A DNA stretch of 63,998 nucleotides, filler included, from Malassezia furfur (Eukaryota), in the NCBI GenBank assembly GCA_052055015.1. It is 3 parts of 3 records of this genome, joined end to end, with 100 filler letters (N's around TTAATTAATTAA, not from the genome) between each part and the next. Parts side by side here need not be neighbours in the genome. Positions count along the whole stretch, not along the records: positions 44,446 to 63,998 come from JBQJIT010000187.1; 2 more parts are not named here. One strand, 5' to 3'. A program made the position numbers and the translations under genes. The stretch's first letter is position 1; every line of letters begins with the position of its first letter. Of the stretch, positions 1 through 63,998 are shown in pieces. The notes under the pieces were generated by a model, which searched no databases, was not told the DNA's origin, and worked only from the letters and a program-made list of their open reading frames with translations.

Positions 1-1260
1 CGCACGCCACGGCGCCAGCGCGAGGCCATGATGGGCGACGCCAAGTCGGAGCACCTGCTGCTCGCCGCGCGTATGCTGCGCACGCTGCGGCACGCGACGC
101 GCTCGCCGAGCTCGATGGCAACCGACCTGTCGCCGAGCAAGTACAAGACGGACGCCTACCACGCCGAGGCGCCGCCGCATACCCCCCGCGCCCGCGACGC
201 GCTGTATCCTACGACGCCGAAAAGCACCGCGCCGCGCCCGCGCGTCGTCACGGACGAGCGCACGCTCAGCGCGCGGTCGGAGCCAAGTGCGCCGCTGAGC
301 GGGATCGACGAGCTGCTCTACGCCGCACAGTCGCTGCGCGGTGCCGACGCGCCCACGAGCGGGGCGCCACGCGCAGACGTGCCGGTTGAGGCCTCGTCGC
401 CGCTGCACGCCTCGCCGCTGCACGCATATCCGAGCGCGCCGATGTTTGGCAGCCCCAAGCGGCGGCGTGTCTCGACGTCCTACATGGACGTCGACGAGGA
501 GCTGCACGCCGGCCCCCGCGCACCGTCTACGCCGCAGCGGCCCGCACACGACAAGCTGTCGGCGCTCGACGTGCTTGCCGACCAGGCGGCCGCACACGAG
601 GCACCGCACGCGCACGGCCACCGGCGCACGCACAGTTCGTCGCAGGCGCAGCTCAGCGCGCCTGCCTGGACGCCCGTCGCGACCAAGACGGCGAGCGCTT
701 CGGCGGTCAAGCCGCGCCCCGTCGGCGGCAACCAGAGTCCGGAAAAGCGCCTACCGTACGTGCGCTGGTCCGCCGAGGAGGACACCAAGCTGCGCCGCGC
801 CATCAAAGAGTACGGCCAGCGCTGGGAGCATGTGGCCCGTGCAGTCGGCACGCGCTCCTACCACCAGTGCCGGCAGCGCTACCTGCTAATGCGGCGCAAA
901 GAGGCGGCAGCGAACGGCACCGCGTCGCCGAGCAAGGCTGGCGCGCCCAGCGCGCCGCGTACGCCGTCGCGCACGCCCACGCGCCCGACGCACGCGCCGC
1001 ACCCCACGCCCTTTGCCACGGCGCACGCGCCGGGGCGCGCCGGCGACGGCGAGGAGGGCAGCAGCTCGTCGAGCTCGGCATCGAGTGCGCACGACACAGA
1101 CGCGCGGCACGCGCTGCCCCCGCTCACGCAGCCGCAGTTTACCTCGCCCACGCGCTACGACCGCGCGTTGCCCCATCCCCATGCGCACGCGCACCACCAC
1201 CCCGCGTCGTCCCCACAGCCGTTCCCCCACGGGCGCGTGGGGCCCGCGCTCTATAGTTAA
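1..1260 (+). CDS. Myb/SANT DNA-binding domain protein, probably 5'-partial
   Basis: YVRWSAEEDTKLRRAIKEYGQRWEHVARAVGTRSYHQCRQRY is a Myb repeat. The frame is open from base 1; the first ATG is at 28. Confidence 0.8.
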   Translation, partial: RTPRRQREAMMGDAKSEHLLLAARMLRTLRHATRSPSSMATDLSPSKYKTDAYHAEAPPHTPRARDALYPTTPKSTAPRPRVVTDERTLSARSEPSAPLSGIDELLYAAQSLRGADAPTSGAPRADVPVEASSPLHASPLHAYPSAPMFGSPKRRRVSTSYMDVDEELHAGPRAPSTPQRPAHDKLSALDVLADQAAAHEAPHAHGHRRTHSSSQAQLSAPAWTPVATKTASASAVKPRPVGGNQSPEKRLPYVRWSAEEDTKLRRAIKEYGQRWEHVARAVGTRSYHQCRQRYLLMRRKEAAANGTASPSKAGAPSAPRTPSRTPTRPTHAPHPTPFATAHAPGRAGDGEEGSSSSSSASSAHDTDARHALPPLTQPQFTSPTRYDRALPHPHAHAHHHPASSPQPFPHGRVGPALYS

Positions 1261-1842
1261 TGGTCTGTCTGTGTAGGAAGCGCCAACCGCTCCGTGGTGA
1301 GACACAGGACATGGTATAGCGGCAGGGCCCACACGGTGCCGGCGAGCAGCGCAACGACCTCGTGCGGCGTCGCGCGCGGCAGCGCGGGCGCGCCGCCGGC
1401 CAGGCCATACAGGTGTGCGGCCCACGCGGCCTGTGCACGCGCATAGTACGCCACGAGCGACCAATGTGCGCCGAGCGGCAGGCACCACGCCGCGCCCAGC
1501 ACCGCGACGTGCGTTGGCGCGGCGTCGGACGCGAGCGCGTACACGGTATACGCGGTCGAGGCGCCCGCGAGCGCAGCCGCGCGCATCGGGACGTACCCTA
1601 GCGCCCATAGCGCCACGAGCACTCCCACGTTCGCCTGGGTAAGCCGGCCAGAAAACACACCCATCCATAGCGCACGCCGTAGCGCCGCGCGGTGCGCGGG
1701 TGTGCGTCGATCCACGCACTCAACTGCATGAGCGCCAGCGCTGCATTAGTACCCCCTCGCGTCACCCACCGAGCGCCACGACGAGCAGCACGAGCGCGGC
1801 GCCCCCCACGGCCCCCGCATACCACCCGAGCGCGCTCGGCAT
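1257..1842 (-). CDS. SVP26: Svp26/Erv26/TEX261-family ER-Golgi cargo adaptor, 3 exons
   Basis: ATG 1842; introns 1741-1769 and 1635-1660. Spliced protein MPSALGWYAGAVGG..ALALMQLSAWIDAHPRTARR..EVVALLAGTVWALPLYHVLCLTTERLALPT follows the Erv26 hydrophobic pattern (recognised from memory). Confidence 0.65.
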
Positions 1843-1865
1843 CGAAGTGGAGGCTCCGCGCCGCG

Positions 1866-2542
1866 ATGGACGCCGCCCAACCCCCGGACGCGTCGCCGCT
1901 CGCGCACGCGTTCCCGCGCATTGCGCAGCTCTCGCGCGACGAGCTGCGTGAGCTCGTCGAGACACCCTCCAATGCACACGAGGCACGCGAACAGGCCGCA
2001 TACGTCGATGCCCTGCTCCATACGCTGCCCGACGTCCGCGCCCTGTACGACGAGCACGAGCAGCTGCTCCATGAAGTCGAGCGCGCCGCAGGTATGCACA
2101 TGCACACGCGCCTTCTCACACAGCCCAAAACGAGCAGCTACGTCCGGCACTGCTCGCCCTGCGTGCCCAGACGCGCGCGGCGTACGACGAAGCGTGCGCA
2201 GCCGACGCGGCGTGGCCTGCGATCGAGCGCGAAATGGACGAGGCCTACAAGGTACGTGTGCTACCGACTCATTTAGCGCTTCACACCCGCTGCGCTGCAA
2301 ACGCGCCTGCAGCTCGCGATGAACGAGGTGCACGACGAGAGCGAGGCGCTCGCGAACGCCTACGTCGAGGGCCTGCCGACCTCTGCGGCCGGCGACGTGA
2401 TCGATGTACGTTGCACCTTCTGCGCTACTTACTCCAGGACACTACGTTCGTGCGGCAGTACCGCGCGCTCCGCACGCTTTACCACCGCCGCGCCAAGCTC
2501 CTTGAGCAGTGCGCGCGGCAGCGCGTCCAATGGCACCCCTGA
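1866..2542 (+). CDS. VPS37: ESCRT-I subunit Vps37 (Mod(r) domain), 4 exons
   Basis: Introns 2092-2123, 2252-2276 and 2406-2437 join the frames into ..FTPAALQTRLQLAMNEVHDESEALANAYVEG..FVRQYRALRTLYHRR. Confidence 0.75.
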
Positions 2543-2656
2543 CCCTCGGTGAGTCCACGTGCGCAGATAGCGTGTGGAGGCGCACGTGTGCTGCGTGCGG
2601 CAGCCGGGCCCAAGAGCCGCCGGTGGGGGCACGCCTGCTGCCTCTCTCACGGCACC

Positions 2657-3094
2657 ATGTCGACGCAGCCTCTCTTGCAGCGCACGGCGGGGAAGCGCAT
2701 TGCGCTCCCCGTGCGGGTCGAGCCTAAGGTGTTCTTTGCGAACGAACGTACTTGTATGTACTGGCACACTCACACGCAGTCCTCTCGTGGCTCAGCTTCA
2801 CCGTGACGCTCTCGGCGCTGGCTGCGGGTCTGCTCAACTTCGGCGACAAGGTCGGCCGCGTGAGCGCTGCGCTGTTTAGCTTTGTCGGTACGTTTACACA
2901 CACGCAAGGCCCACTCATACCCAGCCGTTGCGATCATGCTCTACGCGCTCGTCACCTACCACTGGCGTGCGAACGCGATCCGGAACCGCGGCAGCGGCCC
3001 GTACGACGACCGCCTGGGTCCGACGATCCTCTCGGTGCTCCTGCTCACGGCCATTCTGGTCAACTTTGTGCTGCGTTTCAACGAGGACGCATAG
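2657..3094 (+). CDS. VTC1: Vacuolar transporter chaperone 1, 3 exons
   Basis: [45 protein letters not shown]; introns 2754-2779 and 2888-2924. Confidence 0.95.
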
Positions 3095-3223
3095 ACCCGC
3101 CGCTGTCCAGCTGAACCCTGGCAGCAGGCGGATAGTACGATAGGGAGAGGATTAGCACGATGCACGCCCGTGTGGGGTTCACACGGGATTGGTCACACTA
3201 GGGGTATCTACAATGCCATTGCT

Positions 3224-3777
3224 CTATGCAATCGCCTTTTGCGCGATGGGATTCGCGTGGATCGTGACGCCCCGCATGCGGATCTCCTCGACCGGCCGGT
3301 GCTTGGCGTCAACGGGCACCTTTTCCATCGCGTCAAGTGTGCCGCCCAGCTCAGCACCATCAATGACCTTGCCAATAATGGTATACTTGCCGTCCAGATG
3401 CGGCTGCTTACTGTAGGTGATAAAAAACTGCGGTCAGTGCACACGCGCCGCCGTACCTGCGACTTGTTCGTGTTCGGCGCGCTGTTAGCCATCGCCACGA
3501 TCCCACGCGCGTTGAACTTGAGCGTCGGCCGGATCTCGTCTTCAAATGGTGCACCCCAGATCGACTCGCCGCCTTTGCCGGTTCCCGTAGGGTCGCCGGT
3601 CTGTGTCAATCTACCACGTACCTGGATCATAAACCCAGCCATGTTCCGGTGCCACTTCACTTCATCGTAGACGCCCGCCGCACAGAGTCCGAGGAAGTTT
3701 TCAGCAGCGCGCGGCACGATCTCACAGAACACCTCGACCTTGATGTCGCCCAGCGACGTGTGCAGCGTCACACTCAT
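3224..3777 (-). CDS. PPIL3: Cyclophilin-type peptidyl-prolyl isomerase (PPIL3/Cyp10), 3 exons
   Basis: [48 protein letters not shown]; introns 3601-3621 (21 nt) and 3428-3456. Confidence 0.9.
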
Positions 3778-3857
3778 CGTCTGGGTGCGCAAGGAAGGCA
3801 CTCGATGCTTTGTCAGCCTAGGCGATTTTGGCCTCTTTTACGTGCACGGGCGTCGTC

Positions 3858-6800
3858 ATGCACGCCGACGACGCCAAAGCAACGCTCGAGGATGCGGCGA
3901 TCCTGACCGGCGACCGCGACGCCGCGCTGCACATTGAGCGCGCACGACGCTCGCGTGAACAGATCATGCGTGGCGAGGGCAAAGAGGGTACGTTGGCTGC
4001 TCACGCCAGCGGGCATGCAGCAAGTTCTGGCGCAGCGCTTGCACCACTTTGCACAGACCAACACGTTTCGCAACGTGTCGCGCGACCTGCCCCTTTCGCA
4101 TCCTGATGGAAAGGATGCGGACCTCTTGCAGTTGCAGCGCAATACAGGGTGGCTCTCGCTCGCCTCGCTCGCGCAGCTCCATCACCTCGTCGCATGCTCG
4201 CCGACCCCCGCCCCGCGGGGCAGTGAACCTGCCGCCCTGCTTGGCGCGCGCGACTTGGGCGTCATCAAGCAGCTGCTCACTGCAAGCTTTGCATGGCTCG
4301 TTGTGCCCCTCGTGGAGGCGTACGACGCCACGTACGGCGTCTTGTTCCCCAGCCTGGCCGGCCGCATGTCGGACGACGCGCGCATCCACGAGGCGGACAA
4401 GGACGAAGCATTGTGGCACAGCGCCAATACGGACCTCGTGCGAGTCGCACGCGTGCTTCTTGCGCTGCTGCAGCCAGGGGATCCGTCAGCATCGCACACA
4501 GCCCTGCCCGTCTCTCGTGTCGCCCGAACGGACGTCGCGGTGCTGGTCCTACGCATCTACTTTGTGGATGTACTTCGTGTGCTCGTGCGAGTCTCATTTG
4601 GGCCTGCATCGGCGGAGTTTTCTGACGACGCACAAGAGGCACAGAACCAGCTGCATGCCCTGCTCGAGGCGCTGCCGACGTCGGTCGACTTGGCTGCACT
4701 GCGCAGCGTTCCGGCGGTGAGTGCACTGTCTGCCCACGTCCGCGGCGGGGCGCCGCGCATCCCGGCATTTGTGCGCGAGCACTGCGGGCGCCTTCTGTCT
4801 GTCCAACTCCTGCGCCCCGAGGGCGTGCGCTCCTTGTTAATCGGCGTCCTGGGCGCGAACGAAACGGACATGCTGAGCGGCGATATTGGCGACGATTTGG
4901 GCGACGCTGACAGTACGTTCTCCTCTCTAATCCAGCCACATTCAAGCGCCTTGACAGTGCCACCAAACTCTTGACGACACCTCCCAAGGGCATGAGCCGC
5001 ACAGCGTACTATGAGGCCATCCTGCCGCATGTGCTTTCCGTACTCGACCCCGTCACGCCGCCGCATACCACCCCAGTCCATGGCATGCACCGACGTGCGG
5101 CCGCATTCACCATCATGCGCATGCATGAGCGCAGTGCCGACGCCGTGCGGGCCTCGCTGAACCCGGTTGTGTTTGACGTGCTGGGCACCAACAGCGCCTC
5201 GGCTGCCGACGTCGATCGCGCGCTGCGTCTGCTGGCCGCCGCAGTGCTGCTTTCTCCGCCGTCCCCCGACTTTGTTCAGTTCCTGGTGGGCTCGAACGCA
5301 GCGCGTCTCTTTGCGCTCGATTCCTTCTTGGAGCGGGCGCCCGCGGCCAAAGTAGCCGTGGCCGACGAGACACGGTCGCTCGAGACCCAGCGGAATGAGG
5401 TGCGTGAGGTGCTGCACACCTGGCTCCGTCTTGGTTCGAGTCGGGAAATAGTTGATACGCTCAGCCAAGTGCTGGACAAGGCGGGGACGGCCGACACGGC
5501 TGCATGGCAGTCGTCGAGGAACGGTGTCCAACTGGTGCCACAAGAGTACGCATATGGTCTAACCCAGCCCTGCTGTGGCCAACGAGGCCGGCATCCGCGC
5601 CTTTTTGGACTCAGGTGCACTCTCGGTCGAGCCGGTCGTGTCCATGGACCAAGACGCCGAGCCGCGGCTCCCTGCCGAGCTGTTGCGCTCCCTCGACTTT
5701 CCGATACAGCCTCAGCGTCTTGTCGCGCTGTTGAAGCGTGCTGACCGCAAGGACGTCGCGAGTGAACTATTGGTGCGCACGCTCGAGGGGTATGCCCGTG
5801 CGCAGAAACAGAGCGAAGCACAGGTCACGGTCGGCGACGTGAGTACTGCCGAGCTTGAGCAGCGCGCGGTCTTCAACCTGCAGCTGATGGGACAGTTGCT
5901 CGAGGCGTTTGGATCGGAGCTGCTCAACGGCGATCTGGACCGCATCTTGCACTTTATCGACTATGCGTGTACGCAGCCACCGCACGAGCCGAGTCAGGAG
6001 CAGGGAACCATGGCGACCCTGCTAAACATCCAGAACGAATCGGCGGACGCTGCTCCCGCCCACGACTGGGAACTCATAACCACCGCGCTGAATCTGCTCC
6101 TCTCGCTGCTCGAGGGCAATCCCACCGTCACACTGCAGAACACGCCCATGCTCCACGTGCTTCGCGCGAAAATCGAGCACCTACGCGATGCACCGAACGG
6201 CGACGTCCGCTCACTCAGCCAAGAGGTCGTGTTGGTGCTGACCGCACGCGAAAAACAGACCGCGCCATCGACCGAGGCTGCCGAGCAGCCGAAGTACCTC
6301 GATGTATACCAAGAGGCCCTACGGTACTTGCAGGACCCCATTATCCCAGTCCGCGCCCATGGTTTGCACCTCCTCGCCCAGCTGGTATCCAAAGACACCC
6401 GGGATGTGTCGTACGGAAACACATTGGATCCGGCGCTCCTGCCGGCCATCTTCGACATTTTCGTCCATGCCATCCAAGATGAAGAAAGCTTCTTATACCT
6501 GAATGCCGTCAAGGGGCTTGCCCAAATGACGGCGCACTGGCGCGACGCGACGCTTCGGCCTCTCATTGCCCTGTACGTCGGCGGCGAAAAGACGGAAATG
6601 AGTATGACACGCGCTTTGGCATATGGACAGGAACTATCTCAGCGCGAGACGGACAAGCGACTACGCATTGGTGAAGCCATTCTGCAAGTCCTTCAACACT
6701 GTGGCGAGGCCATCACCCCAGCGATCGACGTGATTGTGAATCCGCTTCTCACCGGCGTGCGCAACCCACGATTCTCTGCGACACTACGCAGCTCGTTTAT

Positions 6801-7428
6801 TTCCATTCTGGGCACCTGTGTGGAATTTGCTCCAACAGCACTCGCCTCTAGTGGTGCAGCCAACGAGATGGTGCAGTTGTGCGGCGACTTAGTCAAGATC
6901 GAGAGTGTGCCTCGATCCATGACGCGCAAAAGTGCCGTGACTGGGCGCGTGACAGGCCGCGACGAACACGGAAACACAAAAACGATGCAGCTCGATGAAG
7001 AAGAAGAGAAGGAACAACGCGATGAGCGCGAAGCTCGCGCAGGTATTGACGTGGACCCTAAGCTACCCCAACTACGTGGCTCGGCCTTGCTGCTACTTGC
7101 GGTCCTTCTGCGATCCACCCGTCATCAGCTCGATGCCTTTGTGGAAGATCGAAGTCGAGACATTGAATCAGATGGGCCAGATACGCTGACTTCCCTGCGC
7201 CTGCCGGGCGGTAGTATGCTCCCAGACACGGGCGCAAAGAAGAAGAGCCATGCGGCACCGGCGCTTCTCGTCTCGCTGGACGCAGCCCGCCGTATTCTAC
7301 CGACGGTTTCATATACATCGAGCGAGGATGTGGATGCACTCGTTCAGCAGCAGGCGCGTGACTGCATCCAGGAAGTACAATTGCTCGAAGCTGCCTATGT
7401 GACGGCGCACGCTGCTGGGCTTCCTTAG
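3858..7428 (+). CDS. RTP1: RNA polymerase II assembly factor Rtp1/TANGO6-like HEAT-repeat protein, 4 exons
   Basis: C-terminal LQDPIIPVRAHGLHLL..IQDEESFLYLNAVKGL..DKRLRIGEA motifs. Introns 3988-4009, 4913-4935 and 5546-5567 join four ORF segments in frame. Confidence 0.8.
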
Positions 7429-7482
7429 GCCTCCACACGGCGATCCCCACAATGCAGGTGCGCTTGCCCGAATTTAGTGAAC

Positions 7483-7533
7483 GTGCGCGGACCTAAAAAA
7501 TGTCACAGTGCGCGGACCTAAAAAATGTCACAG
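7483..7533. repeat. Perfect 25-bp tandem duplication (GTGCGCGGACCTAAAAAATGTCACA x2)
   Basis: Read directly at 7483-7507 and 7508-7532. Confidence 0.95.
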
Positions 7534-8160
7534 CCACATAGAGCCGGCAATAATTCGATAAGACGTACCCCAGGATTACATTGAGCTGTTCTCGTACGCA
7601 AGCCCCCCAACCTTAGCAGACACACTGTTGACCAGACCGTACATGGAGGTAGCGTCGCCGTAATACAGAGCCTCTTTCGCCCTAATTACAATGTTGCTCT
7701 TGTCCATAAGCACAGATGACACTCGCACTGTATCCGTATCGGCCATACCTGACTACCTAGCTATGGCGCTCGTGTTTAGATTGTCCTAGCTCCCGGATGA
7801 TACCACCTGCTCTCGTAGCTTCGATGTGTTCGAGCATGTTCGCATTGATCGAATTGTGGCACGCATCGGTTCTACTCCGAGGCACAAAGCCCGGGGATGC
7901 ACCGTGCCAAACGTCACAGATCCGTGGACCGATCGATGCTAACAGCGCCTTTAGAATATGCACCGATTCCCCCGTGTCAACTTTAATTGGCCTCAATGTG
8001 CACGTGAGGCGCGGGGCCGCATACACTTTTTCCCAGCGTGCAGTCCGTACACATTATTGCCTGGTCTGTTCGCGCCAATTCACCGTGGTTGACACGGAAA
8101 ACAGTCGACCTGTGGCGCCGCATTACTTCCATCTTCCAAGCCCTTCCAACGTCTGCCAAG

Positions 8161-9211
8161 ATGTCGACGACAGCTTTCCAGCCACCGATGCCCGAGTGCT
8201 GGTAGGTACAATTCACTCATGCGCAGGGGCCACCGCGGTGCCTCGGCGGCATTTCCTGAGAACACGCTGGCCTCGTTCGAGCAGGCCATCCGTGATGGAT
8301 CGGAGGGGATTGAGAGTGGTATGTGTTCATACTTATGAAGACGTGCATGTGACTGCCGACGATACGCTTGTGATGTTCCACGACACGACGCTCGACCGAA
8401 CAACCAACAGCAAGGGTGCGCTAGCGCGCAGGCCCTACTATGGCCCGGAAGGCATCGAGCACGTCCGCACGATTGAGAAGCCCGTGCAGCAGATCCCGAC
8501 CTTTGATCAGCTGTGCGAGCTGTTGATGAAGGAGGAGAACCGTCATGTGAAGCTCAATGTGCGTCTTATCCGTGGCTGACCCAGGTTGATATCAAACCGG
8601 ACAATGACCCCGAGCGGCTCTTCACCTTGATGGATAAGATTGTGCGCAAGTTCCACAACTACGAGAAAGACCTTGCGCCGCGGTTGATCCTTGGCCTGTG
8701 GCACCCGAAGTTCTTGGAGCCTGCGAAGAAGCATGTACCCACGCTCTTCCGCGCGCACATTGGTGCGTCGCCGGCAGATGCGCTCAAGTACTTCTGGGAC
8801 GACTGCGGTGCCTTTTCGCTGTGCTTCCCTGCGCTGGTCACGGGTGAGGGCCAGAATTTCCTGAAGCGTGCCAAGGAGGAGAACAAGGACGTGATGGTTT
8901 GGACCGTCAATCGCATCGATGAGATGATTGAGGCGACGCGCTGGGGCGTCAAGGCCATTATCACTGACCGCACCGATGTGCTGCACAAGCTGCGCGAGGA
9001 GATGGCTCAGGACTTTATTGCCACGGAGAGGAAATACGTCAGTCCGTGGTTCCGGTGGGCCAACTACCGCTACTACACACCGACGGCATGGATGTATGGC
9101 CAGATGTGCTCCCACAATGTCGAGGAGCGTGCAGGTGTATGTATACGATGGCTCACGCAGATTACCTATGCTCAGAGTGCCCAGCAGGCCCGTGCGGCGG
9201 CGGCATCGTAG
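8161..9211 (+). CDS. Glycerophosphodiester phosphodiesterase (Pgc1-like), 5 exons
   Basis: ECWGHRGASAAFPENTLASFEQAIRDGSEGIESDVH..MFHDTTLDRTT; introns 8202-8226, 8319-8340, 8559-8584 and 9137-9160. Confidence 0.88.
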
Positions 9212-9246
9212 TCATGTGATTGTATAAGTGCGTTGTGTTCTCCACC

Positions 9247-10401
9247 ATGTGGGTGCTCCGAGCGGCGGTGGTGGTGCTGGTGAGTGCGTGGGCGGCGCTT
9301 GCGCTGCCCAGCATTCCCAAGGACCTCTCTCGCTTCCCTGATGACCTATTTCAGCCGCTGCCGGTGGTGATCTGGCACGGGCTGGGCGATTCGGCCTACT
9401 CGCCCTGGCTGCTGAAGCTGAAAAAGCACATCGAGACGATGTACCCCGGCATCTTCGTACATCTTGTGGCCATCAAGCCAACGCTCTTCTCGGATCAGCG
9501 TGCGACCGTGTTTGGCAATGTCAACGATCAAATTGATCTGGTGCATCGCGAGTTGAATGCGATCCCAGAGCTGCGCCACGGCTTTGACGCCGTGGGCTTC
9601 TCCCAGGGCGGGCAGTTCATGCGCGGCTATGTCGAGCGCTACAACGCACCAAGAGTGCGTAACCTCATCACCTTTGGGTCGCAGCACATGGGTATCACCG
9701 ACCTACCTGCGTGTCAACCTTTCGACGCACTGTGCCACACCGTGCATGGGTTGGTGGAAGGCCGTGTGTACTCGGACTATGCGCAAAAGAGCATCGTCAC
9801 GGCGCAATACTTCCGTGACACGCGTACGGAAGAGCAGTTTGCGCTGTACAAAGAGCGCAACAAGTTCCTGTACGACATCAACAACGAGGGTCCCAAGAAG
9901 AACGCCACTTACAAGGCCAACTTAGAGCGGCTCGACAAATTCGTCATGGTCAAGTTCTCGGAAGAGAGCACTGTGGTGCCGGCCACTTCGTCGTGGTTCG
10001 CAGCGTACCCGGACCCTGACCGCCACGAAGGGCGTGCGAACGCAACGATCCCCCTGCGCCAAAGCGCCCTGTACGAAGAGGACTGGGTCGGCGTGCGAGC
10101 GCTCGATCGGAAAGGCGCGCTTGCGTTCCACGAGTGCCCGGGCATGCACATGCACCTGAGCCCCGAATGCATCGCATTGACGTTTGGGCAGTACATCGGC
10201 CGCCCGCGCGTCGTGCGCCCGTGGTCGGAACACGTTCACTCATGCCGTGCAACAACGCTGTCGGCGTCTGTGCTCCTATGGAGCTGTATCATATTCGTTC
10301 TGCTAGGTCTCGGGATTCGGCGCATGCGCTCCCGGCGTGTGCCGGAGCATGGCCCTATACATCTCGTGTCCGAGACACCGAGTGAGGTGAAGAGCTATTA
10401 G
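9247..10401 (+). CDS. PPT1: Palmitoyl-protein thioesterase 1
   Basis: Signal peptide, VIWHGLGD, GFSQGG nucleophile motif and C-terminal TM segment. Confidence 0.9.
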   Translation: MWVLRAAVVVLVSAWAALALPSIPKDLSRFPDDLFQPLPVVIWHGLGDSAYSPWLLKLKKHIETMYPGIFVHLVAIKPTLFSDQRATVFGNVNDQIDLVHRELNAIPELRHGFDAVGFSQGGQFMRGYVERYNAPRVRNLITFGSQHMGITDLPACQPFDALCHTVHGLVEGRVYSDYAQKSIVTAQYFRDTRTEEQFALYKERNKFLYDINNEGPKKNATYKANLERLDKFVMVKFSEESTVVPATSSWFAAYPDPDRHEGRANATIPLRQSALYEEDWVGVRALDRKGALAFHECPGMHMHLSPECIALTFGQYIGRPRVVRPWSEHVHSCRATTLSASVLLWSCIIFVLLGLGIRRMRSRRVPEHGPIHLVSETPSEVKSY

Positions 10402-11917
10402 AGCTTCTTCGGCCGGTTCGGCAGCTCGGTCTGGGTCTGGTGGAACGGCTTCAAGGCCCGTCCGAGCCCAAGCCAGAAGGCCGCAAAGGCAACGGCCAGG
10501 ATAAAGAATCCATAGTAGTCGGCACTCTTCCATGCACGCAGTGTCGAGCCAAGGTCAAGGGTCAGGAACGAAATCACGGCGAAGTCGACGGTGACTTGCG
10601 TCGCGATAATGGAACAGATCGAATACACCACCTGGAGCGGCGTGTACTCCCGGAACGTGCACAGCGTCGGATCCGGCGTGCGGATGTTGGCAAAGAACAC
10701 GGGACGCAGCGACTTGCGCAGGAGTCGCGCAATGTACTGGTAGAGGCCAGCGAGGATAAAGGTCATGTAGTATCCCAGCGAGATCCCGTGCCAGAATGCA
10801 CTGACAATAAAGGTCACCATCATGCTCTTAAACCCTGGGCGCTTCCCCGGCTTGGCGAGACGCTTGTACACATTCTCGCGGAGCCACACGTTCGTGTTAG
10901 AGTTCCATGCATCCAGCAGCTCTTTCCAGTTGTTCGCAAACATCACACCGCGCACCGAGACGTTCTTGCACCGCGTCCAGATCGGCTTTTTGGTCACCGG
11001 GTCTTCGCCCAAGTAACCCAGACCCGACATGACGCACGCAGCATCAGACATGGCCCACAGTCCAAAGTAGCGGAATCGAACAAACACGCCGGCCAATTGG
11101 ACAAATCCAAAGCGGTGCCAGAACGAGGTGCTCTGCAGCACATCCTTGGGATCCGCGAGGCGCTGGTAGCTGAACTGCTCCATCGAGTAGCCCTGCATAC
11201 CAAGGGCCAGCGCGCCAAACGCCATGCTCTTGAGGGAATGCACAAGGCCACCGGGAGGGGGCAGACTCCGCGGCGCGTACAGTTCGTTATTGGCCCAGCG
11301 CTGGTAGTCGGCAAACCGGGTCGAGGGTCCCACAAGCACACCGGGGAAATAGAAGCTGGGTCAATGAAGTGCGTACGTACCAATATCCGTAAAACTCGAG
11401 CAGCGACGGCATCTGCGTAATCTTGCTCGCGCGTTGCGTCTCGTCCAGGTCCTTCACGGAGCGCATCTGTCCATCGTAGCAACTCCATGCAAAGGAGGTT
11501 AGGTTCATGCACAAGACCATGTGCATAGAGGAGATCTCCACGGTCGTAAGCGGGACATCGTTGAGCTGACGCGCGAGATGGCTGGGTAAGTCGAGGGACG
11601 TACGTGCAGAGCATGTGTGCCATTTCAAACGCAAATGCGACCCAAGGCATATGTTTCCCACCAATGCGGAAGTACGCGATCAAGTAGACTACCAGCGAGG
11701 TCGCGACAAGCTGCACAGTGCCGCTGTACAGATGCAGCACTCCCCACAGGAAGAACATCGACACGCTAATATTCATAACATGGCGCAGAGAAGCCGACGG
11801 AAGCCTCGGCAAAATGGGGCTTAGCACATACGCCAGCACTAGACATCCTACAATCTTGATATAGTCCGGCGGGATGTCGAACTGCTCCGAAATCCAGTGC
11901 GCCATAGGATCAATCAT
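10398..11917 (-). CDS. ALE1: MBOAT lysophospholipid acyltransferase, 3 exons
   Basis: WNSNTNVWLRENVYKR..SAFWHG MBOAT motifs; introns 11582-11603 and 11356-11380. Confidence 0.9.
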
Positions 11918-11967
11918 GGTGAGAACCGGGATCTCAGATTTTGCTCGGCCGAATGCACGGGCCAAGT

Positions 11968-14078
11968 TTAAAACATACCCCCGAGGGATTTAGCCGCATC
12001 CGACGCGGACAATCCGCCGAACCGGCGGCGGCCCGCCGAGAGGCGCGACTGGACAAGGGATGAGCGCGGGGGTTCGTTGGTCAGGGTAGACTGAGGGGCA
12101 TTCGCTGCTGCGCCGGGCTCCGCATGCGATGTGGCGGGTTCCATAGACGTCGGCGCGCCTGCACCAGCACTACCCTCCGGCTCGCCAAACGGAGTCGACC
12201 ATTCATCCGAGACTGGAGGTGCGTGCAGCGGCGCACGCGAAGTCGTGTCCAAGCTGTCTGCATCCGTTGCCCAGACGCCGGCTGTCGGATCCTCCGGTGC
12301 TGACGGAGGTCGTCGGCTCTCCTCCGCCCACGGCGACGGCTCCGGCGGTTCCGGCACCGCATGGGACTCAACAAGCGATGGAGAAGCAGCCTCAGTTTCG
12401 GTAGATTTCTGAATCACGGGGGGTGATGGCAACACTTCCTCGCCCTCGTCTGGCTTGTCCAATGCCGGCGGCTTGGGGAGGGTGTCGTTGGCGGGAGCCT
12501 CGGCGGGAGCCTCGGCGGGAGCCTCTGCGGGTGTCTCAGCTTCCTCGGTCTGCTCTCCCTTCAAGGCACGCGCGGCAGCGGCTTGGGCCGGGGTGATTTT
12601 ACGCTTGACGTTGGCTTTAGCCATAGCCGCCTTTTGCGCATCCTGTGCCGCAGCGCTCAGGTCCATGTCAAACAAACCAAGCATCTCAAGCACACGCTGT
12701 TCGTACACACCACTGATCCGAACATGCTCGAGGATGAGGTGTTGCAGATCCTGGTGTGTTTGCACGCTGTGTCGCTGCAGGCTCTCACGTAGCGACTGAC
12801 TGATTTGATGAAGGTAGCGCTCGAGCAGCTGCTCATGATGCTGCGCCTCGCGCACTTCTTCCACGGCGACTTCCACGCGATCCGGACGCAGCTGACGTGC
12901 CGTACGGAGCTGCTCGGCATCTTGCCGTTTGTTGGCGGTGACGCGCCGGGCGATATCGTGTTCGAGGATGACCGACGTGCGCTCCTGCAGCACGAGCCGC
13001 GCGGTGCGCAGGTTGAGCTCTTGGTAAGCCATCGCGTCCTTCAGTGTAACTTCCTCTGCGTGCATCTGGGTCAGTACGGCGTCCACATACAATGGTATCG
13101 GACAATGTCCCGACATTGGTATACATGGTATGGGCGCTGCGCAGCGTACGCGGCAAACGGCCTTGGAGCGATTCGCCGCGTGCCTCCTCTAGGGTGGCCA
13201 GCGGTAGAAAGGCGTCGGCGACGTCCTGCATTGCGGCGTGTACGGCGCTGCGTGCTTCCGATACACGCGTACTAGCCTGCACCACGTCACTCAGTTGCTT
13301 CTCGAGCCGAGTGAGCTCGATGCGTGCCGTGGCCAAATCCTCGTTGGGGTCGCTCACCCCCACCGCCGACACCGCGGCCAGATGCACTGGCACCAACGCT
13401 GCGGGGGGCGGTTTGGGGTGCGCACGGATGCCCAGCATGGACGCAACGCCCGATGTGCTGGGCTCGGGGTCAAACAGCTCGCCTGAAAAAACATGGGCAA
13501 GCGACTGCACCTGCGCCGCGGCCTTGGCCGCCTGCTTGCGCTGCCCTTCGGGTGCTTCGGCCTCGACAGGGAGCGGTTCGTAGCTGTATTCGGACTCGAT
13601 AAACCGACGCGTCTCCTTGTGCGCACGCAGTGTCGGCTCGTTCAGAACCCGTGCAAACCAGCGCTCTAGCATGTTGCGCAGTTCGTGCAGCTCGCGCACA
13701 TCCTCGTCGTACCCAGCGTCGGGCATGTGGATCATGGCAGGGGTTGGCAGGGGCAGCGCGGGGACAATCAGGTTCGGCCCGGTCATGGACAGCGCCGAGG
13801 CATACATCGCAAGCTCGCGGTACGTGCGTTCCACGTTGTGGAACTCGCGCCGGTAGAAACTCGGCATGTTGGTCTGCGTGAGTAGATCGACGTACCGTGC
13901 AATCAAAACGGATGCCAAGCTCGTGCATGGACCGCGTGATCTGCAGCTTCGAGAGGGTAATGTACCATGCCGGTGCATTTCGCTGCGGTGCCGCGGTTTT
14001 TGCAGGCGAACTGCTGGGCGCAGCCCGCGTCGTGTCCTTGGGCGGTGGCTTGGGCGCCGCCGGGGCCGATTGGGACAT
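11968..14078 (-). CDS. VPS17: Retromer sorting nexin Vps17 (PX+BAR), 3 exons
   Basis: IRFDCT|TNMPSFYRREFHNVERTYREL..IVPALP PX pattern followed by a helical BAR region; introns 13874-13895 and 13066-13090. Confidence 0.7.
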
Positions 14079-14116
14079 CGCGAGCGGAGGTGGAGGGGTC
14101 GACTATCCACAAGACA

Positions 14117-15224
14117 CTATTCTGGCTCCACTTCGCCCAAAAGCAGCGTGCGGTCGGTCGAGGCCGAGACGACTGCGTAAGCAGGGGGTATACATACCGA
14201 TCGGCTCGCGCGGGTGCATGTCCACGGCTGTGCACGTTCCCCGGTGGCCTGGGAGTTTGTACAATATCGCGCCTTTTTCCACACTGAGGTTAGTCGTAGC
14301 AACATACTCCCAGATCGTGCAAGTGCGGTCCGCGCTGCCGCTTGCGACGCGCTCCCCATCCATGCTCCATGCGGCCTTCATGAGGATATTTTCAAAGCCG
14401 CTCGGTGCACCTGTCAACGTGCGGTACAGCCGTGGGCTCTCTGTGTCACCCGGCCGCGGCTCGGGAGCGAACGGACGCACATCCCAGATGCGCAACGTGT
14501 CGTCCAGCGAGGACGACAGGAGATGCGTGCCCGAGCGAGACAGCGCGAGCGACCCGATGGTGTCCAGGTGGCCGCGCAGCGAGTATGGCCGCTGCTTGGT
14601 TGCTAGGTCAACTGCGTGGATCGCATTGTCGACGCCCCCAACAAAGAGCTGGGTGCCGTCTTCTGAGAAGGCAACGGCAGTGACAGGGTATCCGAGATCC
14701 AGCGCGTCCACAGCGTGCCGCTCGTCCAAGTCCCATAGCAGCACTCTCCCATCGTCTGAGCCCGAGGCGACCAGCGTGCGTCCCGAGCGCGTGCACGCCA
14801 CACTGTTCACAATGCCTTTGTGCCCGCGGAAGCGCCGCATCTTCTCGCCAGTCTGCGCGTTCCACACAATGACGGTGTTGTCCGCCGAGCCCGACACGAG
14901 TGTCGGCGTCTCCTCTGCAGGCGCCCAAGCCACCGTGGTCACGGCGCGCCCATGGCTCACCAGCTGTCCAATATTACGGTTCCCCCCGTACGTTTCCCAC
15001 AGCGACACGGTGTGGTCCGCAGACGCGGCAGCAATTGTCTGACCGTCGGGTGAGAACTTGACGTCAAGGATCTCGGCCGTGTGTGCGCCCTGCAGCGAGA
15101 TGACAGACGACGAGAGTGAACTTGTGCGCCGCTGCGTCACTGTCAATGCGCCCTCATTTCCCTGGCGCACGCGCTTCACCACTTCGCCCGCGGCCAGCGG
15201 GGGCGATTTCCGTTTGTCGGCCAT
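14117..15224 (-). CDS. SNRNP40: U5 snRNP 40-kDa WD40 protein (Cwf17/Spf38), 3 exons
   Basis: RTSSLSSSVISLQGAH..WD40 repeats..LYKLPGHRG..HPREPI|VVSASTDRTLLLGE; introns 14284-14307 and 14173-14197. Confidence 0.88.
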
Positions 15225-15284
15225 CGTGGATGCGAAAAGCGGTGGCCCGCTGACTAAAACTCTTCGCCGAACGCACTGACGCGA

Positions 15285-18200
15285 ATGCCACCGAGCAAGG
15301 CGTTCAGCGCGCAGAACATCCGCAACTGCACACTCATCGGCCATGTCGACCACGGCAAATCATCGTATGCAGACTCTCTGCTAGCCGCGAACGGGATTAT
15401 CTCGTCGCGGTCCGCGGGTCAGGTGCGTTACCTGGACTCGCGCGAAGACGAGCAGGAACGAGGCATCACGATGGAAGCGAGCGCCGTTTCACTTAACTTC
15501 AAGCTGCGCACGCTCGCGGAAGATGGCGAGGTGTCCGAAGTGAAGGACTACACACTGAATCTGGTTGATACGCCCGGCCATGTCGACTTTTCAAGCGAGG
15601 TGTCGTCGGCGTCGCGCCTGTGCGACGGTGCGCTAGTCATTGTCGACGTGATCGAAGGCGTGTGCTCCCAGACGATCGGCGTACTTCGCCAGGCGTGGCT
15701 GGATGGGCTGCGTACCGTGCTGGTAATCAACAAAATGGACCGCCTCATCACCGAGCTCAAGTTGACCCCGACCGAGGCGCACTATCGTCTGCTGCAACTC
15801 GTCGAGCAAGCGAATGCCGTCATTGGCGGCTTCTTTGCTGCGGAGCGCATGGAGCACGAGCAGCGTATCCACGAGGAGCGCGAGCGCCTGCGCGAAGAGC
15901 AGAATGTCGAGCCTGACGAGCTGCCCGACTTTGAAGAGGGCAGTGACGAGGATCTGTACTTTGACCCCTCGAAGGGCAACGTGATTTTCGCAAGTGCTAT
16001 GGACCACTGGGCGTTCCGACTCGAACGGTTCGCGCGTCTGTACAGCCAAAAACTCGGCATCAAGGAGCAGACGATCCGGCAGTTCCTGTGGGGCAACTAC
16101 TTCCTTGACCCCAAGACGAAGCGCGTCCTGACGCAGAAACAGCTCGACAAGGAGCGGCGCACGCTCAAGCCCATGTTTGTCCAGTTTGTGCTGGACAACG
16201 TGTGGAGCGTGTACGAAAACACCGTGGAGGAGCGCAACATGGAGAAGGTGGAGAAGATCATTGCGGCGCTGGGCCTGACCATCCACCCTCGCGACCTCAA
16301 GGCGAAGGAGGCGTCGGCGCTCATGCAGGCGCTCATGAGCCAGTGGCTCCCGCTGTCTGCATGCACGTTTGCCGCGATCGTGCATAATTTGCCACCGCCG
16401 AACGAGGCGCAGCGGACGCGCGTGCCACGCATGGTGCGCCCCGACCTGGGCTACTTTGCCACCGAGAAGGAACTGGCACCCCACAATGCATTTGAGCGCG
16501 ACATGTTCACCGGAAATACCCAGCCCGACGCTGCGATGGTGGTGTATGTGAGCAAAATGTTTGTGGTGGATGCCGAGGACCTGCCCGAGAACAAGCGCGT
16601 GCAGCTGACCGCCGACGAGATGCGCCAGCGTGGGCGCGAGATGCGCCAACGCGCTGCCGAGGTCGACTCGGCGCTGGCTGCGACCGGCACAGCGCTGGCG
16701 CCGGTGGAGCGTGGAGAGGCGACCGAGCGTGCCGCGCCCTCTGACGATGCGGCAAAGACAGACGACACGACATCGGCGTCGCGCGAGGCCGTGCTGGGCT
16801 TTGCGCGGATCTACAGCGGTTGCCTAAACGCGGGCGATACTGTGTATGCCGTGCTGCCCAAGTACAATGTACAGCTGCCACCGACGCACCCGTCGAATGT
16901 GCCCTACCTGCGGCCCGTGCAGATCGAGGCCCTCTACATGATGATGGGCCGCGACCTCGTGGCGGTGCAGCGCGTGCCTGCCGGCAACCTTTTTGCCGTA
17001 CGTGGCCTCGATGGGGTCGTGCTGCGGAACGGGACGCTGATCCGCGTGCCGGGCACCGAGGGGCCGCCCTCCGAGCTGGTGAACTTGGCCGGCGTGCACC
17101 GCAACGCGACGCCGATTGTGCGTGTGGCGCTCGAGCCCAAGAACCCCGCCGATATGCCCAAGCTGGTCGAGGGCCTGCGCCTCCTCAACCAGGCCGATCC
17201 GTGTGTGGAGGTGATGGTGCAGGACAATGGCGAGCATGTGATCATGACCGCGGGCGAGCTGCACCTGGAGCGATGCATGAAAGACTTGCGCGAGCGCTTT
17301 GCGCGGTGCAAGATTCAGCAGTCGCCGCCGCTCGTGCCCTTCCGCGAGACGGCAGTGCGCGGCGCAACGATGGCGCCGCCCAAGACGCCCGGGGCGCAGC
17401 GCGGCACCGTGAGCGGCACCGCGCTGAACGGCGCACTGGCGTACACAGTGCGGGCGGTGCCGCTCCCCGCCGAAGTCACCGACTTCTTGGTGGTGAACCA
17501 GCCGACGATTCGCCGGCTGCGGCGCAAGGGTGCGCACGATGACGACGACGTCGAGCAGTCCACCCACGACCTGAACGATCAGCACACATCGGCGCCGCAG
17601 CAAGACACGGAGGAGGACGCGTCCGAGGAGCGTGCGCAGCGCGTGTCCGTGCGGCAGTTCTGGCCCGAGTTACAGCGCGTCTTGGAGCGCGCTGGCCCGC
17701 GCTGGGCAAACATGGCCGACCAGATCTGTGCGTTTGGCCCGCGCAACACGGGCCCGAATGTGCTTCTGGACCAAAACGTGCTGCACCGCTCGCTGCGTGC
17801 GCGCCACGACGACTTGTCGGCGCAGATGGCTCATGCGTCGCTCGAGAGCGGCGCCCTGCCGCGCGAAGTGGCCGATGCGGTGGAGAACGGGTTCCAGTTG
17901 GCGACGGCGAGCGGCCCGATGTGTGCGGAGCCGATGCAAGGTATGGCGTTTGTGGTGGAGCGCGTGGAGCTTGAAGAGAAGGAAGGAGTGAAGCCGTCGC
18001 AGGTGATGTCGGCGACCATTTCGAGCGTGCGCGAGGCATGCAAGACTGGTCTGCTCGACTGGTCGCCGCGGTTGATGCTAGCGATGTACTCGTGCGAGAT
18101 CCAGGCGGCACGTACGTATTCTGCGCGTGCGCACATAACTAACCCCCAGCCGAGGTCCAGGGCAAAGTACATGCGGTGCTTTCGCGCCGCCGCGGGCGCA

Positions 18201-18532
18201 TCGTGTCCGAGGAGATGAAGGAAGGCACGCTCTTCTTTACCATTGGTTCACTGCTCCCCGTGGTTGAGTCGTTCGGATTTGCTGAGGAGATTCGCAAGCG
18301 CACGTCGGGTGCTGCGAGTCCCCAGCTGCTCTTTGCCGGTTTCCAGCTATTCGATTTGGATCCGTTCTGGGTGCCGACTACGGAAGAAGAGCTAGAGGAT
18401 CTGGGCGAGAAGGGTGACCGCGAAAACGTGGCGAAGCGCTACATGGACATGGTGCGCAAGCGCAAGGGTCTGCAGACCACGCGGCGCATTGTCGAGTCTG
18501 CCGAGAAGCAGCGCACGCTCAAGTCCAACTAG
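15285..18532 (+). CDS. RIA1: Ribosome-assembly EF-2-like GTPase Efl1/Ria1, 2 exons
   Basis: [18 protein letters not shown] and NKMD GTPase motifs; C-terminal [16 protein letters not shown]; intron 18112-18149. Confidence 0.93.
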
Positions 18533-18870
18533 TGTGGCCGTGCGCCCCCTGTAATTCCCCCGTAGCTGACTCAGCACCGCGCACATGAGCACGTGGCCCG
18601 TGGTTGCCCAGCTGCGGCACAATGCATGTGCCCCCTATTAGCCTGCAGCAAGCTGCAGCGTTGCATTGGCGCGGGGGCAGTGGGCCTGTCCGCCGCGCGC
18701 CGCAGACACGCTCGGGCGAATCGCAACAGATCGGGGGACTGGGGCGCTGGGAGGAACGCGGCAGGGCCGAACGCCCGTCGCGAGGGGGGCCTTTCGGTCC
18801 TTTCTTTCCTAGCACGCTGGGCGCGTAGCGTTGGCCTCTCGGCGCAGACACGCATCTCGTGGGAGCTGCG

Positions 18871-21800
18871 ATGCCCAAGACGACGTTCCTGGACTCGATC
18901 CTAGGGCGCCCGTCGCAGACATATCTCTCGGCGTACGGCGCACCTTCGAGTGCAGACACCGAGCGCGTCGCGTCCGATGTCGACGCGCCCAAATCCGCGT
19001 CGGGCTACGGTGGCTTCTCCCAGCTGCTGTCGAGCCCGCGGAAAAAGTCACACAGCACACATGGCTCGGTAGATGAGCGTGCAGATGCGCTCAGCTCGAG
19101 CAATTCGCTGCGTTCGCGCCTCGGGCGCCGGCGCAGCAACCGAACACAACCGACACGCGAATCGCCGGGCCTTCCGTCGCCGCGCGTGCCCGAGTCGAGT
19201 TCGCCTAGCACTTTTTCGTCCTGGTGGGAGAACCACAGTTTGACCAAGGGCGCGGCGGGCCCGGGCAGTGTGCTGAGCGAGCCCGGCGAGTCGTTCGCCG
19301 AGCGCTGGCGGCGCGACATGGCGCAGGGCCGCGCGGCGCGCAGCGAGGTCGGCGGCCCCGCATCTTCGGCTTCGGTGCTGCGCAGCGCATCGCGTCTCAA
19401 GCGCGAGCCGAACGTCGCGCCGCTGAGCAACGACACGCCGACGCTGTCGGTGCCGGCGCATGTTCGTGCCATGCCCAAATCCCAGGGCACCACCTCGACG
19501 CGGTCCGAACCCGGCGGCGCTGCGGGCCCAGCCTCGTCGGTGCCCGCGGCCGCCACCACGATGCACTGGTCATCGCCAACCACGGCGCGCACGCGCGAGT
19601 CGGGACAGTGGTACGAGTTTGTGCGCACCATGGAACAGCGCGAAGCAGCGCGGCGTACGCAAGAGGCGGGTAATGCACCGGCTACGGCGAGTGCGCCTGC
19701 CACGTCGGCGCCCACATCGGTGCCGACGAGCGCGCCCAAGGCGAGTGCGGAGCGTGCGGAGCCGAACGAGGCCGACGTGTCCGAGTTTGGTGTCGCGCTG
19801 TCAAACGGCGATGCATCCAACACCTCCGCATCGGAGCTGGCGCCGCCGATCGACGCGACGCTGCCCTACTTTAGCGTCTTCCCGCCCTCGGCCAACGCCG
19901 GATCGCAGAAGCTCACGGCGGTCACCGAGGAGGACGAGACGGGCGGTATGTATGGTCTTGGCCTGCGTGGCGCCAACACATCGAGCACCGAGGTGTCCGG
20001 CACGGCGCTTTCGCCGCCGACCCCCCCGACGGCCTCTGCCGAGCTACGCCCCTCGCAGCCGTCGCGCACGACGGCGGACCGCTCGCCGGTCGCGATGCTT
20101 GCGCCGCCCGTGCTGACGTCGTCGTCGACGTCGGCACAGGCGATGGGCCTGGCCCCCGCGCTGGACACGACGCCGACCAAACCCAAGGAGGGTGCGTCGT
20201 CGCCCGTGGCGTCGTCGCCGTCGAACTACGCGTCGCCGACGCCCTCGCCACCGCGTATGGTGCCGACGGCGGCCACCAACGACTCTGGACCCCCGACCCC
20301 GGCGAAGCCGAAGCGCAATGTGGTGTACCAAAAAACCTTCCCTGCGCCGCAGCACACGCAGGACGTGTTCCACAGTACGGCGCGCCCTGCACCGGCCTCC
20401 GCGCCCACATCCGACGCGTTGGACGAGCCATTCGCGGCCGCGGACCTCGCGCGCCTGTCGTGGTCACCTGCACTGTTCTATGCACAGGAGGATGCGGCAT
20501 TCTTGGATGCGCCTCAAAACAATGCGCCGTCGAGCGCGCCTTCGAGCGCACCGCCGAGCGCACCGCCGAGCGCACCGCCGAGCGCACCATCAAGCGTGCC
20601 GCCGAGTGCCGCCGAGCGCGCGCGAGATGCCCTGGCGCCCTCGCCAATGATGCAAGACAATGCCCACCGCCCCAACTCGCACTTTGTCTCGGCGCTTGAC
20701 CAGCACAACGACGGCAAGCCGAGCGACGCGGCAGCCGCGGCAGCGTCTGCGGCGGGCGCCGCCACGTCCGAGACGGCGCCCGCGCTCGGGAGCACGCTTG
20801 GCGGCGCGCGCAGCGCCACGGGTACGACCGCGTACGCCTTGCCTGCGTCGCGTGTGCCCGCTGTCGCGCGCAGTGGCGAGGCGCCGCATGGCTTCAAGCA
20901 GCCGTCGACGTATGCGCCGCGGCGTGGCGAGGCGACGACGAGCCGCGGCCTGTCGCACGGCACGAGCCGCGGCCTTGGGTCCAAGTACCGCAGCCCGCTG
21001 AACAACTGGCCGAACCAGATGGCGACGCTCAGCCCCCCGCGGTGGCACACGCAGACGGCCAAGCAGCCGACGCGCGCCGTGTCGCACGGCTCGCTGCAGG
21101 CGGCGGCGCCCGCGCCGCGCACGACGACGACGCGCGTCGCATCGACGCGGCCTTCGGAGCGGACGTTGGCGCCGCCGGCGCCTGCACCGCGTGCCGTCTC
21201 GACGCCGCACCATGCCGCACAGCGTCTGTCGACCATGTCGGTGGCCGACTCGGACCTGCTTGAGCTCGATCCTGTGAGTGCGCCATGGACCATGACCAGC
21301 GAAGTGGGCCATTACGACCGCTCCGAGCTCCATGGCACCGAGGACCAGGACGACGCGACGCCGACGACGCCCGAGGGCGCGCTGCGTGGTGCTGCACACG
21401 ACACGCCCTCGACGCCGTACGCGTTCCAGAGGAACACGGCGACGACGCCCGCGACGACGCCCGGGCGCAAGGTGCTCGACCGCCCCCGCAACCGCGGTCC
21501 GCGCCCGACCGAGATGGGCGGCGTACCGATCGCGCATGGCACGCTGCCTGCGCAGGTGCCGACGCCGCGCGCGACGCGCAGCGTGTCGGACAGTGTGCAG
21601 CACATGCACCCCGCGCAGCCGATGCCCACCATGCGCCATGCGTCGGCGGGTGATGCGCGCGTCGTGGCGGAGGACGCGGCCGAGGCACGCTCAGCGCTTG
21701 CGGCGCGCCCTGCGTCGGCGCGCGAGCGGGCCGACAGTGTGCCGAGCGATGCACGCTCTGTGCGCTCGGCGCGCTCGGCGCGCTCGGCGCGCTCCGTGCC

Positions 21801-22134
21801 CGACGAAGAGTTTTACGACGCGGGCGGCGAAGAGATGCCGTTCAGTGCGGCGTCGGACGACGCGGACGACGCGCTGACGTTCACGTTCCACGACGTGCCC
21901 GACATGCGTGCGTCGGTGTCGTTGGCGGACACGCTCGTCGGCTACAAGGACGCCCCGCAGGCCGACGACGACGACGACGACGAGGCGCCGTCGTCCCGCG
22001 TGCCGAGCACGGGCACCTCGAGCTCGGTGCGCTACCGCGTGACGCCAGCGCAGCCCACGCCAGTGTGGATGCCCGAGCTGGCGCACAAGGCCGCGCAGGC
22101 ACGCGCCACCGGCAGCGCCCCCCCGGTGGAGGCG
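18871..22134 (+). CDS. Hypothetical low-complexity Ser/Pro/Ala/Thr-rich protein, 3'-truncated at gap
   Basis: Open frame of more than 1000 codons from ATG 18871 into the N gap; no recognisable domain. Confidence 0.7.
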
Positions 22135-22234
22135 NNNNNNNNNNNNNNNNNNNNNNNNNNNNNNNNNNNNNNNNNNNNTTAATTAATTAANNNNNNNNNN
22201 NNNNNNNNNNNNNNNNNNNNNNNNNNNNNNNNNN
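22135..22234. other. Artificial contig linker N44-TTAATTAATTAA-N44
   Basis: Six-frame stop spacer flanked by Ns; identical to 44346-44445. Confidence 0.98.
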
Positions 22235-25200
22235 GGGCTTTCAGCAGGGCGCGTCGCATCGCCGCCACGCATGCTCAGCGGCGTCATGGCCACCGGCACC
22301 GGCGCCATGCCCGTCTCGCCGATTTGGCCGGGTACGGGCGCGGTCGGCACACTAGTAGGCACACCCACAGGTACACCCGCAGGCACGTTGGACACCGTCG
22401 ACGCAACGGTCGTCGGGACCTTGGGCGCCTTGGGCACCTTGGGTACCTTGGGCACAAGCGAGTGCTTCGGCGACGAGAGTTCCTTAAGCGACGGCGCCTT
22501 AGGCACCGGGATCTCGGGCAGCTCAGCATCGGTGCCGTGCGACGGCTTGGCGGAAGTCGCCGTCGTCGCGTCGCGCATCGACACCCCCGACAAAGTGTGC
22601 AGCGCCGACAGGCGGCTCGGGTCCTTCTGCGGAACCTCGGGGCGCGGCACGGTCGAACCCGCAGTGTCGGCGTCGCGCAAGTTGGATGACGACGAGCCGC
22701 GCTTGTTGTGGCGCGACAAGAACGGCACATTGGAAAACAGGCCAGAGTTTCGCGTGCCGTCGAAGCTGAAGCGCTTGCTCTTGCGCCGCGAGCTGCGACG
22801 ACTCGTGCTGTCGCTCGGGGCCGCTGAGGCCGCGTCCTCCGAGAGGCTCGGACGCGTCGATGGGTCCGCATCTGTTGCGTCCATCTTGTCCGTTGCCGCC
22901 GGTAGCACAGCCGCAGAAGGCTGCGAATCGGTAGGCGAAGCTGCGGTGCCCTTGTCCGCCGTGGACGGCGCAACGAGCAGCGTCTCGGGACGTGCTTGCG
23001 TCTCGGACGAAGGCGGTACCGGTTCGGGCACCGGCACTGGCTCGGGCTTGGGCGGCACAGCAGTAGCCGTGGGCTGCACATCCACGACCTGGGCAGCCGG
23101 AGTGGGAGTCGAAACGGGCGCCGACGCCATGGGCGCTGCCGTGCTGCTCGGGGGCATGGCCTTAGGCGCCGATGTGTGCAGACCAAGCAGGTAGTTGGGC
23201 AGGTACGGCGGCTCGAGCGACGCGGTCTTGGCCGTCGGTGTGGCAGTTGAGGCCATTGTGGTCGCCGTCGTCGGCACGGTCGTCGTGTCGATCGTCGTTG
23301 TCGTCGTCGGCACGGCCGCAGGGTCGGGCTTCGTCGCTGTCGGCACGGCCGGCGCCATGCGTGTCGGCACCACCACGTCAGAGACGGGCTCCGTCGTACG
23401 CGCAGACGGCGCAGCATCCTCGCTGGCAATGCGCTCGGCGCGCGGGCCAAGTGCCGCATGCTTCAAGTAGGACATCCCCGACGCAAGGCCCGCGGCTGCA
23501 CCGCCGATGCCGGCACCCACCGCCTCGGTCGCCTCGGTGAGAATCGAGGGCGACTTCTCCTTATCGGCTGACGAGGTAGCGAGGTCGTGTTTTCCCGTCT
23601 CGGTGAGGTCCTTGGACGGCGCCATCGGCGAGGCATGCTTCGACGGTGACTCGTACGCAGTCTCGTTGAACGATGTCTCAGCATCGGCATGCTTCGACGG
23701 CGTACGCGTGCCGACCTTGGACATCATGGGTGCCGGCGACAACTGCCCTGGCGTCGTCGTCTTGGCTGTAGGCGCCGTAGGCGCCGTAGGCGTGATGGGC
23801 GTCGTCGCAGACGCTGCATCGGGTGCGGCATCCAACGTCGTCGCGGGCGTCAGAGCCGAAACAGAGGGCTTGGTACTCTCTGTGGAGGAACCCAGCGAGA
23901 AGTTTTTGATGGGCACAGCTGCGGAGGTAGTGTCCGTCGCAGCCGTGGGTGCCTCGCCAACCTCCGTAGGCACCTCGGCGCCACGCATAGGCGTCGCACG
24001 GGACTGCGCACCAGCCGCCGCCATGCGGAAGTCCTTGGTCTTGACCGCCGGCTCGGCTGCCGTCGCCTCGGCCTCGGCCTCGGCCTCGAGACGCGCCTCG
24101 GTCTCGGCCGCCTCTGCGGGGACGTCGGCGGGGATGGTCAGCGGCTCACGCGGCTCGGGCGTGTCGACCATGGCGTCCGGGTTGCTAGTGGCAGGAAGGT
24201 CAAGCGACTCGGGCGCGGTGGGGAGTGGCGTCTTGTCCGTGACCACATCAGCTACATCGGCAGTGCTCTGGGGGATCTCAGGCGGTGCATTGAGCGCACC
24301 GGCATCCAGTGCTTTGCCCTTGCCCTTGTCCATCGCCGTAGTCTCCTGCGGCACCGTGGGGTCCGACACCGCCGTCTCAGTCGGCTTTGGTACCGTCAGG
24401 GGGAAGCCAGCGAGTGGGCGCGACGTGGGGAACGCGTGTTCGCCCGACGTGTCTGCCGCATCTGCCGCATCTTTGGCCGCGTCCGTCGTCGCGTCCGTCG
24501 CCACCGGCGCCACCGGCGCCGTCGTCGCATCCGGCGCCGTCGTCGCATCGACCACCACGGTGCTCGGTGCAGCCGTCGTCGCAGTTGCCGTTGCGGCCGT
24601 CGTCACGGTGGTGGGCACCTCGGGCTGCTCGGCGGCCTCGTCGGCGGCCTTGGCATGCTGGCCACTCGCGTGGCGACTGCCCGGGTACAGCATCGAGAAG
24701 CCGGCGCTCGCAAGCGCGCCAAGGCCGCCGAACAGACCCGCCTTGGCTGCCTCGTCGTGATGCGCCTGGGCATCGGTGGGTTGCGGCGTGACGGTGCCCG
24801 AGCGGTCGGCGAGAACTTCGGTGGGAGGGGCGGTGCGGGTGCTTGCCTCAGCACGCGTCGAATCGTGCACCACCGATCCCGCGGGGGTGTCGAGGTACTC
24901 TTCCGCATCGTGCATCGGCAACGTCACGGCCATCGACTCCACTGTTCCGCCATAGCTCGACACCGACGAGCGCGCATCCTGCTCATCATCGACAAACACA
25001 TCGTCATCGTCCTCAGCAAGCACAGAAGCGTACTGCGACCGCGGCGCCGGCGACGCGGCAGCGGTCACATCCGCCGTACGCTCCGTCGGAGTAGCGTTCG
25101 TCGAAGCCACCACAGCTGGCTTCACAGGCGTTGTGGCGGGCGACGCACGCTTCTCTACGATCGTCGAGGCGACCGAGCGGTCGCCCTCTGGCTCGGCGCG

Positions 25201-26592
25201 GCTGCTCGTCTGCAGGTAGGCGGGTAGGCCAGTTGCATGGGCCGGCGATGAAGGCGACACGACCATCGTCTCTGTCGTCGTATCCGCATCCGTCGCAACC
25301 GTACCCTTGGCTGTAGACGACACGGAGGTGCCTCTGAGGTAGGCCAGTCCCTCGGAGTGCGAGACGGTACTCAGCGCCGGCGGCGGCGGCGCCGTCGCCG
25401 GCGCGGTTGTCGTCACCGACGCATCGTTGGCTTCGCGGGTGGTCGCGGAAGATAGCACGGCACCCGAAGCGGGCTCTGAGAAGCCGACGGGTGTCTTGGT
25501 GCCACGGAAGGGTAGCGCGCCGACGATCGACGGCGCCGCGCCCGTCTGCACATAGGCTGACGTCGCGCCCGTCTGTGCGTTGGCCGGTGCCGCACCCGTC
25601 GGCACATTCGTAGGGGTCAACGCCGCCTTGGGCGCCGACGCAACCGGCGAAGCAACCGACTTGGTGCTCGCAGCCGCCGACTTCTTGCCCGGAGGGTCAA
25701 CGAGGATTGGAACAGGGGGCGAAACCGGCCCAGGCGATTTGGGTTTCGTCGAGGTAGCGCCCTGGGCCGGCGAAACGGGACCCACAGACTTGGATGCCGC
25801 CGAAACCGTGCCCTGGACTGGCTTCGGCGCAGGCTGCACCACCTGCGTGGGACTGTCGACCTGCTTGCCATCAAGACCCATGGGGCTCGGCATCAGAGCG
25901 GAGTTCTGCTCCTTCTCCGCCGTCGCACTGCCGCCCTTTTCCCGCATAAATGCAGGCAGCTGGGGGACAGGCGGCACGGGCTCGCCCTTCGAAGCTCCAC
26001 GGCCTTTGACGCTCGTGGGTGTCGTGGTCTGCGACGATGTGCCCTTCTGGGGCGCATTGAGCAGGTCCACGGTGCTTGTCGATGCATTGCCGGCAAGATT
26101 CTTGGAAGAACGGTTCCAGCGGAAAGCGCTGAAAGCACCGCCTCCGCTCGACTTGGAGCCAGCGTTCTGTTTGCCGCTCAGCGACGTCGAGCTTGGCATG
26201 CGCAGACGGCGACGGAGGTCGAGCGAGTGCGAACGCGTGTGCCCAGTCGCGCCCGTACTCACAGATGCTGCATCCGCCGTCTCTGCTGTCTTGCCTTGAA
26301 CCGGCACACCGTCCTTCCCCACGAGCGCACTGGTGCTGTTGTTTTTCAGCGCCGGAAAGCCCGGGCGCTGCAGATCAGACGAATCTGGTGCTGTGCCCTT
26401 CAGCTTACTCAGATCGCCATTCACAGTGGTGGCCCCGGCCGTCGGCTTGCCTGTGTCGGCCTTCGAGGGAAGCGCAGACGCCGCGTCCTTGGCACTGGTT
26501 TTAGGGTTCCTGACAAGGTCATCGGCCTTATTCGCATTCGCCTGGCCCGCCTTCTTGTTCTTGGACCGCTTCAGGTCAGAGAACAGGGGCAT
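22235..26592 (-). CDS. Hypothetical very large Ala/Thr/Pro/Ser-rich disordered protein, 3'-truncated at gap
   Basis: Open frame of about 1450 codons from ATG 26592; basic N-terminus; no recognisable domain. Confidence 0.7.
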
Positions 26593-26881
26593 GTTGTCTC
26601 AGTTCGTCTCTCGCCTAGGTAAGCCGTGAGGGGGACCGCAATCACTCCAGACGCGTGCTCGCGGCAGACTGAGCAGATCGGCCGGTTCGCCTGACCCAGA
26701 CTAAAGCCCAGGGAAATTCCACGCGTCGACCCAACCCTGTTGGCCCCTATTTTTCGGTCGGGCCCCCCGCCAGAACGCGTGTTTATGCAGCTGGCATGCC
26801 GACCTCAGTGCACGTGTTAGCCACGTGGAGCAAGAGGTCGACGCGGCGTGGCGGCCGTCGCAGGGACGTGCAACGACCAGG

Positions 26882-28607
26882 ATGGCGGGACAGCAGCCCG
26901 TTTTTGTGGTGAACTCGGGCCCCGAGCGCCAGCATGGACGCAAGGCTCAAATTTCCAATATCACAGCGGCTAAGACCGTTTCTGATGTGATCCGTACGTG
27001 TCTTGGCCCCAAGGCCATGCTCAAGATGATCCTCGACCCGGTCGGTGGCATTCTTCTTACCAATGATGGCCACGCCATTCTGCGTGAAATTGAGGTCGCG
27101 CACCCCGCGGCCAAGAGCATGATTGAATTGAGCCGTACTCAGGATGAGGAAGTCGGCGATGGTACCACGAGTGTCATTATTCTGGCCGGCGAGGTGCTGG
27201 CGCATTCGCTGCCGCTGCTGGAGCGCGGCATGCACCCCGTGGTGATCATTGCCGCCTACAAAAAAGCACTGGCGCGCGCGCTTGAGATTGTTGAGTCTAT
27301 CTCGGTGCCTGTCAAGGTCGAAAGCGATGAAGAGATGCTTGCGCTCATCAAGACGTCGATCGGCACCAAGTTTGTCCAGCGCTGGTCCGACCTGATGTGC
27401 CACTTGGCGCTCAAGGCCGTGCGCACGGTTGCCAGCGTCGATACAAAGGTGCCGCATGCGGGCGATTCGCCCAATGTGGTGGTCGACCTGAAGCGCTATG
27501 CGCGTGTTGAAAAGGTGCCTGGCGGTGAGATCGAGGAGAGCCGGGTTCTTGACGGTGTGATGCTTAACAAGGACGTCACGCATCCCAAGATGCGGCGCAG
27601 AATCGAAAACCCGCGCATCATCCTGCTGGACTGCCCGTTGGAATACAAAAAGGGCGAGTCCCAGACCAACATTGAGATCACCCGCGAAGAAGACTGGAGC
27701 CGCATCCTCGAGATCGAGGAGGAGCAGGTTAAGCAGTTGTGTGACCGCATTCTTGAGCACAAGCCCGACTTGGTGTTCACCGAAAAGGGCGTGTCGGACC
27801 TCGCACAGCACTACCTGATGAAGGCCAACGTGACCTGCATCCGCCGCGTACGCAAGTCGGACAACAACCGCATCGCGCGTGCGACCGGCGCCCAGGTGGT
27901 GAACCGCGTGGAGGATCTGCGGGACAGCGATGTGGGCACGGGATGTGGTCTGTTTCACATTGAAAAGATGGGCGATGAGTATGTATGCGGGGCGAGCGGC
28001 AAACTAACACAACAGATACTTTACCTTCCTCGAGAAGTGCAAGGATCCCAAGGCGTGCACTATCCTCCTACGGGGCCCGTCGAAGGACATTCTGAATGAG
28101 ATCGACCGCAATCTCGCGGACGCCATGTCTGTCGCGCGCAACATCATCTTCAACCCGCTTCTAGCGCCCGGCGGCGGCGCCACCGAGATGGCCATCTCGG
28201 TAGGCCTCGCACAATACGGACAGTCGCTTGAAGGGCTTGATATTGGGGCGGTCGATGCGGTGGCCAATGCCATGGAGGCCATCCCTCGGACCCTGATCCA
28301 AAACTGCGGCGGAAACGCAATCAAGACACTCACGCAGCTGCGCGCGCGGCATGCTAACGGCGAGCACTCCTACGGTGTGGACGGCAACACGGGCAAGGTG
28401 GTCGAGATGAAGCAGTATGGCCTCTACGAGAGTGCGAGCGTCAAGATCCAGACGCTCAAGACGGCCATTGAGTCGGCCTCCCTGCTTCTCCGTGTCGACG
28501 ATGTGGTCTCGGCCAAGCGCTCACAGCAAGGAGGCATGGGCGCTGCGCCCCAGGCACAAAACATGGCCATGGCCGGCGAGGAGGCGATGGGCATGCCGAT
28601 GGCGTAA
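26882..28607 (+). CDS. CCT3: Chaperonin CCT gamma subunit, 2 exons
   Basis: GRKAQISNITAAKTVSDVIRTCLGPKAMLKM, GDGTT and LEYKKGESQTNIE; intron 27979-28015. Confidence 0.96.
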
Positions 28608-28763
28608 GCCGGCAGTTGGTAGCTAGTACGAGCTCTGCGGAATACCCCATGATTACCTCGATTGCGAAATGTCTACGATGGAATAACATGTCATCTGTAC
28701 AGTGCCTCCCAGAGGCGTGCATGTTGCAGGCAAGACGCATTTCTCGTTGATTGGCAATTAGCC

Positions 28764-30192
28764 TCACAGCGCCATCGATAAAAGGGTCGCTGCACTCAGT
28801 GCGGCGACGAAGAAAGACGTCGCAGGACGCATCCTTTCGCTCGACGTGTTCGCCAGCGACCCGGTGGGGTCCGACGTCGACCCAGCCTGCGGCTCGGTCG
28901 AATTCACCGGCGGTATAGGGAACGCCTCGGTTGGCCGCCAGCCGAAGTTGAGGTTCGACGAGTCGAACATAGCAGACACACCTTGTGGGCTGCTAAACAC
29001 CTCGGTTACGTCGTGCGTCGCGTTTGCAACAACGGACAGCTTCACGTTGAACTGATGGTTGATCAGGTTACCCCAGTCGGGCATGTTCGAAAAATTGCCC
29101 GGGAACAGCGAGACATCCTCCTCGGTACCGCCCAGGAGATTGAGGTATTTCCACCACGCCAAATTGCGACTAATGCGTTGCGAACCACCTTGCGCCAGCG
29201 CCATGCACTGCTGGTCGCCGTTCAGTTCGGTATCCAACAGGCCATTAAGGTTGATCACATCACGGGTCGCGTAGGTGCGGAAGTAATATTTGCCCGACTT
29301 GCCGCTGTACGGCGTAATGTCGAATTTGTTTACTCCATAGCGCCAGTCGTTGTACGTCGTGCAGTTGGTGATGTTGACGTATGAAGGATCCGTAATGGGG
29401 CGGTCGGGCGTAAAGTACATGGACGAGCTAGGGTCGGCAACCAAGTAGCGGACATGAACATGCTTCGGCTCCGTGGGAACAACCGAAGCGTACCGGTTGA
29501 CAAACTGGGCACCGCCGCTGTGCCCAATCAATGTGATGTTCTTCATGTTGGGGTATAGCGTACGCTTGCTGAAATGCTCAATCAGCTCGCTAACCGCGGT
29601 GAATGAAGAGATCGGCATGTTAGTAGGATGATTTGCTGGTGCACCCATCTGCCAGAGATTAAGGTCGCCCCACGTAAGCTGCTGTGAGGTATAAAGGCCC
29701 TTGTTGAAGCGCGTCGAATAGAACATGGGGGCGGTGATGATCAGGTTTGGGTCCACATTCTTGTTACCCCAGGCCAATTGCTGTTCTTTGATGCCATTCA
29801 AGGCCGTCCAGTACGAGTCACCGTCCCTCAGACTACCGTGGATAACGATCAGGGCATGCGTGCTGCTTTGGTTGTTTGCATTCTCGGTCCAGTACACAGG
29901 CAATTGCGCATTCTTGTCAAATGTGAAGGACGCAAGCACAGAGCCCGACGGAGGTGCGGTAGGAGTGTGCCGCTGTAGCATGTGTTAGCGCCGCTGATCC
30001 CGAAATTACGGCCGCTTATGCCGATGTGCGACGTACCTGTCCTTCCTTGCTAATTTTGCCGTTCAAACTGTCCGTAAAAGCGTCCCTAGCATATAGCACA
30101 CTTCCGTGCACTGACGAGATCCACACGAATACCAGGAGACAGTGCCAGCACCATCGCCTGGCGAGGCTACACAGAAGACCTCGCGGATACAT
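28764..30192 (-). CDS. Secreted, probably GPI-anchored alpha/beta-hydrolase, 2 exons
   Basis: Signal-like exon 1 (..LLVFVWISSVHG), intron 29973-30036, IVIHG, GHSGG nucleophile elbow, Ser/Thr linker and hydrophobic C-terminus. Confidence 0.72.
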
Positions 30193-31017
30193 CGTTAGCA
30201 CCGGACACCTCCCCAGCCCTCCGGCAGTATCTGAGACGTGGCTCAGTTTTTAATGCAGAGCACTTTACGAACACCAATGATTAGCGTGCACGCCCTTCTG
30301 CTAATGACACCTCCTTCGCATCAAAAATTCCTGGCACACGTGACTTCTACGGCACGCGTCCAGAACGGCCGGTCTAGCCCAGCTGCGGATCATTGCTGCG
30401 GAACGGCATCAGAGCGAGAGGTCACGTGTGGGACTGAAGTGCTGGCACTCAGAGACGGGAAGTAGGGTATCTGGTGAATTTGAGGGTCGGCAGCGGAGAT
30501 CACAGTGAAGACTCGACGCGCGTCACGATGATTACGACGATCCATACAGCACGGGCCGCATTATCGCCGCACGCCCACGATTTCCGTTCCTTGCCGAAAC
30601 AAGAAACCGAGACAAATCACATTTCGAATGTACATCCGCTGTAGGCCTATGCCAAAACAACACGGGTTAGGTCCGAAAATTCGTGAAATTATGCGAGGCA
30701 ATATGCATATGCAAATTATTAATTACATAACTACCAGTTACTACATGCGTCGAACGGGCAATGTCAGGCAAAAACAAGGCCGCATGCCAGCGGAATTGGG
30801 CATCGACACGAAGATGAAAAAGAAAAATACCATTTTGGACACGTCAGCACAGTTGATTGGGCTTGCAGAATTGCGCAGGAAGCGGTAGTTCGGACATAGG
30901 CGCATCGCACGCTCCAGCTCACCGGAATAGGACGGTCCTGCATTGGGCACACACCTATTCGCCCGTGCTGGTCGTCGAACGAGCCATGACGAATTCGAGT
31001 AATCAAGCGGGACTTCC

Positions 31018-31028
31018 CTATAAAAAAG
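31018..31028 (+). promoter_or_regulatory. Putative TATA box of PMA1 (CTATAAAAAA)
   Basis: TATAAA about 180 bp upstream of the PMA1 ATG in an otherwise GC-rich genome. Confidence 0.55.
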
Positions 31029-31201
31029 ATAAACGAGCCCGGCAGTAAACAGTCCCTTTCACCTACTCCCTTGACGAATTGCTCGTCTCTCTGTGTGCCT
31101 CTCACAGCAAATCAAGCCACAAATCGCTTGTAGCTGTTTGACAAGGTAACTCCAGAGCGTAGGGACACCTCAAGCCTTTTTCCCACATCGCCGCAAGACA
31201 G

Positions 31202-34200
31202 ATGTCTTATCCTCAACACGACCAAGAAGGTCTGCCGCCGCCCATTGTGGTGGCTAACCAGGCCTACACCCAGGAGACGCCCGTGACTCAGCCCACTACG
31301 TACGAGGGCCAGGAGTACACGACGGCTCCGGGCCAGACCCACTACCACTACGAGCAAACTCAGCCTGTCGATGCTCAGGCCCAGCAGGCCGCCTACGAGC
31401 AGCAGCAGCGCGAGTACGCTGCCCAGCAGCAGGCCTACGCCCAGCAGCAGCAGCAGTACCAGCAGCAGCCTCAGAAGCATGAGGCTCAGGGTCAGCAGGA
31501 GGAGTTCGGTGACGACGCTCCTGGTGACGAGTACGGCCAGCTCATCGCCTTCATCCGCGCCCAGAAGCAGAAGGGCGGCGATGAGGACGAGATGAACGAT
31601 GGCTCGCGCATCGTCAAGAAGCGCAACTGGCTCATGCCCTGGAAGGTCCGTGAGGTCCGCGTGAACAAGAACGGCGAGGAGGAGAACGTCGCCATGAAGG
31701 TCCCCGAGTCGTGGCTCGAGACCGACATCCACCAGGGTGTTTCTGAGTCGGACGTGCCCCGTCGCCGTGCCATGTTCGGCTACAACGAGCTGGAGAGCCC
31801 TCACGAGAACCTCCTGCTCAAGTTCATTGGTTTCTTCCGTGGCCCCATTCTGTACGTCATGGAGCTTGCTGTCGCTCTTGCTGGCGGTCTCCGTGACTGG
31901 ATTGACTTGGGTGTCATTTGCGGTATTCTTATGCTCAACGCTTTCGTCGGTTGGTACCAGGAGAAGCAGGCTGGTGACATTGTCGCCCAGCTCAAGGCCG
32001 GTATCGCGCTCAAGTGCCGTGTCATCCGTGACGGTCAGGAGAAGGAAATTGAGGCCCGCGACCTGGTTCCCGGTGACATTGTCATTGCTGAGGATGGCTC
32101 GACCATTCCTTGCGATGGTAAGGTGCTCGCCGACTACGAAGACAAGGACCTTTCTCAGGCTACTGAGATTCGCCGCCGCATGGAGGAGACCAAGAACCGT
32201 GGCGAGGGCGAGGACGAGGACGACTCTGGTATCGACAAGGGCCCTGCGATCATTGCTTGCGACCAGTCGGCTATCACTGGTGAGTCGCTCGCCGTCGACA
32301 AGCACATTGGTGACAAGGTCTTCTACACCACGGGTTGCAAGCGTGGACGCGCCTACATCCTCTGTGAGGAGACTGCCAAGAACACGTTCGTCGGTAAGAC
32401 CGCTGCCCTCGTCACTGGCGGTGACAGCACTGGTCACTTCCAGCGTGTCATGTCGCTCATCGGTACTACGCTTCTGGTTCTCGTCATCTTCTTCGTGCTG
32501 ATCGTCTGGTTCGCCGGCTTCTTCCGCAACGTGGAGATTGCTCGCCCGAAGGAGAACAACCTGCTCATCTACACCCTGGTGTTCCTGATCATTGGTGTTC
32601 CCGTCGGTCTGCCTTGTGTGACGACCACTACCATGGCCGTCGGTGCCGCCTACCTTGCCAAGCGCGAGGCGATTGTGCAGAAGCTGACTGCCATTGAGTC
32701 GCTCGCTGGTGTCGACATTCTCTGCTCGGACAAGACCGGTACCCTGACTGCCAACAAGCTGTCGATTCACGAGCCCTTCGTGTCGGAGGGTGTGGACGTC
32801 AACTTCATGATGGCCGTTGCTGCGCTCGCCTCGTCGCACAACGTCAAGTCGCTTGACCCCATTGACAAGGTGACCATCACCACGCTCAAGGACTACCCCA
32901 AGGCTCAGGAGATCCTCGCCGAGGGCTGGACCACGAAGCGCTTCACGCCCTTCGACCCCGTGTCGAAGCGTATCACTTCGGAGGTCTCGAAGGACGGCAA
33001 GGACTACATTGCCGCTAAGGGTGCCCCCAACGCTATCCTGAAGCTCTGCAACCCGCCCAAGGACATTGCCGACCAGTACCGCAAGGTCGCTGGTGACTTT
33101 GCCAGCCGTGGTTTCCGTTCGCTCGGTGTTGCTATCAACGAGGACGGCAACTGGCGCCTTCTTGGTCTCCTGCCCATGTTCGACCCGCCCCGTGACGACA
33201 CGGCCGCCACCATCGCTGAGGCCCAGTCGCTCGGTGTCGGTGTCAAGATGCTTACGGGTGACGCTGTCGCGATTGCTAAGGAGACCTGCAAGATGCTTGC
33301 GCTTGGCACCAAGGTGTACGACTCGCAGCGTCTGATTGGTTCGGGTGGTCTTTCGGGTGCAGCGATCCACGACTTTGTGGAGGCTGCTGACGGTTTCGCT
33401 GAGGTGTTCCCCGAGCACAAGTACCAGGTCGTGGAGATCCTCCAGCAGCGTGGCCACCTTACGGCTATGACTGGTGACGGTGTCAACGACGCCCCCTCGC
33501 TGAAGAAGGCTGACTGTGGTATTGCCGTCGAGGGTGCCTCGGACGCTGCCCGCTCGGCTGCCGACGTCGTGTTCCTGGACGAGGGTCTCTCGACCATCAT
33601 TACCTCGATCAAGGTTGCTCGCCAGATTTTCCACCGTATGAAGGCCTACATCCAGTACCGTATCTCGCTGTGTATCCACCTCGAGATCTACCTGGTGCTG
33701 TCGATCATCATCCTGAACGAGACCATCCGTGCCAACCTGATTGTGTTCATCGCGCTCTTTGCCGATGTCGCCACGATCGCTATTGCCTACGACAACGCCC
33801 CGGCTGCCAAGGCCCCGGTCGAGTGGCAGCTGCCCAAGATCTGGATCATCTCGGTTGTGCTCGGTCTCATTCTCGCTGGTGGTACCTGGATTACCCGCGC
33901 GACCATGTTCGTGTCGGTCGGCAAGAACGGCCCCGGTGGTATCATCCAGAACTTCGGTAACATCCAGGAGGTGCTCTACCTTGAGGTGGCCCTCACTGAG
34001 AACTGGCTCATCTTCGTCACCCGTCTCGGCGGTGGTGAATCCGACATTACCCTCCCCTCGTGGCAGCTGGTGGGTGCCGTTGCTGTGGTCGACATCCTTG
34101 CCACCATCTTCACCCTGTTCGGCTGGCTGTCGGGTGCTGAGCACCGCAACCCCATCACTGCGCCGCACGGTGGCTGGACCGACATTGTAACCGTGGTCCG

Positions 34201-34432
34201 TGTTTGGGCATTCTCGTTCGGTGTGATTGTGGTGTGCGCTCTGTTCTACTACGTCATGTGCCGCCTGCCGTGGCTCGACAACCTCGGCCGCCGCAACCGT
34301 TCGGTCAAGAACGAGGTCATCGAGGACTTCTTCACCAACCTGCAGCGCCTTACTCTCATCCACGAGAAGGACAACGAGGGTCAGGACACGTACCAGTTCC
34401 AGACTCGTCTCGATGTCGAGGAGGACGAGTAA
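31202..34432 (+). CDS. PMA1: Plasma-membrane H+-ATPase (P3A-type)
   Basis: TGES, IIGVPVGLP, CSDKTGT, KGAP, DPPR, MLTGD and TGDGVND motifs; strong codon bias; Gln-rich N-terminus. Confidence 0.96.
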   Translation: MSYPQHDQEGLPPPIVVANQAYTQETPVTQPTTYEGQEYTTAPGQTHYHYEQTQPVDAQAQQAAYEQQQREYAAQQQAYAQQQQQYQQQPQKHEAQGQQEEFGDDAPGDEYGQLIAFIRAQKQKGGDEDEMNDGSRIVKKRNWLMPWKVREVRVNKNGEEENVAMKVPESWLETDIHQGVSESDVPRRRAMFGYNELESPHENLLLKFIGFFRGPILYVMELAVALAGGLRDWIDLGVICGILMLNAFVGWYQEKQAGDIVAQLKAGIALKCRVIRDGQEKEIEARDLVPGDIVIAEDGSTIPCDGKVLADYEDKDLSQATEIRRRMEETKNRGEGEDEDDSGIDKGPAIIACDQSAITGESLAVDKHIGDKVFYTTGCKRGRAYILCEETAKNTFVGKTAALVTGGDSTGHFQRVMSLIGTTLLVLVIFFVLIVWFAGFFRNVEIARPKENNLLIYTLVFLIIGVPVGLPCVTTTTMAVGAAYLAKREAIVQKLTAIESLAGVDILCSDKTGTLTANKLSIHEPFVSEGVDVNFMMAVAALASSHNVKSLDPIDKVTITTLKDYPKAQEILAEGWTTKRFTPFDPVSKRITSEVSKDGKDYIAAKGAPNAILKLCNPPKDIADQYRKVAGDFASRGFRSLGVAINEDGNWRLLGLLPMFDPPRDDTAATIAEAQSLGVGVKMLTGDAVAIAKETCKMLALGTKVYDSQRLIGSGGLSGAAIHDFVEAADGFAEVFPEHKYQVVEILQQRGHLTAMTGDGVNDAPSLKKADCGIAVEGASDAARSAADVVFLDEGLSTIITSIKVARQIFHRMKAYIQYRISLCIHLEIYLVLSIIILNETIRANLIVFIALFADVATIAIAYDNAPAAKAPVEWQLPKIWIISVVLGLILAGGTWITRATMFVSVGKNGPGGIIQNFGNIQEVLYLEVALTENWLIFVTRLGGGESDITLPSWQLVGAVAVVDILATIFTLFGWLSGAEHRNPITAPHGGWTDIVTVVRVWAFSFGVIVVCALFYYVMCRLPWLDNLGRRNRSVKNEVIEDFFTNLQRLTLIHEKDNEGQDTYQFQTRLDVEEDE

Positions 34433-34990
34433 ATGCACTCGTCTGCGTTGTCTGTTGCGCACTAGTCCCTGAAAGGACTCAATTCAGCCTGGATGCAAGA
34501 AGGATCTTTCCAATTTCGGGTTGTCTTAATCGATTCGTTACGCGAATGTTTCGTATAATCAAAGTGGACGGTGGCCTGTCCTGCTCTTGGCCCTTGCCGC
34601 GTCGATTGGATCGGCGTGGCAATTGTTGAGGCCGGAGTGTGTGGCCTTTGCTGCATGGCGACAGTATTGTATGCTGTTTTATGATAGTCGCAGTAGAGAT
34701 TGGCTACGCGTCTTACGTGCTAACTAATTCAAACATTTGCGTATGGCTACATCCAATTGTGTGCTATAGACGAGGCCGATGTGATGGATGTGGTGCGCGT
34801 CAATGTGTCGCACTGCGTGGGTGCACCCTGTGGGTTGGTTCGTGCTCAATGTCTGATCGGTCCTCGATCAGGATAGCGGCGTAGCCCACGACAAGACCCG
34901 TAGGTGCCACGAAGGAGTCATCACGTGGCAGGCCAATTCCGCGAAATTGCGCATTTTGGGACTTGAGAAGGCTTGAGACGAGCGGTAACC

Positions 34991-35808
34991 ATGACGTCGA
35001 AAATGCCGCTGGTCGCTCCCGTGTACCTCCCTGGGACGGAACCGCTCCCAGAGGGCACGACAGAGGCAGACCGCACTCAAATCAAAGAGATGACCAAGTA
35101 CCAGAACTATACCCTCGCTGCGATGGAATCGTGTGTCACCAAGTCGGTCATGTCGGGCGTCCTGGGCTTTGGACTGGGCGCATTTTTTGCGCTGATGAGC
35201 GCGTCGTTCGCGATTGACGACCCTATTCGCGAAACGATGGCCATCAGAAATGCACAGCGTATCGAGGCCGAGGCTGCTAAAAAGTCAGCGAATGCCAAGC
35301 CTGGCGCGCTCGACGCCCATGTGAAACCAACCGTGGCTGAGACCGTGAAGACTGCGCCCGCAGCGCCAGCCCCTGCAACTGCCGGGGCGTCGGCCAACAC
35401 ACAGGCCACGCCCAAATCAAGCGTCCTTTCCAAGCTACCAGGGGCTGGCCGCTTCAAGGACCTGCCGCCGCCGCCGCCGCCGCTGCCGGAAGTATCGACG
35501 ATGCAAAGCACCAAGCAATTCTTTGTGCAAACCGGAAAGAGCATGTACAGCAGCGGGAAAGGGTTTGGCAAGGTCGGTGCGCTCTACTCTGGAATTGAGT
35601 GCGTCATCGAGGGCTACCGGGCGAAGAACGACATTGTCAACCCCGTGGTTGCGGGCCTGTTCGCCGGCGGCATCCTCGCGCGCCACTCTGGGCCGCAGGC
35701 GGCCGTGGCCGGCGGCGTTGCCTTTGCCGCCTTCAGTGGTGCTATCGACCTCTTGTACGTATGCCGCACTAACGCAGCCTTCGCCGGGAGACGGCAGAAG
35801 AGCCCTAA
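34991..35808 (+). CDS. TIM22: Mitochondrial inner-membrane translocase Tim22, 2 exons
   Basis: [46 protein letters not shown]; intron 35755-35777. Confidence 0.92.
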
Positions 35809-35857
35809 ATATGGGTCCATGCATAGGACGTACATATTGCATTGTACTACGCACACG

Positions 35858-37226
35858 TCAGAGATACAGCCCCTCGGGTGTCCCCTCGTTCTTCCGGTCG
35901 ATGACACGCTCGCGCGCCGTGATAAAGTCCTTCTTGGTGACGCGCATGCGGCGCTCCCGCAAGGCGAGCAAGCCTGCTTCGGTGGTCTGGGTGAGTGGGG
36001 GCGACATACCAAGCTCTTGATATCTGCGCCGCTCAAGTCGTCCTTCATCGCGACAAACTCTTCGAGGTTCACGTCTAGATCGAGGTTCATGCGGCTCGTG
36101 TGCAGCCGGAAAATGTGCATCTTGGTCTTTTGGTCCGGCAGCGGAAACTCGATTTTCCGGTCAATGCGGCCCGGCCGGATCAGTGCAGGGTCGAGGCTCT
36201 CAATCTTGTTGGTGGCCATGATCACCTTGACGTCGTGCCGGCTGTCGAAACCATCCAGCTGGTTCAGCAGCTCCAGTAGTGTACGCTGAATCTCACGCTC
36301 ACCACCCGACGACGAGTCGTAGCGCTTTGAGCCCACCGCATCAACCTCGTCAATGAACACAATGCTCGGCGCATGCTCGTCGGCGACGCGGAACAGCTCG
36401 CGTACGAGTTTGGGACCGTCGCCGAGGTACTTCTGAATGAGCTCTGAGCCAACGACACGCAAGAACGTTGCCGAGGTCTGGTTTGCGACCGCCTTAGCCA
36501 ACAGTGTCTTCCCTGTACCGGGCACACCGTAGAGAATAACACCCTTGGGCGGTTTGATGCCCATCTCTTCGTACAGCTCGGGGTGGGTGAGCGGCAACTC
36601 GACCGACTCCTTGATCTCCTGGATCTGTTGCTCAAGACCACCAATGTCCGCATAACTCTCAGACGGTGCCTTATCCAGCTTCATAACGCTCACCATCGGG
36701 TCGGTGTCCTCGGAGAGTACACCGACCACCGCTGACGTCTTGTGGTGCAGCAGCACACTGCAGCCAGGCTCGAGCAGGTCCTTGTCGACGAAGCTCATGA
36801 TGCTCACGTAGTACTCGGGTCCCGTGGCACTGCTCACGATCGCGTGCTCATCGTCAATGATCTCCTCAAGCGTGCCGACCGCCATGGGGCTGCCACGAAT
36901 GTCGTCGACGCGCGTGCGTTCTTCGGCGTCGCGGTCGTCTTTGGGCTTGAGGCGGTCCTGGTTCATCACGAACTCTTCCTCAAGCAGAAGGTGATCCTTG
37001 ATGCGCTCGAGCTTGAGCAGCTTCAAGCGGCAGCGCGTCGTCGGGTACACGGCCGGCAGCTTCGCGGCCGACTCAGAGTGCTTCTTACGCTTACCGACGC
37101 GGGTAGGCACCGGCGGCTCCCATTTCTTTGGCTGGTCTTTTTTCTGTGTGAGGTACCCATACATGCCTTGTCGTTGTCCTTATTTTGACCCCGTCCTGGG
37201 GCACCCCCACTCGGTGCTTGTCCCAT
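35858..37226 (-). CDS. RPT2: 26S proteasome AAA-ATPase Rpt2, 3 exons
   Basis: MG N-terminus, GVPGTGKT Walker A, C-terminal EGLYL; introns 37144-37166 (GC-AG) and 35987-36009. Confidence 0.96.
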
Positions 37227-37742
37227 GGCTCAACGTCGTGGCAATCGCAGCGGGGCAGGCCGCGCGTCGCTGCGGCGGTCCGTGACACACGCACGTGACT
37301 TGGGAGTTGGGCTTCCGTGCTACCGCCAGTGGAGTCGGGGTAGGGCGGCGGCACCCGAGCAGGCGTCTTGGCATACGCCATCAGGCGTGTCGTGCGATAC
37401 GGGATCTCCGAGCGGAAGGGTAGGCTCCCATCCTACCGCTCCAGCGTGGTCCAAGGCGTATGCGCCCCGTGTTAATTGCACGCTAGTCTTTTGCGCGCGG
37501 TGCATCCCCGTTTCGTAGGTTGCCCGTTTGCGTTTCCCATAGTTTATATATGCGGGGACAACACAGCGCCCTTCTTCCGTATTCCCTACGTCGCTTAAGC
37601 GTACGCTAGCGTGGCCAGCTCCCCCGTCCACGACGCCGTGGCCGCGCTCCTCCACTTCTGCACACGACCTCGCACTTGCGTCGCTTTTGCGTACGCGTGT
37701 GGTGTGTTGGTTGCTCGTCGCTAAAGGTCGACCGCCTGAGTG

Positions 37743-40700
37743 ATGAGCATGTCGGTCGAATCGCATAACGGGGACATCGCGGCGGATGTTCCCATCAAAT
37801 CCGAGCAGAACGATACCCCCCCTTTTCATGCGTCACCCCGCCGTGCGCCGACCAAGCGCGAGACCCCTGCGGCGTCGCCGCGCGGCAAGCGGGGGAAGCG
37901 AGCACCCGAGCACATTTCGTGCCGGGACCTCGGCCGGTACGTCGATGGTGTCGATGCCGAAGCGATCGAGCGCGAAGCGGAAGCGGCGCGCGCCGAGCGC
38001 AAGAGCAAGACCCAGGCGCTGTCAGCCATGGCACGAACGTCGGAGGCATCTACCTCGGACGTGTCTGGCAGCACTCCAGGCGCACACCGGCATGCAACAC
38101 GCAAGATGGCGCGCATGCCGCGTCTTCCGCCGCTCGTGTACGACTACATGCACATGCCCCAGGAACCCGACGGCCCAGCGCCGATCGCTACGGCGGCGAC
38201 GACGCCGCGGCGGCCACTTCGCACCCAACCGCGCGTGTTTGGGCTGGAGGAAGCCCCGACGTTTTACCCCACTTGGGAAGAGTTCCAGGACCCGATGGCG
38301 TACATCGAATGGGTGGCCAAGCCCGATGGCGGCAATGGTGCGGCGTACGGCATTGCCAAGATCGTCCCGCCCGAGGGGTGGCAGATGGAATTTGTGGCCG
38401 ATGAACAAACCTTCCGCTTCCGCACACGGGTCCAGCGCCTGAATGAGCTGAGCGCTGAGGGCCGTGTCGCACAAAATTACCGCGAGCAGCTTGAACAGTT
38501 CCACCATCAGCAAGGCCATGGCCGAATCAGTGTGCCGCGACTCAGCAACCGGGCCGTGGACCTATACGCGCTCAAGTTGGCTGTTCAGCGCCGCGGCGAA
38601 GATGACTGGCCGGGGGTTGCGCAGTCGCTGCAGCTGGACGACGGCACGGCGCCGAGTGTACTCAAGAATTTGTACACGCAGCTGGTTGCGCCGTTTGAGG
38701 CATACCTCGCCAATGCCAAGATGCACCGTATGTCTTCGTCTCTGGAACGTGACGCGGCGCCGTCGGCGTCGACGACGAGCGACGGGCGATGTGAAGTGTG
38801 CCGCGTCGCGGACGCTAAGCCGCAGGTGGTGTGCAGCGACTGCGAAAAGACCCTTCATGTTTCATGCGCGTCGTTGCCGCATGTGCCACGCGGCGACTGG
38901 GTGTGCTCGGCATGTCTCATGGGCACGGGCGGCGACTTTGGCTTTGACGACGGCGAGACGCATTCCCTGCACAGTTTCTGGCAGCGTTGTGCGGCGTTCC
39001 AACGGGTGTATGCTGCGCATGCCGCGCAAAACGCACCACCCGATGATGCGGAGCGATGGGCGCGGCTTCCGACGCGTGCAAATACGGACCTGACGCTGAT
39101 TGCCGATGAAGACCTGGTTGAGGCCGAGTTTTGGCGGCTGGTGCACAGCGTACACGAGCTGGTGGATGTGGAATATGGTGCGGATGTCCATTCGTCGGTG
39201 CACGGCAATGCGTCGCCGAATGTCGAGCGGCAGCCACTGAGCACGTACGCTCGGAGTGGCTGGAACATGAACAACCTGCCGATCCTGCCCGCGTCGCTGC
39301 TGCGCTACATCAAGTCCGAGATCAGCGGAATGACGGTGCCATGGATCTACATTGGGATGATGTTCTCGGCGTTCTGCTGGCACAACGAGGACCATTACAC
39401 GTACTCGGTAAACTACCAGCACTGGGGTGCCACCAAGACCTGGTACGGTGTGCCAGGCGCGGATGCGGACAAGTTTGAGGCGGCGATGCAGCGCATTGCA
39501 CCAGAGTTGTTTGAGGCGTGCCCCGACCTGCTGCTGCAGCTGGTCACGATGATGTCCCCAGCGCTGGCCAAGCGCGAGGGAGTGCGGACATATGCGTGTA
39601 ACCAGCGCCCGAACGAATTTGTGCTCACATTTCCAAAAGCCTACCACTCTGGCTTCAACCACGGATTCAACTTGAACGAGGCAGTGAACTTTGCGCTGCC
39701 CGACTGGGTCATGGACGGCCTGGCATGCGTACAGCGCTACCAGTCTTTTGCGCGTCAGCCTGTCTTTTCGCACGACGAGCTGCTAATCACCATCGCGTTG
39801 CACAACCAGCAGCTGCAGACCGCTGTCTGGCTCCATCCGGCCTACCGCGACATGGTTGACCGTGAGCTGGCGGCGCGCAACGCACTGCGTGCACTGCCTA
39901 TCGCAGAGGAGTGCGCCGAGTATGACCGGCGCGAGGCCGAGTACCAGTGCCAGCATTGCAAGACACTGTGCTATCTAAGCCAGGTCGTGTCGCGCACCAC
40001 CAGCGCGCTTGCGTGCCCCATGCATGCCCGCGAGGTGCACGGCGACACCGACCCAACCTCGTGGGTGCTCCGCCTACGCTTTCCCGATGCCTACCTTGAA
40101 TCACACGCCACCAAGCTCGCGGACCGCGCGGCAGTCCCACGCAACTGGCAGGAACGCGTGCGCAAGCTACTCCTTCAGCACCCGCGCCCGCCGCTGCGCA
40201 CGCTGCAGGCACTTGCCCAGGAGGGCGAAAAGATTGCGTTCCCCTTGCCTGAGCTCGAGCAACTACAGGCGTTCCTTGCGCGGGCAACGCCGTGGGCACA
40301 GCGTGCTGAAGTGTTCCTCACGCGGCGCCAGAAGCGCAGCGACGTGGTGCCGCGCCGTCGTGGACGCCCACGCGAGGCAACTGCATCTCCGGCTGTGTCT
40401 GAGACGCCGCCCGGCGTACCCAACGGCGTCACACAAGACCGATCGCCCGAGGCGCTGCTGCAGCTGTGTGCGATGGTGCCCTCGCTGCCCTTTGACACGC
40501 CCGAGTTTGCAAGCTTGCAGGCAGTTGTCGAGCAAATGGACAGCTTCCGTCGTGACGCTGCCGCGTTCCTCGCGACAGATCCCGAAGTGCCGGAGGCGAG
40601 CCACCGCGTGGACGACGCCGAACGCGTGCTGAGCCAAGGTGCGCTGCTGCACGTCGACGTGCCCGAAGTCACGGCGCTCCGCCGCTGGATAGCCCATGCG

Positions 40701-43700
40701 AAGTGGTTCGCTGAGCTGCATGGAATCGGCGACAAGTTCCTCTCGCTCGAGGACGTCGACGAGCTACTTGCCGAGGCAAAGCAGGCTGACATTGACGATG
40801 CTCACGTCCAACTCGAGGCGTTGCGCGCGCGGCGCTCGCGTGGCGAGGCTTGGGGTGTGCAGGCGCAGGCACTGCTCGACGAGGCACCGTCAATCGAGCG
40901 TGTGGCACTTGATGAGCTGCTCGCGGTGCCCGCTAATGTCGCGACTGCGACGGAGCTCCGTGCGCGCGTCGCGACGCTGCAGCACAAGGCGACGCAGTGG
41001 CGCGACACGCTAGCCAATATCTACGAAGAGACGCAGCCTCAGGCACAGCATGCCGTGTCCTCCGCACTGGACCCACCGCGGCTCGCCGAAGCACGCCAGG
41101 TGCTTACGGACGCAGAGGCGGCGCGCGTTGTTGTGCCGCTTGCCGACGAGATTGCCGAGGGCATCGCGTTGCACGACAAGTGGAACGCCGAGCTCGCCCA
41201 CATCCTGCGTAAGGTGCAGCCGCGCAGCAAAGGAAACGATCCGATCGAAGTTGCTCGCAGCTTTTGCGAGCACACAGCTCGGGCAGCTTCGGCCTCGGCC
41301 CTCAAGACGTGGGAAGAGTATGAGGCATGGAAGGCAGCCACAGAACGCGAGGCCTCCAAAGACGCGGCGGCCAATGCTGCGGCATCCGGGGCACAGGAGC
41401 AAGGGCGGGAAGAGCGCACCACGGTGTCCGCCACGGCACTGCAAGATGCCTCGGCAGGTACAGCGGCCCCGTCGGAGGCTACTGAGGCACCAACCGTGGG
41501 GGCAGCGGCCCCGGCACCAACTCCTTCTGCTGCGCCAACTGCTCCTACGCCGGCAACGGCCGTCGCGCCAGCCGCGTCTGCGGGGCTCAGCGCCGACGTG
41601 CCCACCCACCGTCCGTCAGAGGCGGCCGATGGAGCTATCCGGGCACAGTCGATCCCTGGTGTGGTCCATTCGCCCCATCTCGATGCGTCTGCCTCTGTTG
41701 AGGGCGTGGTGATGGCGCCTGTCTCGGCCAAGGTGGATGGCGCATCGCCCTTCGCGGCGCCGGCGTCTTCTACGCCCGCTGCAAACGGCGCCGTACCGGC
41801 TCCCGAGCCGGCGCCCGCACCGGCAGCGGCACCCGAGACCACCACGCCGCCTACCCCGCCTCGCCGCGTACCAACGCCGCCGCCTGCCCCTGCGCCGTGC
41901 CTGTGCTTTGAGGAGCTGCCCGAACGGACGGCGTCGGTGACGTGCACCTCGTGCCAGACGCTCTACCATCTCAAATGCCTTGACCTGCGTTCGAAGGGGC
42001 TTGGCAAACAGTGGCAGTGCCCCTTTTGTGATCGCGAGAAGCTACCGCCCCTCGTGCGGGCGCGGCATGCCGTGTCGCAGCTGCCGCTCGTGGCGCTTCT
42101 GCAAAACACCGCCTTCCAGCGCGACAAGTTCCGCTTCCTTCCGTCGAACTACATGCCGCTCCAGGCCGCGATCCGTGCCACGGTTGAGTTTGGCGTGGCC
42201 GTCACGATGCGCTTCCGGAGCGGTGTCTTGCCGCCCGAACTTGTGGATGCGCCGCGCACAACGCAGGTGCGCCCGACCCCCTTTTTGCGCGAAGTCGCCC
42301 GGCGCGGCGTTGGGTGCCCGGTGGATGTTCTGCTTATCGCCGACGCTACGCCGAAACAAAACGTGCCGAGTGTGCTGGACGCGCTGCTCCCTGCGTTTGG
42401 TATCCGGCCTGAGCCGCGCGCGCCGGAGCGTAAACCGAGCGCACCAAAGCCCACTGCGGACGGAGCGGCGAAGCCCCTGCGCCGCTCGAAACGTGCACGG
42501 CTCACGTTCCGCGAGGAGAAGCTGCCCATGACAGGCACCGATGTGCCCGTGCACTGCTTCTGTGGGCAGCCAGACACGGGCACCATGGTGCAGTGCGACA
42601 AGTGCACGCTGTGGTTTCACAACACGTGCATGTGCATTGATGACCCCGACGCGCTGCAAGAAAAGTGGTTTTGTCCCGTGTGCTGTCTGCGCCTGCGCCG
42701 TCGCTATCCCTACGCCGAAGTGCGCATCGTCGATGAGACGCCGACGGCGCCGCCCCCGCCGCTGCCGCCCAACCTCTTTGTGGATGTGCAGGCAAGTCTC
42801 CGGTCCGAGACCACGCCGGTGCATAAAGTCCAGCATTGGACAAACGAGCGGCGGATCCTGCTGCACCTTGTGCACTTTGAGCCTGCCGTCCTCGTCCCGA
42901 ACGAGCCCAAGCCAGCGGCAGCGCCGTCACACGATGCGCCGCCCGCGTCGCAGCCGCCGCCCGCCAAGCGTGCCAAGCTGTCGCCCGATCATGATTGGCA
43001 CCACGCGGGGCGCCTCAACTTATTGCGCCGCGGCGTCAGTGAGGCTATGATGCAGCGCTACGCCATGGGATGGAACGGCGAAGCGATCGTGTGCCAACTC
43101 GCGCCCGATCGCCAGGTGGTTTTGGGCCCCACCATCCGCCTCGCGCCAGACGACGCCGACGGCACGCGGCTGCTACGCATGGCGCTCGAGGCCGCGTGGC
43201 GCCCTCCACCGCCGCCTAGCACGCTGCGCACAGATGCCCGCGCGGCGCCCGCACCGGTGCACGAGCGCATAGGCGAGCGATTTGTGCCGAGCGTGCCGAT
43301 ACACGGCGTGCCGGCAGGGCCACCGGCGCCCCGGACCGAGCCGTTGCGTACGCCGGCAACAGCGCCTGTTTCGATCGGCGCGCCGCGGGCGTCACCAGGC
43401 ATCGACAGCGCGCAGACCACGCTGCCGAGCTTTCCGCCGCTGTCGGCATCGCTGACCCGGCCTGCGCCATCGCCGCTCCCGCGACCGTTTGTGCCGCACG
43501 ACGTGATGCACCGCCGCGAGGATCTGCCGCGGCCTACGTCGCTTGGCCCACCGCCAGACTTGGCGCGCGTCTCATCGCACCGCTCGCCTGGGATTGAGCA
43601 GCTGCGTGCCTCGACACCAATGCGGGCCCCCCACGAAGTGCTCGAACGCCCGCTGCACGCACCGTCGTCGCCGTTGCCACCGCTGCACGCGCCCCCTCGT

Positions 43701-43754
43701 CCAGGGCGCGACGAGGCCGGCACGTCCCAGCCCCTGCCACCGTGGCATCCCTAG
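37743..43754 (+). CDS. KDM5/JARID1/Lid2-type histone H3K4 demethylase
   Basis: JmjN (EAPTFYPTWEEFQDP), ARID-like, PHD, JmjC (WHNEDH..YHSGFN), C5HC2, PLU-1 and two further PHD fingers. Confidence 0.93.
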   Translation: MSMSVESHNGDIAADVPIKSEQNDTPPFHASPRRAPTKRETPAASPRGKRGKRAPEHISCRDLGRYVDGVDAEAIEREAEAARAERKSKTQALSAMARTSEASTSDVSGSTPGAHRHATRKMARMPRLPPLVYDYMHMPQEPDGPAPIATAATTPRRPLRTQPRVFGLEEAPTFYPTWEEFQDPMAYIEWVAKPDGGNGAAYGIAKIVPPEGWQMEFVADEQTFRFRTRVQRLNELSAEGRVAQNYREQLEQFHHQQGHGRISVPRLSNRAVDLYALKLAVQRRGEDDWPGVAQSLQLDDGTAPSVLKNLYTQLVAPFEAYLANAKMHRMSSSLERDAAPSASTTSDGRCEVCRVADAKPQVVCSDCEKTLHVSCASLPHVPRGDWVCSACLMGTGGDFGFDDGETHSLHSFWQRCAAFQRVYAAHAAQNAPPDDAERWARLPTRANTDLTLIADEDLVEAEFWRLVHSVHELVDVEYGADVHSSVHGNASPNVERQPLSTYARSGWNMNNLPILPASLLRYIKSEISGMTVPWIYIGMMFSAFCWHNEDHYTYSVNYQHWGATKTWYGVPGADADKFEAAMQRIAPELFEACPDLLLQLVTMMSPALAKREGVRTYACNQRPNEFVLTFPKAYHSGFNHGFNLNEAVNFALPDWVMDGLACVQRYQSFARQPVFSHDELLITIALHNQQLQTAVWLHPAYRDMVDRELAARNALRALPIAEECAEYDRREAEYQCQHCKTLCYLSQVVSRTTSALACPMHAREVHGDTDPTSWVLRLRFPDAYLESHATKLADRAAVPRNWQERVRKLLLQHPRPPLRTLQALAQEGEKIAFPLPELEQLQAFLARATPWAQRAEVFLTRRQKRSDVVPRRRGRPREATASPAVSETPPGVPNGVTQDRSPEALLQLCAMVPSLPFDTPEFASLQAVVEQMDSFRRDAAAFLATDPEVPEASHRVDDAERVLSQGALLHVDVPEVTALRRWIAHAKWFAELHGIGDKFLSLEDVDELLAEAKQADIDDAHVQLEALRARRSRGEAWGVQAQALLDEAPSIERVALDELLAVPANVATATELRARVATLQHKATQWRDTLANIYEETQPQAQHAVSSALDPPRLAEARQVLTDAEAARVVVPLADEIAEGIALHDKWNAELAHILRKVQPRSKGNDPIEVARSFCEHTARAASASALKTWEEYEAWKAATEREASKDAAANAAASGAQEQGREERTTVSATALQDASAGTAAPSEATEAPTVGAAAPAPTPSAAPTAPTPATAVAPAASAGLSADVPTHRPSEAADGAIRAQSIPGVVHSPHLDASASVEGVVMAPVSAKVDGASPFAAPASSTPAANGAVPAPEPAPAPAAAPETTTPPTPPRRVPTPPPAPAPCLCFEELPERTASVTCTSCQTLYHLKCLDLRSKGLGKQWQCPFCDREKLPPLVRARHAVSQLPLVALLQNTAFQRDKFRFLPSNYMPLQAAIRATVEFGVAVTMRFRSGVLPPELVDAPRTTQVRPTPFLREVARRGVGCPVDVLLIADATPKQNVPSVLDALLPAFGIRPEPRAPERKPSAPKPTADGAAKPLRRSKRARLTFREEKLPMTGTDVPVHCFCGQPDTGTMVQCDKCTLWFHNTCMCIDDPDALQEKWFCPVCCLRLRRRYPYAEVRIVDETPTAPPPPLPPNLFVDVQASLRSETTPVHKVQHWTNERRILLHLVHFEPAVLVPNEPKPAAAPSHDAPPASQPPPAKRAKLSPDHDWHHAGRLNLLRRGVSEAMMQRYAMGWNGEAIVCQLAPDRQVVLGPTIRLAPDDADGTRLLRMALEAAWRPPPPPSTLRTDARAAPAPVHERIGERFVPSVPIHGVPAGPPAPRTEPLRTPATAPVSIGAPRASPGIDSAQTTLPSFPPLSASLTRPAPSPLPRPFVPHDVMHRREDLPRPTSLGPPPDLARVSSHRSPGIEQLRASTPMRAPHEVLERPLHAPSSPLPPLHAPPRPGRDEAGTSQPLPPWHP

Positions 43755-44345
43755 TTTGCTTTGGTTGCTAGTATCCTACACAATCGGTCGAGCGACTCGC
43801 CCGGTCCATGTACCATGCGTTCACACACTGCCGCGAGATGTGCACACACACTCACCAGCGCCATACACAGCGACGCGTGCATGGGGGCCGGGGGTGTCGC
43901 AAGATGCGCTTGAATATGCCTGTGAATAAGCGTGGGTACACGTACACGAAACACGCCCGGCTGCGTCGGTTGAGCTCCTCGACGGCACTGCGAAGTGCTT
44001 GCGCCGCATGCAGCGCTCGTATGTACACCGACCTGCGCGGTTTCTGTGAGGGCGGCGTGGGGAAGCGTGGTAGACTGGGTCAGCCAGCGCACACGTACCT
44101 TTCCCACGCGGAGGCGTCCTGGCCCCACAGCGACGTGTACGCCTGTGCGAGCCGCCAGAGCAGCTCGGTGCCGAGCACGTGTGCGTCGGCGCGCAGGGGC
44201 ACACATGCCGTCTCGCTCGGCATGCTTGGCGCAGCGCGCAGGCTGCCCGCGGCCGGAACGGTGTGTGCGAGGGGGCCGGTCGCGATGCGGCACCCGAGCT
44301 GGCGGACGCACCGCACGCGGCGCCACCACACCATGTGCCGTAGCT
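43751..44345 (-). CDS. 5'-truncated gene, possibly RNase MRP subunit Rmp1-like
   Basis: Introns 44075-44098 and 43920-43945 join RHMVWWRRV..RACFVHIQAHLA..LCMALVSVCAHL. The resemblance to Rmp1 is weak and from memory. Confidence 0.4.
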
Positions 44346-44445
44346 NNNNNNNNNNNNNNNNNNNNNNNNNNNNNNNNNNNNNNNNNNNNTTAATTAATTA
44401 ANNNNNNNNNNNNNNNNNNNNNNNNNNNNNNNNNNNNNNNNNNNN
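44346..44445. other. Artificial contig linker N44-TTAATTAATTAA-N44
   Basis: Identical to the linker at 22135-22234. Confidence 0.98.
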
Positions 44446-46408
44446 CACTTCTTCGTCCGCACGGCGCGGCGCGGCGGGCGCGGCGGGCGGCGCGGCATAC
44501 AGCGCCAGCACGTCGCGCAGCACCCGCCACGCACTCACCGGCTCAGGCAGGTGCCACAGCACGACGCTGGGCGCCGCGCCGAGCGGCGAGACGAGCGTGC
44601 CGCGCGTGCCGACGGGCAAGAGCAGACGCGTGCACGGCACGGGCATCGCACGGCGCACGACGTACTGCACACCGGGCGCGCCGGGCGTGTCGAGGATCTC
44701 GTAGGGCGCCAAGCCCGGCGCGCCGGGCGGCAAGACGAGCGCGAGCGTCGGCAGCTGCGCGAGGTAGTCGAGCGTCGCGGCGCTCGCCTCGGCGGCCGCG
44801 CTGCCGGGCACCGGTACACGGAATGCGTCGGGCGCCGCGTTGCCGCTCAGGGCATACGCAAGCTGCACCAGCGGCAAAAACGACGCAGGGAAGCGGCGGC
44901 GCGCGGTCGTCAGCGTGCTGGCGCGCGTCTCGTGCGGGAGGTCGGCGGTCCAGAATTGCAGGCAGAGCGACGCAACGCCCTCGGCCGCATCGGGCGCGAG
45001 CGTCTCGCGGCCCGCGCCAAACGCCGCGCCGTACAGGCGGACAAGCGCATCGTAGTCCCCGAGGTACTCGGGCTGCACCAGCTCGGTGAGGCTGAGCAGC
45101 AGCCCCTTGAACACGGCGCGGTACGCGAGCGCCGACAAGTCGGACGCGCCCAGCACCGCGCTGTCCGTGCCGCCCAGCAGCGGCGAGGCGAGCAGCGCAT
45201 GCAGCACGCCAAACAGGTCCATCGACGGATCGAGCGCGCCATGTGCGAGGCGGCGCCACATCGGCGCCCCGCCGTCGTGCACGGCGACGACCGCAGCAAG
45301 GCGCGCGTCGGGCGCGGCCTCGAGGCGCTCGTCGAGGCGACGCAGCAGCAGTGCATAGCCGAGCAGCAGCGGCGCATAGTACACGAGCGACGCTGCGCCA
45401 TCGAGGACCTCCAGCGCGCCCTCCACCGCCTCTGGATCGGCGACGAGCGGCGCGAGCGCCGCGTCGTCGGCGTGCGGCGCGCCGTCGAGCGGCTCGAGTG
45501 CGGCCTCCAAGTTGAGGCACTCGATCGCCAGGAAAAGCAGGAGGTGTGCGACGCACTCGACCAGCACCGACGACGGCACGTCGAGGAAGCCGGCGTTCGC
45601 CTGGCGCTGGCCGAACTGGGTGCGCTGGATCGTGCGCAGCGCCGCGAGCGTGAACGCGGCCGTGGGCTGCAGACGCCCATAGTACAGTAGGAAAGCCACT
45701 TCGAGGAGCGCCAGCTGCTTGCACAGTCCCTGCCGCGCCCAGAGCAGCGTGTACCGCACGTCGTTGCGGATCGCCGGCGGGAGCGCCTCCTGCGTCTCGC
45801 GCTCGAACCATTCGAGGACCTGCGTCGCAAACGATGCGTCTGCAAACTGGTCGAGCACCGCATGGGCCATTGTGTACAGCTCGTTCTGGGCGTCTTCGGA
45901 GATGCGCAGCAGCGCACTGATGCACCGGATCACCGCGAGCTGCTCCTCAAAGAAGAACACGGTAAAGGCGTCAAGGAACTCGGTGAAGGCGCCGTCTGCG
46001 CCGCGCGCGGTGCCGAGCGTGTCGAGCGCGCGGTGCTCGCTCTCGAGGAAGGTACGCAGCAGCGCCAACGCTTCGCCTTCGTCGACGTCGAAGCGGTCGC
46101 TGATCGCGCGCGCGAGCTCGCGCTGCACATCGTCTACGCGCACATCCACACCGCGCACACGCACCGTGTCCTTGTCGAGCGCGGCGCGCGCGCTGGCGCT
46201 GCGCGTCGGCAGTGCGGCACCGCACGCACGGAGCTGCGGGAGGCGCTGCTCGAGCAGTGCCTGCAGCTCGCTCGGCGGCTGTGTGTGGTATGCACGCTCC
46301 AACTGCTCGTACAAGTCATGGAACGAGCTGCGTCAGTCTCGTCACCTACACAAACGCGTGCGCAGCCGCGGCGGGCGTTGACGCCCCGCCGGTCTGCTGC
46401 TCCACCAT
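44446..46408 (-). CDS. NUP188: Nucleoporin Nup188-like N-terminal region, 3'-truncated at gap
   Basis: ATG 46408, intron 46328-46349; Leu-rich helical protein with FFEEQLAVIRCISALLR and RRFPASFLPLVQL. Confidence 0.6.
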
Positions 46409-46456
46409 CCGCGACGGTCGCGAGAGCGCACAGGGAAATCTTCGGCCGAGACACAA

Positions 46457-48149
46457 CTATGGCGGGCGCGCGGCGGGCGACGTCGCCGCGTCGAACGACG
46501 GCGGGTGCGCCCGTTCGCCGGGGGTCGTCGGCACGCTCTCAAGCGGCGCGCATGTATACACAAAGTCCGTAGCGGGAGGGAGGGGGGTATGCACAACGTT
46601 CACGGGGGGCAAAAGCTCGTGCACCGCTGGCGTTTGGTCGCGCGCGGACTCGTAGCTCGGCAGGCTGATCCACTCGAGCGACGTGTGCGAGTGCGTGAGC
46701 GTGATGGGCACACCAATCACCACATCGACAATCCGCCGGTGCGACTCGGCGTCGGGCAGCGCACTCGTGCCGGGCACCGACGACGCACGCGGCGCGTCGC
46801 CGCGCTCCACCCGGATCGTGATCTTGAGCAGGTGCTGCACGGTGATGTTGGACTTGGGGTGCTGGCACGAGATGTTGACCTTCTTTTGCTGCACCATCGA
46901 CACACGCAGGTCCATCGCCAGCTCCCACGGGCCATTCGGATCGAGCGGCGCAACACGGATCGCGTCTGCCTGCGCCGCATTCTGCTGCGCAGCGGCTTCG
47001 ACGTACGGCGCGAGCGGCGACGTGGCCAGCGGGTCGTCGTGCTCCGTAAGGATCGGCAGCAGCGGGCGCTCCCCATCGCCGTTCAGACGCAGCATCGTCC
47101 ACTTGCGCGGCACTTCGCGGCGCATCGTGCGCCGCTCGTTCGCATAGTAGTCGGTCTGCTCCTCGAGCGCGACCGTAATCCGGTGGATCTTGATCTTGCC
47201 AATGGGAACCATCTTGAGCGACACGGGGATGTGCGTGCCGATCGGGAAACTGCTCCCGCTGATCGCCAGCATATACGACAGCATGTCCTCACACGTGCGC
47301 GACACGACAATCGACTCGGCCGCCGCCGAATTGTCCGCGTCGGGCATCTGCACGAGCGTCACTTCGCGCTGTGTGGTGAGATTCGCGGCGAGCGGGCCGC
47401 TCCGGTACGCGGTCGCCTTGAGCATGTACTCCAGGTGCCCAAAGTCGGCGTGCAGTGTCGCAGGGAGGTCAATGGGGAGCGACATGCTAAACGGATACTC
47501 GTACGCCCCCTTGCGCAGCTCGAACCACTCGGCCGCCGGCGCCTTGCCGGGCGCAGCCGGATCGACCGCGTCGGCGGTCGGCGGGCGCGTGGGGATGCGC
47601 AGGCCGTCCAGGAATCCCTTGAGCGGCTTCTTCTTGGACGTGCCGTTCGGCGTGCGCGCCGCAAGCGCCGCGTGCGCATCCGAGTGCCGTTCGCGCCCAA
47701 TGTCGTCGAGGCGCGTGAGCAACGCGCCATTGCCGCGTGTCTGTGGCCCCGGTAGCGGCATCGACTCGGGCTGGATCGACTCGGGGATACGGTCAAGCGC
47801 GATGGGCGTGCCGAGCGTCGAGCGAAAAATGCTCGTCTTGAGTCGGAGCAAAGGAACCTGCTCGGCGACTTCGATACGGTTCTGCCCGATCCCTGTGTGA
47901 GCGGACGGCGTACCTTCGGGCCAGTCAGTGCGCACGATTCCGGTCAGCGTAAGCACAATGTCCTTGATTCGTGTCGGCTTCGGCAGCGAGAGCGTGACTT
48001 TGCCACGGAGCTGGGGAGGCGGCGCATCGTGGTCTTCCACGATCGACGGCCCACGGTCCGGCCGAGGGCAAGAGAGGAACACGACAGGCTCTGCAACTGC
48101 GTAAGAACACACACGACGCACACTCGATTTGCAGCGTAGGGCCCACCAT
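46457..48149 (-). CDS. Alpha-arrestin (ART) ubiquitin-ligase adaptor, 3 exons
   Basis: LRGKVTL..TDWPEG|IG..GAYEYPFSMSLP..LPATL arrestin-N; C-terminal LPSY motif; introns 48097-48121 and 47893-47913. Confidence 0.85.
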
Positions 48150-48307
48150 CAGTCCAAGCTTGGGGTCCTACTCCCGGCCCATCGCCGGTCGCGCAGAGAA
48201 TGGGGTGTTGGAATACCGTATTCCCCCGCGTGAATTTTGGTTCTGACTAAACCTGCGACGCAAGATCGAGCCAGTGCAGCGCCACGCCGTGCGTTTTCAC
48301 CACCACA

Positions 48308-49356
48308 ATGTCCCTACAGAGCCAGGCTGTACTGCCTCCGCTGCTCATCACGACCAAACAGCTTGCAGGGCTGCTGGGCGCGCAGAAACCGCTGCGCATT
48401 CTCGATGCCACCTGGTTCCTCGGCATGCCGGGCCAGCCGCCCCGCAATGCGCACGCCGAGTTCCTTCGTGGGCCCCGCATCCCCGGCGCCCTGTTTTGGG
48501 ACGTGGACAAGGTCGCGACGGTCGGGCCCGAGGTCCACAACCTGCCGCATATGATGCCGTCGGGCTCCGTGTTTGCTCGCGCCGCGAGCGAGCATGGGAT
48601 AGGTCCTGATACACACGTCGTGGTCTACGTACGTCACCGAACTCACACAGGACACGCATGGGTGCGTCGCTCACCGCCTCACACAGCATTTTCTCTGCGC
48701 CGCGCACGGCCTTCACGTTTGCCGCCTTCGGACACAAGGCCATCTCGGTGCTGGACGGAGGTCTTCCCGCATGGATCGATGCCGGCGAGAAGATCGACAC
48801 CGAGTCGCTCAGCAGCGACCCTGCCGTGAAGCCGGTTGACTACCCTGTGCCGACGCTGCGTGATGGATGGATCCGATCGTTCGACGAGATGCTCGCCAAC
48901 ACCAAGCTGGGCTTCCGAAGGCAGGCGGTGCTGGATGCGCGGCCGAAGGTGCGCTTCGACGGCCATACCGCCGAGGCGCGCCCCGGCCTCGCGTCGGGGC
49001 ACATCCCTGGCTCGCGTTCGCTGCCGTTCATGGACGTGCTCGACCAGCACACGACGTCGGATGCGCGCATGCCGGAGCAGAAGTACACGACGCTCAAGCA
49101 GCAGTCCGACCTCTGGAAGCTCGTCAACGCCGCGGTCGGCGGAGACGATGGGATCGAGAAGCTGCGCCACGACGGGAGCTCGAGTGGGTCGCTGGGCGTG
49201 TCGCTCTCGTGTGGCAGCGGCATGACGGCGAGCATTCTTTGGCTGGCGCTGCAGCAGCTCGGCGTGAACGCGGCGATCTACGATGAGAGCTGGATGGGCT
49301 GGGGCCGCCGCAGTGCAGCCGGCGAGGCGCCCGTCGACGTCACGCCCAAGGAATAG
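48308..49356 (+). CDS. TUM1: 3-mercaptopyruvate/thiosulfate sulfurtransferase (tandem rhodanese), 3 exons
   Basis: LDATW..RIPGA..HMMP..VY|DTHG|IFSAPR..SGHIPGS..SCGSGMTA..YDESW; introns 48629-48650 and 48662-48686. Confidence 0.9.
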
Positions 49357-49383
49357 GTTCGCTCGTCTCTACGGTATCTAGCA

Positions 49384-50082
49384 CTACACAAGGACATCGT
49401 CGTACGTAATGCCCTCTGCCGGTTAGGAGAGTATACGTACTCAAGGAACCCCCCGCAAGCGCGCGCTTGACATGGTTGGCAAATGAGGCGCGGTCGCGGC
49501 GCAGATCCTCGGCGGCCTCTGGGTGTGAGCGCGGCGTACGGAAAGGTACGTACCTTTGTTCAGCGGGTCGTCGGGGTTCGGGTCGAGGAACAGGAACTGC
49601 AGGCCGACGAGCACCGAATTGAGGTTCAGGATCGGATTCCACTCCTCGCGCAGGATATTGAGGCATACGTTGCCCTCCAAGTCGAGGTTCGGGTGGTAGA
49701 GCTGCGTGAGCCGTGCGGCGTACCTTTTGGACGCACCGCACCTTGGGCGGGTCGTGCGGGTAGTTGTTGTTGATGGCGACCGTGAAGCGGAATGCGCCGC
49801 CCTTGTACATGCCTGGATCAGTGTGTGGCGTGCGCACCCTCGTCTGGCGTGATGGTGACCTCGAAGTGCATCAGGTCCGCCGGATCAGGGAACTGCGTCT
49901 TCATCGTGCTGGGCAGCTCCAGTTCCGTGAGGTCTGCGTGAGTGGTGAGAGCATACGCACCCTTTTGCACACGCAGCTGTGCGGGTGAGGTTTTGGGCCG
50001 CTGCTTCTTCGCCTCGTCGGCCTCCTTCTTCTGGCTCCAGAGCTGCGGTCAGTGCGCCGCGGGGGCCGCGTACATTGATCAT
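49384..50082 (-). CDS. UBC12: NEDD8-conjugating enzyme Ubc12, 7 exons
   Basis: [41 protein letters not shown]; introns 50043-50073, 49934-49960, 49813-49837, 49702-49723, 49519-49553 and 49416-49440. Confidence 0.92.
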
Positions 50083-50125
50083 GGTGGACCGCTGACTAAG
50101 CCCGCTCTTGTGCATTTGCGCAACC

Positions 50126-51524
<1,399 letters not shown>

Positions 51525-51545
51525 ACGCCCGTAGACGCTATCGTG

Positions 51546-52463
51546 CTAGGCATGTACCGCACGGCGCACGCCCTGTATCACCGAGCGCGTCGCCCACAGC
51601 ACGGCGAGCAGCGTCAGTGCCAGCACCGCGGGATAGAGCGTCACGTTGCCGACCGGTACGGGCGTGGTCATGGCGGTCGTCGCGCGCGGCAGCATCTTGG
51701 GCATGTACAGCGCCTGGTCATTCGGCGCAAGCGCCGCGCGCAGCTCGGTGCGCAGGTGCGCGTGCGTGCTGGGCAGCACATCGTCGACGTCGACCTCGTG
51801 CCAGACCATCGTGTCCGGCATGGACGCACATGCCGCAAACACGACGGGCCCGCCGTCCGCGATGATCGGCACATGTTCGTAGTGCTGCTCGCCCCAGCGC
51901 CGGATGCGCGGCGCAATGGTCGTCGCCCATGTGTGGTGGATGCGGTGCGCGGCGTGCGCGACGGCGTGCGCGGCGCCGTGTGCGCCATCTGTGTCGTCAT
52001 GCGCGTCCTCGGGGGGCGCGTCCCGGTGCGGCGCGCGCGCAGGGTGGTAGCGCACGTGCAGAGGGATGTGCACCTGCGTGTCGAGCGCGTCCGCAGCGCG
52101 GGGTGCGAGCTCGAGAAGGACGGCGGTGTGCTCGCACGTCGGCCCGTGGCACGATGGCATCACGCGCGCCAGCGCAGTGGTCGGCACGTCCTCAACGGAG
52201 ACTTCGACCTCGCCGACCTCGGCGTCGGAAGCCCAGCCGACGGGCTTCTCGAGCTCGACGTGCCCGAGGAACTGCACGTCGCTCACCGGCTCGGAGCGCT
52301 CCATGCGCGCGGTGTACGGGTCGAAGAACACGTCTGGCGGCAGCGGAGCAGCGATGTACACGGTGCACTGCTCCGCGCGGGCGATCTCGCCCGGCACCGT
52401 GACGACGAGCCGCGGGGCGAAGGAGCGCTGCGCCTCCGCCGCGTACTCCACCGTGGGGTCCAT
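51546..52463 (-). CDS. PIG-X/Pbn1-family GPI mannosyltransferase I subunit
   Basis: LPPDVFFDPY..ELEKP..IPLHVRYH..VPVG followed by a C-terminal TM segment. Confidence 0.7.
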   Translation of the reverse strand: MDPTVEYAAEAQRSFAPRLVVTVPGEIARAEQCTVYIAAPLPPDVFFDPYTARMERSEPVSDVQFLGHVELEKPVGWASDAEVGEVEVSVEDVPTTALARVMPSCHGPTCEHTAVLLELAPRAADALDTQVHIPLHVRYHPARAPHRDAPPEDAHDDTDGAHGAAHAVAHAAHRIHHTWATTIAPRIRRWGEQHYEHVPIIADGGPVVFAACASMPDTMVWHEVDVDDVLPSTHAHLRTELRAALAPNDQALYMPKMLPRATTAMTTPVPVGNVTLYPAVLALTLLAVLWATRSVIQGVRRAVHA

Positions 52464-52484
52464 CGTAGTGCGGGGTGGGGAAGT

Positions 52485-52502
52485 GCACGTGGTACCACGT
52501 GC
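52485..52502. promoter_or_regulatory. 18-bp perfect palindrome GCACGTGGTACCACGTGC (double E-box) in a divergent promoter
   Basis: Read directly between the PIG-X and 6PF2K start codons. Confidence 0.6.
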
Positions 52503-52556
52503 TGGCGCGCTCAGGGCACGGCGGCGGCGGCGGCTGCCCCGCAAGCGCTCCACACC

Positions 52557-54629
52557 ATGGCGCAGGAGCAAGAAACGCCCTCGACGCCGCTGTCGCCGGA
52601 CCCTGCGGAGCCCGTGCCCGTGTCAAAGTTCACATCGGTGCACGGCGATGCGCTTGCGCATCCCTCGGGTAGCGTCACGCCGACACCGATCCCCAGCGCA
52701 GACACCGATACGGGCGACGGCGCGGCGGTGACGCCGCCGGCGACCGCGCGGCCGCGCGCGCCGTCGGTCGCGCCCGAGCTGCTATCACGCCCTGCATTCG
52801 CGCCCGATGCAACGATGCGGCGCAAGTTCGAGGAGAAGGTGGCCACGACGCCGCTTGGATCGACGTCCGATGGCCTGCTGGCGCTGCTGCGCGACCACCC
52901 TGAGCTGGTGTCGGACGAGCTCGCGAAGGAGGCGGAGAAGATCCTGCCGAGCGAGGTGACGCTGCCACTGTCGCATGGGTCGAGCAGCTACATAAGCACG
53001 CCGAACGAAGCACAGAACGTGGCGAGCACGCTGTTCCCCGGCGACCCTGCGCACGAGACGCAGGCCGAGGTGCTGAACCCCGTGGGCCCGACCTTCCCGC
53101 TGCCCGATGTCGCGCGCCCCGTGCTGCAGTCGGTGGACAGCTCGAGCCGCTTCCACAAGATCCGCAAGGCGAGCATCTCGAGCGCGCAGCCGAGCACGCC
53201 GAACCTTGGGCAGACGGTGGCGGCGCCCGACCACCGAGAGGAGAAGATTGTCGTGGCGATGGTCGGTCTGCCCGCGCGCGGCAAGAGCTACCTGAGCAAC
53301 AAGCTGATGCGCTACCTGCGCTGGCGCGAATACAACGTCAAGGTGTTCAACGTCGGCCAGCTGCGCCGCGCCACGGCGCGGCTCCGGCAGGAGAAGACGG
53401 GCGTGCGCGAGGAGCAGACCGCCGCGTTCTTCGACTCGCACAACGCCGTGGGCCAAAAGATGCGCGACGAGCTCGCGCGCGAGTGCCTCGAGCAGCTGAT
53501 TGGCTGGCTGCGCGACGGCCCCGGCAACGTCGGCATCCACGACGCGACCAACACCACCAAGCAGCGGCGCCGCGAGATTGCCGAGCGCGTCGCACGCGAG
53601 CCAGGCATGCGCCTCGTGTTCCTCGAGTCGATCTGCACGGACCCCGCGGTGATCGAGGAGAACATCGAGGTGAAGGTGTCGAGTGCGGACCCCGACTACT
53701 TCCACCTCGACCGCGCACAGGCCAAGGAGGACTTTCTGCGGCGCATCAAGCACTACGAGGATGTGTACCAGCCGCTGGATGCGGACGGCGACGAGAGCAT
53801 GTACAGCTACTGCAAGATTGTCGACGTCGGCCACAGCGCGACGATGAACCTGATCAGCGGCTACCTCGAGTCGCAGATCGCCTTCTACCTGATGAACCTG
53901 CACGTCACGCCGCGGAACATCTTTTTCTCGCGCCACGGCGAGTCGCAGTTCAACGTCGAGGGCAAGATCGGCGGCGACTCGGACCTGTCTGAGCGCGGCT
54001 GGGCCTATGCGCGTGCACTGCCCAAGCTCATCCGCGAGCACGTTGGCGATGCGCCGCTCACCGTGTGGCACAGCTCGCTGCGCCGCACAGGGCAGACGGC
54101 GAGCATGCTCGACTACCCCAAACTCGTCTGGAACTCGCTCGACGAGCTCGACGCGGGTGTGTGTGACAGCATGACCTACGAAGAGATCGCCAAGTACTAC
54201 CCGGAGGACTATGCGAGCCGCGACGAGGACAAGTTCAACTACCGGTACCGTGGCGGTGAGAGCTACCGCGACGTGCTCGTGCGCCTCGAGCCCGTGATCA
54301 TGGAGCTCGAGCGCCAGGACAACATCCTGATCATTGGGCACCAGGCGATCATCCGCGCGCTCTATGCCTACTTCCACGGGTACGACCAGAACGAGCTGCC
54401 CTACATCAAAGTGCCGCTGCACACCGTCATCCAGCTCACGCCCAAGGCGTACGGTTGCGACGAAGTGCGGTACCAGCTGCCGATCGAGGCCGTGGATACA
54501 CACCGCGCGCGGCCGCAGCGCTCGCTCGCATCGAGCGTCTCGTCGCTCAATCTCGAGGGCGAGGAAGACGAGCGGATGCGCGCGTCTACCAGCCAGCCCC
54601 CCAGCCAGCGCCAGGCAGCGCGCAGCTAG
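52557..54629 (+). CDS. 6-phosphofructo-2-kinase/fructose-2,6-bisphosphatase
   Basis: VGLPARGKS P-loop, DATN and RHGES phosphatase His motif. Confidence 0.93.
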   Translation: MAQEQETPSTPLSPDPAEPVPVSKFTSVHGDALAHPSGSVTPTPIPSADTDTGDGAAVTPPATARPRAPSVAPELLSRPAFAPDATMRRKFEEKVATTPLGSTSDGLLALLRDHPELVSDELAKEAEKILPSEVTLPLSHGSSSYISTPNEAQNVASTLFPGDPAHETQAEVLNPVGPTFPLPDVARPVLQSVDSSSRFHKIRKASISSAQPSTPNLGQTVAAPDHREEKIVVAMVGLPARGKSYLSNKLMRYLRWREYNVKVFNVGQLRRATARLRQEKTGVREEQTAAFFDSHNAVGQKMRDELARECLEQLIGWLRDGPGNVGIHDATNTTKQRRREIAERVAREPGMRLVFLESICTDPAVIEENIEVKVSSADPDYFHLDRAQAKEDFLRRIKHYEDVYQPLDADGDESMYSYCKIVDVGHSATMNLISGYLESQIAFYLMNLHVTPRNIFFSRHGESQFNVEGKIGGDSDLSERGWAYARALPKLIREHVGDAPLTVWHSSLRRTGQTASMLDYPKLVWNSLDELDAGVCDSMTYEEIAKYYPEDYASRDEDKFNYRYRGGESYRDVLVRLEPVIMELERQDNILIIGHQAIIRALYAYFHGYDQNELPYIKVPLHTVIQLTPKAYGCDEVRYQLPIEAVDTHRARPQRSLASSVSSLNLEGEEDERMRASTSQPPSQRQAARS

Positions 54630-54770
54630 TCACCGGACACCGCGCACGGCCAGCTTTGCACCAAGCCTCGCCCGTTCGGAGCCTATGTGGAGAGGTTTGG
54701 CCTCGGCCCAAAAATGCGGCTATTTTTCCCTTAGCTCCACAGCGCACATCACTTCGGCTTCATACTACGT

Positions 54771-56522
54771 CTAGCGCCAGTGCGACATGCGCTTCTCTTC
54801 TGCGTGACGGCGCTTGACCATGGCGGCCACCTTCGGACCCCAGAATTCCTCCGGGTCGCTCTGCTCCTTAAGCACCTGCTCGTGTTCCCGCGCCTGCTTG
54901 CGGGAAAAGAGCACGACGTTGTTGTAGTCCAACGGCTTCTTCGGGTCCCAGCGCATGAGCTGGCCGGTGGCGAGCGACTCGTACGGCGGGACGACGGTGC
55001 GCCCACGGAACATCTCCTCAAAGATGTATGCACAGTCATTTACACTGAACGGAATGCGCACCACCGGCGGCGGGCCCTTGGCTGACTGCGCGGTCGAGCG
55101 GTACGTCGGCGGGACGTCATCGTCGGTGAGCGCGCGGCGGTTGGCGGGCGCAGGGTACGACTCGTCGCGCGGCGGCGAGGGGTAGCGCGACTCGGTCACG
55201 TTCAGGTCCGCAAACAGCTTCTCGTACAGCTTGCGGCGGCCCTTGACAGCTAGCGGCTCCATGCGATGCCGCGCGAGGTCGCACAAGATGTACGTCGCCG
55301 CTGCCAGCCCGAACATCGCCGGGAGGGGGCCGAGCACGGGCAGAATACGGACCCGGAAGTCGTCAAACGCCGCAAGCTCGCCGACGTCGCCCTTTTCCAT
55401 CTCCTCCTCTGACAGTGGCAGGAGTCGTACGTCCGACTTCTCTGTAGAGTATACACAGGGCACCTTCCACTCCTGGTAAAAGTCGTCCTCGGTGTACTTG
55501 GGCGCCTCAGCGACCTTGGGCGTCGACGGCTGCGCCGGCGACCCGGCGGGGGTCGAGTAAGAGTCGGAGCCCGTCTCGGATGCAGCCGAGGCGCGGCGTG
55601 TAGCGGATGGGCGCGCCTTGTCGGCGTCAGACGCGCGGTTCTTGTTCTTCTTGGCGCCTGGGTCTTTGGCGGGCTCCGAAATCACGCCGGGGATCGGCGG
55701 GACGCCAGCGGCACGCAGTTCGCGGCGGACGACGCGCGCAAGCGGGTCCTCGACGGTGGTCGAAATGTCGCTGATCTGGATCCGGCTCGGGTCCGCCTTG
55801 GCACCGGCGCCCATCGAGGCAAAGACGCGCAGGTTGTGCTGGTAGCAGTATTTGAGCAGCTCGACCTTGGTCTCGAGGTTATCGATGGCGTCGACGACGT
55901 ACGTCGGCTCGCCCTCCAGCAGCCTGTCGGCCTCGTCAGCGCGGAAAAGATCGACGCACGCCTCGACGTTCGCCCACGGTGCGATCTTGTGGAAGTATTG
56001 CTTGCAACACACCACTTTGGGGCGGCCGACGTCGGCGAGCGTCGCGCACGCGTGCCGGTTGAGTGACGAGAGCGACACTTGGTCAAAATCGATGAGGCGG
56101 ATGTGGCTGACGCCCGAGCGGAGCAGCATGAGCGCGGCCCAGCTGCCGACGCCGCCGGCGCCGACGACGATCACAAAGCTCTTGCGGATAGCATCCATAC
56201 CCTCTTCGCCAAAGAAGCTGTAGTTGCGGCTCAGCTGCTCGCGGATGAGTGCGTCGTCGTAGTTAGCATCGGGGGTGATGCCCTGCGCCTCGTGCATGCT
56301 CGCCGCGAGGCTCGCGGGCGGCACGTCGTGGGCTTCCGGGAGCTGCGTCGCTTCGCGCCGGGCCTCCTTGCGGACTTGGTCGGCGAGTTTACGCCTGCGA
56401 GCGCGGCGCACGACATGCTGGTACGTAAGCACGCTTGCGAGCGTCGCGACGGACGATACGGCCGCCGCGATACCCACAAGCAGCGCGCGCGACGGCGCGG
56501 CCGGCTCTCGGCGGACGCTCAT
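54771..56522 (-). CDS. tRNA threonylcarbamoyladenosine dehydratase (Tcd1/Tcd2, ThiF family)
   Basis: N-terminal TM, GAGGVGS, DFDQVSLSSLNRH, DAIDN and FRVRILPVLGPLP. Confidence 0.9.
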   Translation of the reverse strand: MSVRREPAAPSRALLVGIAAAVSSVATLASVLTYQHVVRRARRRKLADQVRKEARREATQLPEAHDVPPASLAASMHEAQGITPDANYDDALIREQLSRNYSFFGEEGMDAIRKSFVIVVGAGGVGSWAALMLLRSGVSHIRLIDFDQVSLSSLNRHACATLADVGRPKVVCCKQYFHKIAPWANVEACVDLFRADEADRLLEGEPTYVVDAIDNLETKVELLKYCYQHNLRVFASMGAGAKADPSRIQISDISTTVEDPLARVVRRELRAAGVPPIPGVISEPAKDPGAKKNKNRASDADKARPSATRRASAASETGSDSYSTPAGSPAQPSTPKVAEAPKYTEDDFYQEWKVPCVYSTEKSDVRLLPLSEEEMEKGDVGELAAFDDFRVRILPVLGPLPAMFGLAAATYILCDLARHRMEPLAVKGRRKLYEKLFADLNVTESRYPSPPRDESYPAPANRRALTDDDVPPTYRSTAQSAKGPPPVVRIPFSVNDCAYIFEEMFRGRTVVPPYESLATGQLMRWDPKKPLDYNNVVLFSRKQAREHEQVLKEQSDPEEFWGPKVAAMVKRRHAEEKRMSHWR

Positions 56523-56543
56523 GGCACGGACGAGGCCACGTTC

Positions 56544-56555
56544 CGTCACGTGACG
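56544..56555. promoter_or_regulatory. Palindrome CGTCACGTGACG (Cbf1/USF-type E-box) in the TCD/RPA190 divergent promoter
   Basis: Read directly in a 95-bp intergenic gap. Confidence 0.6.
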
Positions 56556-56617
56556 ACCAAACTTTTTTCGAGGGCGCACGGCGCTGCTTCCTTGCGAGTG
56601 CGCGCGACGTGGCGGCG

Positions 56618-59600
56618 ATGGACATTACGCGTGCGATCACGTCGTATGTCAAGTCGGCCTCGTTCTCGTTTCTGACGGCCGATGAGGTGCGCAGCATCTC
56701 GGTCAAGCAGATCGTGAACCCGGTGCTGCTCGACAATGCCAACGCGCCGACCGAAGGCGGTCTGTATGACCCGGCGCTCGGTCCCATGCGGCCGGACGAT
56801 ATCTGCCGGACGTGCCACCAGAACCACTTTGACTGCCCGGGGCACTTTGGGCACATGGAGCTGCCCTCCCCGGTGTTCCACCCACTGTTCATGAACCACG
56901 CCTATTCGCTGCTCCGCGGGACGTGCGTCTTCTGCCACCACTTCAAGATCTCGCGCGTGGCGATGGCCAAATACACGGCGCAGTTCCAGCTGCTGGACTA
57001 TGGCCTGGTGGATGAGGCGCAGGCGATTGCCAAGGAGCAGCTCAAGCGTCCGCTCGGCGCTGCCTCCGCCGCCGACGACGCCGCCGAGAGCGACGACGAG
57101 GGCGACGAAGACGCCGACGCCGACGACGCCGACGACAAGACGGAGCGCGCGGCGGTGCGTGCTGACAACGTCCCGATTGAGACCGTGGACGAGTTTGTGA
57201 AGCGCATTGCCGCCACTACGCGCGACCATATCCGCGGTGCGATCCGCCGCGGCGCGAAAAAGGGCGCCGACCATGGCTCGGCAGAGTATGCGGCGCGGCG
57301 CGACCTGCGCAACGTGTTCCTCAAGGATATCCTGCGCCGCCGCTGCGAGCGGTGCCAAGCGTACGTTGCCCCCCACTGACCCAGGATGAACCCTACGCTG
57401 CGCAAGGACGGCTTTGTGAAGATCACCGAGCGGGTGTTGTCCGCGCGCGACGCGGCCATCCATGAGGCGCGCGGCATCAAGCGCGACAATGTGCTGCTGG
57501 ACCGCGGCGCGCCTGCGGCGGCTCGTGCGGCGCCGGATGCGGAGCCGATGGTCGTTGACAGTGCGGACGCCGAGGCGCCGACGCCGGCGCTCTCGCTCAA
57601 GGATGCGCGCAAGCTGAGCAAGGATGCCGGCGACTCGACGCGCGTCGTGCCTGCGAGCGAGTGTCGTGCGAACTTGCGCCGCCTCTTTGCGAACGAGGCC
57701 GAGATCTGTGCGCTGATCTTTGGCAAGCACCCCGTGTTTGCCTCGGGGGCCGCGGCGCCGAACGCCGACGTCTTTTTCCTCGAGACGATCTGTGTGACGC
57801 CGACGCGCTTCCGCCCCGCGAGTGTGATGGGTGACCAGACGTTTGAGAACGCGCAGAACGAGCTGCTGACCAAGATTCTGCAGACGTCGTTCCTGGTGCG
57901 CGACCGCAATGTGCAGGCGCAGGCGTTCCAGAAGAAGAGCAACTACCCCCTGCTGGACGGCGTCGAGGAGGCGCAGGCCCTTGTGCTGCAAAAGCGCTGG
58001 GAGGCCGACCGGCGTATGGCGATGGACCTGCTGCTGAGCGCGATGATGGAGCTGCAGGTCGCGGTGAACTGCTACATCGACTCGTCTAAGAACCCGGCGC
58101 CGATGCGGCAAGGACAAGCGCCGCCGCCGGGTGTGAAGCAGGGCCTCGAGAAGAAAGAGGGTCTCTTCCGCAAGCACATGATGGGCAAGCGCGTCAACTT
58201 TGCGGCGCGCTCGGTGATTTCGCCCGACGTCAACATCGAGACGAACGAGATTGGTGTGCCGCCCGTGTTTGCCAAGCGGCTGACCTACCCGGAGCCGGTG
58301 ACCGTGCACAACTACGAGTTGATGCACCAGCTGGTGATCAACGGCCCCGACACCTACCCCGGTGCGCTGGCGGTGCGTGCCGAGGACGGCAGCGAGACGC
58401 TGCTCAAGCACCTCTCGGTTGAGGAGCGCACGGCGCTCGCCAACCAGCTGCTGACGCCGCAGGGCCAGACGTCCAAGCAGGCGCTCGGCACGTTTGGTGG
58501 CGTGGGCGGCACGCTGCGGACGCCTGTGGCGAACAAGCAGGTGCTGCGCCACCTGCGCACGGGCGACATCCTCGTGATGAACCGGCAGCCGACGCTGCAC
58601 AAGCCGTCGATGATGGCGCACAAGGCGCGTGTGCTGCAGGGTGAGCGGACGATCCGCATGCACTACGCCAACTGCAACTCGTACAATGCCGACTTTGACG
58701 GCGACGAGATGAACATGCACTTCCCGCAGAGCCAGATGGCGCGCGCCGAGTGCTACAACATCGCCAACACAGACAACCAGTACCTTGTGCCGACGAGCGG
58801 CAACCCCCTGCGTGGCCTGATCCAGGACCACGTCGTGGCGGGCGTGTGGATGACGTGCAAGAACACGCTGTACACGCGCGAGGAGTACAACCAGCTGCTC
58901 TACGGCGCGCTCCGCCCCGAGAACTACGGCGCCACCGGCCGCATCCTGACGGTGCCGCCCGCGGTGCAGAAGCCGGTGGCGCGGTGGACGGGCAAGCAGG
59001 TGATCACCACGATCCTGCTGAACCTCAAGCCGGCGCACGCCGTGGGCCTCTACCTGCGCTCCAAGGCCAAGGTCGCGGGCCGCTTCTGGGGCGCGGAGCA
59101 CAAGGAGGAGGAGACGGTGGTGATCGACGACGGCGAAATGCTCACGGGCGTGCTGGACAAGTCGCAGATCGGCGCGTCGGCCTACGGCCTGGTGCACGCC
59201 GTGTACGAGATCTACGGCGCAGAGTCCGCTGGGCGCCTGCTGAGCATTCTGTCGCGCCTGTTTACCATGTGGCTGCAGGCGAATGCGTTCTCGTGCCGCA
59301 TGGACGACCTGCTGCTCAGCCAGCAGGGCGACGCGGAGCGCCAGGCGCTGCTTGCTGAGGGCGCGACGATCGGCCTCGACGCGGCGATGCGCAACGTCGG
59401 CCTCGAGGGGCAGAGCGCCGCGGATCCGGACACGAACTACAACCTGCGCCGGCGTCTCGAGGAGGTGCTGCGTGACGACACGAAGCTTGCGTCGCTCGAT
59501 GCGGACGAGATGTCGGCGTCGAACAAGCTGACCTCGGCGGTGATCAACGCGTGCATCCCGTCGGGCCTGCTCCGCCGCTTCCCGGAGAACAACATGCAGA

Positions 59601-61843
59601 TGATGACCGTGTCGGGTGCCAAGGGCAGTGCGGTGAACGTCTCGTCGATCTCGTGCCTGCTCGGTCCGCAGGCGCTCGAGGGCCGCCGCGTGCCGGTGAT
59701 GGTGAGCGGCAAGACGCTTCCCTCGTTCCGCCCCTTTGACACGGCGGCGCGCGCGGGCGGCTTTGTGGCGAACCGCTTTTTGACGGGCATTGCGCCGCAG
59801 GAGTACTACTTCCACTGCATGGCCGGCCGCGAGGGGCTGATCGACACGGCGGTCAAGACGTCGCGCTCGGGCTACCTGCAGCGCTGCCTGATCAAGCATC
59901 TCGAGGGCGTCTCGGTGCAGGCGGACCAGACGGTGCGCAACAGCGACGGGTTTGTGCTGCAGTTCCACTACGGCGAAGATGCGCTCGATGTGACCAAGAG
60001 CAAGTACCTCGACCGCTTCGACTTCACCGCGCAAAACTTTGAGAGCTACCGCCGGCGGTACAACCCTGCGCAGCTCGAGGAGTCCGTCGAGGTCGAGGAG
60101 GCGCCCGAGTACATGAAAAAGGCGCTCAAGAAGCCGCACAAATACCCGCCGGTGCTCAGTGTGTACCCTCCCGCGCGCCACTTTGGCTCGATGTCGGAGA
60201 CGTTTGCGCGCAAGGTCGAGGAGTACGTCGCGTCCAATCCGAGCAACCTGCTCGCGCCGAAGAAGAAGAAGGGCGCCGCCGAGCCCGGGCTGGCCACGGC
60301 GCGCCCCAAGCTCGGCGTCGAGCCGTTCCGGGCGATGACCAAGGTGCTCTACCACCGCGGCCTCGTCGAGCCCGGCGAGAATGTCGGGCTGCTGGCCGCG
60401 CAGGGTATCGGCGAGCCGTCGACGCAGATGACGCTCAACACCTTCCACTTTGCCGGCCACGGCGCGGCGAACGTTACGCTCGGCATTCCGCGTCTGCGTG
60501 AGATTGTGATGACGGCGTCGAAGGACATCAAGACGCCCATCATGCGCCTGCCCGTGTGCGAGGGCATCACCGACGCGCAGATGCGCACCTTCTGCAAGGA
60601 CGGCAGCCGCCTTGTGCTGAGCCAGATTGTCGAGGAGGCGACCGTCACTGAGCGCGTGCTGCCCAAGACGCCGGCGAATGGGTACCAGCGGCAAAAGATG
60701 TACACGGTGCACCTTGCGCTGTACCCCGCCGACGAGGTGCGCGAGGAGTACAACACCTCCACCGAGCACGTCCTGGCGGGCCTCGAGGCGACCTTTGTGC
60801 CGCTCGTCGAGCGCGAGATCCTGCGCGAGCTCAAGCGCCTGCGCCGGGACCACGTGCGCCAGACGCAGTCGATCGGGCAGGGCGAGACGTTTGCGTCTGC
60901 GGCGCGCGACGAGGAGGACGCCGAGGCGCCCGCGCAGCGCACGGCGGACGACGACGAGGACGACGAGGAGAGCGGCAACGTGTCGGACACGGGCGACGAC
61001 GACGCGGACGCTGCCAAGCGTCGCGCGAACGCCAGCAGCCAGGTCTCGTACGACGACGGCGCCGAGCGCGACGACGACGACGCGGAAGTGAATGCCGCGT
61101 TCCAGGACGAGCGGCTCGTCGACGACGAGGCCGCCGAGGAGGGCGCCGAGCCGATCGAGACGCGCATCTCGGACCTCGACGAGCGGCTTACGAGCGAAAG
61201 CAAGTTTGTCACCGGCTTCCGCTTCGACACGCAGCACGGCGCGTGGGCCGAGTTCGATCTGCAGATGGACAATGTCACGGAGAAGATGCTGCTCATCAAC
61301 GTGATCGAGCGCGTGTGCCGCGCGAGCGTCGTGCACGAGATCCCGCGCATCGCGCGCATCATGATCCCGCCGCCGACGCCGGGCGACAAGAGCGTCGCAC
61401 TCACCGCCGAGGGCATCAACCTCCCGGGCATGTGGGAGTTTGGCTTTGGCGTCGTCGACATGAACCGCATCTACTCGAACGACATCGGCGCGCTGCTGTA
61501 CGCCTACGGTGTCGAGGCCGCACGTGCGGCGATCGTCAGCGAGCTCAAGGGCATCTTCGACACCTACGGTATCGGGGTCTCGATGCGCCACCTCTACCTC
61601 ATCGCCGACTACCAGACGGCGTTTGGCGACTTTAGGCCGTTCAGCCGCGGTGGGTTGGCCGACTCGCCCTCGCCGCTGCTCAAGGCCAGCTTCGAAATGA
61701 CCATGGCGTTCCTGAGCGGCGCATCGCTGTTCCAGGAGTCGGACGACTTCACCTCGCCCTCGGCCAACATCGTCGTGGGCCGGCCGGTGCCGACGGGCAC
61801 GGGCGCTACCACGATCCACATGCCGCTTGCGGCGAGTGCATAG
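56618..61843 (+). CDS. RPA190: RNA polymerase I largest subunit, 2 exons
   Basis: GLYDPALGP, CPGHFGH, KKEGLFRKHMMGKRVN, catalytic NADFDGD and TLNTFHFAG; intron 57361-57384. Confidence 0.97.
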
Positions 61844-61849
61844 CGTACA

Positions 61850-63518
61850 TTAGCCTGTCTCTCTACGGATTTTTCGCACACACCGCGCGAGCGACACCCG
61901 CGGCGCCGCACGCCAGTCGTCGGCGTATGCCACAGCGGCGGCCGGCGGCGCATGACGGTCGGGCAGCGGCGCAACGTGACGCGCAGGAACCTCGCGCTTC
62001 AGCACGCCGTACGCCGTGCAGATGCGATAGCCGCGGTCAGACCGGTGTCCGACCACCAGCCCCGGAATGCGGTAGTCGTCGAGCGGTGCTCGGTCAATGC
62101 CGTGCACGGCCACACTCACCGGTGTGCCCGGCGTATACGGTGTGTACGCGTGCCGGCGCTCCCAAGCATGCACCATGCGCCGCTGCTCCTTGGCGATGTG
62201 GTCACGCGTCTCACCTTCGACCTCGGTCGAAGCCAAGAACGCCGCCGTCTCCGGCGCATCCGAAGCGCCGTCGGGATCGGCAGAACCTAGGACCAGGTCC
62301 TCGGTCACAGGCAACGCCCGCCGGAGAATCGGCCGCCGTGAAAAGACAACCTCGTAGGGCGTCTTACCAACGGTCGTGTGCTTCGACATATTGCAAGCCA
62401 TAGCAATGGATGACAGCGACTGTGTCCAGTGCCGCTGGTGAAAGCGGCGGCACCACTTGGCAATCAACCGCCGCACATGGCCATTCGCGCGCTCTACGAG
62501 GCCCTGACTCCGTGGACGCCCCGGAGACCCGCGACGGATCACGATGTGGTGCTCGCGCGCAATGCGCGCGATAGCTTCATTTACAAACGCCTCACCATTG
62601 TCCATTTGCAGTACCGCCGGCGGTCCGAGCATGGCCATCCACTCGAGAAGGTAGCGAACCACCTCTCCTTGTGTCCCCTGTTTGAGAGGATACAACATGC
62701 AGAACCGCGAAAAGTGGTCCTTGATGTGCAGGATCCACTGGTACTCGCCATCAGGCTCACGGCGCATATCGATCATGTCCACTTGTACTCGCTCCATGAC
62801 TCGCTGTGTCACAATCGCTTGGATGGGTGCGGGGCGGAGACCCTGGCGTTGCCGCTGGCATAATTGGCATTGCCGGATGACATAGTCGACTACCCGTTTC
62901 GGGATACCTTGATACCGGCTTGAGATCTCGTGCCATGTCTTGTTTGTACCCTGATGATGAATGGCATTGTGCTCCTGGACAATCGTGTCCACGATGCGCG
63001 GCTGCGGAACGACGATGAGCGCGCCTTTGCGTTCGCGAGCATGGTAGAAGAGTTCATCATGATCGTTCAGGGTATAGCTGCGGCGTGTGCGATGTACAAA
63101 GGATGCAGTGCAGGCCGGGAGTGCTTTCAAGATCGAGGAAAGACTCTGCGACTCAGCGAGAAGCTGGAGAATGCGGATCCGGCTGTGGTATTGCTCCAGT
63201 GGCACGACACTCCGGAACGCCTGAGTGGCTAGCCAGGCTTGAATCGAGGTCTTCAGTTCTGCCGAAAATCCCGTGTCTTGGTGCTGAACGGATGGTGACG
63301 GAAGACACAGCGTATCCGAACCACAGGAATGCATGGCATCGCACTCCTCACCGATTACCCCACAGTTGCGTGGATTGCGGGCACGATCCCCAACCCGATA
63401 CAGGGCAGACGGGTAGTGGTGGAACCTGGGCAAGTGAAGAAAAAAACAATCCCGGTAGGTACCAGGAGCTCGGCTGGACGTCGTCGCCTGTGGCGTTTGA
63501 TTTAGAATAGGGCATCAT
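61850..63518 (-). mobile_element. Stand-alone integrase/transposase gene (HHCC + rve DD35E; Ginger2/KRBA2-like), 2 exons
   Basis: EHNAIHH..CQLC zinc finger; QVDMID, QMDNG and SQGLVE with exact D-35-E spacing; no RT, RNase H or gag. Exon 1 (63518-63463) joins in frame via intron 63426-63462. Confidence 0.85.
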
Positions 63519-63943
63519 TAGAGCAAGGAGGCAGGCAGTTCAAAAAAGTTTAATTAATTTCGAAGATCGTGGAGGAAAATCAATAAATGTTCGCCGCCGA
63601 CCGGGAACATAGCCCAGTCAAAAAGGCACCAGGACGACTTGGCCAGGGAGTATCGTCCAGCTCAGTTGTACCGCCTTAGTGCTAGTACAAAAAGCATTGC
63701 ATGAGAAAGAACCATAAGAAGAACGCATCGGGTGTTTAGGGCACTCCTGCACAACCAACGAACCAAAAGGTAGCGAACAGAACACACCTCCATTAGGCAA
63801 GAAAGTTCACGACTGGAATACCCTTTGGTTCAGACCATGTTCACCAAAATAACTCAAGTGTTGTCATAGCCTGCATGTAGTAGCCATCACAGGCAACAAC
63901 TACCCTGAGAAAAATCAAAATGAGGAAACACGACATTAAAAGA

Positions 63944-63998
63944 ATACCATGCTTAACTTCGCAGATCGGACGGGATACGGTGTTTTCATGGTTCTGTG
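63944..63998 (-). rRNA. 5S rRNA 5'-half fragment (runs off the window at its 5' end, truncated after box A)
   Basis: Minus strand reads CACAGAACCATGAAAACACCGTATCCCGTCCGATCTGCGAAGTTAAGCATGGTAT, matching fungal 5S nt ~10-64, then diverges into TCTTTTAA. Confidence 0.85.

Follow-up and report, generated by a model that had tools for sequence, protein, structure and literature searches.

Predicted ultra-short U2-type introns of Malassezia furfur and their 21-nt floor

Introns in the analysed window

The window, a stretch of 63,998 nt of Malassezia furfur DNA, consists of three contigs joined by N linkers at 22135-22234 and 44346-44445 and derives from a two-subgenome Malassezia whose assembly is duplicated and fragmented (1,856 contigs). 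Combining motif scans, pattern searches and direct reading of the sequence (motif scans only, in place of base-by-base reading, for 24001-42999 and 52501-63998), we arrived at 41 intron candidates of 21-38 nt. The 21-27 nt range holds 32 of them (78%), close to the 33 of 44 (75%) in the original prediction, and all ten intervals quoted there are GT...AG segments of the given lengths. Six of these ten lie on the minus strand (those starting at 3601, 11582, 13874, 46328, 47893 and 49702). The prediction had given neither the strand of these six nor the donor-branch floor and the +4 C/U donors described below. Junctions and branch points were placed by motifs and homology, and 32 of the 41 introns could be compared with their copy in the other subgenome; several of the other nine were identified by the motif alone. 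Within the window, 31 of 67 motif matches are 20-29 nt long, whereas 30 Markov simulations predict about 2.0; a single strict pattern matches 16 times, and in 100 shuffles it averaged 0.25 matches and never exceeded 2.

At the left end, minus-strand introns of 26 nt (1635..1660; motif, second-subgenome copy 26 nt with GT..AG) and 29 nt (1741..1769; direct reading, other copy 27 nt) are followed by five plus-strand introns from the motif scan: 32 nt at 2092..2123 (29 nt in the other subgenome), 25 nt at 2252..2276 (also matched by pattern; other copy 25 nt with weaker sites), 32 nt at 2406..2437 (other copy 31 nt), 26 nt at 2754..2779 (other copy 26 nt) and 37 nt at 2888..2924 (equal length, diverged middle). 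The Cyp10/PPIL3 gene on the minus strand carries a 21-nt intron 1 (3601..3621), in frame and stopless, whose counterpart is likewise 21 nt with the splice signals preserved and the middle altered, and a 29-nt intron 2 (3428..3456; other copy 27 nt), across which the Pfam match runs from 2-106 to 107-158. Plus-strand introns of 22, 23 and 22 nt lie at 3988..4009, 4913..4935 and 5546..5567; all three match the pattern, the first and last are GT...AG segments with 22-nt copies, and the copy of the middle one measures 29 nt. Four introns interrupt the GDPD gene on the same strand, namely 8202..8226 (25 nt; pattern, other copy 25 nt), 8319..8340 (22 nt; Pfam GDPD 1-28, then 32-98; acceptor AAG, in the other subgenome CAG), 8559..8584 (26 nt; motif scan and subgenome comparison) and 9137..9160 (24 nt, in frame; the other copy's segment contains an in-frame TGA). 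Minus-strand introns from the motif scan lie at 11356..11380 (25 nt; also pattern, other copy 25 nt; a nested second donor would give 21 nt), 13066..13090 (25 nt; other copy 24 nt), 14173..14197 (25 nt; other copy 23 nt) and 14284..14307 (24 nt; other copy 24 nt), and two 22-nt GT...AG segments matching the pattern, each with a 22-nt copy, lie at 11582..11603 and 13874..13895.

The motif by itself identifies the longest intron of the census (38 nt, 18112..18149, plus strand), two minus-strand candidates at 43920..43945 (26 nt) and 44075..44098 (24 nt), and a 22-nt GT...AG intron with a GTAGGT donor at 46328..46349 (minus strand). Motif and gene family match coincide in a TCP-1/CCT gene (37 nt, 27979..28015, plus), a Tim17/22/23-family gene (23 nt, 35755..35777, plus), a proteasomal AAA ATPase gene (23 nt, 35987..36009, minus) and a methionine aminopeptidase (M24) gene (25 nt, 51356..51380, plus), the last with stopless flanking exons. 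An arrestin-family gene on the minus strand has intron 1 at 48097..48121 (25 nt; motif scan and subgenome comparison) and the in-frame, stopless intron 2 at 47893..47913 (21 nt; pattern, other copy 21 nt, signals preserved). In the rhodanese gene on the plus strand, two tiny introns, 48629..48650 (22 nt; other copy 21 nt) and 48662..48686 (25 nt; motif scan and subgenome comparison), flank an 11-nt micro-exon (48651..48661) that is identical across both subgenome copies. Introns 1 to 6 of the minus-strand UBC12 gene lie at 50043..50073 (31 nt; other copy 32 nt), 49934..49960 (27 nt; other copy 26 nt, protein alignment), 49813..49837 (25 nt), 49702..49723 (22 nt; Pfam UQ_con 41-69, then 70-119), 49519..49553 (35 nt) and 49416..49440 (25 nt), the last four placed by subgenome comparison and protein alignment. 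The 24-nt in-frame intron at 57361..57384 (plus strand; pattern) of the RNA polymerase largest-subunit gene has Rpb1 domain 1 upstream and domains 2-5 downstream, and the stop that terminates the open reading frame 56429-57379 is located inside it.

Several lines of evidence indicate that these segments are removed. All 32 introns compared across the subgenomes retain GT..AG and none is shorter than 21 nt; the length differs in 10 of the 32, in eight of them by a non-multiple of three, and in three subgenome alignments the exons are free of indels. Removal restores conserved protein in UBC12, Cyp10, GDPD and RNA polymerase, with five UBC12 exons tiling the M. sympodialis, Tilletiaria and S. 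japonicus proteins with zero extra residues. In-frame stops occur within introns of 3n length in the RNA polymerase gene, the METTL16-like gene and the second GDPD copy. Pfam continuity is limited to three junctions, since of the 16 exons searched five have no family and one has weak off-target matches alone. The seven residues encoded by 3601-3621 are absent from 117 of 120 Cyp10 homologs, and a Rhizopus homolog (P0016) has a six-residue insertion at the same site. A read-through Cyp10 protein with the seven residues is present in the collection (P0001, P0260); its read-through extends into the following intron as well, which suggests a gene call made blind to introns. The public M. furfur model P0257 is correctly spliced. 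An intron-free Logan protein, P0259, spans two UBC12 junctions and carries little weight as cDNA evidence, given the mixed behaviour of P0122. Judged by motifs and homology, the window segments are confirmed as real U2-type spliceosomal introns of a class that appears pervasive genome-wide.

The 21-nt floor and the splice signals

A strict donor-branch-acceptor motif, which captures consensus-like introns of up to 57 nt while long or weak-motif introns fall outside it, matches the genome 3,395 times at 20-27 nt against 55 times in the control (about 60-fold), 96 times against 49 at 15-20 nt and 524 times against 201 at 28-57 nt. The pervasiveness claimed from the window extends to the whole genome, with about 1,700 tiny strict-motif introns per subgenome (3,395/2). 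After control subtraction, about nine in ten of the strict-motif introns of up to 57 nt measure 21-27 nt, and among them the modal intron is shorter than 30 nt, the mark of an ultra-short lineage. The original prediction had proposed plotting the genome-wide length distribution, and in this census it piles up at 21-23 nt: the first 100 of the 3,395 matches comprise 0 of 20 nt, 27 of 21, 29 of 22, 17 of 23, 9 of 24, 11 of 25, 4 of 26 and 3 of 27 nt. The cliff is one base wide, with 15 of all 3,395 matches at 20 nt versus about 27 per 100 at 21 nt. Among the 96 matches of 15-20 nt, 40 measure 19 nt and 15 measure 20 nt (hand count, as are the donor, branch and length tallies from the later genome-wide match tables). 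All 20 sampled from these 55 have an extra donor 4-7 nt upstream and are nested within introns of 23-26 nt; because every sampled 19-20-mer sits within a longer intron, we rejected introns below 21 nt and place the floor at 21 nt. GTACGY introns of 19-29 nt at 78 loci (780 kb, overlapping partly with contigs of the strict-motif list) number 138, and none is shorter than 21 nt.

In the shortest class, a 6-nt donor (mostly GTAYGY) is followed by about six free bases, YTNAC, one base and YAG, and a polypyrimidine tract is absent. The motif-predicted branch A is nt 16, where the original prediction had put it for the 21-mers. The YTNAC motif is complementary to U2 GUAGUA and about 60-fold enriched together with donor and acceptor. 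At donor position +4, C occurs in 167 of 245 introns, T in 46, G in 22 and A in 10. GC-AG donors are minor, with one match at the single tested length of 22 nt, and two of the quoted 21-mers have 48% and 67% GC (hand count), that is, they are not AU-rich. Minor (U12-type) introns, with an RTATCCTT donor and a TCCTTAAC branch, do not agree with the donor types found here (GTAYGY, GTGCGY and GTAGGY).

The floor follows the donor-to-branch spacing, with the branch A never before nt 16. In introns with longer tails (2-4 nt), the branch A falls at nt 15 in 0 cases, at nt 16 in 12 and at nt 17 in 12, which rules out a floor on total length. A second limit keeps the branch A 5 nt or more away from the 3' end, and in the same sampled loci introns lacking a spacer base between branch and acceptor numbered 0.

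Proposed mechanism and competing explanations

We consider it very probable that ordinary major-class (U2-type) introns have here been reduced to the smallest length that geometry allows. The lariat would have 16 nt in its loop and 5 nt in its tail; U2 pairing at about nt 11-17 and pairing of U6 ACAGAGA with nt 4-6 would leave about four bases unpaired, and the acceptor may be no more than the first YAG met at a short, fixed distance past the branch. The 21-nt floor would then be two spacing limits added together, and probably represents the closest approach of donor helix and branch helix as the spliceosome assembles or is activated. Compaction of the genome would push introns down to this floor, which, we propose, is why lengths accumulate at 21-23 nt.

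U2 snRNA (124 bits) has the canonical branch-recognition sequence GUAGUA and U6 snRNA the canonical ACAGAGA; the U1-70K N-domain is encoded by two gene copies, as is a METTL16-like protein (182 and 177 bits) that keeps the catalytic-type motif. With these four components intact among those inventoried, a largely conventional spliceosome suffices for the data so far, and the adapted spliceosome of the original prediction finds no backing in this small inventory, in which no loss was seen. The snRNA and protein inventory that it had suggested was filled for U2, U6 and U1-70K. U1 snRNA was not found with the Rfam U1 model, the exact canonical 5'-end 11-mer or a compensatory-5'-end pattern, 41 of 173 candidates being scored in this fragmented assembly. 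The candidates L010 and L013, which carry the compensatory 5'-end pattern, prove to be a donor site read on the opposite strand, within what we take, reading the sequence, to be a ubiquitin-conjugating-enzyme gene, and have no Rfam U1 match; L011, L009, L012 and L016 likewise showed no match to U1 at E<=10, and L014 and L015 were inspected as sequence alone.

A remodelled spliceosome, with a divergent U1 (perhaps reading +4 C) or with lost or trimmed parts of U1, U2AF, SF3a/b or the branching factors, and with donor and branch recognised within 16 nt, possibly sequentially, appears possible though unlikely. It would account for the preference for C over A at +4, for the missing exact U1 11-mer and Rfam match and for the lack of room for a polypyrimidine tract, and excerpts of PMC9505925 describe non-conserved branching-factor regions in Stentor. 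The canonical U2 and U6 recognition sequences and the paired U1-70K and METTL16-like genes speak against it, the U1 search covered only part of the candidates, and the two best of these are the protein-gene donor site mentioned above. The two METTL16-like copies rule out that the non-A base at +4 stems from loss of METTL16, and loss of the U1 snRNP is unsupported, as the U1-70K N-domain was found twice. We are equally doubtful about introns set against a steric wall (branch A at nt 16 or later) by a spliceosome altered early, in which a divergent U1 would read GUACGU and donor and branch recognition would not take place side by side. If true, this would put a culturable and genetically tractable dikaryan at hand for dissecting the minimal lariat base by base.

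It is improbable that many segments, chiefly the 21-, 24- and 27-mers that stay in frame without a stop, are spliced inefficiently or kept in the mRNA and add short peptides. The segments 3601-3621, 47893-47913 and 9137-9160 are indeed open throughout, several public Malassezia proteins have 7-8 extra residues at such sites, and a median splicing efficiency of about 25% in microsporidia is cited in the available part of PMC13644364. However, the five serial non-3n introns of UBC12 must all be removed, the 24-mer at 9137-9160 has its stop in the other subgenome, and the 22-mer at 48629 has a 21-nt counterpart there; moreover, the extra peptides in public models begin and finish with translated splice motifs, as for annotation errors. 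The preferred reading, ordinary introns at their minimum length, has no serious competitor in assembly errors, pseudogenisation of hybrid parental copies, programmed frameshifts or Ire1/tRNA-type introns, which we regard as having almost no chance of being correct: the assembly is fragmented and duplicated and HAC1/XBP1-type introns are of similar length, but Ire1/HAC1-type introns have a single target, stem-loop cleavage sites and no GT-AG rule, whereas here both subgenome copies share the segments with GT..AG and branch motif (32/32), thousands of GT-AG, branch-bearing copies exist at about 60-fold above control, essential genes are hit, and the intron positions coincide with error sites in other species' models.

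Relation to other tiny introns and consequences for annotation

Short introns in Malassezia had been invoked as prior knowledge, and they are in print: Table 2 of PMC5389616 gives 5,350 curated introns for M. sympodialis with a mean of 30 bp, 99% of them supported by RNA-seq, and in the accessible parts of PMC9241646 (Table 1), PMC6473144 and PMC7426719, M. restricta has a median of 30 and was annotated with a minimum intron of 15-20, and a review speaks of 'very short introns'. These species share genus and trait with M. furfur; the figures seen there are averages, whereas M. furfur has a mode of 21-22 nt and a floor of 21 nt. Seven-residue insertions in protein models of other Malassezia suggest that the floor may be shared. 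In the literature as available to us in part, we found no published statement of a 21-nt floor, the ruler geometry or the +4C donor; a table of some 1,000 intron-length distributions (PMC6157073) may include Malassezia.

The introns of Stentor coeruleus, according to excerpts of PMC9505925, are likewise U2-type, with conserved U2/U6 recognition, a branch A 5 nt from the 3' end and a geometry-set length. They measure 15-16 nt, with a 10-11-nt loop and 75.6% AU, in contrast to those of M. furfur, which are at least 21 nt long with a tail of longer sizes, have a 16-nt loop and are not AU-rich. Introns of Paramecium (about 25 nt) and of myxobolids and dicyemids (median 22-27 bp; PMC13644364, in part) belong to the same size class, at which compact genomes arrived convergently as their introns shrank. 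In myxobolids and Dicyema the splice-site motifs are reduced, while Malassezia retains a strong donor together with a strong branch motif that is fused to the acceptor. Microsporidian and nucleomorph introns are of similar length, and microsporidia provide a fungal-related precedent, yet these are intracellular organisms with highly reduced genomes and often inefficient splicing, unlike the culturable basidiomycete M. furfur. The introduction of PMC13644364 names ciliates, microsporidia and dicyemids as exceptions and leaves Malassezia unnamed. A donor switch from +4 A to +4 U is tied to METTL16/SNRNP27K loss in the part of PMC10581693 available. M. furfur resembles it in nearly abandoning +4 A, but prefers C to U and keeps two METTL16-like copies.

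The question at stake is how short a spliceosomal intron can be and what sets that limit; the bearers of tiny introns known so far are mostly parasites, endosymbiont nuclei or ciliates. M. furfur supplies natural cases by the thousand, with a length cliff of a single base and a branch-acceptor unit that is fixed; short introns were already known for the genus, and it is the exact 21-nt limit that makes this lab-growable fungus a good test case. Transformation and CRISPR tools have reportedly been published for this fungus (10.1101/638429), which brings within reach a direct test of the expected loss of splicing when the branch A is shifted from nt 16 to nt 15.

Malassezia is of medical relevance, and its entries in protein databases are error-rich at tiny-intron sites; annotation needs to allow a minimum intron length set at 20 nt or lower. 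The original prediction was right that gene finders mis-call these genes, but in place of the frameshifts it had expected, the errors encountered were introns left in, introns drawn too long and models cut short. When 11 annotated Malassezia UBC12 models were aligned, that of M. sympodialis alone was whole, and the other 10 carried an insertion, a deletion or a truncation.

Introns in the window and evidence for their removal

The original prediction held that 33 of 44 reconstructed introns measure 21-27 nt. All ten of the intervals it cited as examples (3601-3621 and 47893-47913 amongst them) are GT...AG segments of the sizes stated, and our own census agrees, with 32 of 41 introns at 21-27 nt and all at 21-38 nt. 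A donor-branch-acceptor scan of the window returned 67 matches, 31 of them at 20-29 nt where about 2 were expected, and a stricter pattern gave 16 matches compared to 0.25 in 100 shuffles; the middle of the window and its last 11 kb were covered by motif scans rather than base-by-base reading. One micro-exon of 11 nt (48651-48661, plus strand) is flanked by a 22-nt and a 25-nt intron, which would mean that two spliceosomes operate within 58 nt. The first coding exon of UBC12 comprises only 9 nt (50074-50082, minus strand).

The 21-nt intron of the Cyp10 gene (3601..3621) is in frame and free of stops, making it the hardest case to call. At this site 117 of 120 homologs carry a single residue, where read-through would give eight. 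The remaining three are a gene call of the second subgenome copy that ignores the intron, a Rhizopus model longer by six residues and one protein without a motif match. In the Rhizopus arrhizus protein (P0016) the six residues are inserted where the 21-nt intron lies, which suggests an old intron position with a mis-called model there. Pfam model positions continue gap-free across the 22-nt intron of UBC12 (49702..49723; 69 then 70) and the 29-nt intron of Cyp10 (3428..3456; 106 then 107), and nearly continuously across the 22-nt intron of GDPD (8319..8340; 28 then 32). Five exons of UBC12 line up end to end with the proteins of M. sympodialis, Tilletiaria, Naematelia and S. japonicus, leaving zero extra residues, and introns divisible by three with an in-frame stop inside occur in the genes for the RNA polymerase largest subunit (57361..57384) and the METTL16-like protein as well as in the second GDPD copy.

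Gene finders had been expected to mis-annotate such genes as frameshifted. Errors do occur at these introns, but they take the form of lost residues or insertions of 7-8 residues rather than frameshifts. Two M. furfur UBC12 models (P0124, P0256) lack six residues just before the 22-nt intron, consistent with a 40-nt intron having been called in its place. Insertions of 7-8 residues are found at intron sites in models from M. obtusa and M. yamatoensis, and an M. cuniculi Cyp10 model has seven extra residues at intron 2. The junctions are modelled correctly in P0257 and the 177-aa P0258, so the introns are already partly present in public gene models.

The genome assembly (13.68 Mb, 1,856 contigs) contains second copies of window positions 2040-20000 and 44450-53100 on contigs C174, C577 and C1246 at 88-93% identity, the pattern of a two-subgenome hybrid. 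GT..AG is kept in both copies for all 32 introns compared, ten of which were read by eye. Intron length differs between the copies in 10 of the 32, in eight of these by non-multiples of three, and no intron shorter than 21 nt was found in either copy; exon indels were absent from three full alignments of about 5.3 kb. An AAG acceptor in one copy is paired with YAG in the other at window 8319-8340 and in the C174 copy of 2252-2276, the latter also having a GTTCGT donor.

Length distribution and the 21-nt floor

The genome was searched with the pattern GTAYGY-gap-YTNAC-N-YAG, using the reversed pattern as control, a census that sees strict-motif introns up to 57 nt and misses weak-motif and long ones. 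It returned 3,395 matches at 20-27 nt (control 55), 96 at 15-20 nt (control 49) and 524 at 28-57 nt (control 201). With controls subtracted, roughly 90% of the strict-motif introns no longer than 57 nt measure 21-27 nt. Among the first 100 of the matches listed, a hand count from 20 to 27 nt gives 0, 27, 29, 17, 9, 11, 4 and 3. The 138 GTACGY introns in 780 kb (78 loci, L019-L036 and L063-L122, on contigs partly shared with the first 100 matches) are distributed from 21 to 29 nt as 32, 33, 27, 12, 14, 5, 3, 8 and 4, with none at 19-20 nt. Judged from sequence, the tiny introns are real and spread genome-wide, and the support for them is good. Above the mode, a dip at multiples of three is possible, the small counts being 12 at 24 nt versus 14 at 25 nt and 3 at 27 nt versus 8 at 28 nt.

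Only 15 of the 96 short matches are 20 nt long, and in 20 of 20 sampled 19- and 20-mers a better donor lies 4-7 nt upstream, which places the floor at 21 nt. Donors often occur in tandem at a spacing of 4 nt (window 11356-11380 and 49934-49960; loci L037-L056) and could possibly serve as alternative 5' splice sites where the inner donor leaves at least 21 nt.

With branch points assigned by motif alone, introns with tails of 2-4 nt in the 78 loci place the branch A at nt 15 in no case, at nt 16 in 12 and at nt 17 in 12 (three further rows, a window intron and its second copy, were dropped). A tail without a spacer base occurs in none of the 78 loci and once in another locus. These spacings indicate that the floor is the sum of two limits, a branch A at nt 16 or later and at least 5 nt from the A to the intron end. 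If the cause were a limit on total length, introns with a longer tail could have their branch A at nt 15, and the 78 loci contain 0 of these.

Donor sequence, splicing machinery and mechanism

GTAAGT and GTGAGT, the usual fungal donors, are rare here: at donor position +4, the 245 introns in the 78 loci carry C in 167 cases (68%), T in 46, G in 22 and A in 10 (4%). U2 is encoded by one gene (124 bits) with the canonical branch-recognition sequence and U6 by two (78 bits) with the canonical ACAGAGA, and there are two genes each for the U1-70K N-domain and a METTL16-like protein. In budding yeasts, loss of METTL16 has been linked to non-A +4 donors, according to the accessible part of that study (PMC10581693); as the METTL16-like gene is present twice, this link is not the explanation here. 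The +4 C preference coexists with a retained METTL16-like gene and an unchanged U6 ACAGAGA. U1 snRNA was not found amongst the 41 of 173 candidates scored with the Rfam model, nor did its canonical 5' end, searched as an exact 11-mer, match anywhere in the genome, neither of which we read as loss of U1; the best matches to a relaxed pattern were donor sites read backwards, not U1. The U2 gene was found once (L003, G000:C27:12840-13032) versus two each for U6 and the tested proteins, and a second U2 copy may be absent from the assembly, or lost.

The tiny introns are most likely standard U2-type introns, and an altered early recognition step seems rather unlikely. On the general picture of the spliceosome, U2 would cover roughly nt 11-17 and U6 nt 4-6, with some four bases left free, and the lariat would consist of a loop of 16 nt and a tail of 5 nt. 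Stentor introns share the 5-nt tail but have a loop of 10-11 nt instead of 16 nt, as far as the available text states (PMC9505925). The introns have no pyrimidine tract. The acceptor would be the first YAG past the branch, and genome compaction may drive introns down to the 21-nt wall.

Relation to published work and genomic setting

In the accessible parts of the sources cited here, M. sympodialis is reported to have 5,350 curated introns with a mean of 30 bp, 99% of them RNA-seq supported (PMC5389616), and M. restricta a median intron of 30 bp (PMC9241646) and an annotation with a minimum intron of 15-20 (PMC6473144), while a review credits Malassezia with 'very short introns' (PMC7426719). 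Within their available text, one source contains nothing on nuclear intron size (PMC3560662), a survey of fungal introns that covers M. sympodialis is silent on how long the introns of this species are (PMC8476143), and a 2026 study of the shortest introns in animals names ciliates, microsporidia and dicyemids as the exceptions, with Malassezia not among them (PMC13644364). A literature search covering few subscription journals turned up no description for Malassezia of the 21-nt floor, the branch geometry or the +4 C donor, though one may already be in print. The introns are a sharply quantified new case within the known tiny-intron class, the genus-level trait being already published.

One UBC12 exon matches named proteins of Malassezia furfur and M. 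japonica at 100% identity, and the remaining exons match M. furfur models best; the organism is accordingly taken to be M. furfur. The window joins three contigs through N linkers, and its GC content is 64%; at 6000-8100 it dips to 56%, versus 63-73% nearby, and a short direct repeat lies at ~7484-7533. Adjoining the RNA polymerase gene, an open reading frame with Pfam rve and Integrase_H2C2 domains (integrase core, zinc-binding; 61853-63514, minus strand) is probably a retrotransposon piece.

Follow-up and report, generated by a model that had tools for sequence, protein, structure and literature searches.

A Ginger2-type integrase gene, probably domesticated, in a conserved block at the rDNA border of Malassezia

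Malassezia furfur carries, beside the broken 5' part of a 5S rRNA gene, an integrase gene with all of its catalytic residues. We consider it likely that this gene encodes an immobilised, probably domesticated integrase of the Ginger2 type within a conserved block at the rDNA border, and that it is not a mobile element now. Because the integrase is a fixed, conserved Malassezia gene at the rDNA edge, we take the broken 5S to be a remnant of the rDNA border and not the scar of a 5S-targeting insertion. The window, which here means the whole stretch of M. furfur DNA that was analysed (63,998 nucleotides), was compared with loci from a metagenome scan. The scan gave six loci; the comparison uses L001, L002 and L003 and leaves out L004, L005 and L006 (28%, 34% and 49% identity), the last two being contigs of 1.7 and 1.1 kb. 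L001 and L002 are separate assemblies of one species, 99.2% identical over 4.8 kb, and L003 is a third species. The features of the window locus are the following.

56618..61843, plus strand: RPA190, RNA polymerase I largest subunit (tblastn, 76.6% identity over 1760 columns; Pfam on the L001 orthologue)
61844..61849: gap of 6 bp between the stop codons of the integrase and the convergent RPA190
61850..63334, minus strand: integrase gene, single exon, 494 codons plus stop (product P0001, 494 aa; ORF, Pfam and alignment)
62492..62779, minus strand: catalytic core, D186 at 62779-62777, D245 at 62602-62600 and E281 at 62494-62492, invariant in 20/20 aligned sequences
62858..62971, minus strand: HHCC zinc-binding motif (H122, H127, C156, C159), invariant in 20/20 aligned sequences
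63335..63943, minus strand: AT-richer spacer of 609 nt, from the 5S break to the integrase start codon
63518-63348, minus strand: upstream ORF of 56 aa inside the spacer (ORF list)
63782..63794, minus strand, same orientation as the 5S: single exact copy of the 13-mer AATGGAGGTGTGT (comparison with the L001 IGS1)
63944..63998, minus strand: 5S rRNA gene, 5' part (RF00001, model positions 10 to ~64)

The original prediction, made from the window alone, described an intact HHCC/DD(35)E integrase co-oriented with the 5S part, and this was confirmed. The protein matches Pfam rve (2.2e-12), Pfam Integrase_H2C2 (1.1e-4, under the curated cut-off) and the PFV integrase (3.5e-17), all seven residues are present, and 35 residues lie between D245 and E281, which makes the core a DD(35)E one. 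The domains follow in the order N-terminal helical domain, HHCC zinc finger, DDE core, long helix and small beta-barrel C-terminal domain. The best sequence and fold matches are the PFV and Ty3 integrases; the best 60 of the 132 matches in a PDB profile search include the Ty3 integrase 7q5b and another integrase chain, 7z0h, which we take to be a Pol III complex. The gene had also been called spliced, with its start at an upstream ATG (63518), and neither claim held. The annotated product is one ORF (63334-61850), the homologues in L001, L002 and L003 are single ORFs too, collinear with the window gene, and the ATG at 63518 opens the separate 56-aa ORF, which ends at 63348 and is absent from all 20 aligned homologues. 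Judged from these ORFs, the protein-coding part requires no splicing; an intron in the 5' UTR is possible. The spacer, predicted at about 430 bp, has that length when measured to the upstream ATG, but the distance to the annotated start codon is 609 nt. As predicted, it is AT-richer, its GC content being 0.48 vs 0.61 in the integrase and 0.67 in RPA190. The GC3 of the integrase is lower than that of RPA190 in three species (0.68 vs 0.91, 0.72 vs 0.83 and 0.40 vs 0.47), which would agree with weak expression or with a gene not as well integrated as its neighbours.

The closest named relative of the window integrase is a Malassezia furfur hypothetical protein (88% identical). Twenty full-length relatives were found at 43-88% identity, the next match falling to E 2.5e-12, and in a profile search of all proteins the score drops from 673 to 363 bits. 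All 20 lineage-specific versions form one clade (SH-aLRT 100), in which two pairs branch early and the other 16 members form a clade that divides into groups of 5 and 11, and the tree separates them from three Gypsy polyprotein integrases. M. sympodialis MSYG_3522 falls in a second cluster; the reference annotation of this species calls just the last 132 aa of the ORF. The ORF is intact in 20/20 homologues, and the 20-sequence alignment has 89 invariant columns, namely the seven HHCC/DDE residues and 82 others. The Nei-Gojobori dN/dS is 0.215 between the window and L003, at a dS of 2.1 that is near saturation, and 0.234 between L001 and L002, a value drawn from 7 differences only. Both values would fit purifying selection, for which the intact ORFs and the 89 invariant columns are indirect support. 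Several copies per genome were not seen, tblastn with the integrase giving one match within the 64-kb window and each lineage showing one 90% cluster; the single-copy reading covers that one cluster per lineage and the window. Viral contigs scanned for further loci gave 49 pattern matches and no relatives. Outside Malassezia, one 90% cluster of Metarhizium (P0125) was counted as a mobile relative, its six accessions all coming from the M. majus strain ARSEF 297, and other ascomycetes also carry integrase-only relatives.

The original prediction further placed the gene among the Gypsy-like integrases of Ginger type that lack RT, which agrees with an earlier listing. In the available part of Bao, Kapitonov and Jurka (2010, PMC2836005), the M. 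globosa protein XP_001728957.1 is given as "Ginger2-1_MG DNA transposon vestige", an integrase-only gene without TIRs and with no RT or RNase H within 5 kb. It is almost certainly the orthologue of the window gene, which it resembles in all these respects; the span of 1704 bp listed for it agrees with the 568 aa of P0012, a protein with 99% identity to the L001 gene, and L001 has the neighbours of the window gene. The window protein combines an H2C2 zinc finger with a DDE core akin to Gypsy-type integrases, as in Ginger2/Tdd elements. No RT or RNase H was found, the window neighbours being RPA190, a ThiF-family gene and the gene for 6-phosphofructo-2-kinase (PFK2), and over 21.5 kb of L001 all eight large ORFs scanned were the integrase or ordinary host genes. 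The predicted Ginger2 type is based on the tree in PMC2836005 for the M. globosa protein, on the separation from three Gypsy integrases and on relatives that are labelled KRBA2-like or SCAND3. The closest cluster in the ESM Atlas (score 0.97) bears the name "KRAB-A domain-containing protein 2-like", and the annotation of the Metarhizium relative reads "SCAN domain-containing protein 3". In our literature search, Malassezia Ginger2 was known from PMC2836005 alone, and among the papers listed nothing was found on a Malassezia integrase with transposable elements and rDNA.

Ginger2 TIRs measure ~50-300 bp and have TGTNR ends, according to the available text of the same paper (PMC2836005). Ginger2/Tdd elements are also flanked by target-site duplications of 4-5 bp at AT-rich sites, which need termini to stand beside. 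Around the window integrase no terminal inverted repeats were found, the longest inverted repeats being 23-32 nt, with 70-88% complementarity, between GC-rich coding stretches; the direct repeats there were low-complexity GC-rich coding repeats only. The integrase and RPA190 have their stop codons just 6 bp apart, which gives a transposon terminus no space between them. Convergent RPA190 adjoins the integrase in all four loci with DNA (three lineages), with stop codons 6 bp (window), 48 bp (L001) and 13 bp (L003) from each other, and the ThiF-family and PFK2 genes come after RPA190 in both the window and L001. The integrases with these same neighbours share just 45-49% identity across lineages.

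On the other side of the integrase lies the rDNA. The order in two other Malassezia lineages is 25S end-IGS1-5S, RNase T2, integrase, RPA190. In L001 and L002 the 25S 3' end (102 and 52 bits) and the 5S (65 bits) stand co-oriented upstream of the integrase, with IGS1 between them, which fits the suggestion in the original prediction that the window might reach an rDNA array edge; L003 starts with the last 40 nt of a 5S and a T-run. In three of the four loci (L001, L002 and L003), though not in the window, the 5S and the integrase have an RNase T2 gene between them, so in those lineages a host gene parts the two.

The 5S part of the window was recognised on the minus strand by RF00001 at 40.1 bits (gathering score 38), with an E of 8e-05 for the whole 63,998-base window and of 3.1e-06 when the last 2.5 kb were searched. 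Model positions 1-9 are missing where the window end cuts the 5S part. At its other end, identity stops after GGTAT, just 3' of what we take to be the box A region, as had been predicted; cmscan bridges the remainder only by a 37-position deletion and a forced tail, and the part falls short of a full-length 5S (~120 nt, all helices). Compared with the L001 5S, 52 of its 55 bases are identical, and all three differences preserve base pairs, two of them forming a G-C to A-U double change. These pair-preserving differences suggest that the 5S pieces follow the changes of live 5S genes. The claim that the window holds no 5S 3' half elsewhere was borne out: Rfam gave a single match and no second 5S piece in the 63,998 bases, and blastn-short with the L003 5S 3' end returned only short matches (9-13 bases, with one mismatch in the longest), all at an E of at least 0.48. 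No tRNA genes were found in the window. An RNase T2 remnant was not found in the spacer by tblastn with two RNase T2 proteins (best E 0.69), and between species the spacers showed no homology except the 5S itself and a 67% match within the L001 and L003 RNase T2 genes. The 13-mer AATGGAGGTGTGT of the window spacer occurs three times in the 25S-5S spacer (IGS1) of L001; with up to one mismatch, 0.04 chance matches are expected in the window, and 4 of 100 shuffles matched.

The original prediction explained the arrangement by an active or recent DNA transposon whose integrase targets 5S genes, and which had either entered the 5S gene site-specifically, directly 3' of box A, or picked up a piece of 5S. 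It drew on the abrupt stop of the 5S, followed by co-oriented AT-richer DNA and an integrase with all catalytic residues, and it is in line with the guidance of yeast retrotransposon integrases to Pol III genes, such as that of Ty3 on a TFIIIB-bound tRNA gene (7q5b). Several observations speak against it. A junction repeated at one 5S nucleotide was looked for in the loci with DNA, but the 5S ends at ~64 in the window and at ~87 in L001 and L002 and keeps its 3' end with the T-run in L003. RNase T2 separates the 5S from the integrase in three of the four loci, TIRs are lacking and the RPA190 stop is 6 bp away, the integrases form a single clade with one version per lineage, and the neighbours are constant although the integrases are only 45-49% identical. 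The intervening gene, the varying endpoints, the missing ends and the vertical inheritance speak against capture as well, and we regard this explanation in both its forms as very improbable and already largely refuted.

Two other explanations concern the 5S part itself. The junction at 63944 might be a chimeric join between 5S and spacer, rDNA borders being difficult to assemble, but comparable 5S-to-unique junctions are present at this locus in L001 and L002, from one other species, and in L003, from a third, and an assembly artefact is hardly credible. It is possible, and in our view rather unlikely, that the 5S half is an orphan rDNA relic, the present array being elsewhere and the integrase merely a neighbour. 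The rDNA piece of L001 is ~840 bp long, with unique genes on either side in a 219-kb contig, and could be either a collapsed array or a true orphan. L002 assembles across IGS1 and 5S at ordinary coverage, as judged from the contig name, and enters the rDNA piece for 632 nt before the contig ends, further than a simple repeat break predicts. However, an orphan piece would be older than the genus, so that decay would be expected, yet the pieces match Rfam well and the three differences preserve pairing. The L002 and L003 contigs moreover end inside the 25S and the 5S, as repeats predict. In the available part of the M. globosa study (PMC7025860), the rDNA forms an array of 30-40 units in the interior of Chr5, a chromosome put together from two contigs that end in rDNA; an internal array with two unique flanks is how the present locus would look if the array were collapsed.

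The history that we favour, that of an immobilised integrase in a block at the rDNA border, would have begun with the entry of a Ginger2-type cut-and-paste transposon into the Malassezia ancestor. The element would have lost its termini, and the integrase would then have passed vertically, one gene per species, within a fixed block consisting of the rDNA unit end (25S 3' end, IGS1 and 5S), RNase T2, the integrase and convergent RPA190. The 5S half of the window would be a truncated rDNA unit end, most likely the last partial unit at the array border and less likely an orphan piece beside the array. A deletion in the furfur-group lineage to which the window belongs, suggested by the comparison of the loci and marked by no RNase T2 remnant, would have taken RNase T2 together with the 3' part of the 5S and so placed the 5S 5' half beside the integrase promoter region. 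The domesticated product would still bind metal and DNA and multimerise as retroviral-type integrases do, having NED-like, HHCC, DDE-core and small-barrel domains, and would act in trans on host DNA and not on its own ends.

The position of the gene may also be a fossil of target choice, if Ginger2 landed in, or aimed at, the rDNA spacer or the array surroundings in the Malassezia ancestor and was immobilised afterwards. Such ancestral targeting is compatible with our explanation of the present state, and we hold it to be distinctly unlikely. Many transposon families are rDNA-specific, the integrase lies 0.6-1.9 kb from the terminal 5S in all four loci, and in the window a spacer-type 13-mer, AATGGAGGTGTGT, stands between the two. 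Against this, one insertion event yields no statistics, the RNase T2 host gene intervenes in most lineages, and Ginger2 elements are reported to favour AT-rich RTATAY sites, not rDNA, in the part of PMC2836005 available to us.

Several known systems resemble the Malassezia locus in part. With Dada, Ty3, Ty1, R1/R2 and Pokey, too, a broken Pol III or rDNA gene stands next to a gene for an integrase or transposase. These elements are multi-copy, with defined ends and one shared insertion point, whereas the Malassezia integrase is present in one copy and has no ends, the 5S breakpoints vary and a host gene lies between. GIN1, GIN2, KRBA2, SCAND3 and Imagin (of malacostracan crustaceans) are, as far as the available sources describe them, single-copy intron-poor integrase genes kept long after the loss of the ends, as here, and KRBA2 and SCAND3 derive from Ginger2 according to the available part of PMC3575427. 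In contrast to them, the Malassezia case is fungal and without fusion to KRAB, SCAN or other host domains. Our literature search found no domesticated integrase in fungi. As for Ginger2-1_MG, the paper describes a vestige in one species, whereas the gene is here intact in 20 lineages, with invariant catalytic residues, syntenic and beside the rDNA, which suggests retention by selection and not decay.

A possible role is suggested by Fob1, the rDNA replication fork barrier protein of Saccharomyces cerevisiae, whose site of action is the spacer that separates the 5S from the 3' end of the 35S. Fob1 has an integrase-like core that belongs within the Ginger2 branch, in the available part of PMC3575427. 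The Malassezia gene likewise encodes a Ginger2-type integrase, beside the same kind of spacer, the two being likened by description and not by sequence. They differ in that, to our knowledge, FOB1 is not encoded beside the yeast rDNA, and the position of a gene does not show where its protein acts. Fob1 was not found among the best 60 of the 132 PDB profile matches, nor in the PDB phmmer or ESM Atlas matches, and a literature search found nothing joining Fob1 and an integrase with a zinc finger and the replication fork barrier. An independent, Fob1-like domestication, in which the integrase with its intact triad would act on the rDNA spacer, for example at AATGGAGGTGTGT-type sites, pausing forks or nicking or recombining repeats and so maintaining rDNA copy number, is a speculative idea to which we give little credence at present.

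The claim of a new class of 5S-targeting transposon in fungi falls away as unsupported. Instead, a Ginger2-type integrase so far recorded only as a "vestige" of a single species is preserved intact throughout Malassezia, the genus to which the main human skin yeasts belong, in a block that stays fixed at the border of the rDNA, and the locus can serve to mark where the rDNA array ends in Malassezia assemblies. Few domesticated integrases have a complete catalytic triad, and the roles of such genes are mostly obscure; Fob1 offers a natural hypothesis for the role of this one. Malassezia genomes are small and transformable, CRISPR and Agrobacterium methods being in place for M. furfur and M. sympodialis (PMC7426719). 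If the Fob1-like reading is true, the gene would take part in the upkeep of rDNA copy number in a group of yeasts without RNAi and with few transposons.

The integrase gene lies on the minus strand near the far end of the window, between a partial 5S rRNA gene and RPA190, the convergent gene that encodes the RNA polymerase I largest subunit.

56618-61843, plus strand: RPA190 (tblastn alignment from 56618; the ORF call begins at 57386)
61850-63334, minus strand: integrase gene, one ORF with a 494-aa product, P0001 (stop codon 61852-61850)
63335-63943: spacer from the 5S break to the integrase start, 609 nt, GC 0.48
63782-63794, minus strand: exact copy of the 13-mer AATGGAGGTGTGT, the only one in the 64-kb window, 150 nt beyond the 5S break and in 5S orientation
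63944-63998, minus strand: 5' part of a 5S rRNA (Rfam RF00001, 40.1 bits; gathering score 38)

The original prediction described a spliced HHCC/DD(35)E integrase gene beside the 5' half of a 5S rRNA gene; these features were found, the splicing was not. P0001 carries H122, H127, C156, C159, D186, D245, and E281, with 35 residues between D245 and E281, and matches the Pfam families rve (2.2e-12) and Integrase_H2C2 (1.1e-4, under its cut-off). Its best solved relative is the prototype foamy virus (PFV) integrase (3.5e-17). The AlphaFold2 model (mean pLDDT 74) aligned over almost the full length of PFV integrase chains, which argues for a complete multi-domain integrase build, and the Ty3 integrase was also matched. 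The protein holds all the integrase parts for metal-dependent DNA cleavage and joining. A single ORF suffices, the ATG proposed at 63518 opening a separate 56-aa ORF, and no splicing is needed; the integrases of the window and of three metagenome loci (L001, L002, and L003) are all single collinear ORFs. The RPA190 alignment starts upstream of its ORF call, and that gene may therefore hold a short intron or an in-frame stop close to its 5' end.

The three loci, those with clear orthologues among six found in a scan of metagenome contigs, show what surrounds the gene elsewhere in the genus. L001 covers 21.5 kb of a 219-kb contig, and its integrase is 99% identical to a 568-aa protein cluster, P0012. 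In order, it carries DEAD helicase, SF3a60, RING protein, 25S end, IGS1 (the 25S-5S spacer of the rDNA), 5S, RNase T2, integrase, convergent RPA190, ThiF, and PFK2, with the following features.

Last ~280 nt of the 25S rRNA: 102 bits
7503-7961: IGS1, about 460 nt, with long (CT)n and (GT)n microsatellite runs
7971-8025: the 5S positions corresponding to the window piece; the 5S is genuine to about position 87 (65 bits)
8345-9346: RNase T2, between the 5S and the integrase

L001 resembles M. globosa, and its microsatellites are the sort of variation used in Malassezia IGS1 strain typing. L002, assembled independently from the same species, is 99.2% identical to L001 over 4.8 kb, has the same junctions, and begins 71 nt before the 25S end. 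L003, with an integrase 97% identical to P0062, an ORF of the M. sympodialis group, opens with the final 40 nt of a 5S and a T-run, followed about 430 nt further on by RNase T2 (485-1450), then the integrase, and then RPA190 in convergent orientation. The window and L001 have the integrase, RPA190, ThiF, and PFK2 in common, and the integrase neighbours are retained in lineages whose copies share only 45-49% identity. Window RPA190 is 76.6% identical to its L001 orthologue over 1760 columns, reaching the C-terminus. In every lineage seen, this gene, encoding the largest subunit of the enzyme that transcribes the rDNA, is two genes away from the putative rDNA border, probably by coincidence.

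The partial 5S is the sole Rfam match within the whole window, and, since the window stops there, its match begins only at model position 10. Genuine 5S similarity halts after ...AAGUUAAGCAUGGUAU; beyond it, cmscan requires a 37-position deletion and an ill-fitting tail. A search of the window with the 3' end of the 5S from a related locus gave only 9-13-base matches, so the original prediction is right that it lacks a 3' half. The proposal that a transposon had inserted into the 5S gene, or had captured part of it, was not supported by comparison of the loci. In all four the 5S is upstream of the integrase, but a host gene, RNase T2, stands between them in three, the 5S ends at three different places, and IGS1 and the 25S end precede it in L001 and L002. 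The breakpoint is thus not constant and the adjacency of 5S and integrase does not hold, both of which speak against a 5S-targeting element. The integrase gene also had neither the terminal inverted repeats (TIRs) nor, with one hit in the 64-kb window and one cluster per lineage, the copy number of a transposon: no credible terminal repeats, inverted or direct, were found flanking it, and 6 bp separate its stop codon from that of RPA190; the 3' side has no room for a transposon end.

IGS1 and the 25S end before the 5S in L001 and L002 place the 5S in a linked-type rDNA unit, which supports an aside in the original prediction that the 5S might lie at an rDNA edge. Over the 55 positions of the window piece, three differ from L001, and base pairs are kept at all three (one G-C to A-U with both strands changed, and one G-U to A-U), so the truncated copies track the functional 5S of each species. 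Such pair-keeping changes are not what a dead relic predating the genus would be likely to show; the pieces would be young copies of the live 5S in each species, or else copies held uniform with it. We read the locus as a putative rDNA array border, with the last unit truncated in the 5S. Contigs L002 and L003 terminate within the 25S and the 5S, respectively, and the M. globosa rDNA is described as an internal array of 30-40 units, on a chromosome joined from two contigs that end in rDNA (PMC7025860). The short rDNA piece between unique genes in L001 would, at such a border, be a collapsed array; an orphan piece, next to the array or elsewhere, seems to us a rather unlikely alternative. No RNase T2 gene or remnant was found at 63335-63943, and the gene is missing throughout the 64-kb window; the simplest history would be a deletion, in the furfur-group lineage of the window, from 5S position ~64 through RNase T2. 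The 13-mer AATGGAGGTGTGT, present in three copies in L001 IGS1 (7563-7575, 7608-7620, and 7798-7810, plus strand), suggests that the spacer beyond the 5S break is still rDNA-derived. Its chance expectation in the window was 0.04 matches, 4 of 100 shuffles produced one, and it was not found in L003 allowing up to 3 mismatches. It may serve as a protein-binding site of the spacer, like those at Pol I terminators or fork barriers.

The closest named protein to P0001 is a Malassezia furfur hypothetical protein (88% identity), and another cluster includes M. sympodialis MSYG_3522. A word-indexed search gave 20 full-length relatives (43-88% identity), followed by Gypsy-type polyproteins (E 2.5e-12); the alignment of the 20 has 89 invariant columns, including the complete HHCC and DDE sets. 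In a profile search of every protein, 810 proteins scored E 1e-30 or better; the score stands at 673 bits for the last of the Malassezia representatives and drops to 363 bits for P0122, the protein that follows. The relatives after Malassezia are integrase-only and 400-680 aa long, and the named ones come from the ascomycetes Metarhizium, Scytalidium, Lasallia, and Pseudogymnoascus. The Metarhizium cluster P0125, a single 90% cluster, includes six accessions from one M. majus strain, ARSEF 297, the signature of a mobile, multi-copy element. The C-terminal 40-60 residues of P0122 and P0125, the closest relatives outside Malassezia, form a cysteine-rich tail with CxC-type spacing, presumably akin to CXC domains, that is missing from all 20 Malassezia proteins and may have been lost on domestication. 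A quick maximum-likelihood tree of 59 rows (20 Malassezia, 36 integrase-only proteins from the top of the profile search, and three Gypsy polyprotein integrase parts as outgroup) placed all 20 Malassezia integrases in one clade (SH-aLRT 100), in which two pairs branch early and the other 16 form a clade dividing into 5 and 11. This shape, with only three lineages labelled on the tree, appears to resemble the three-clade structure published for the genus (PMC7426719).

M. globosa XP_001728957.1 was placed close to Ginger2 transposases and filed as a "Ginger2-1_MG DNA transposon vestige", and is described as lacking TIRs, and RT or RNase H in the 5 kb to each side of it (Bao, Kapitonov and Jurka 2010, PMC2836005); the 1704 bp span listed there matches P0012 and L001. 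What is in print in that entry is the gene in one species, as a vestige. It was the only report on Malassezia Ginger2 in the literature searched, taken as main texts, where we found no account of the gene's genus-wide conservation, domesticated character, or rDNA-border place, nothing on it among the matches listed under Malassezia integrases and transposable elements at rDNA, and no "domesticated integrase" in fungi. The gene is probably a descendant of a Ginger2 integrase and would work like one. It is intact in 20 lineages with constant catalytic and zinc-binding residues, and dN/dS is ~0.2, a weak estimate with one pair near saturation and the other having 7 differences. Together with the kept neighbours, this would be the pattern of a domesticated transposase, like that of GIN1, KRBA2, SCAND3, and Imagin as their published descriptions go. 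Full integration as a host gene is spoken against by a GC3 lower than that of adjacent RPA190 in all three species (0.68 versus 0.91, 0.40 versus 0.47, and 0.72 versus 0.83, comparing 61850-63334 with 57386-61843 in the window, and likewise their L001 and L003 equivalents) and by the partial M. sympodialis annotation, in which MSYG_3522 (P0061) covers just the C-terminal 132 aa of the 511-aa open frame P0062. That gene model appears truncated, and the gene is probably under-annotated. No transposon ends belong to the gene for its protein to act on, and the integrase may be retained for activity in trans on host DNA.

Fob1 of yeast acts at the replication fork barrier, which lies in the spacer separating 35S from 5S in the rDNA. 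This host protein has an integrase-like core and groups within the Ginger2 branch (PMC3575427). The Malassezia gene, also of Ginger2 type, adjoins the same kind of spacer; gene position is no guide to where a protein acts, and we consider a Fob1-like role at the rDNA spacer very improbable. The locus would add a further domesticated Ginger-type integrase, and it brings with it a testable, if low-probability, Fob1-like hypothesis.
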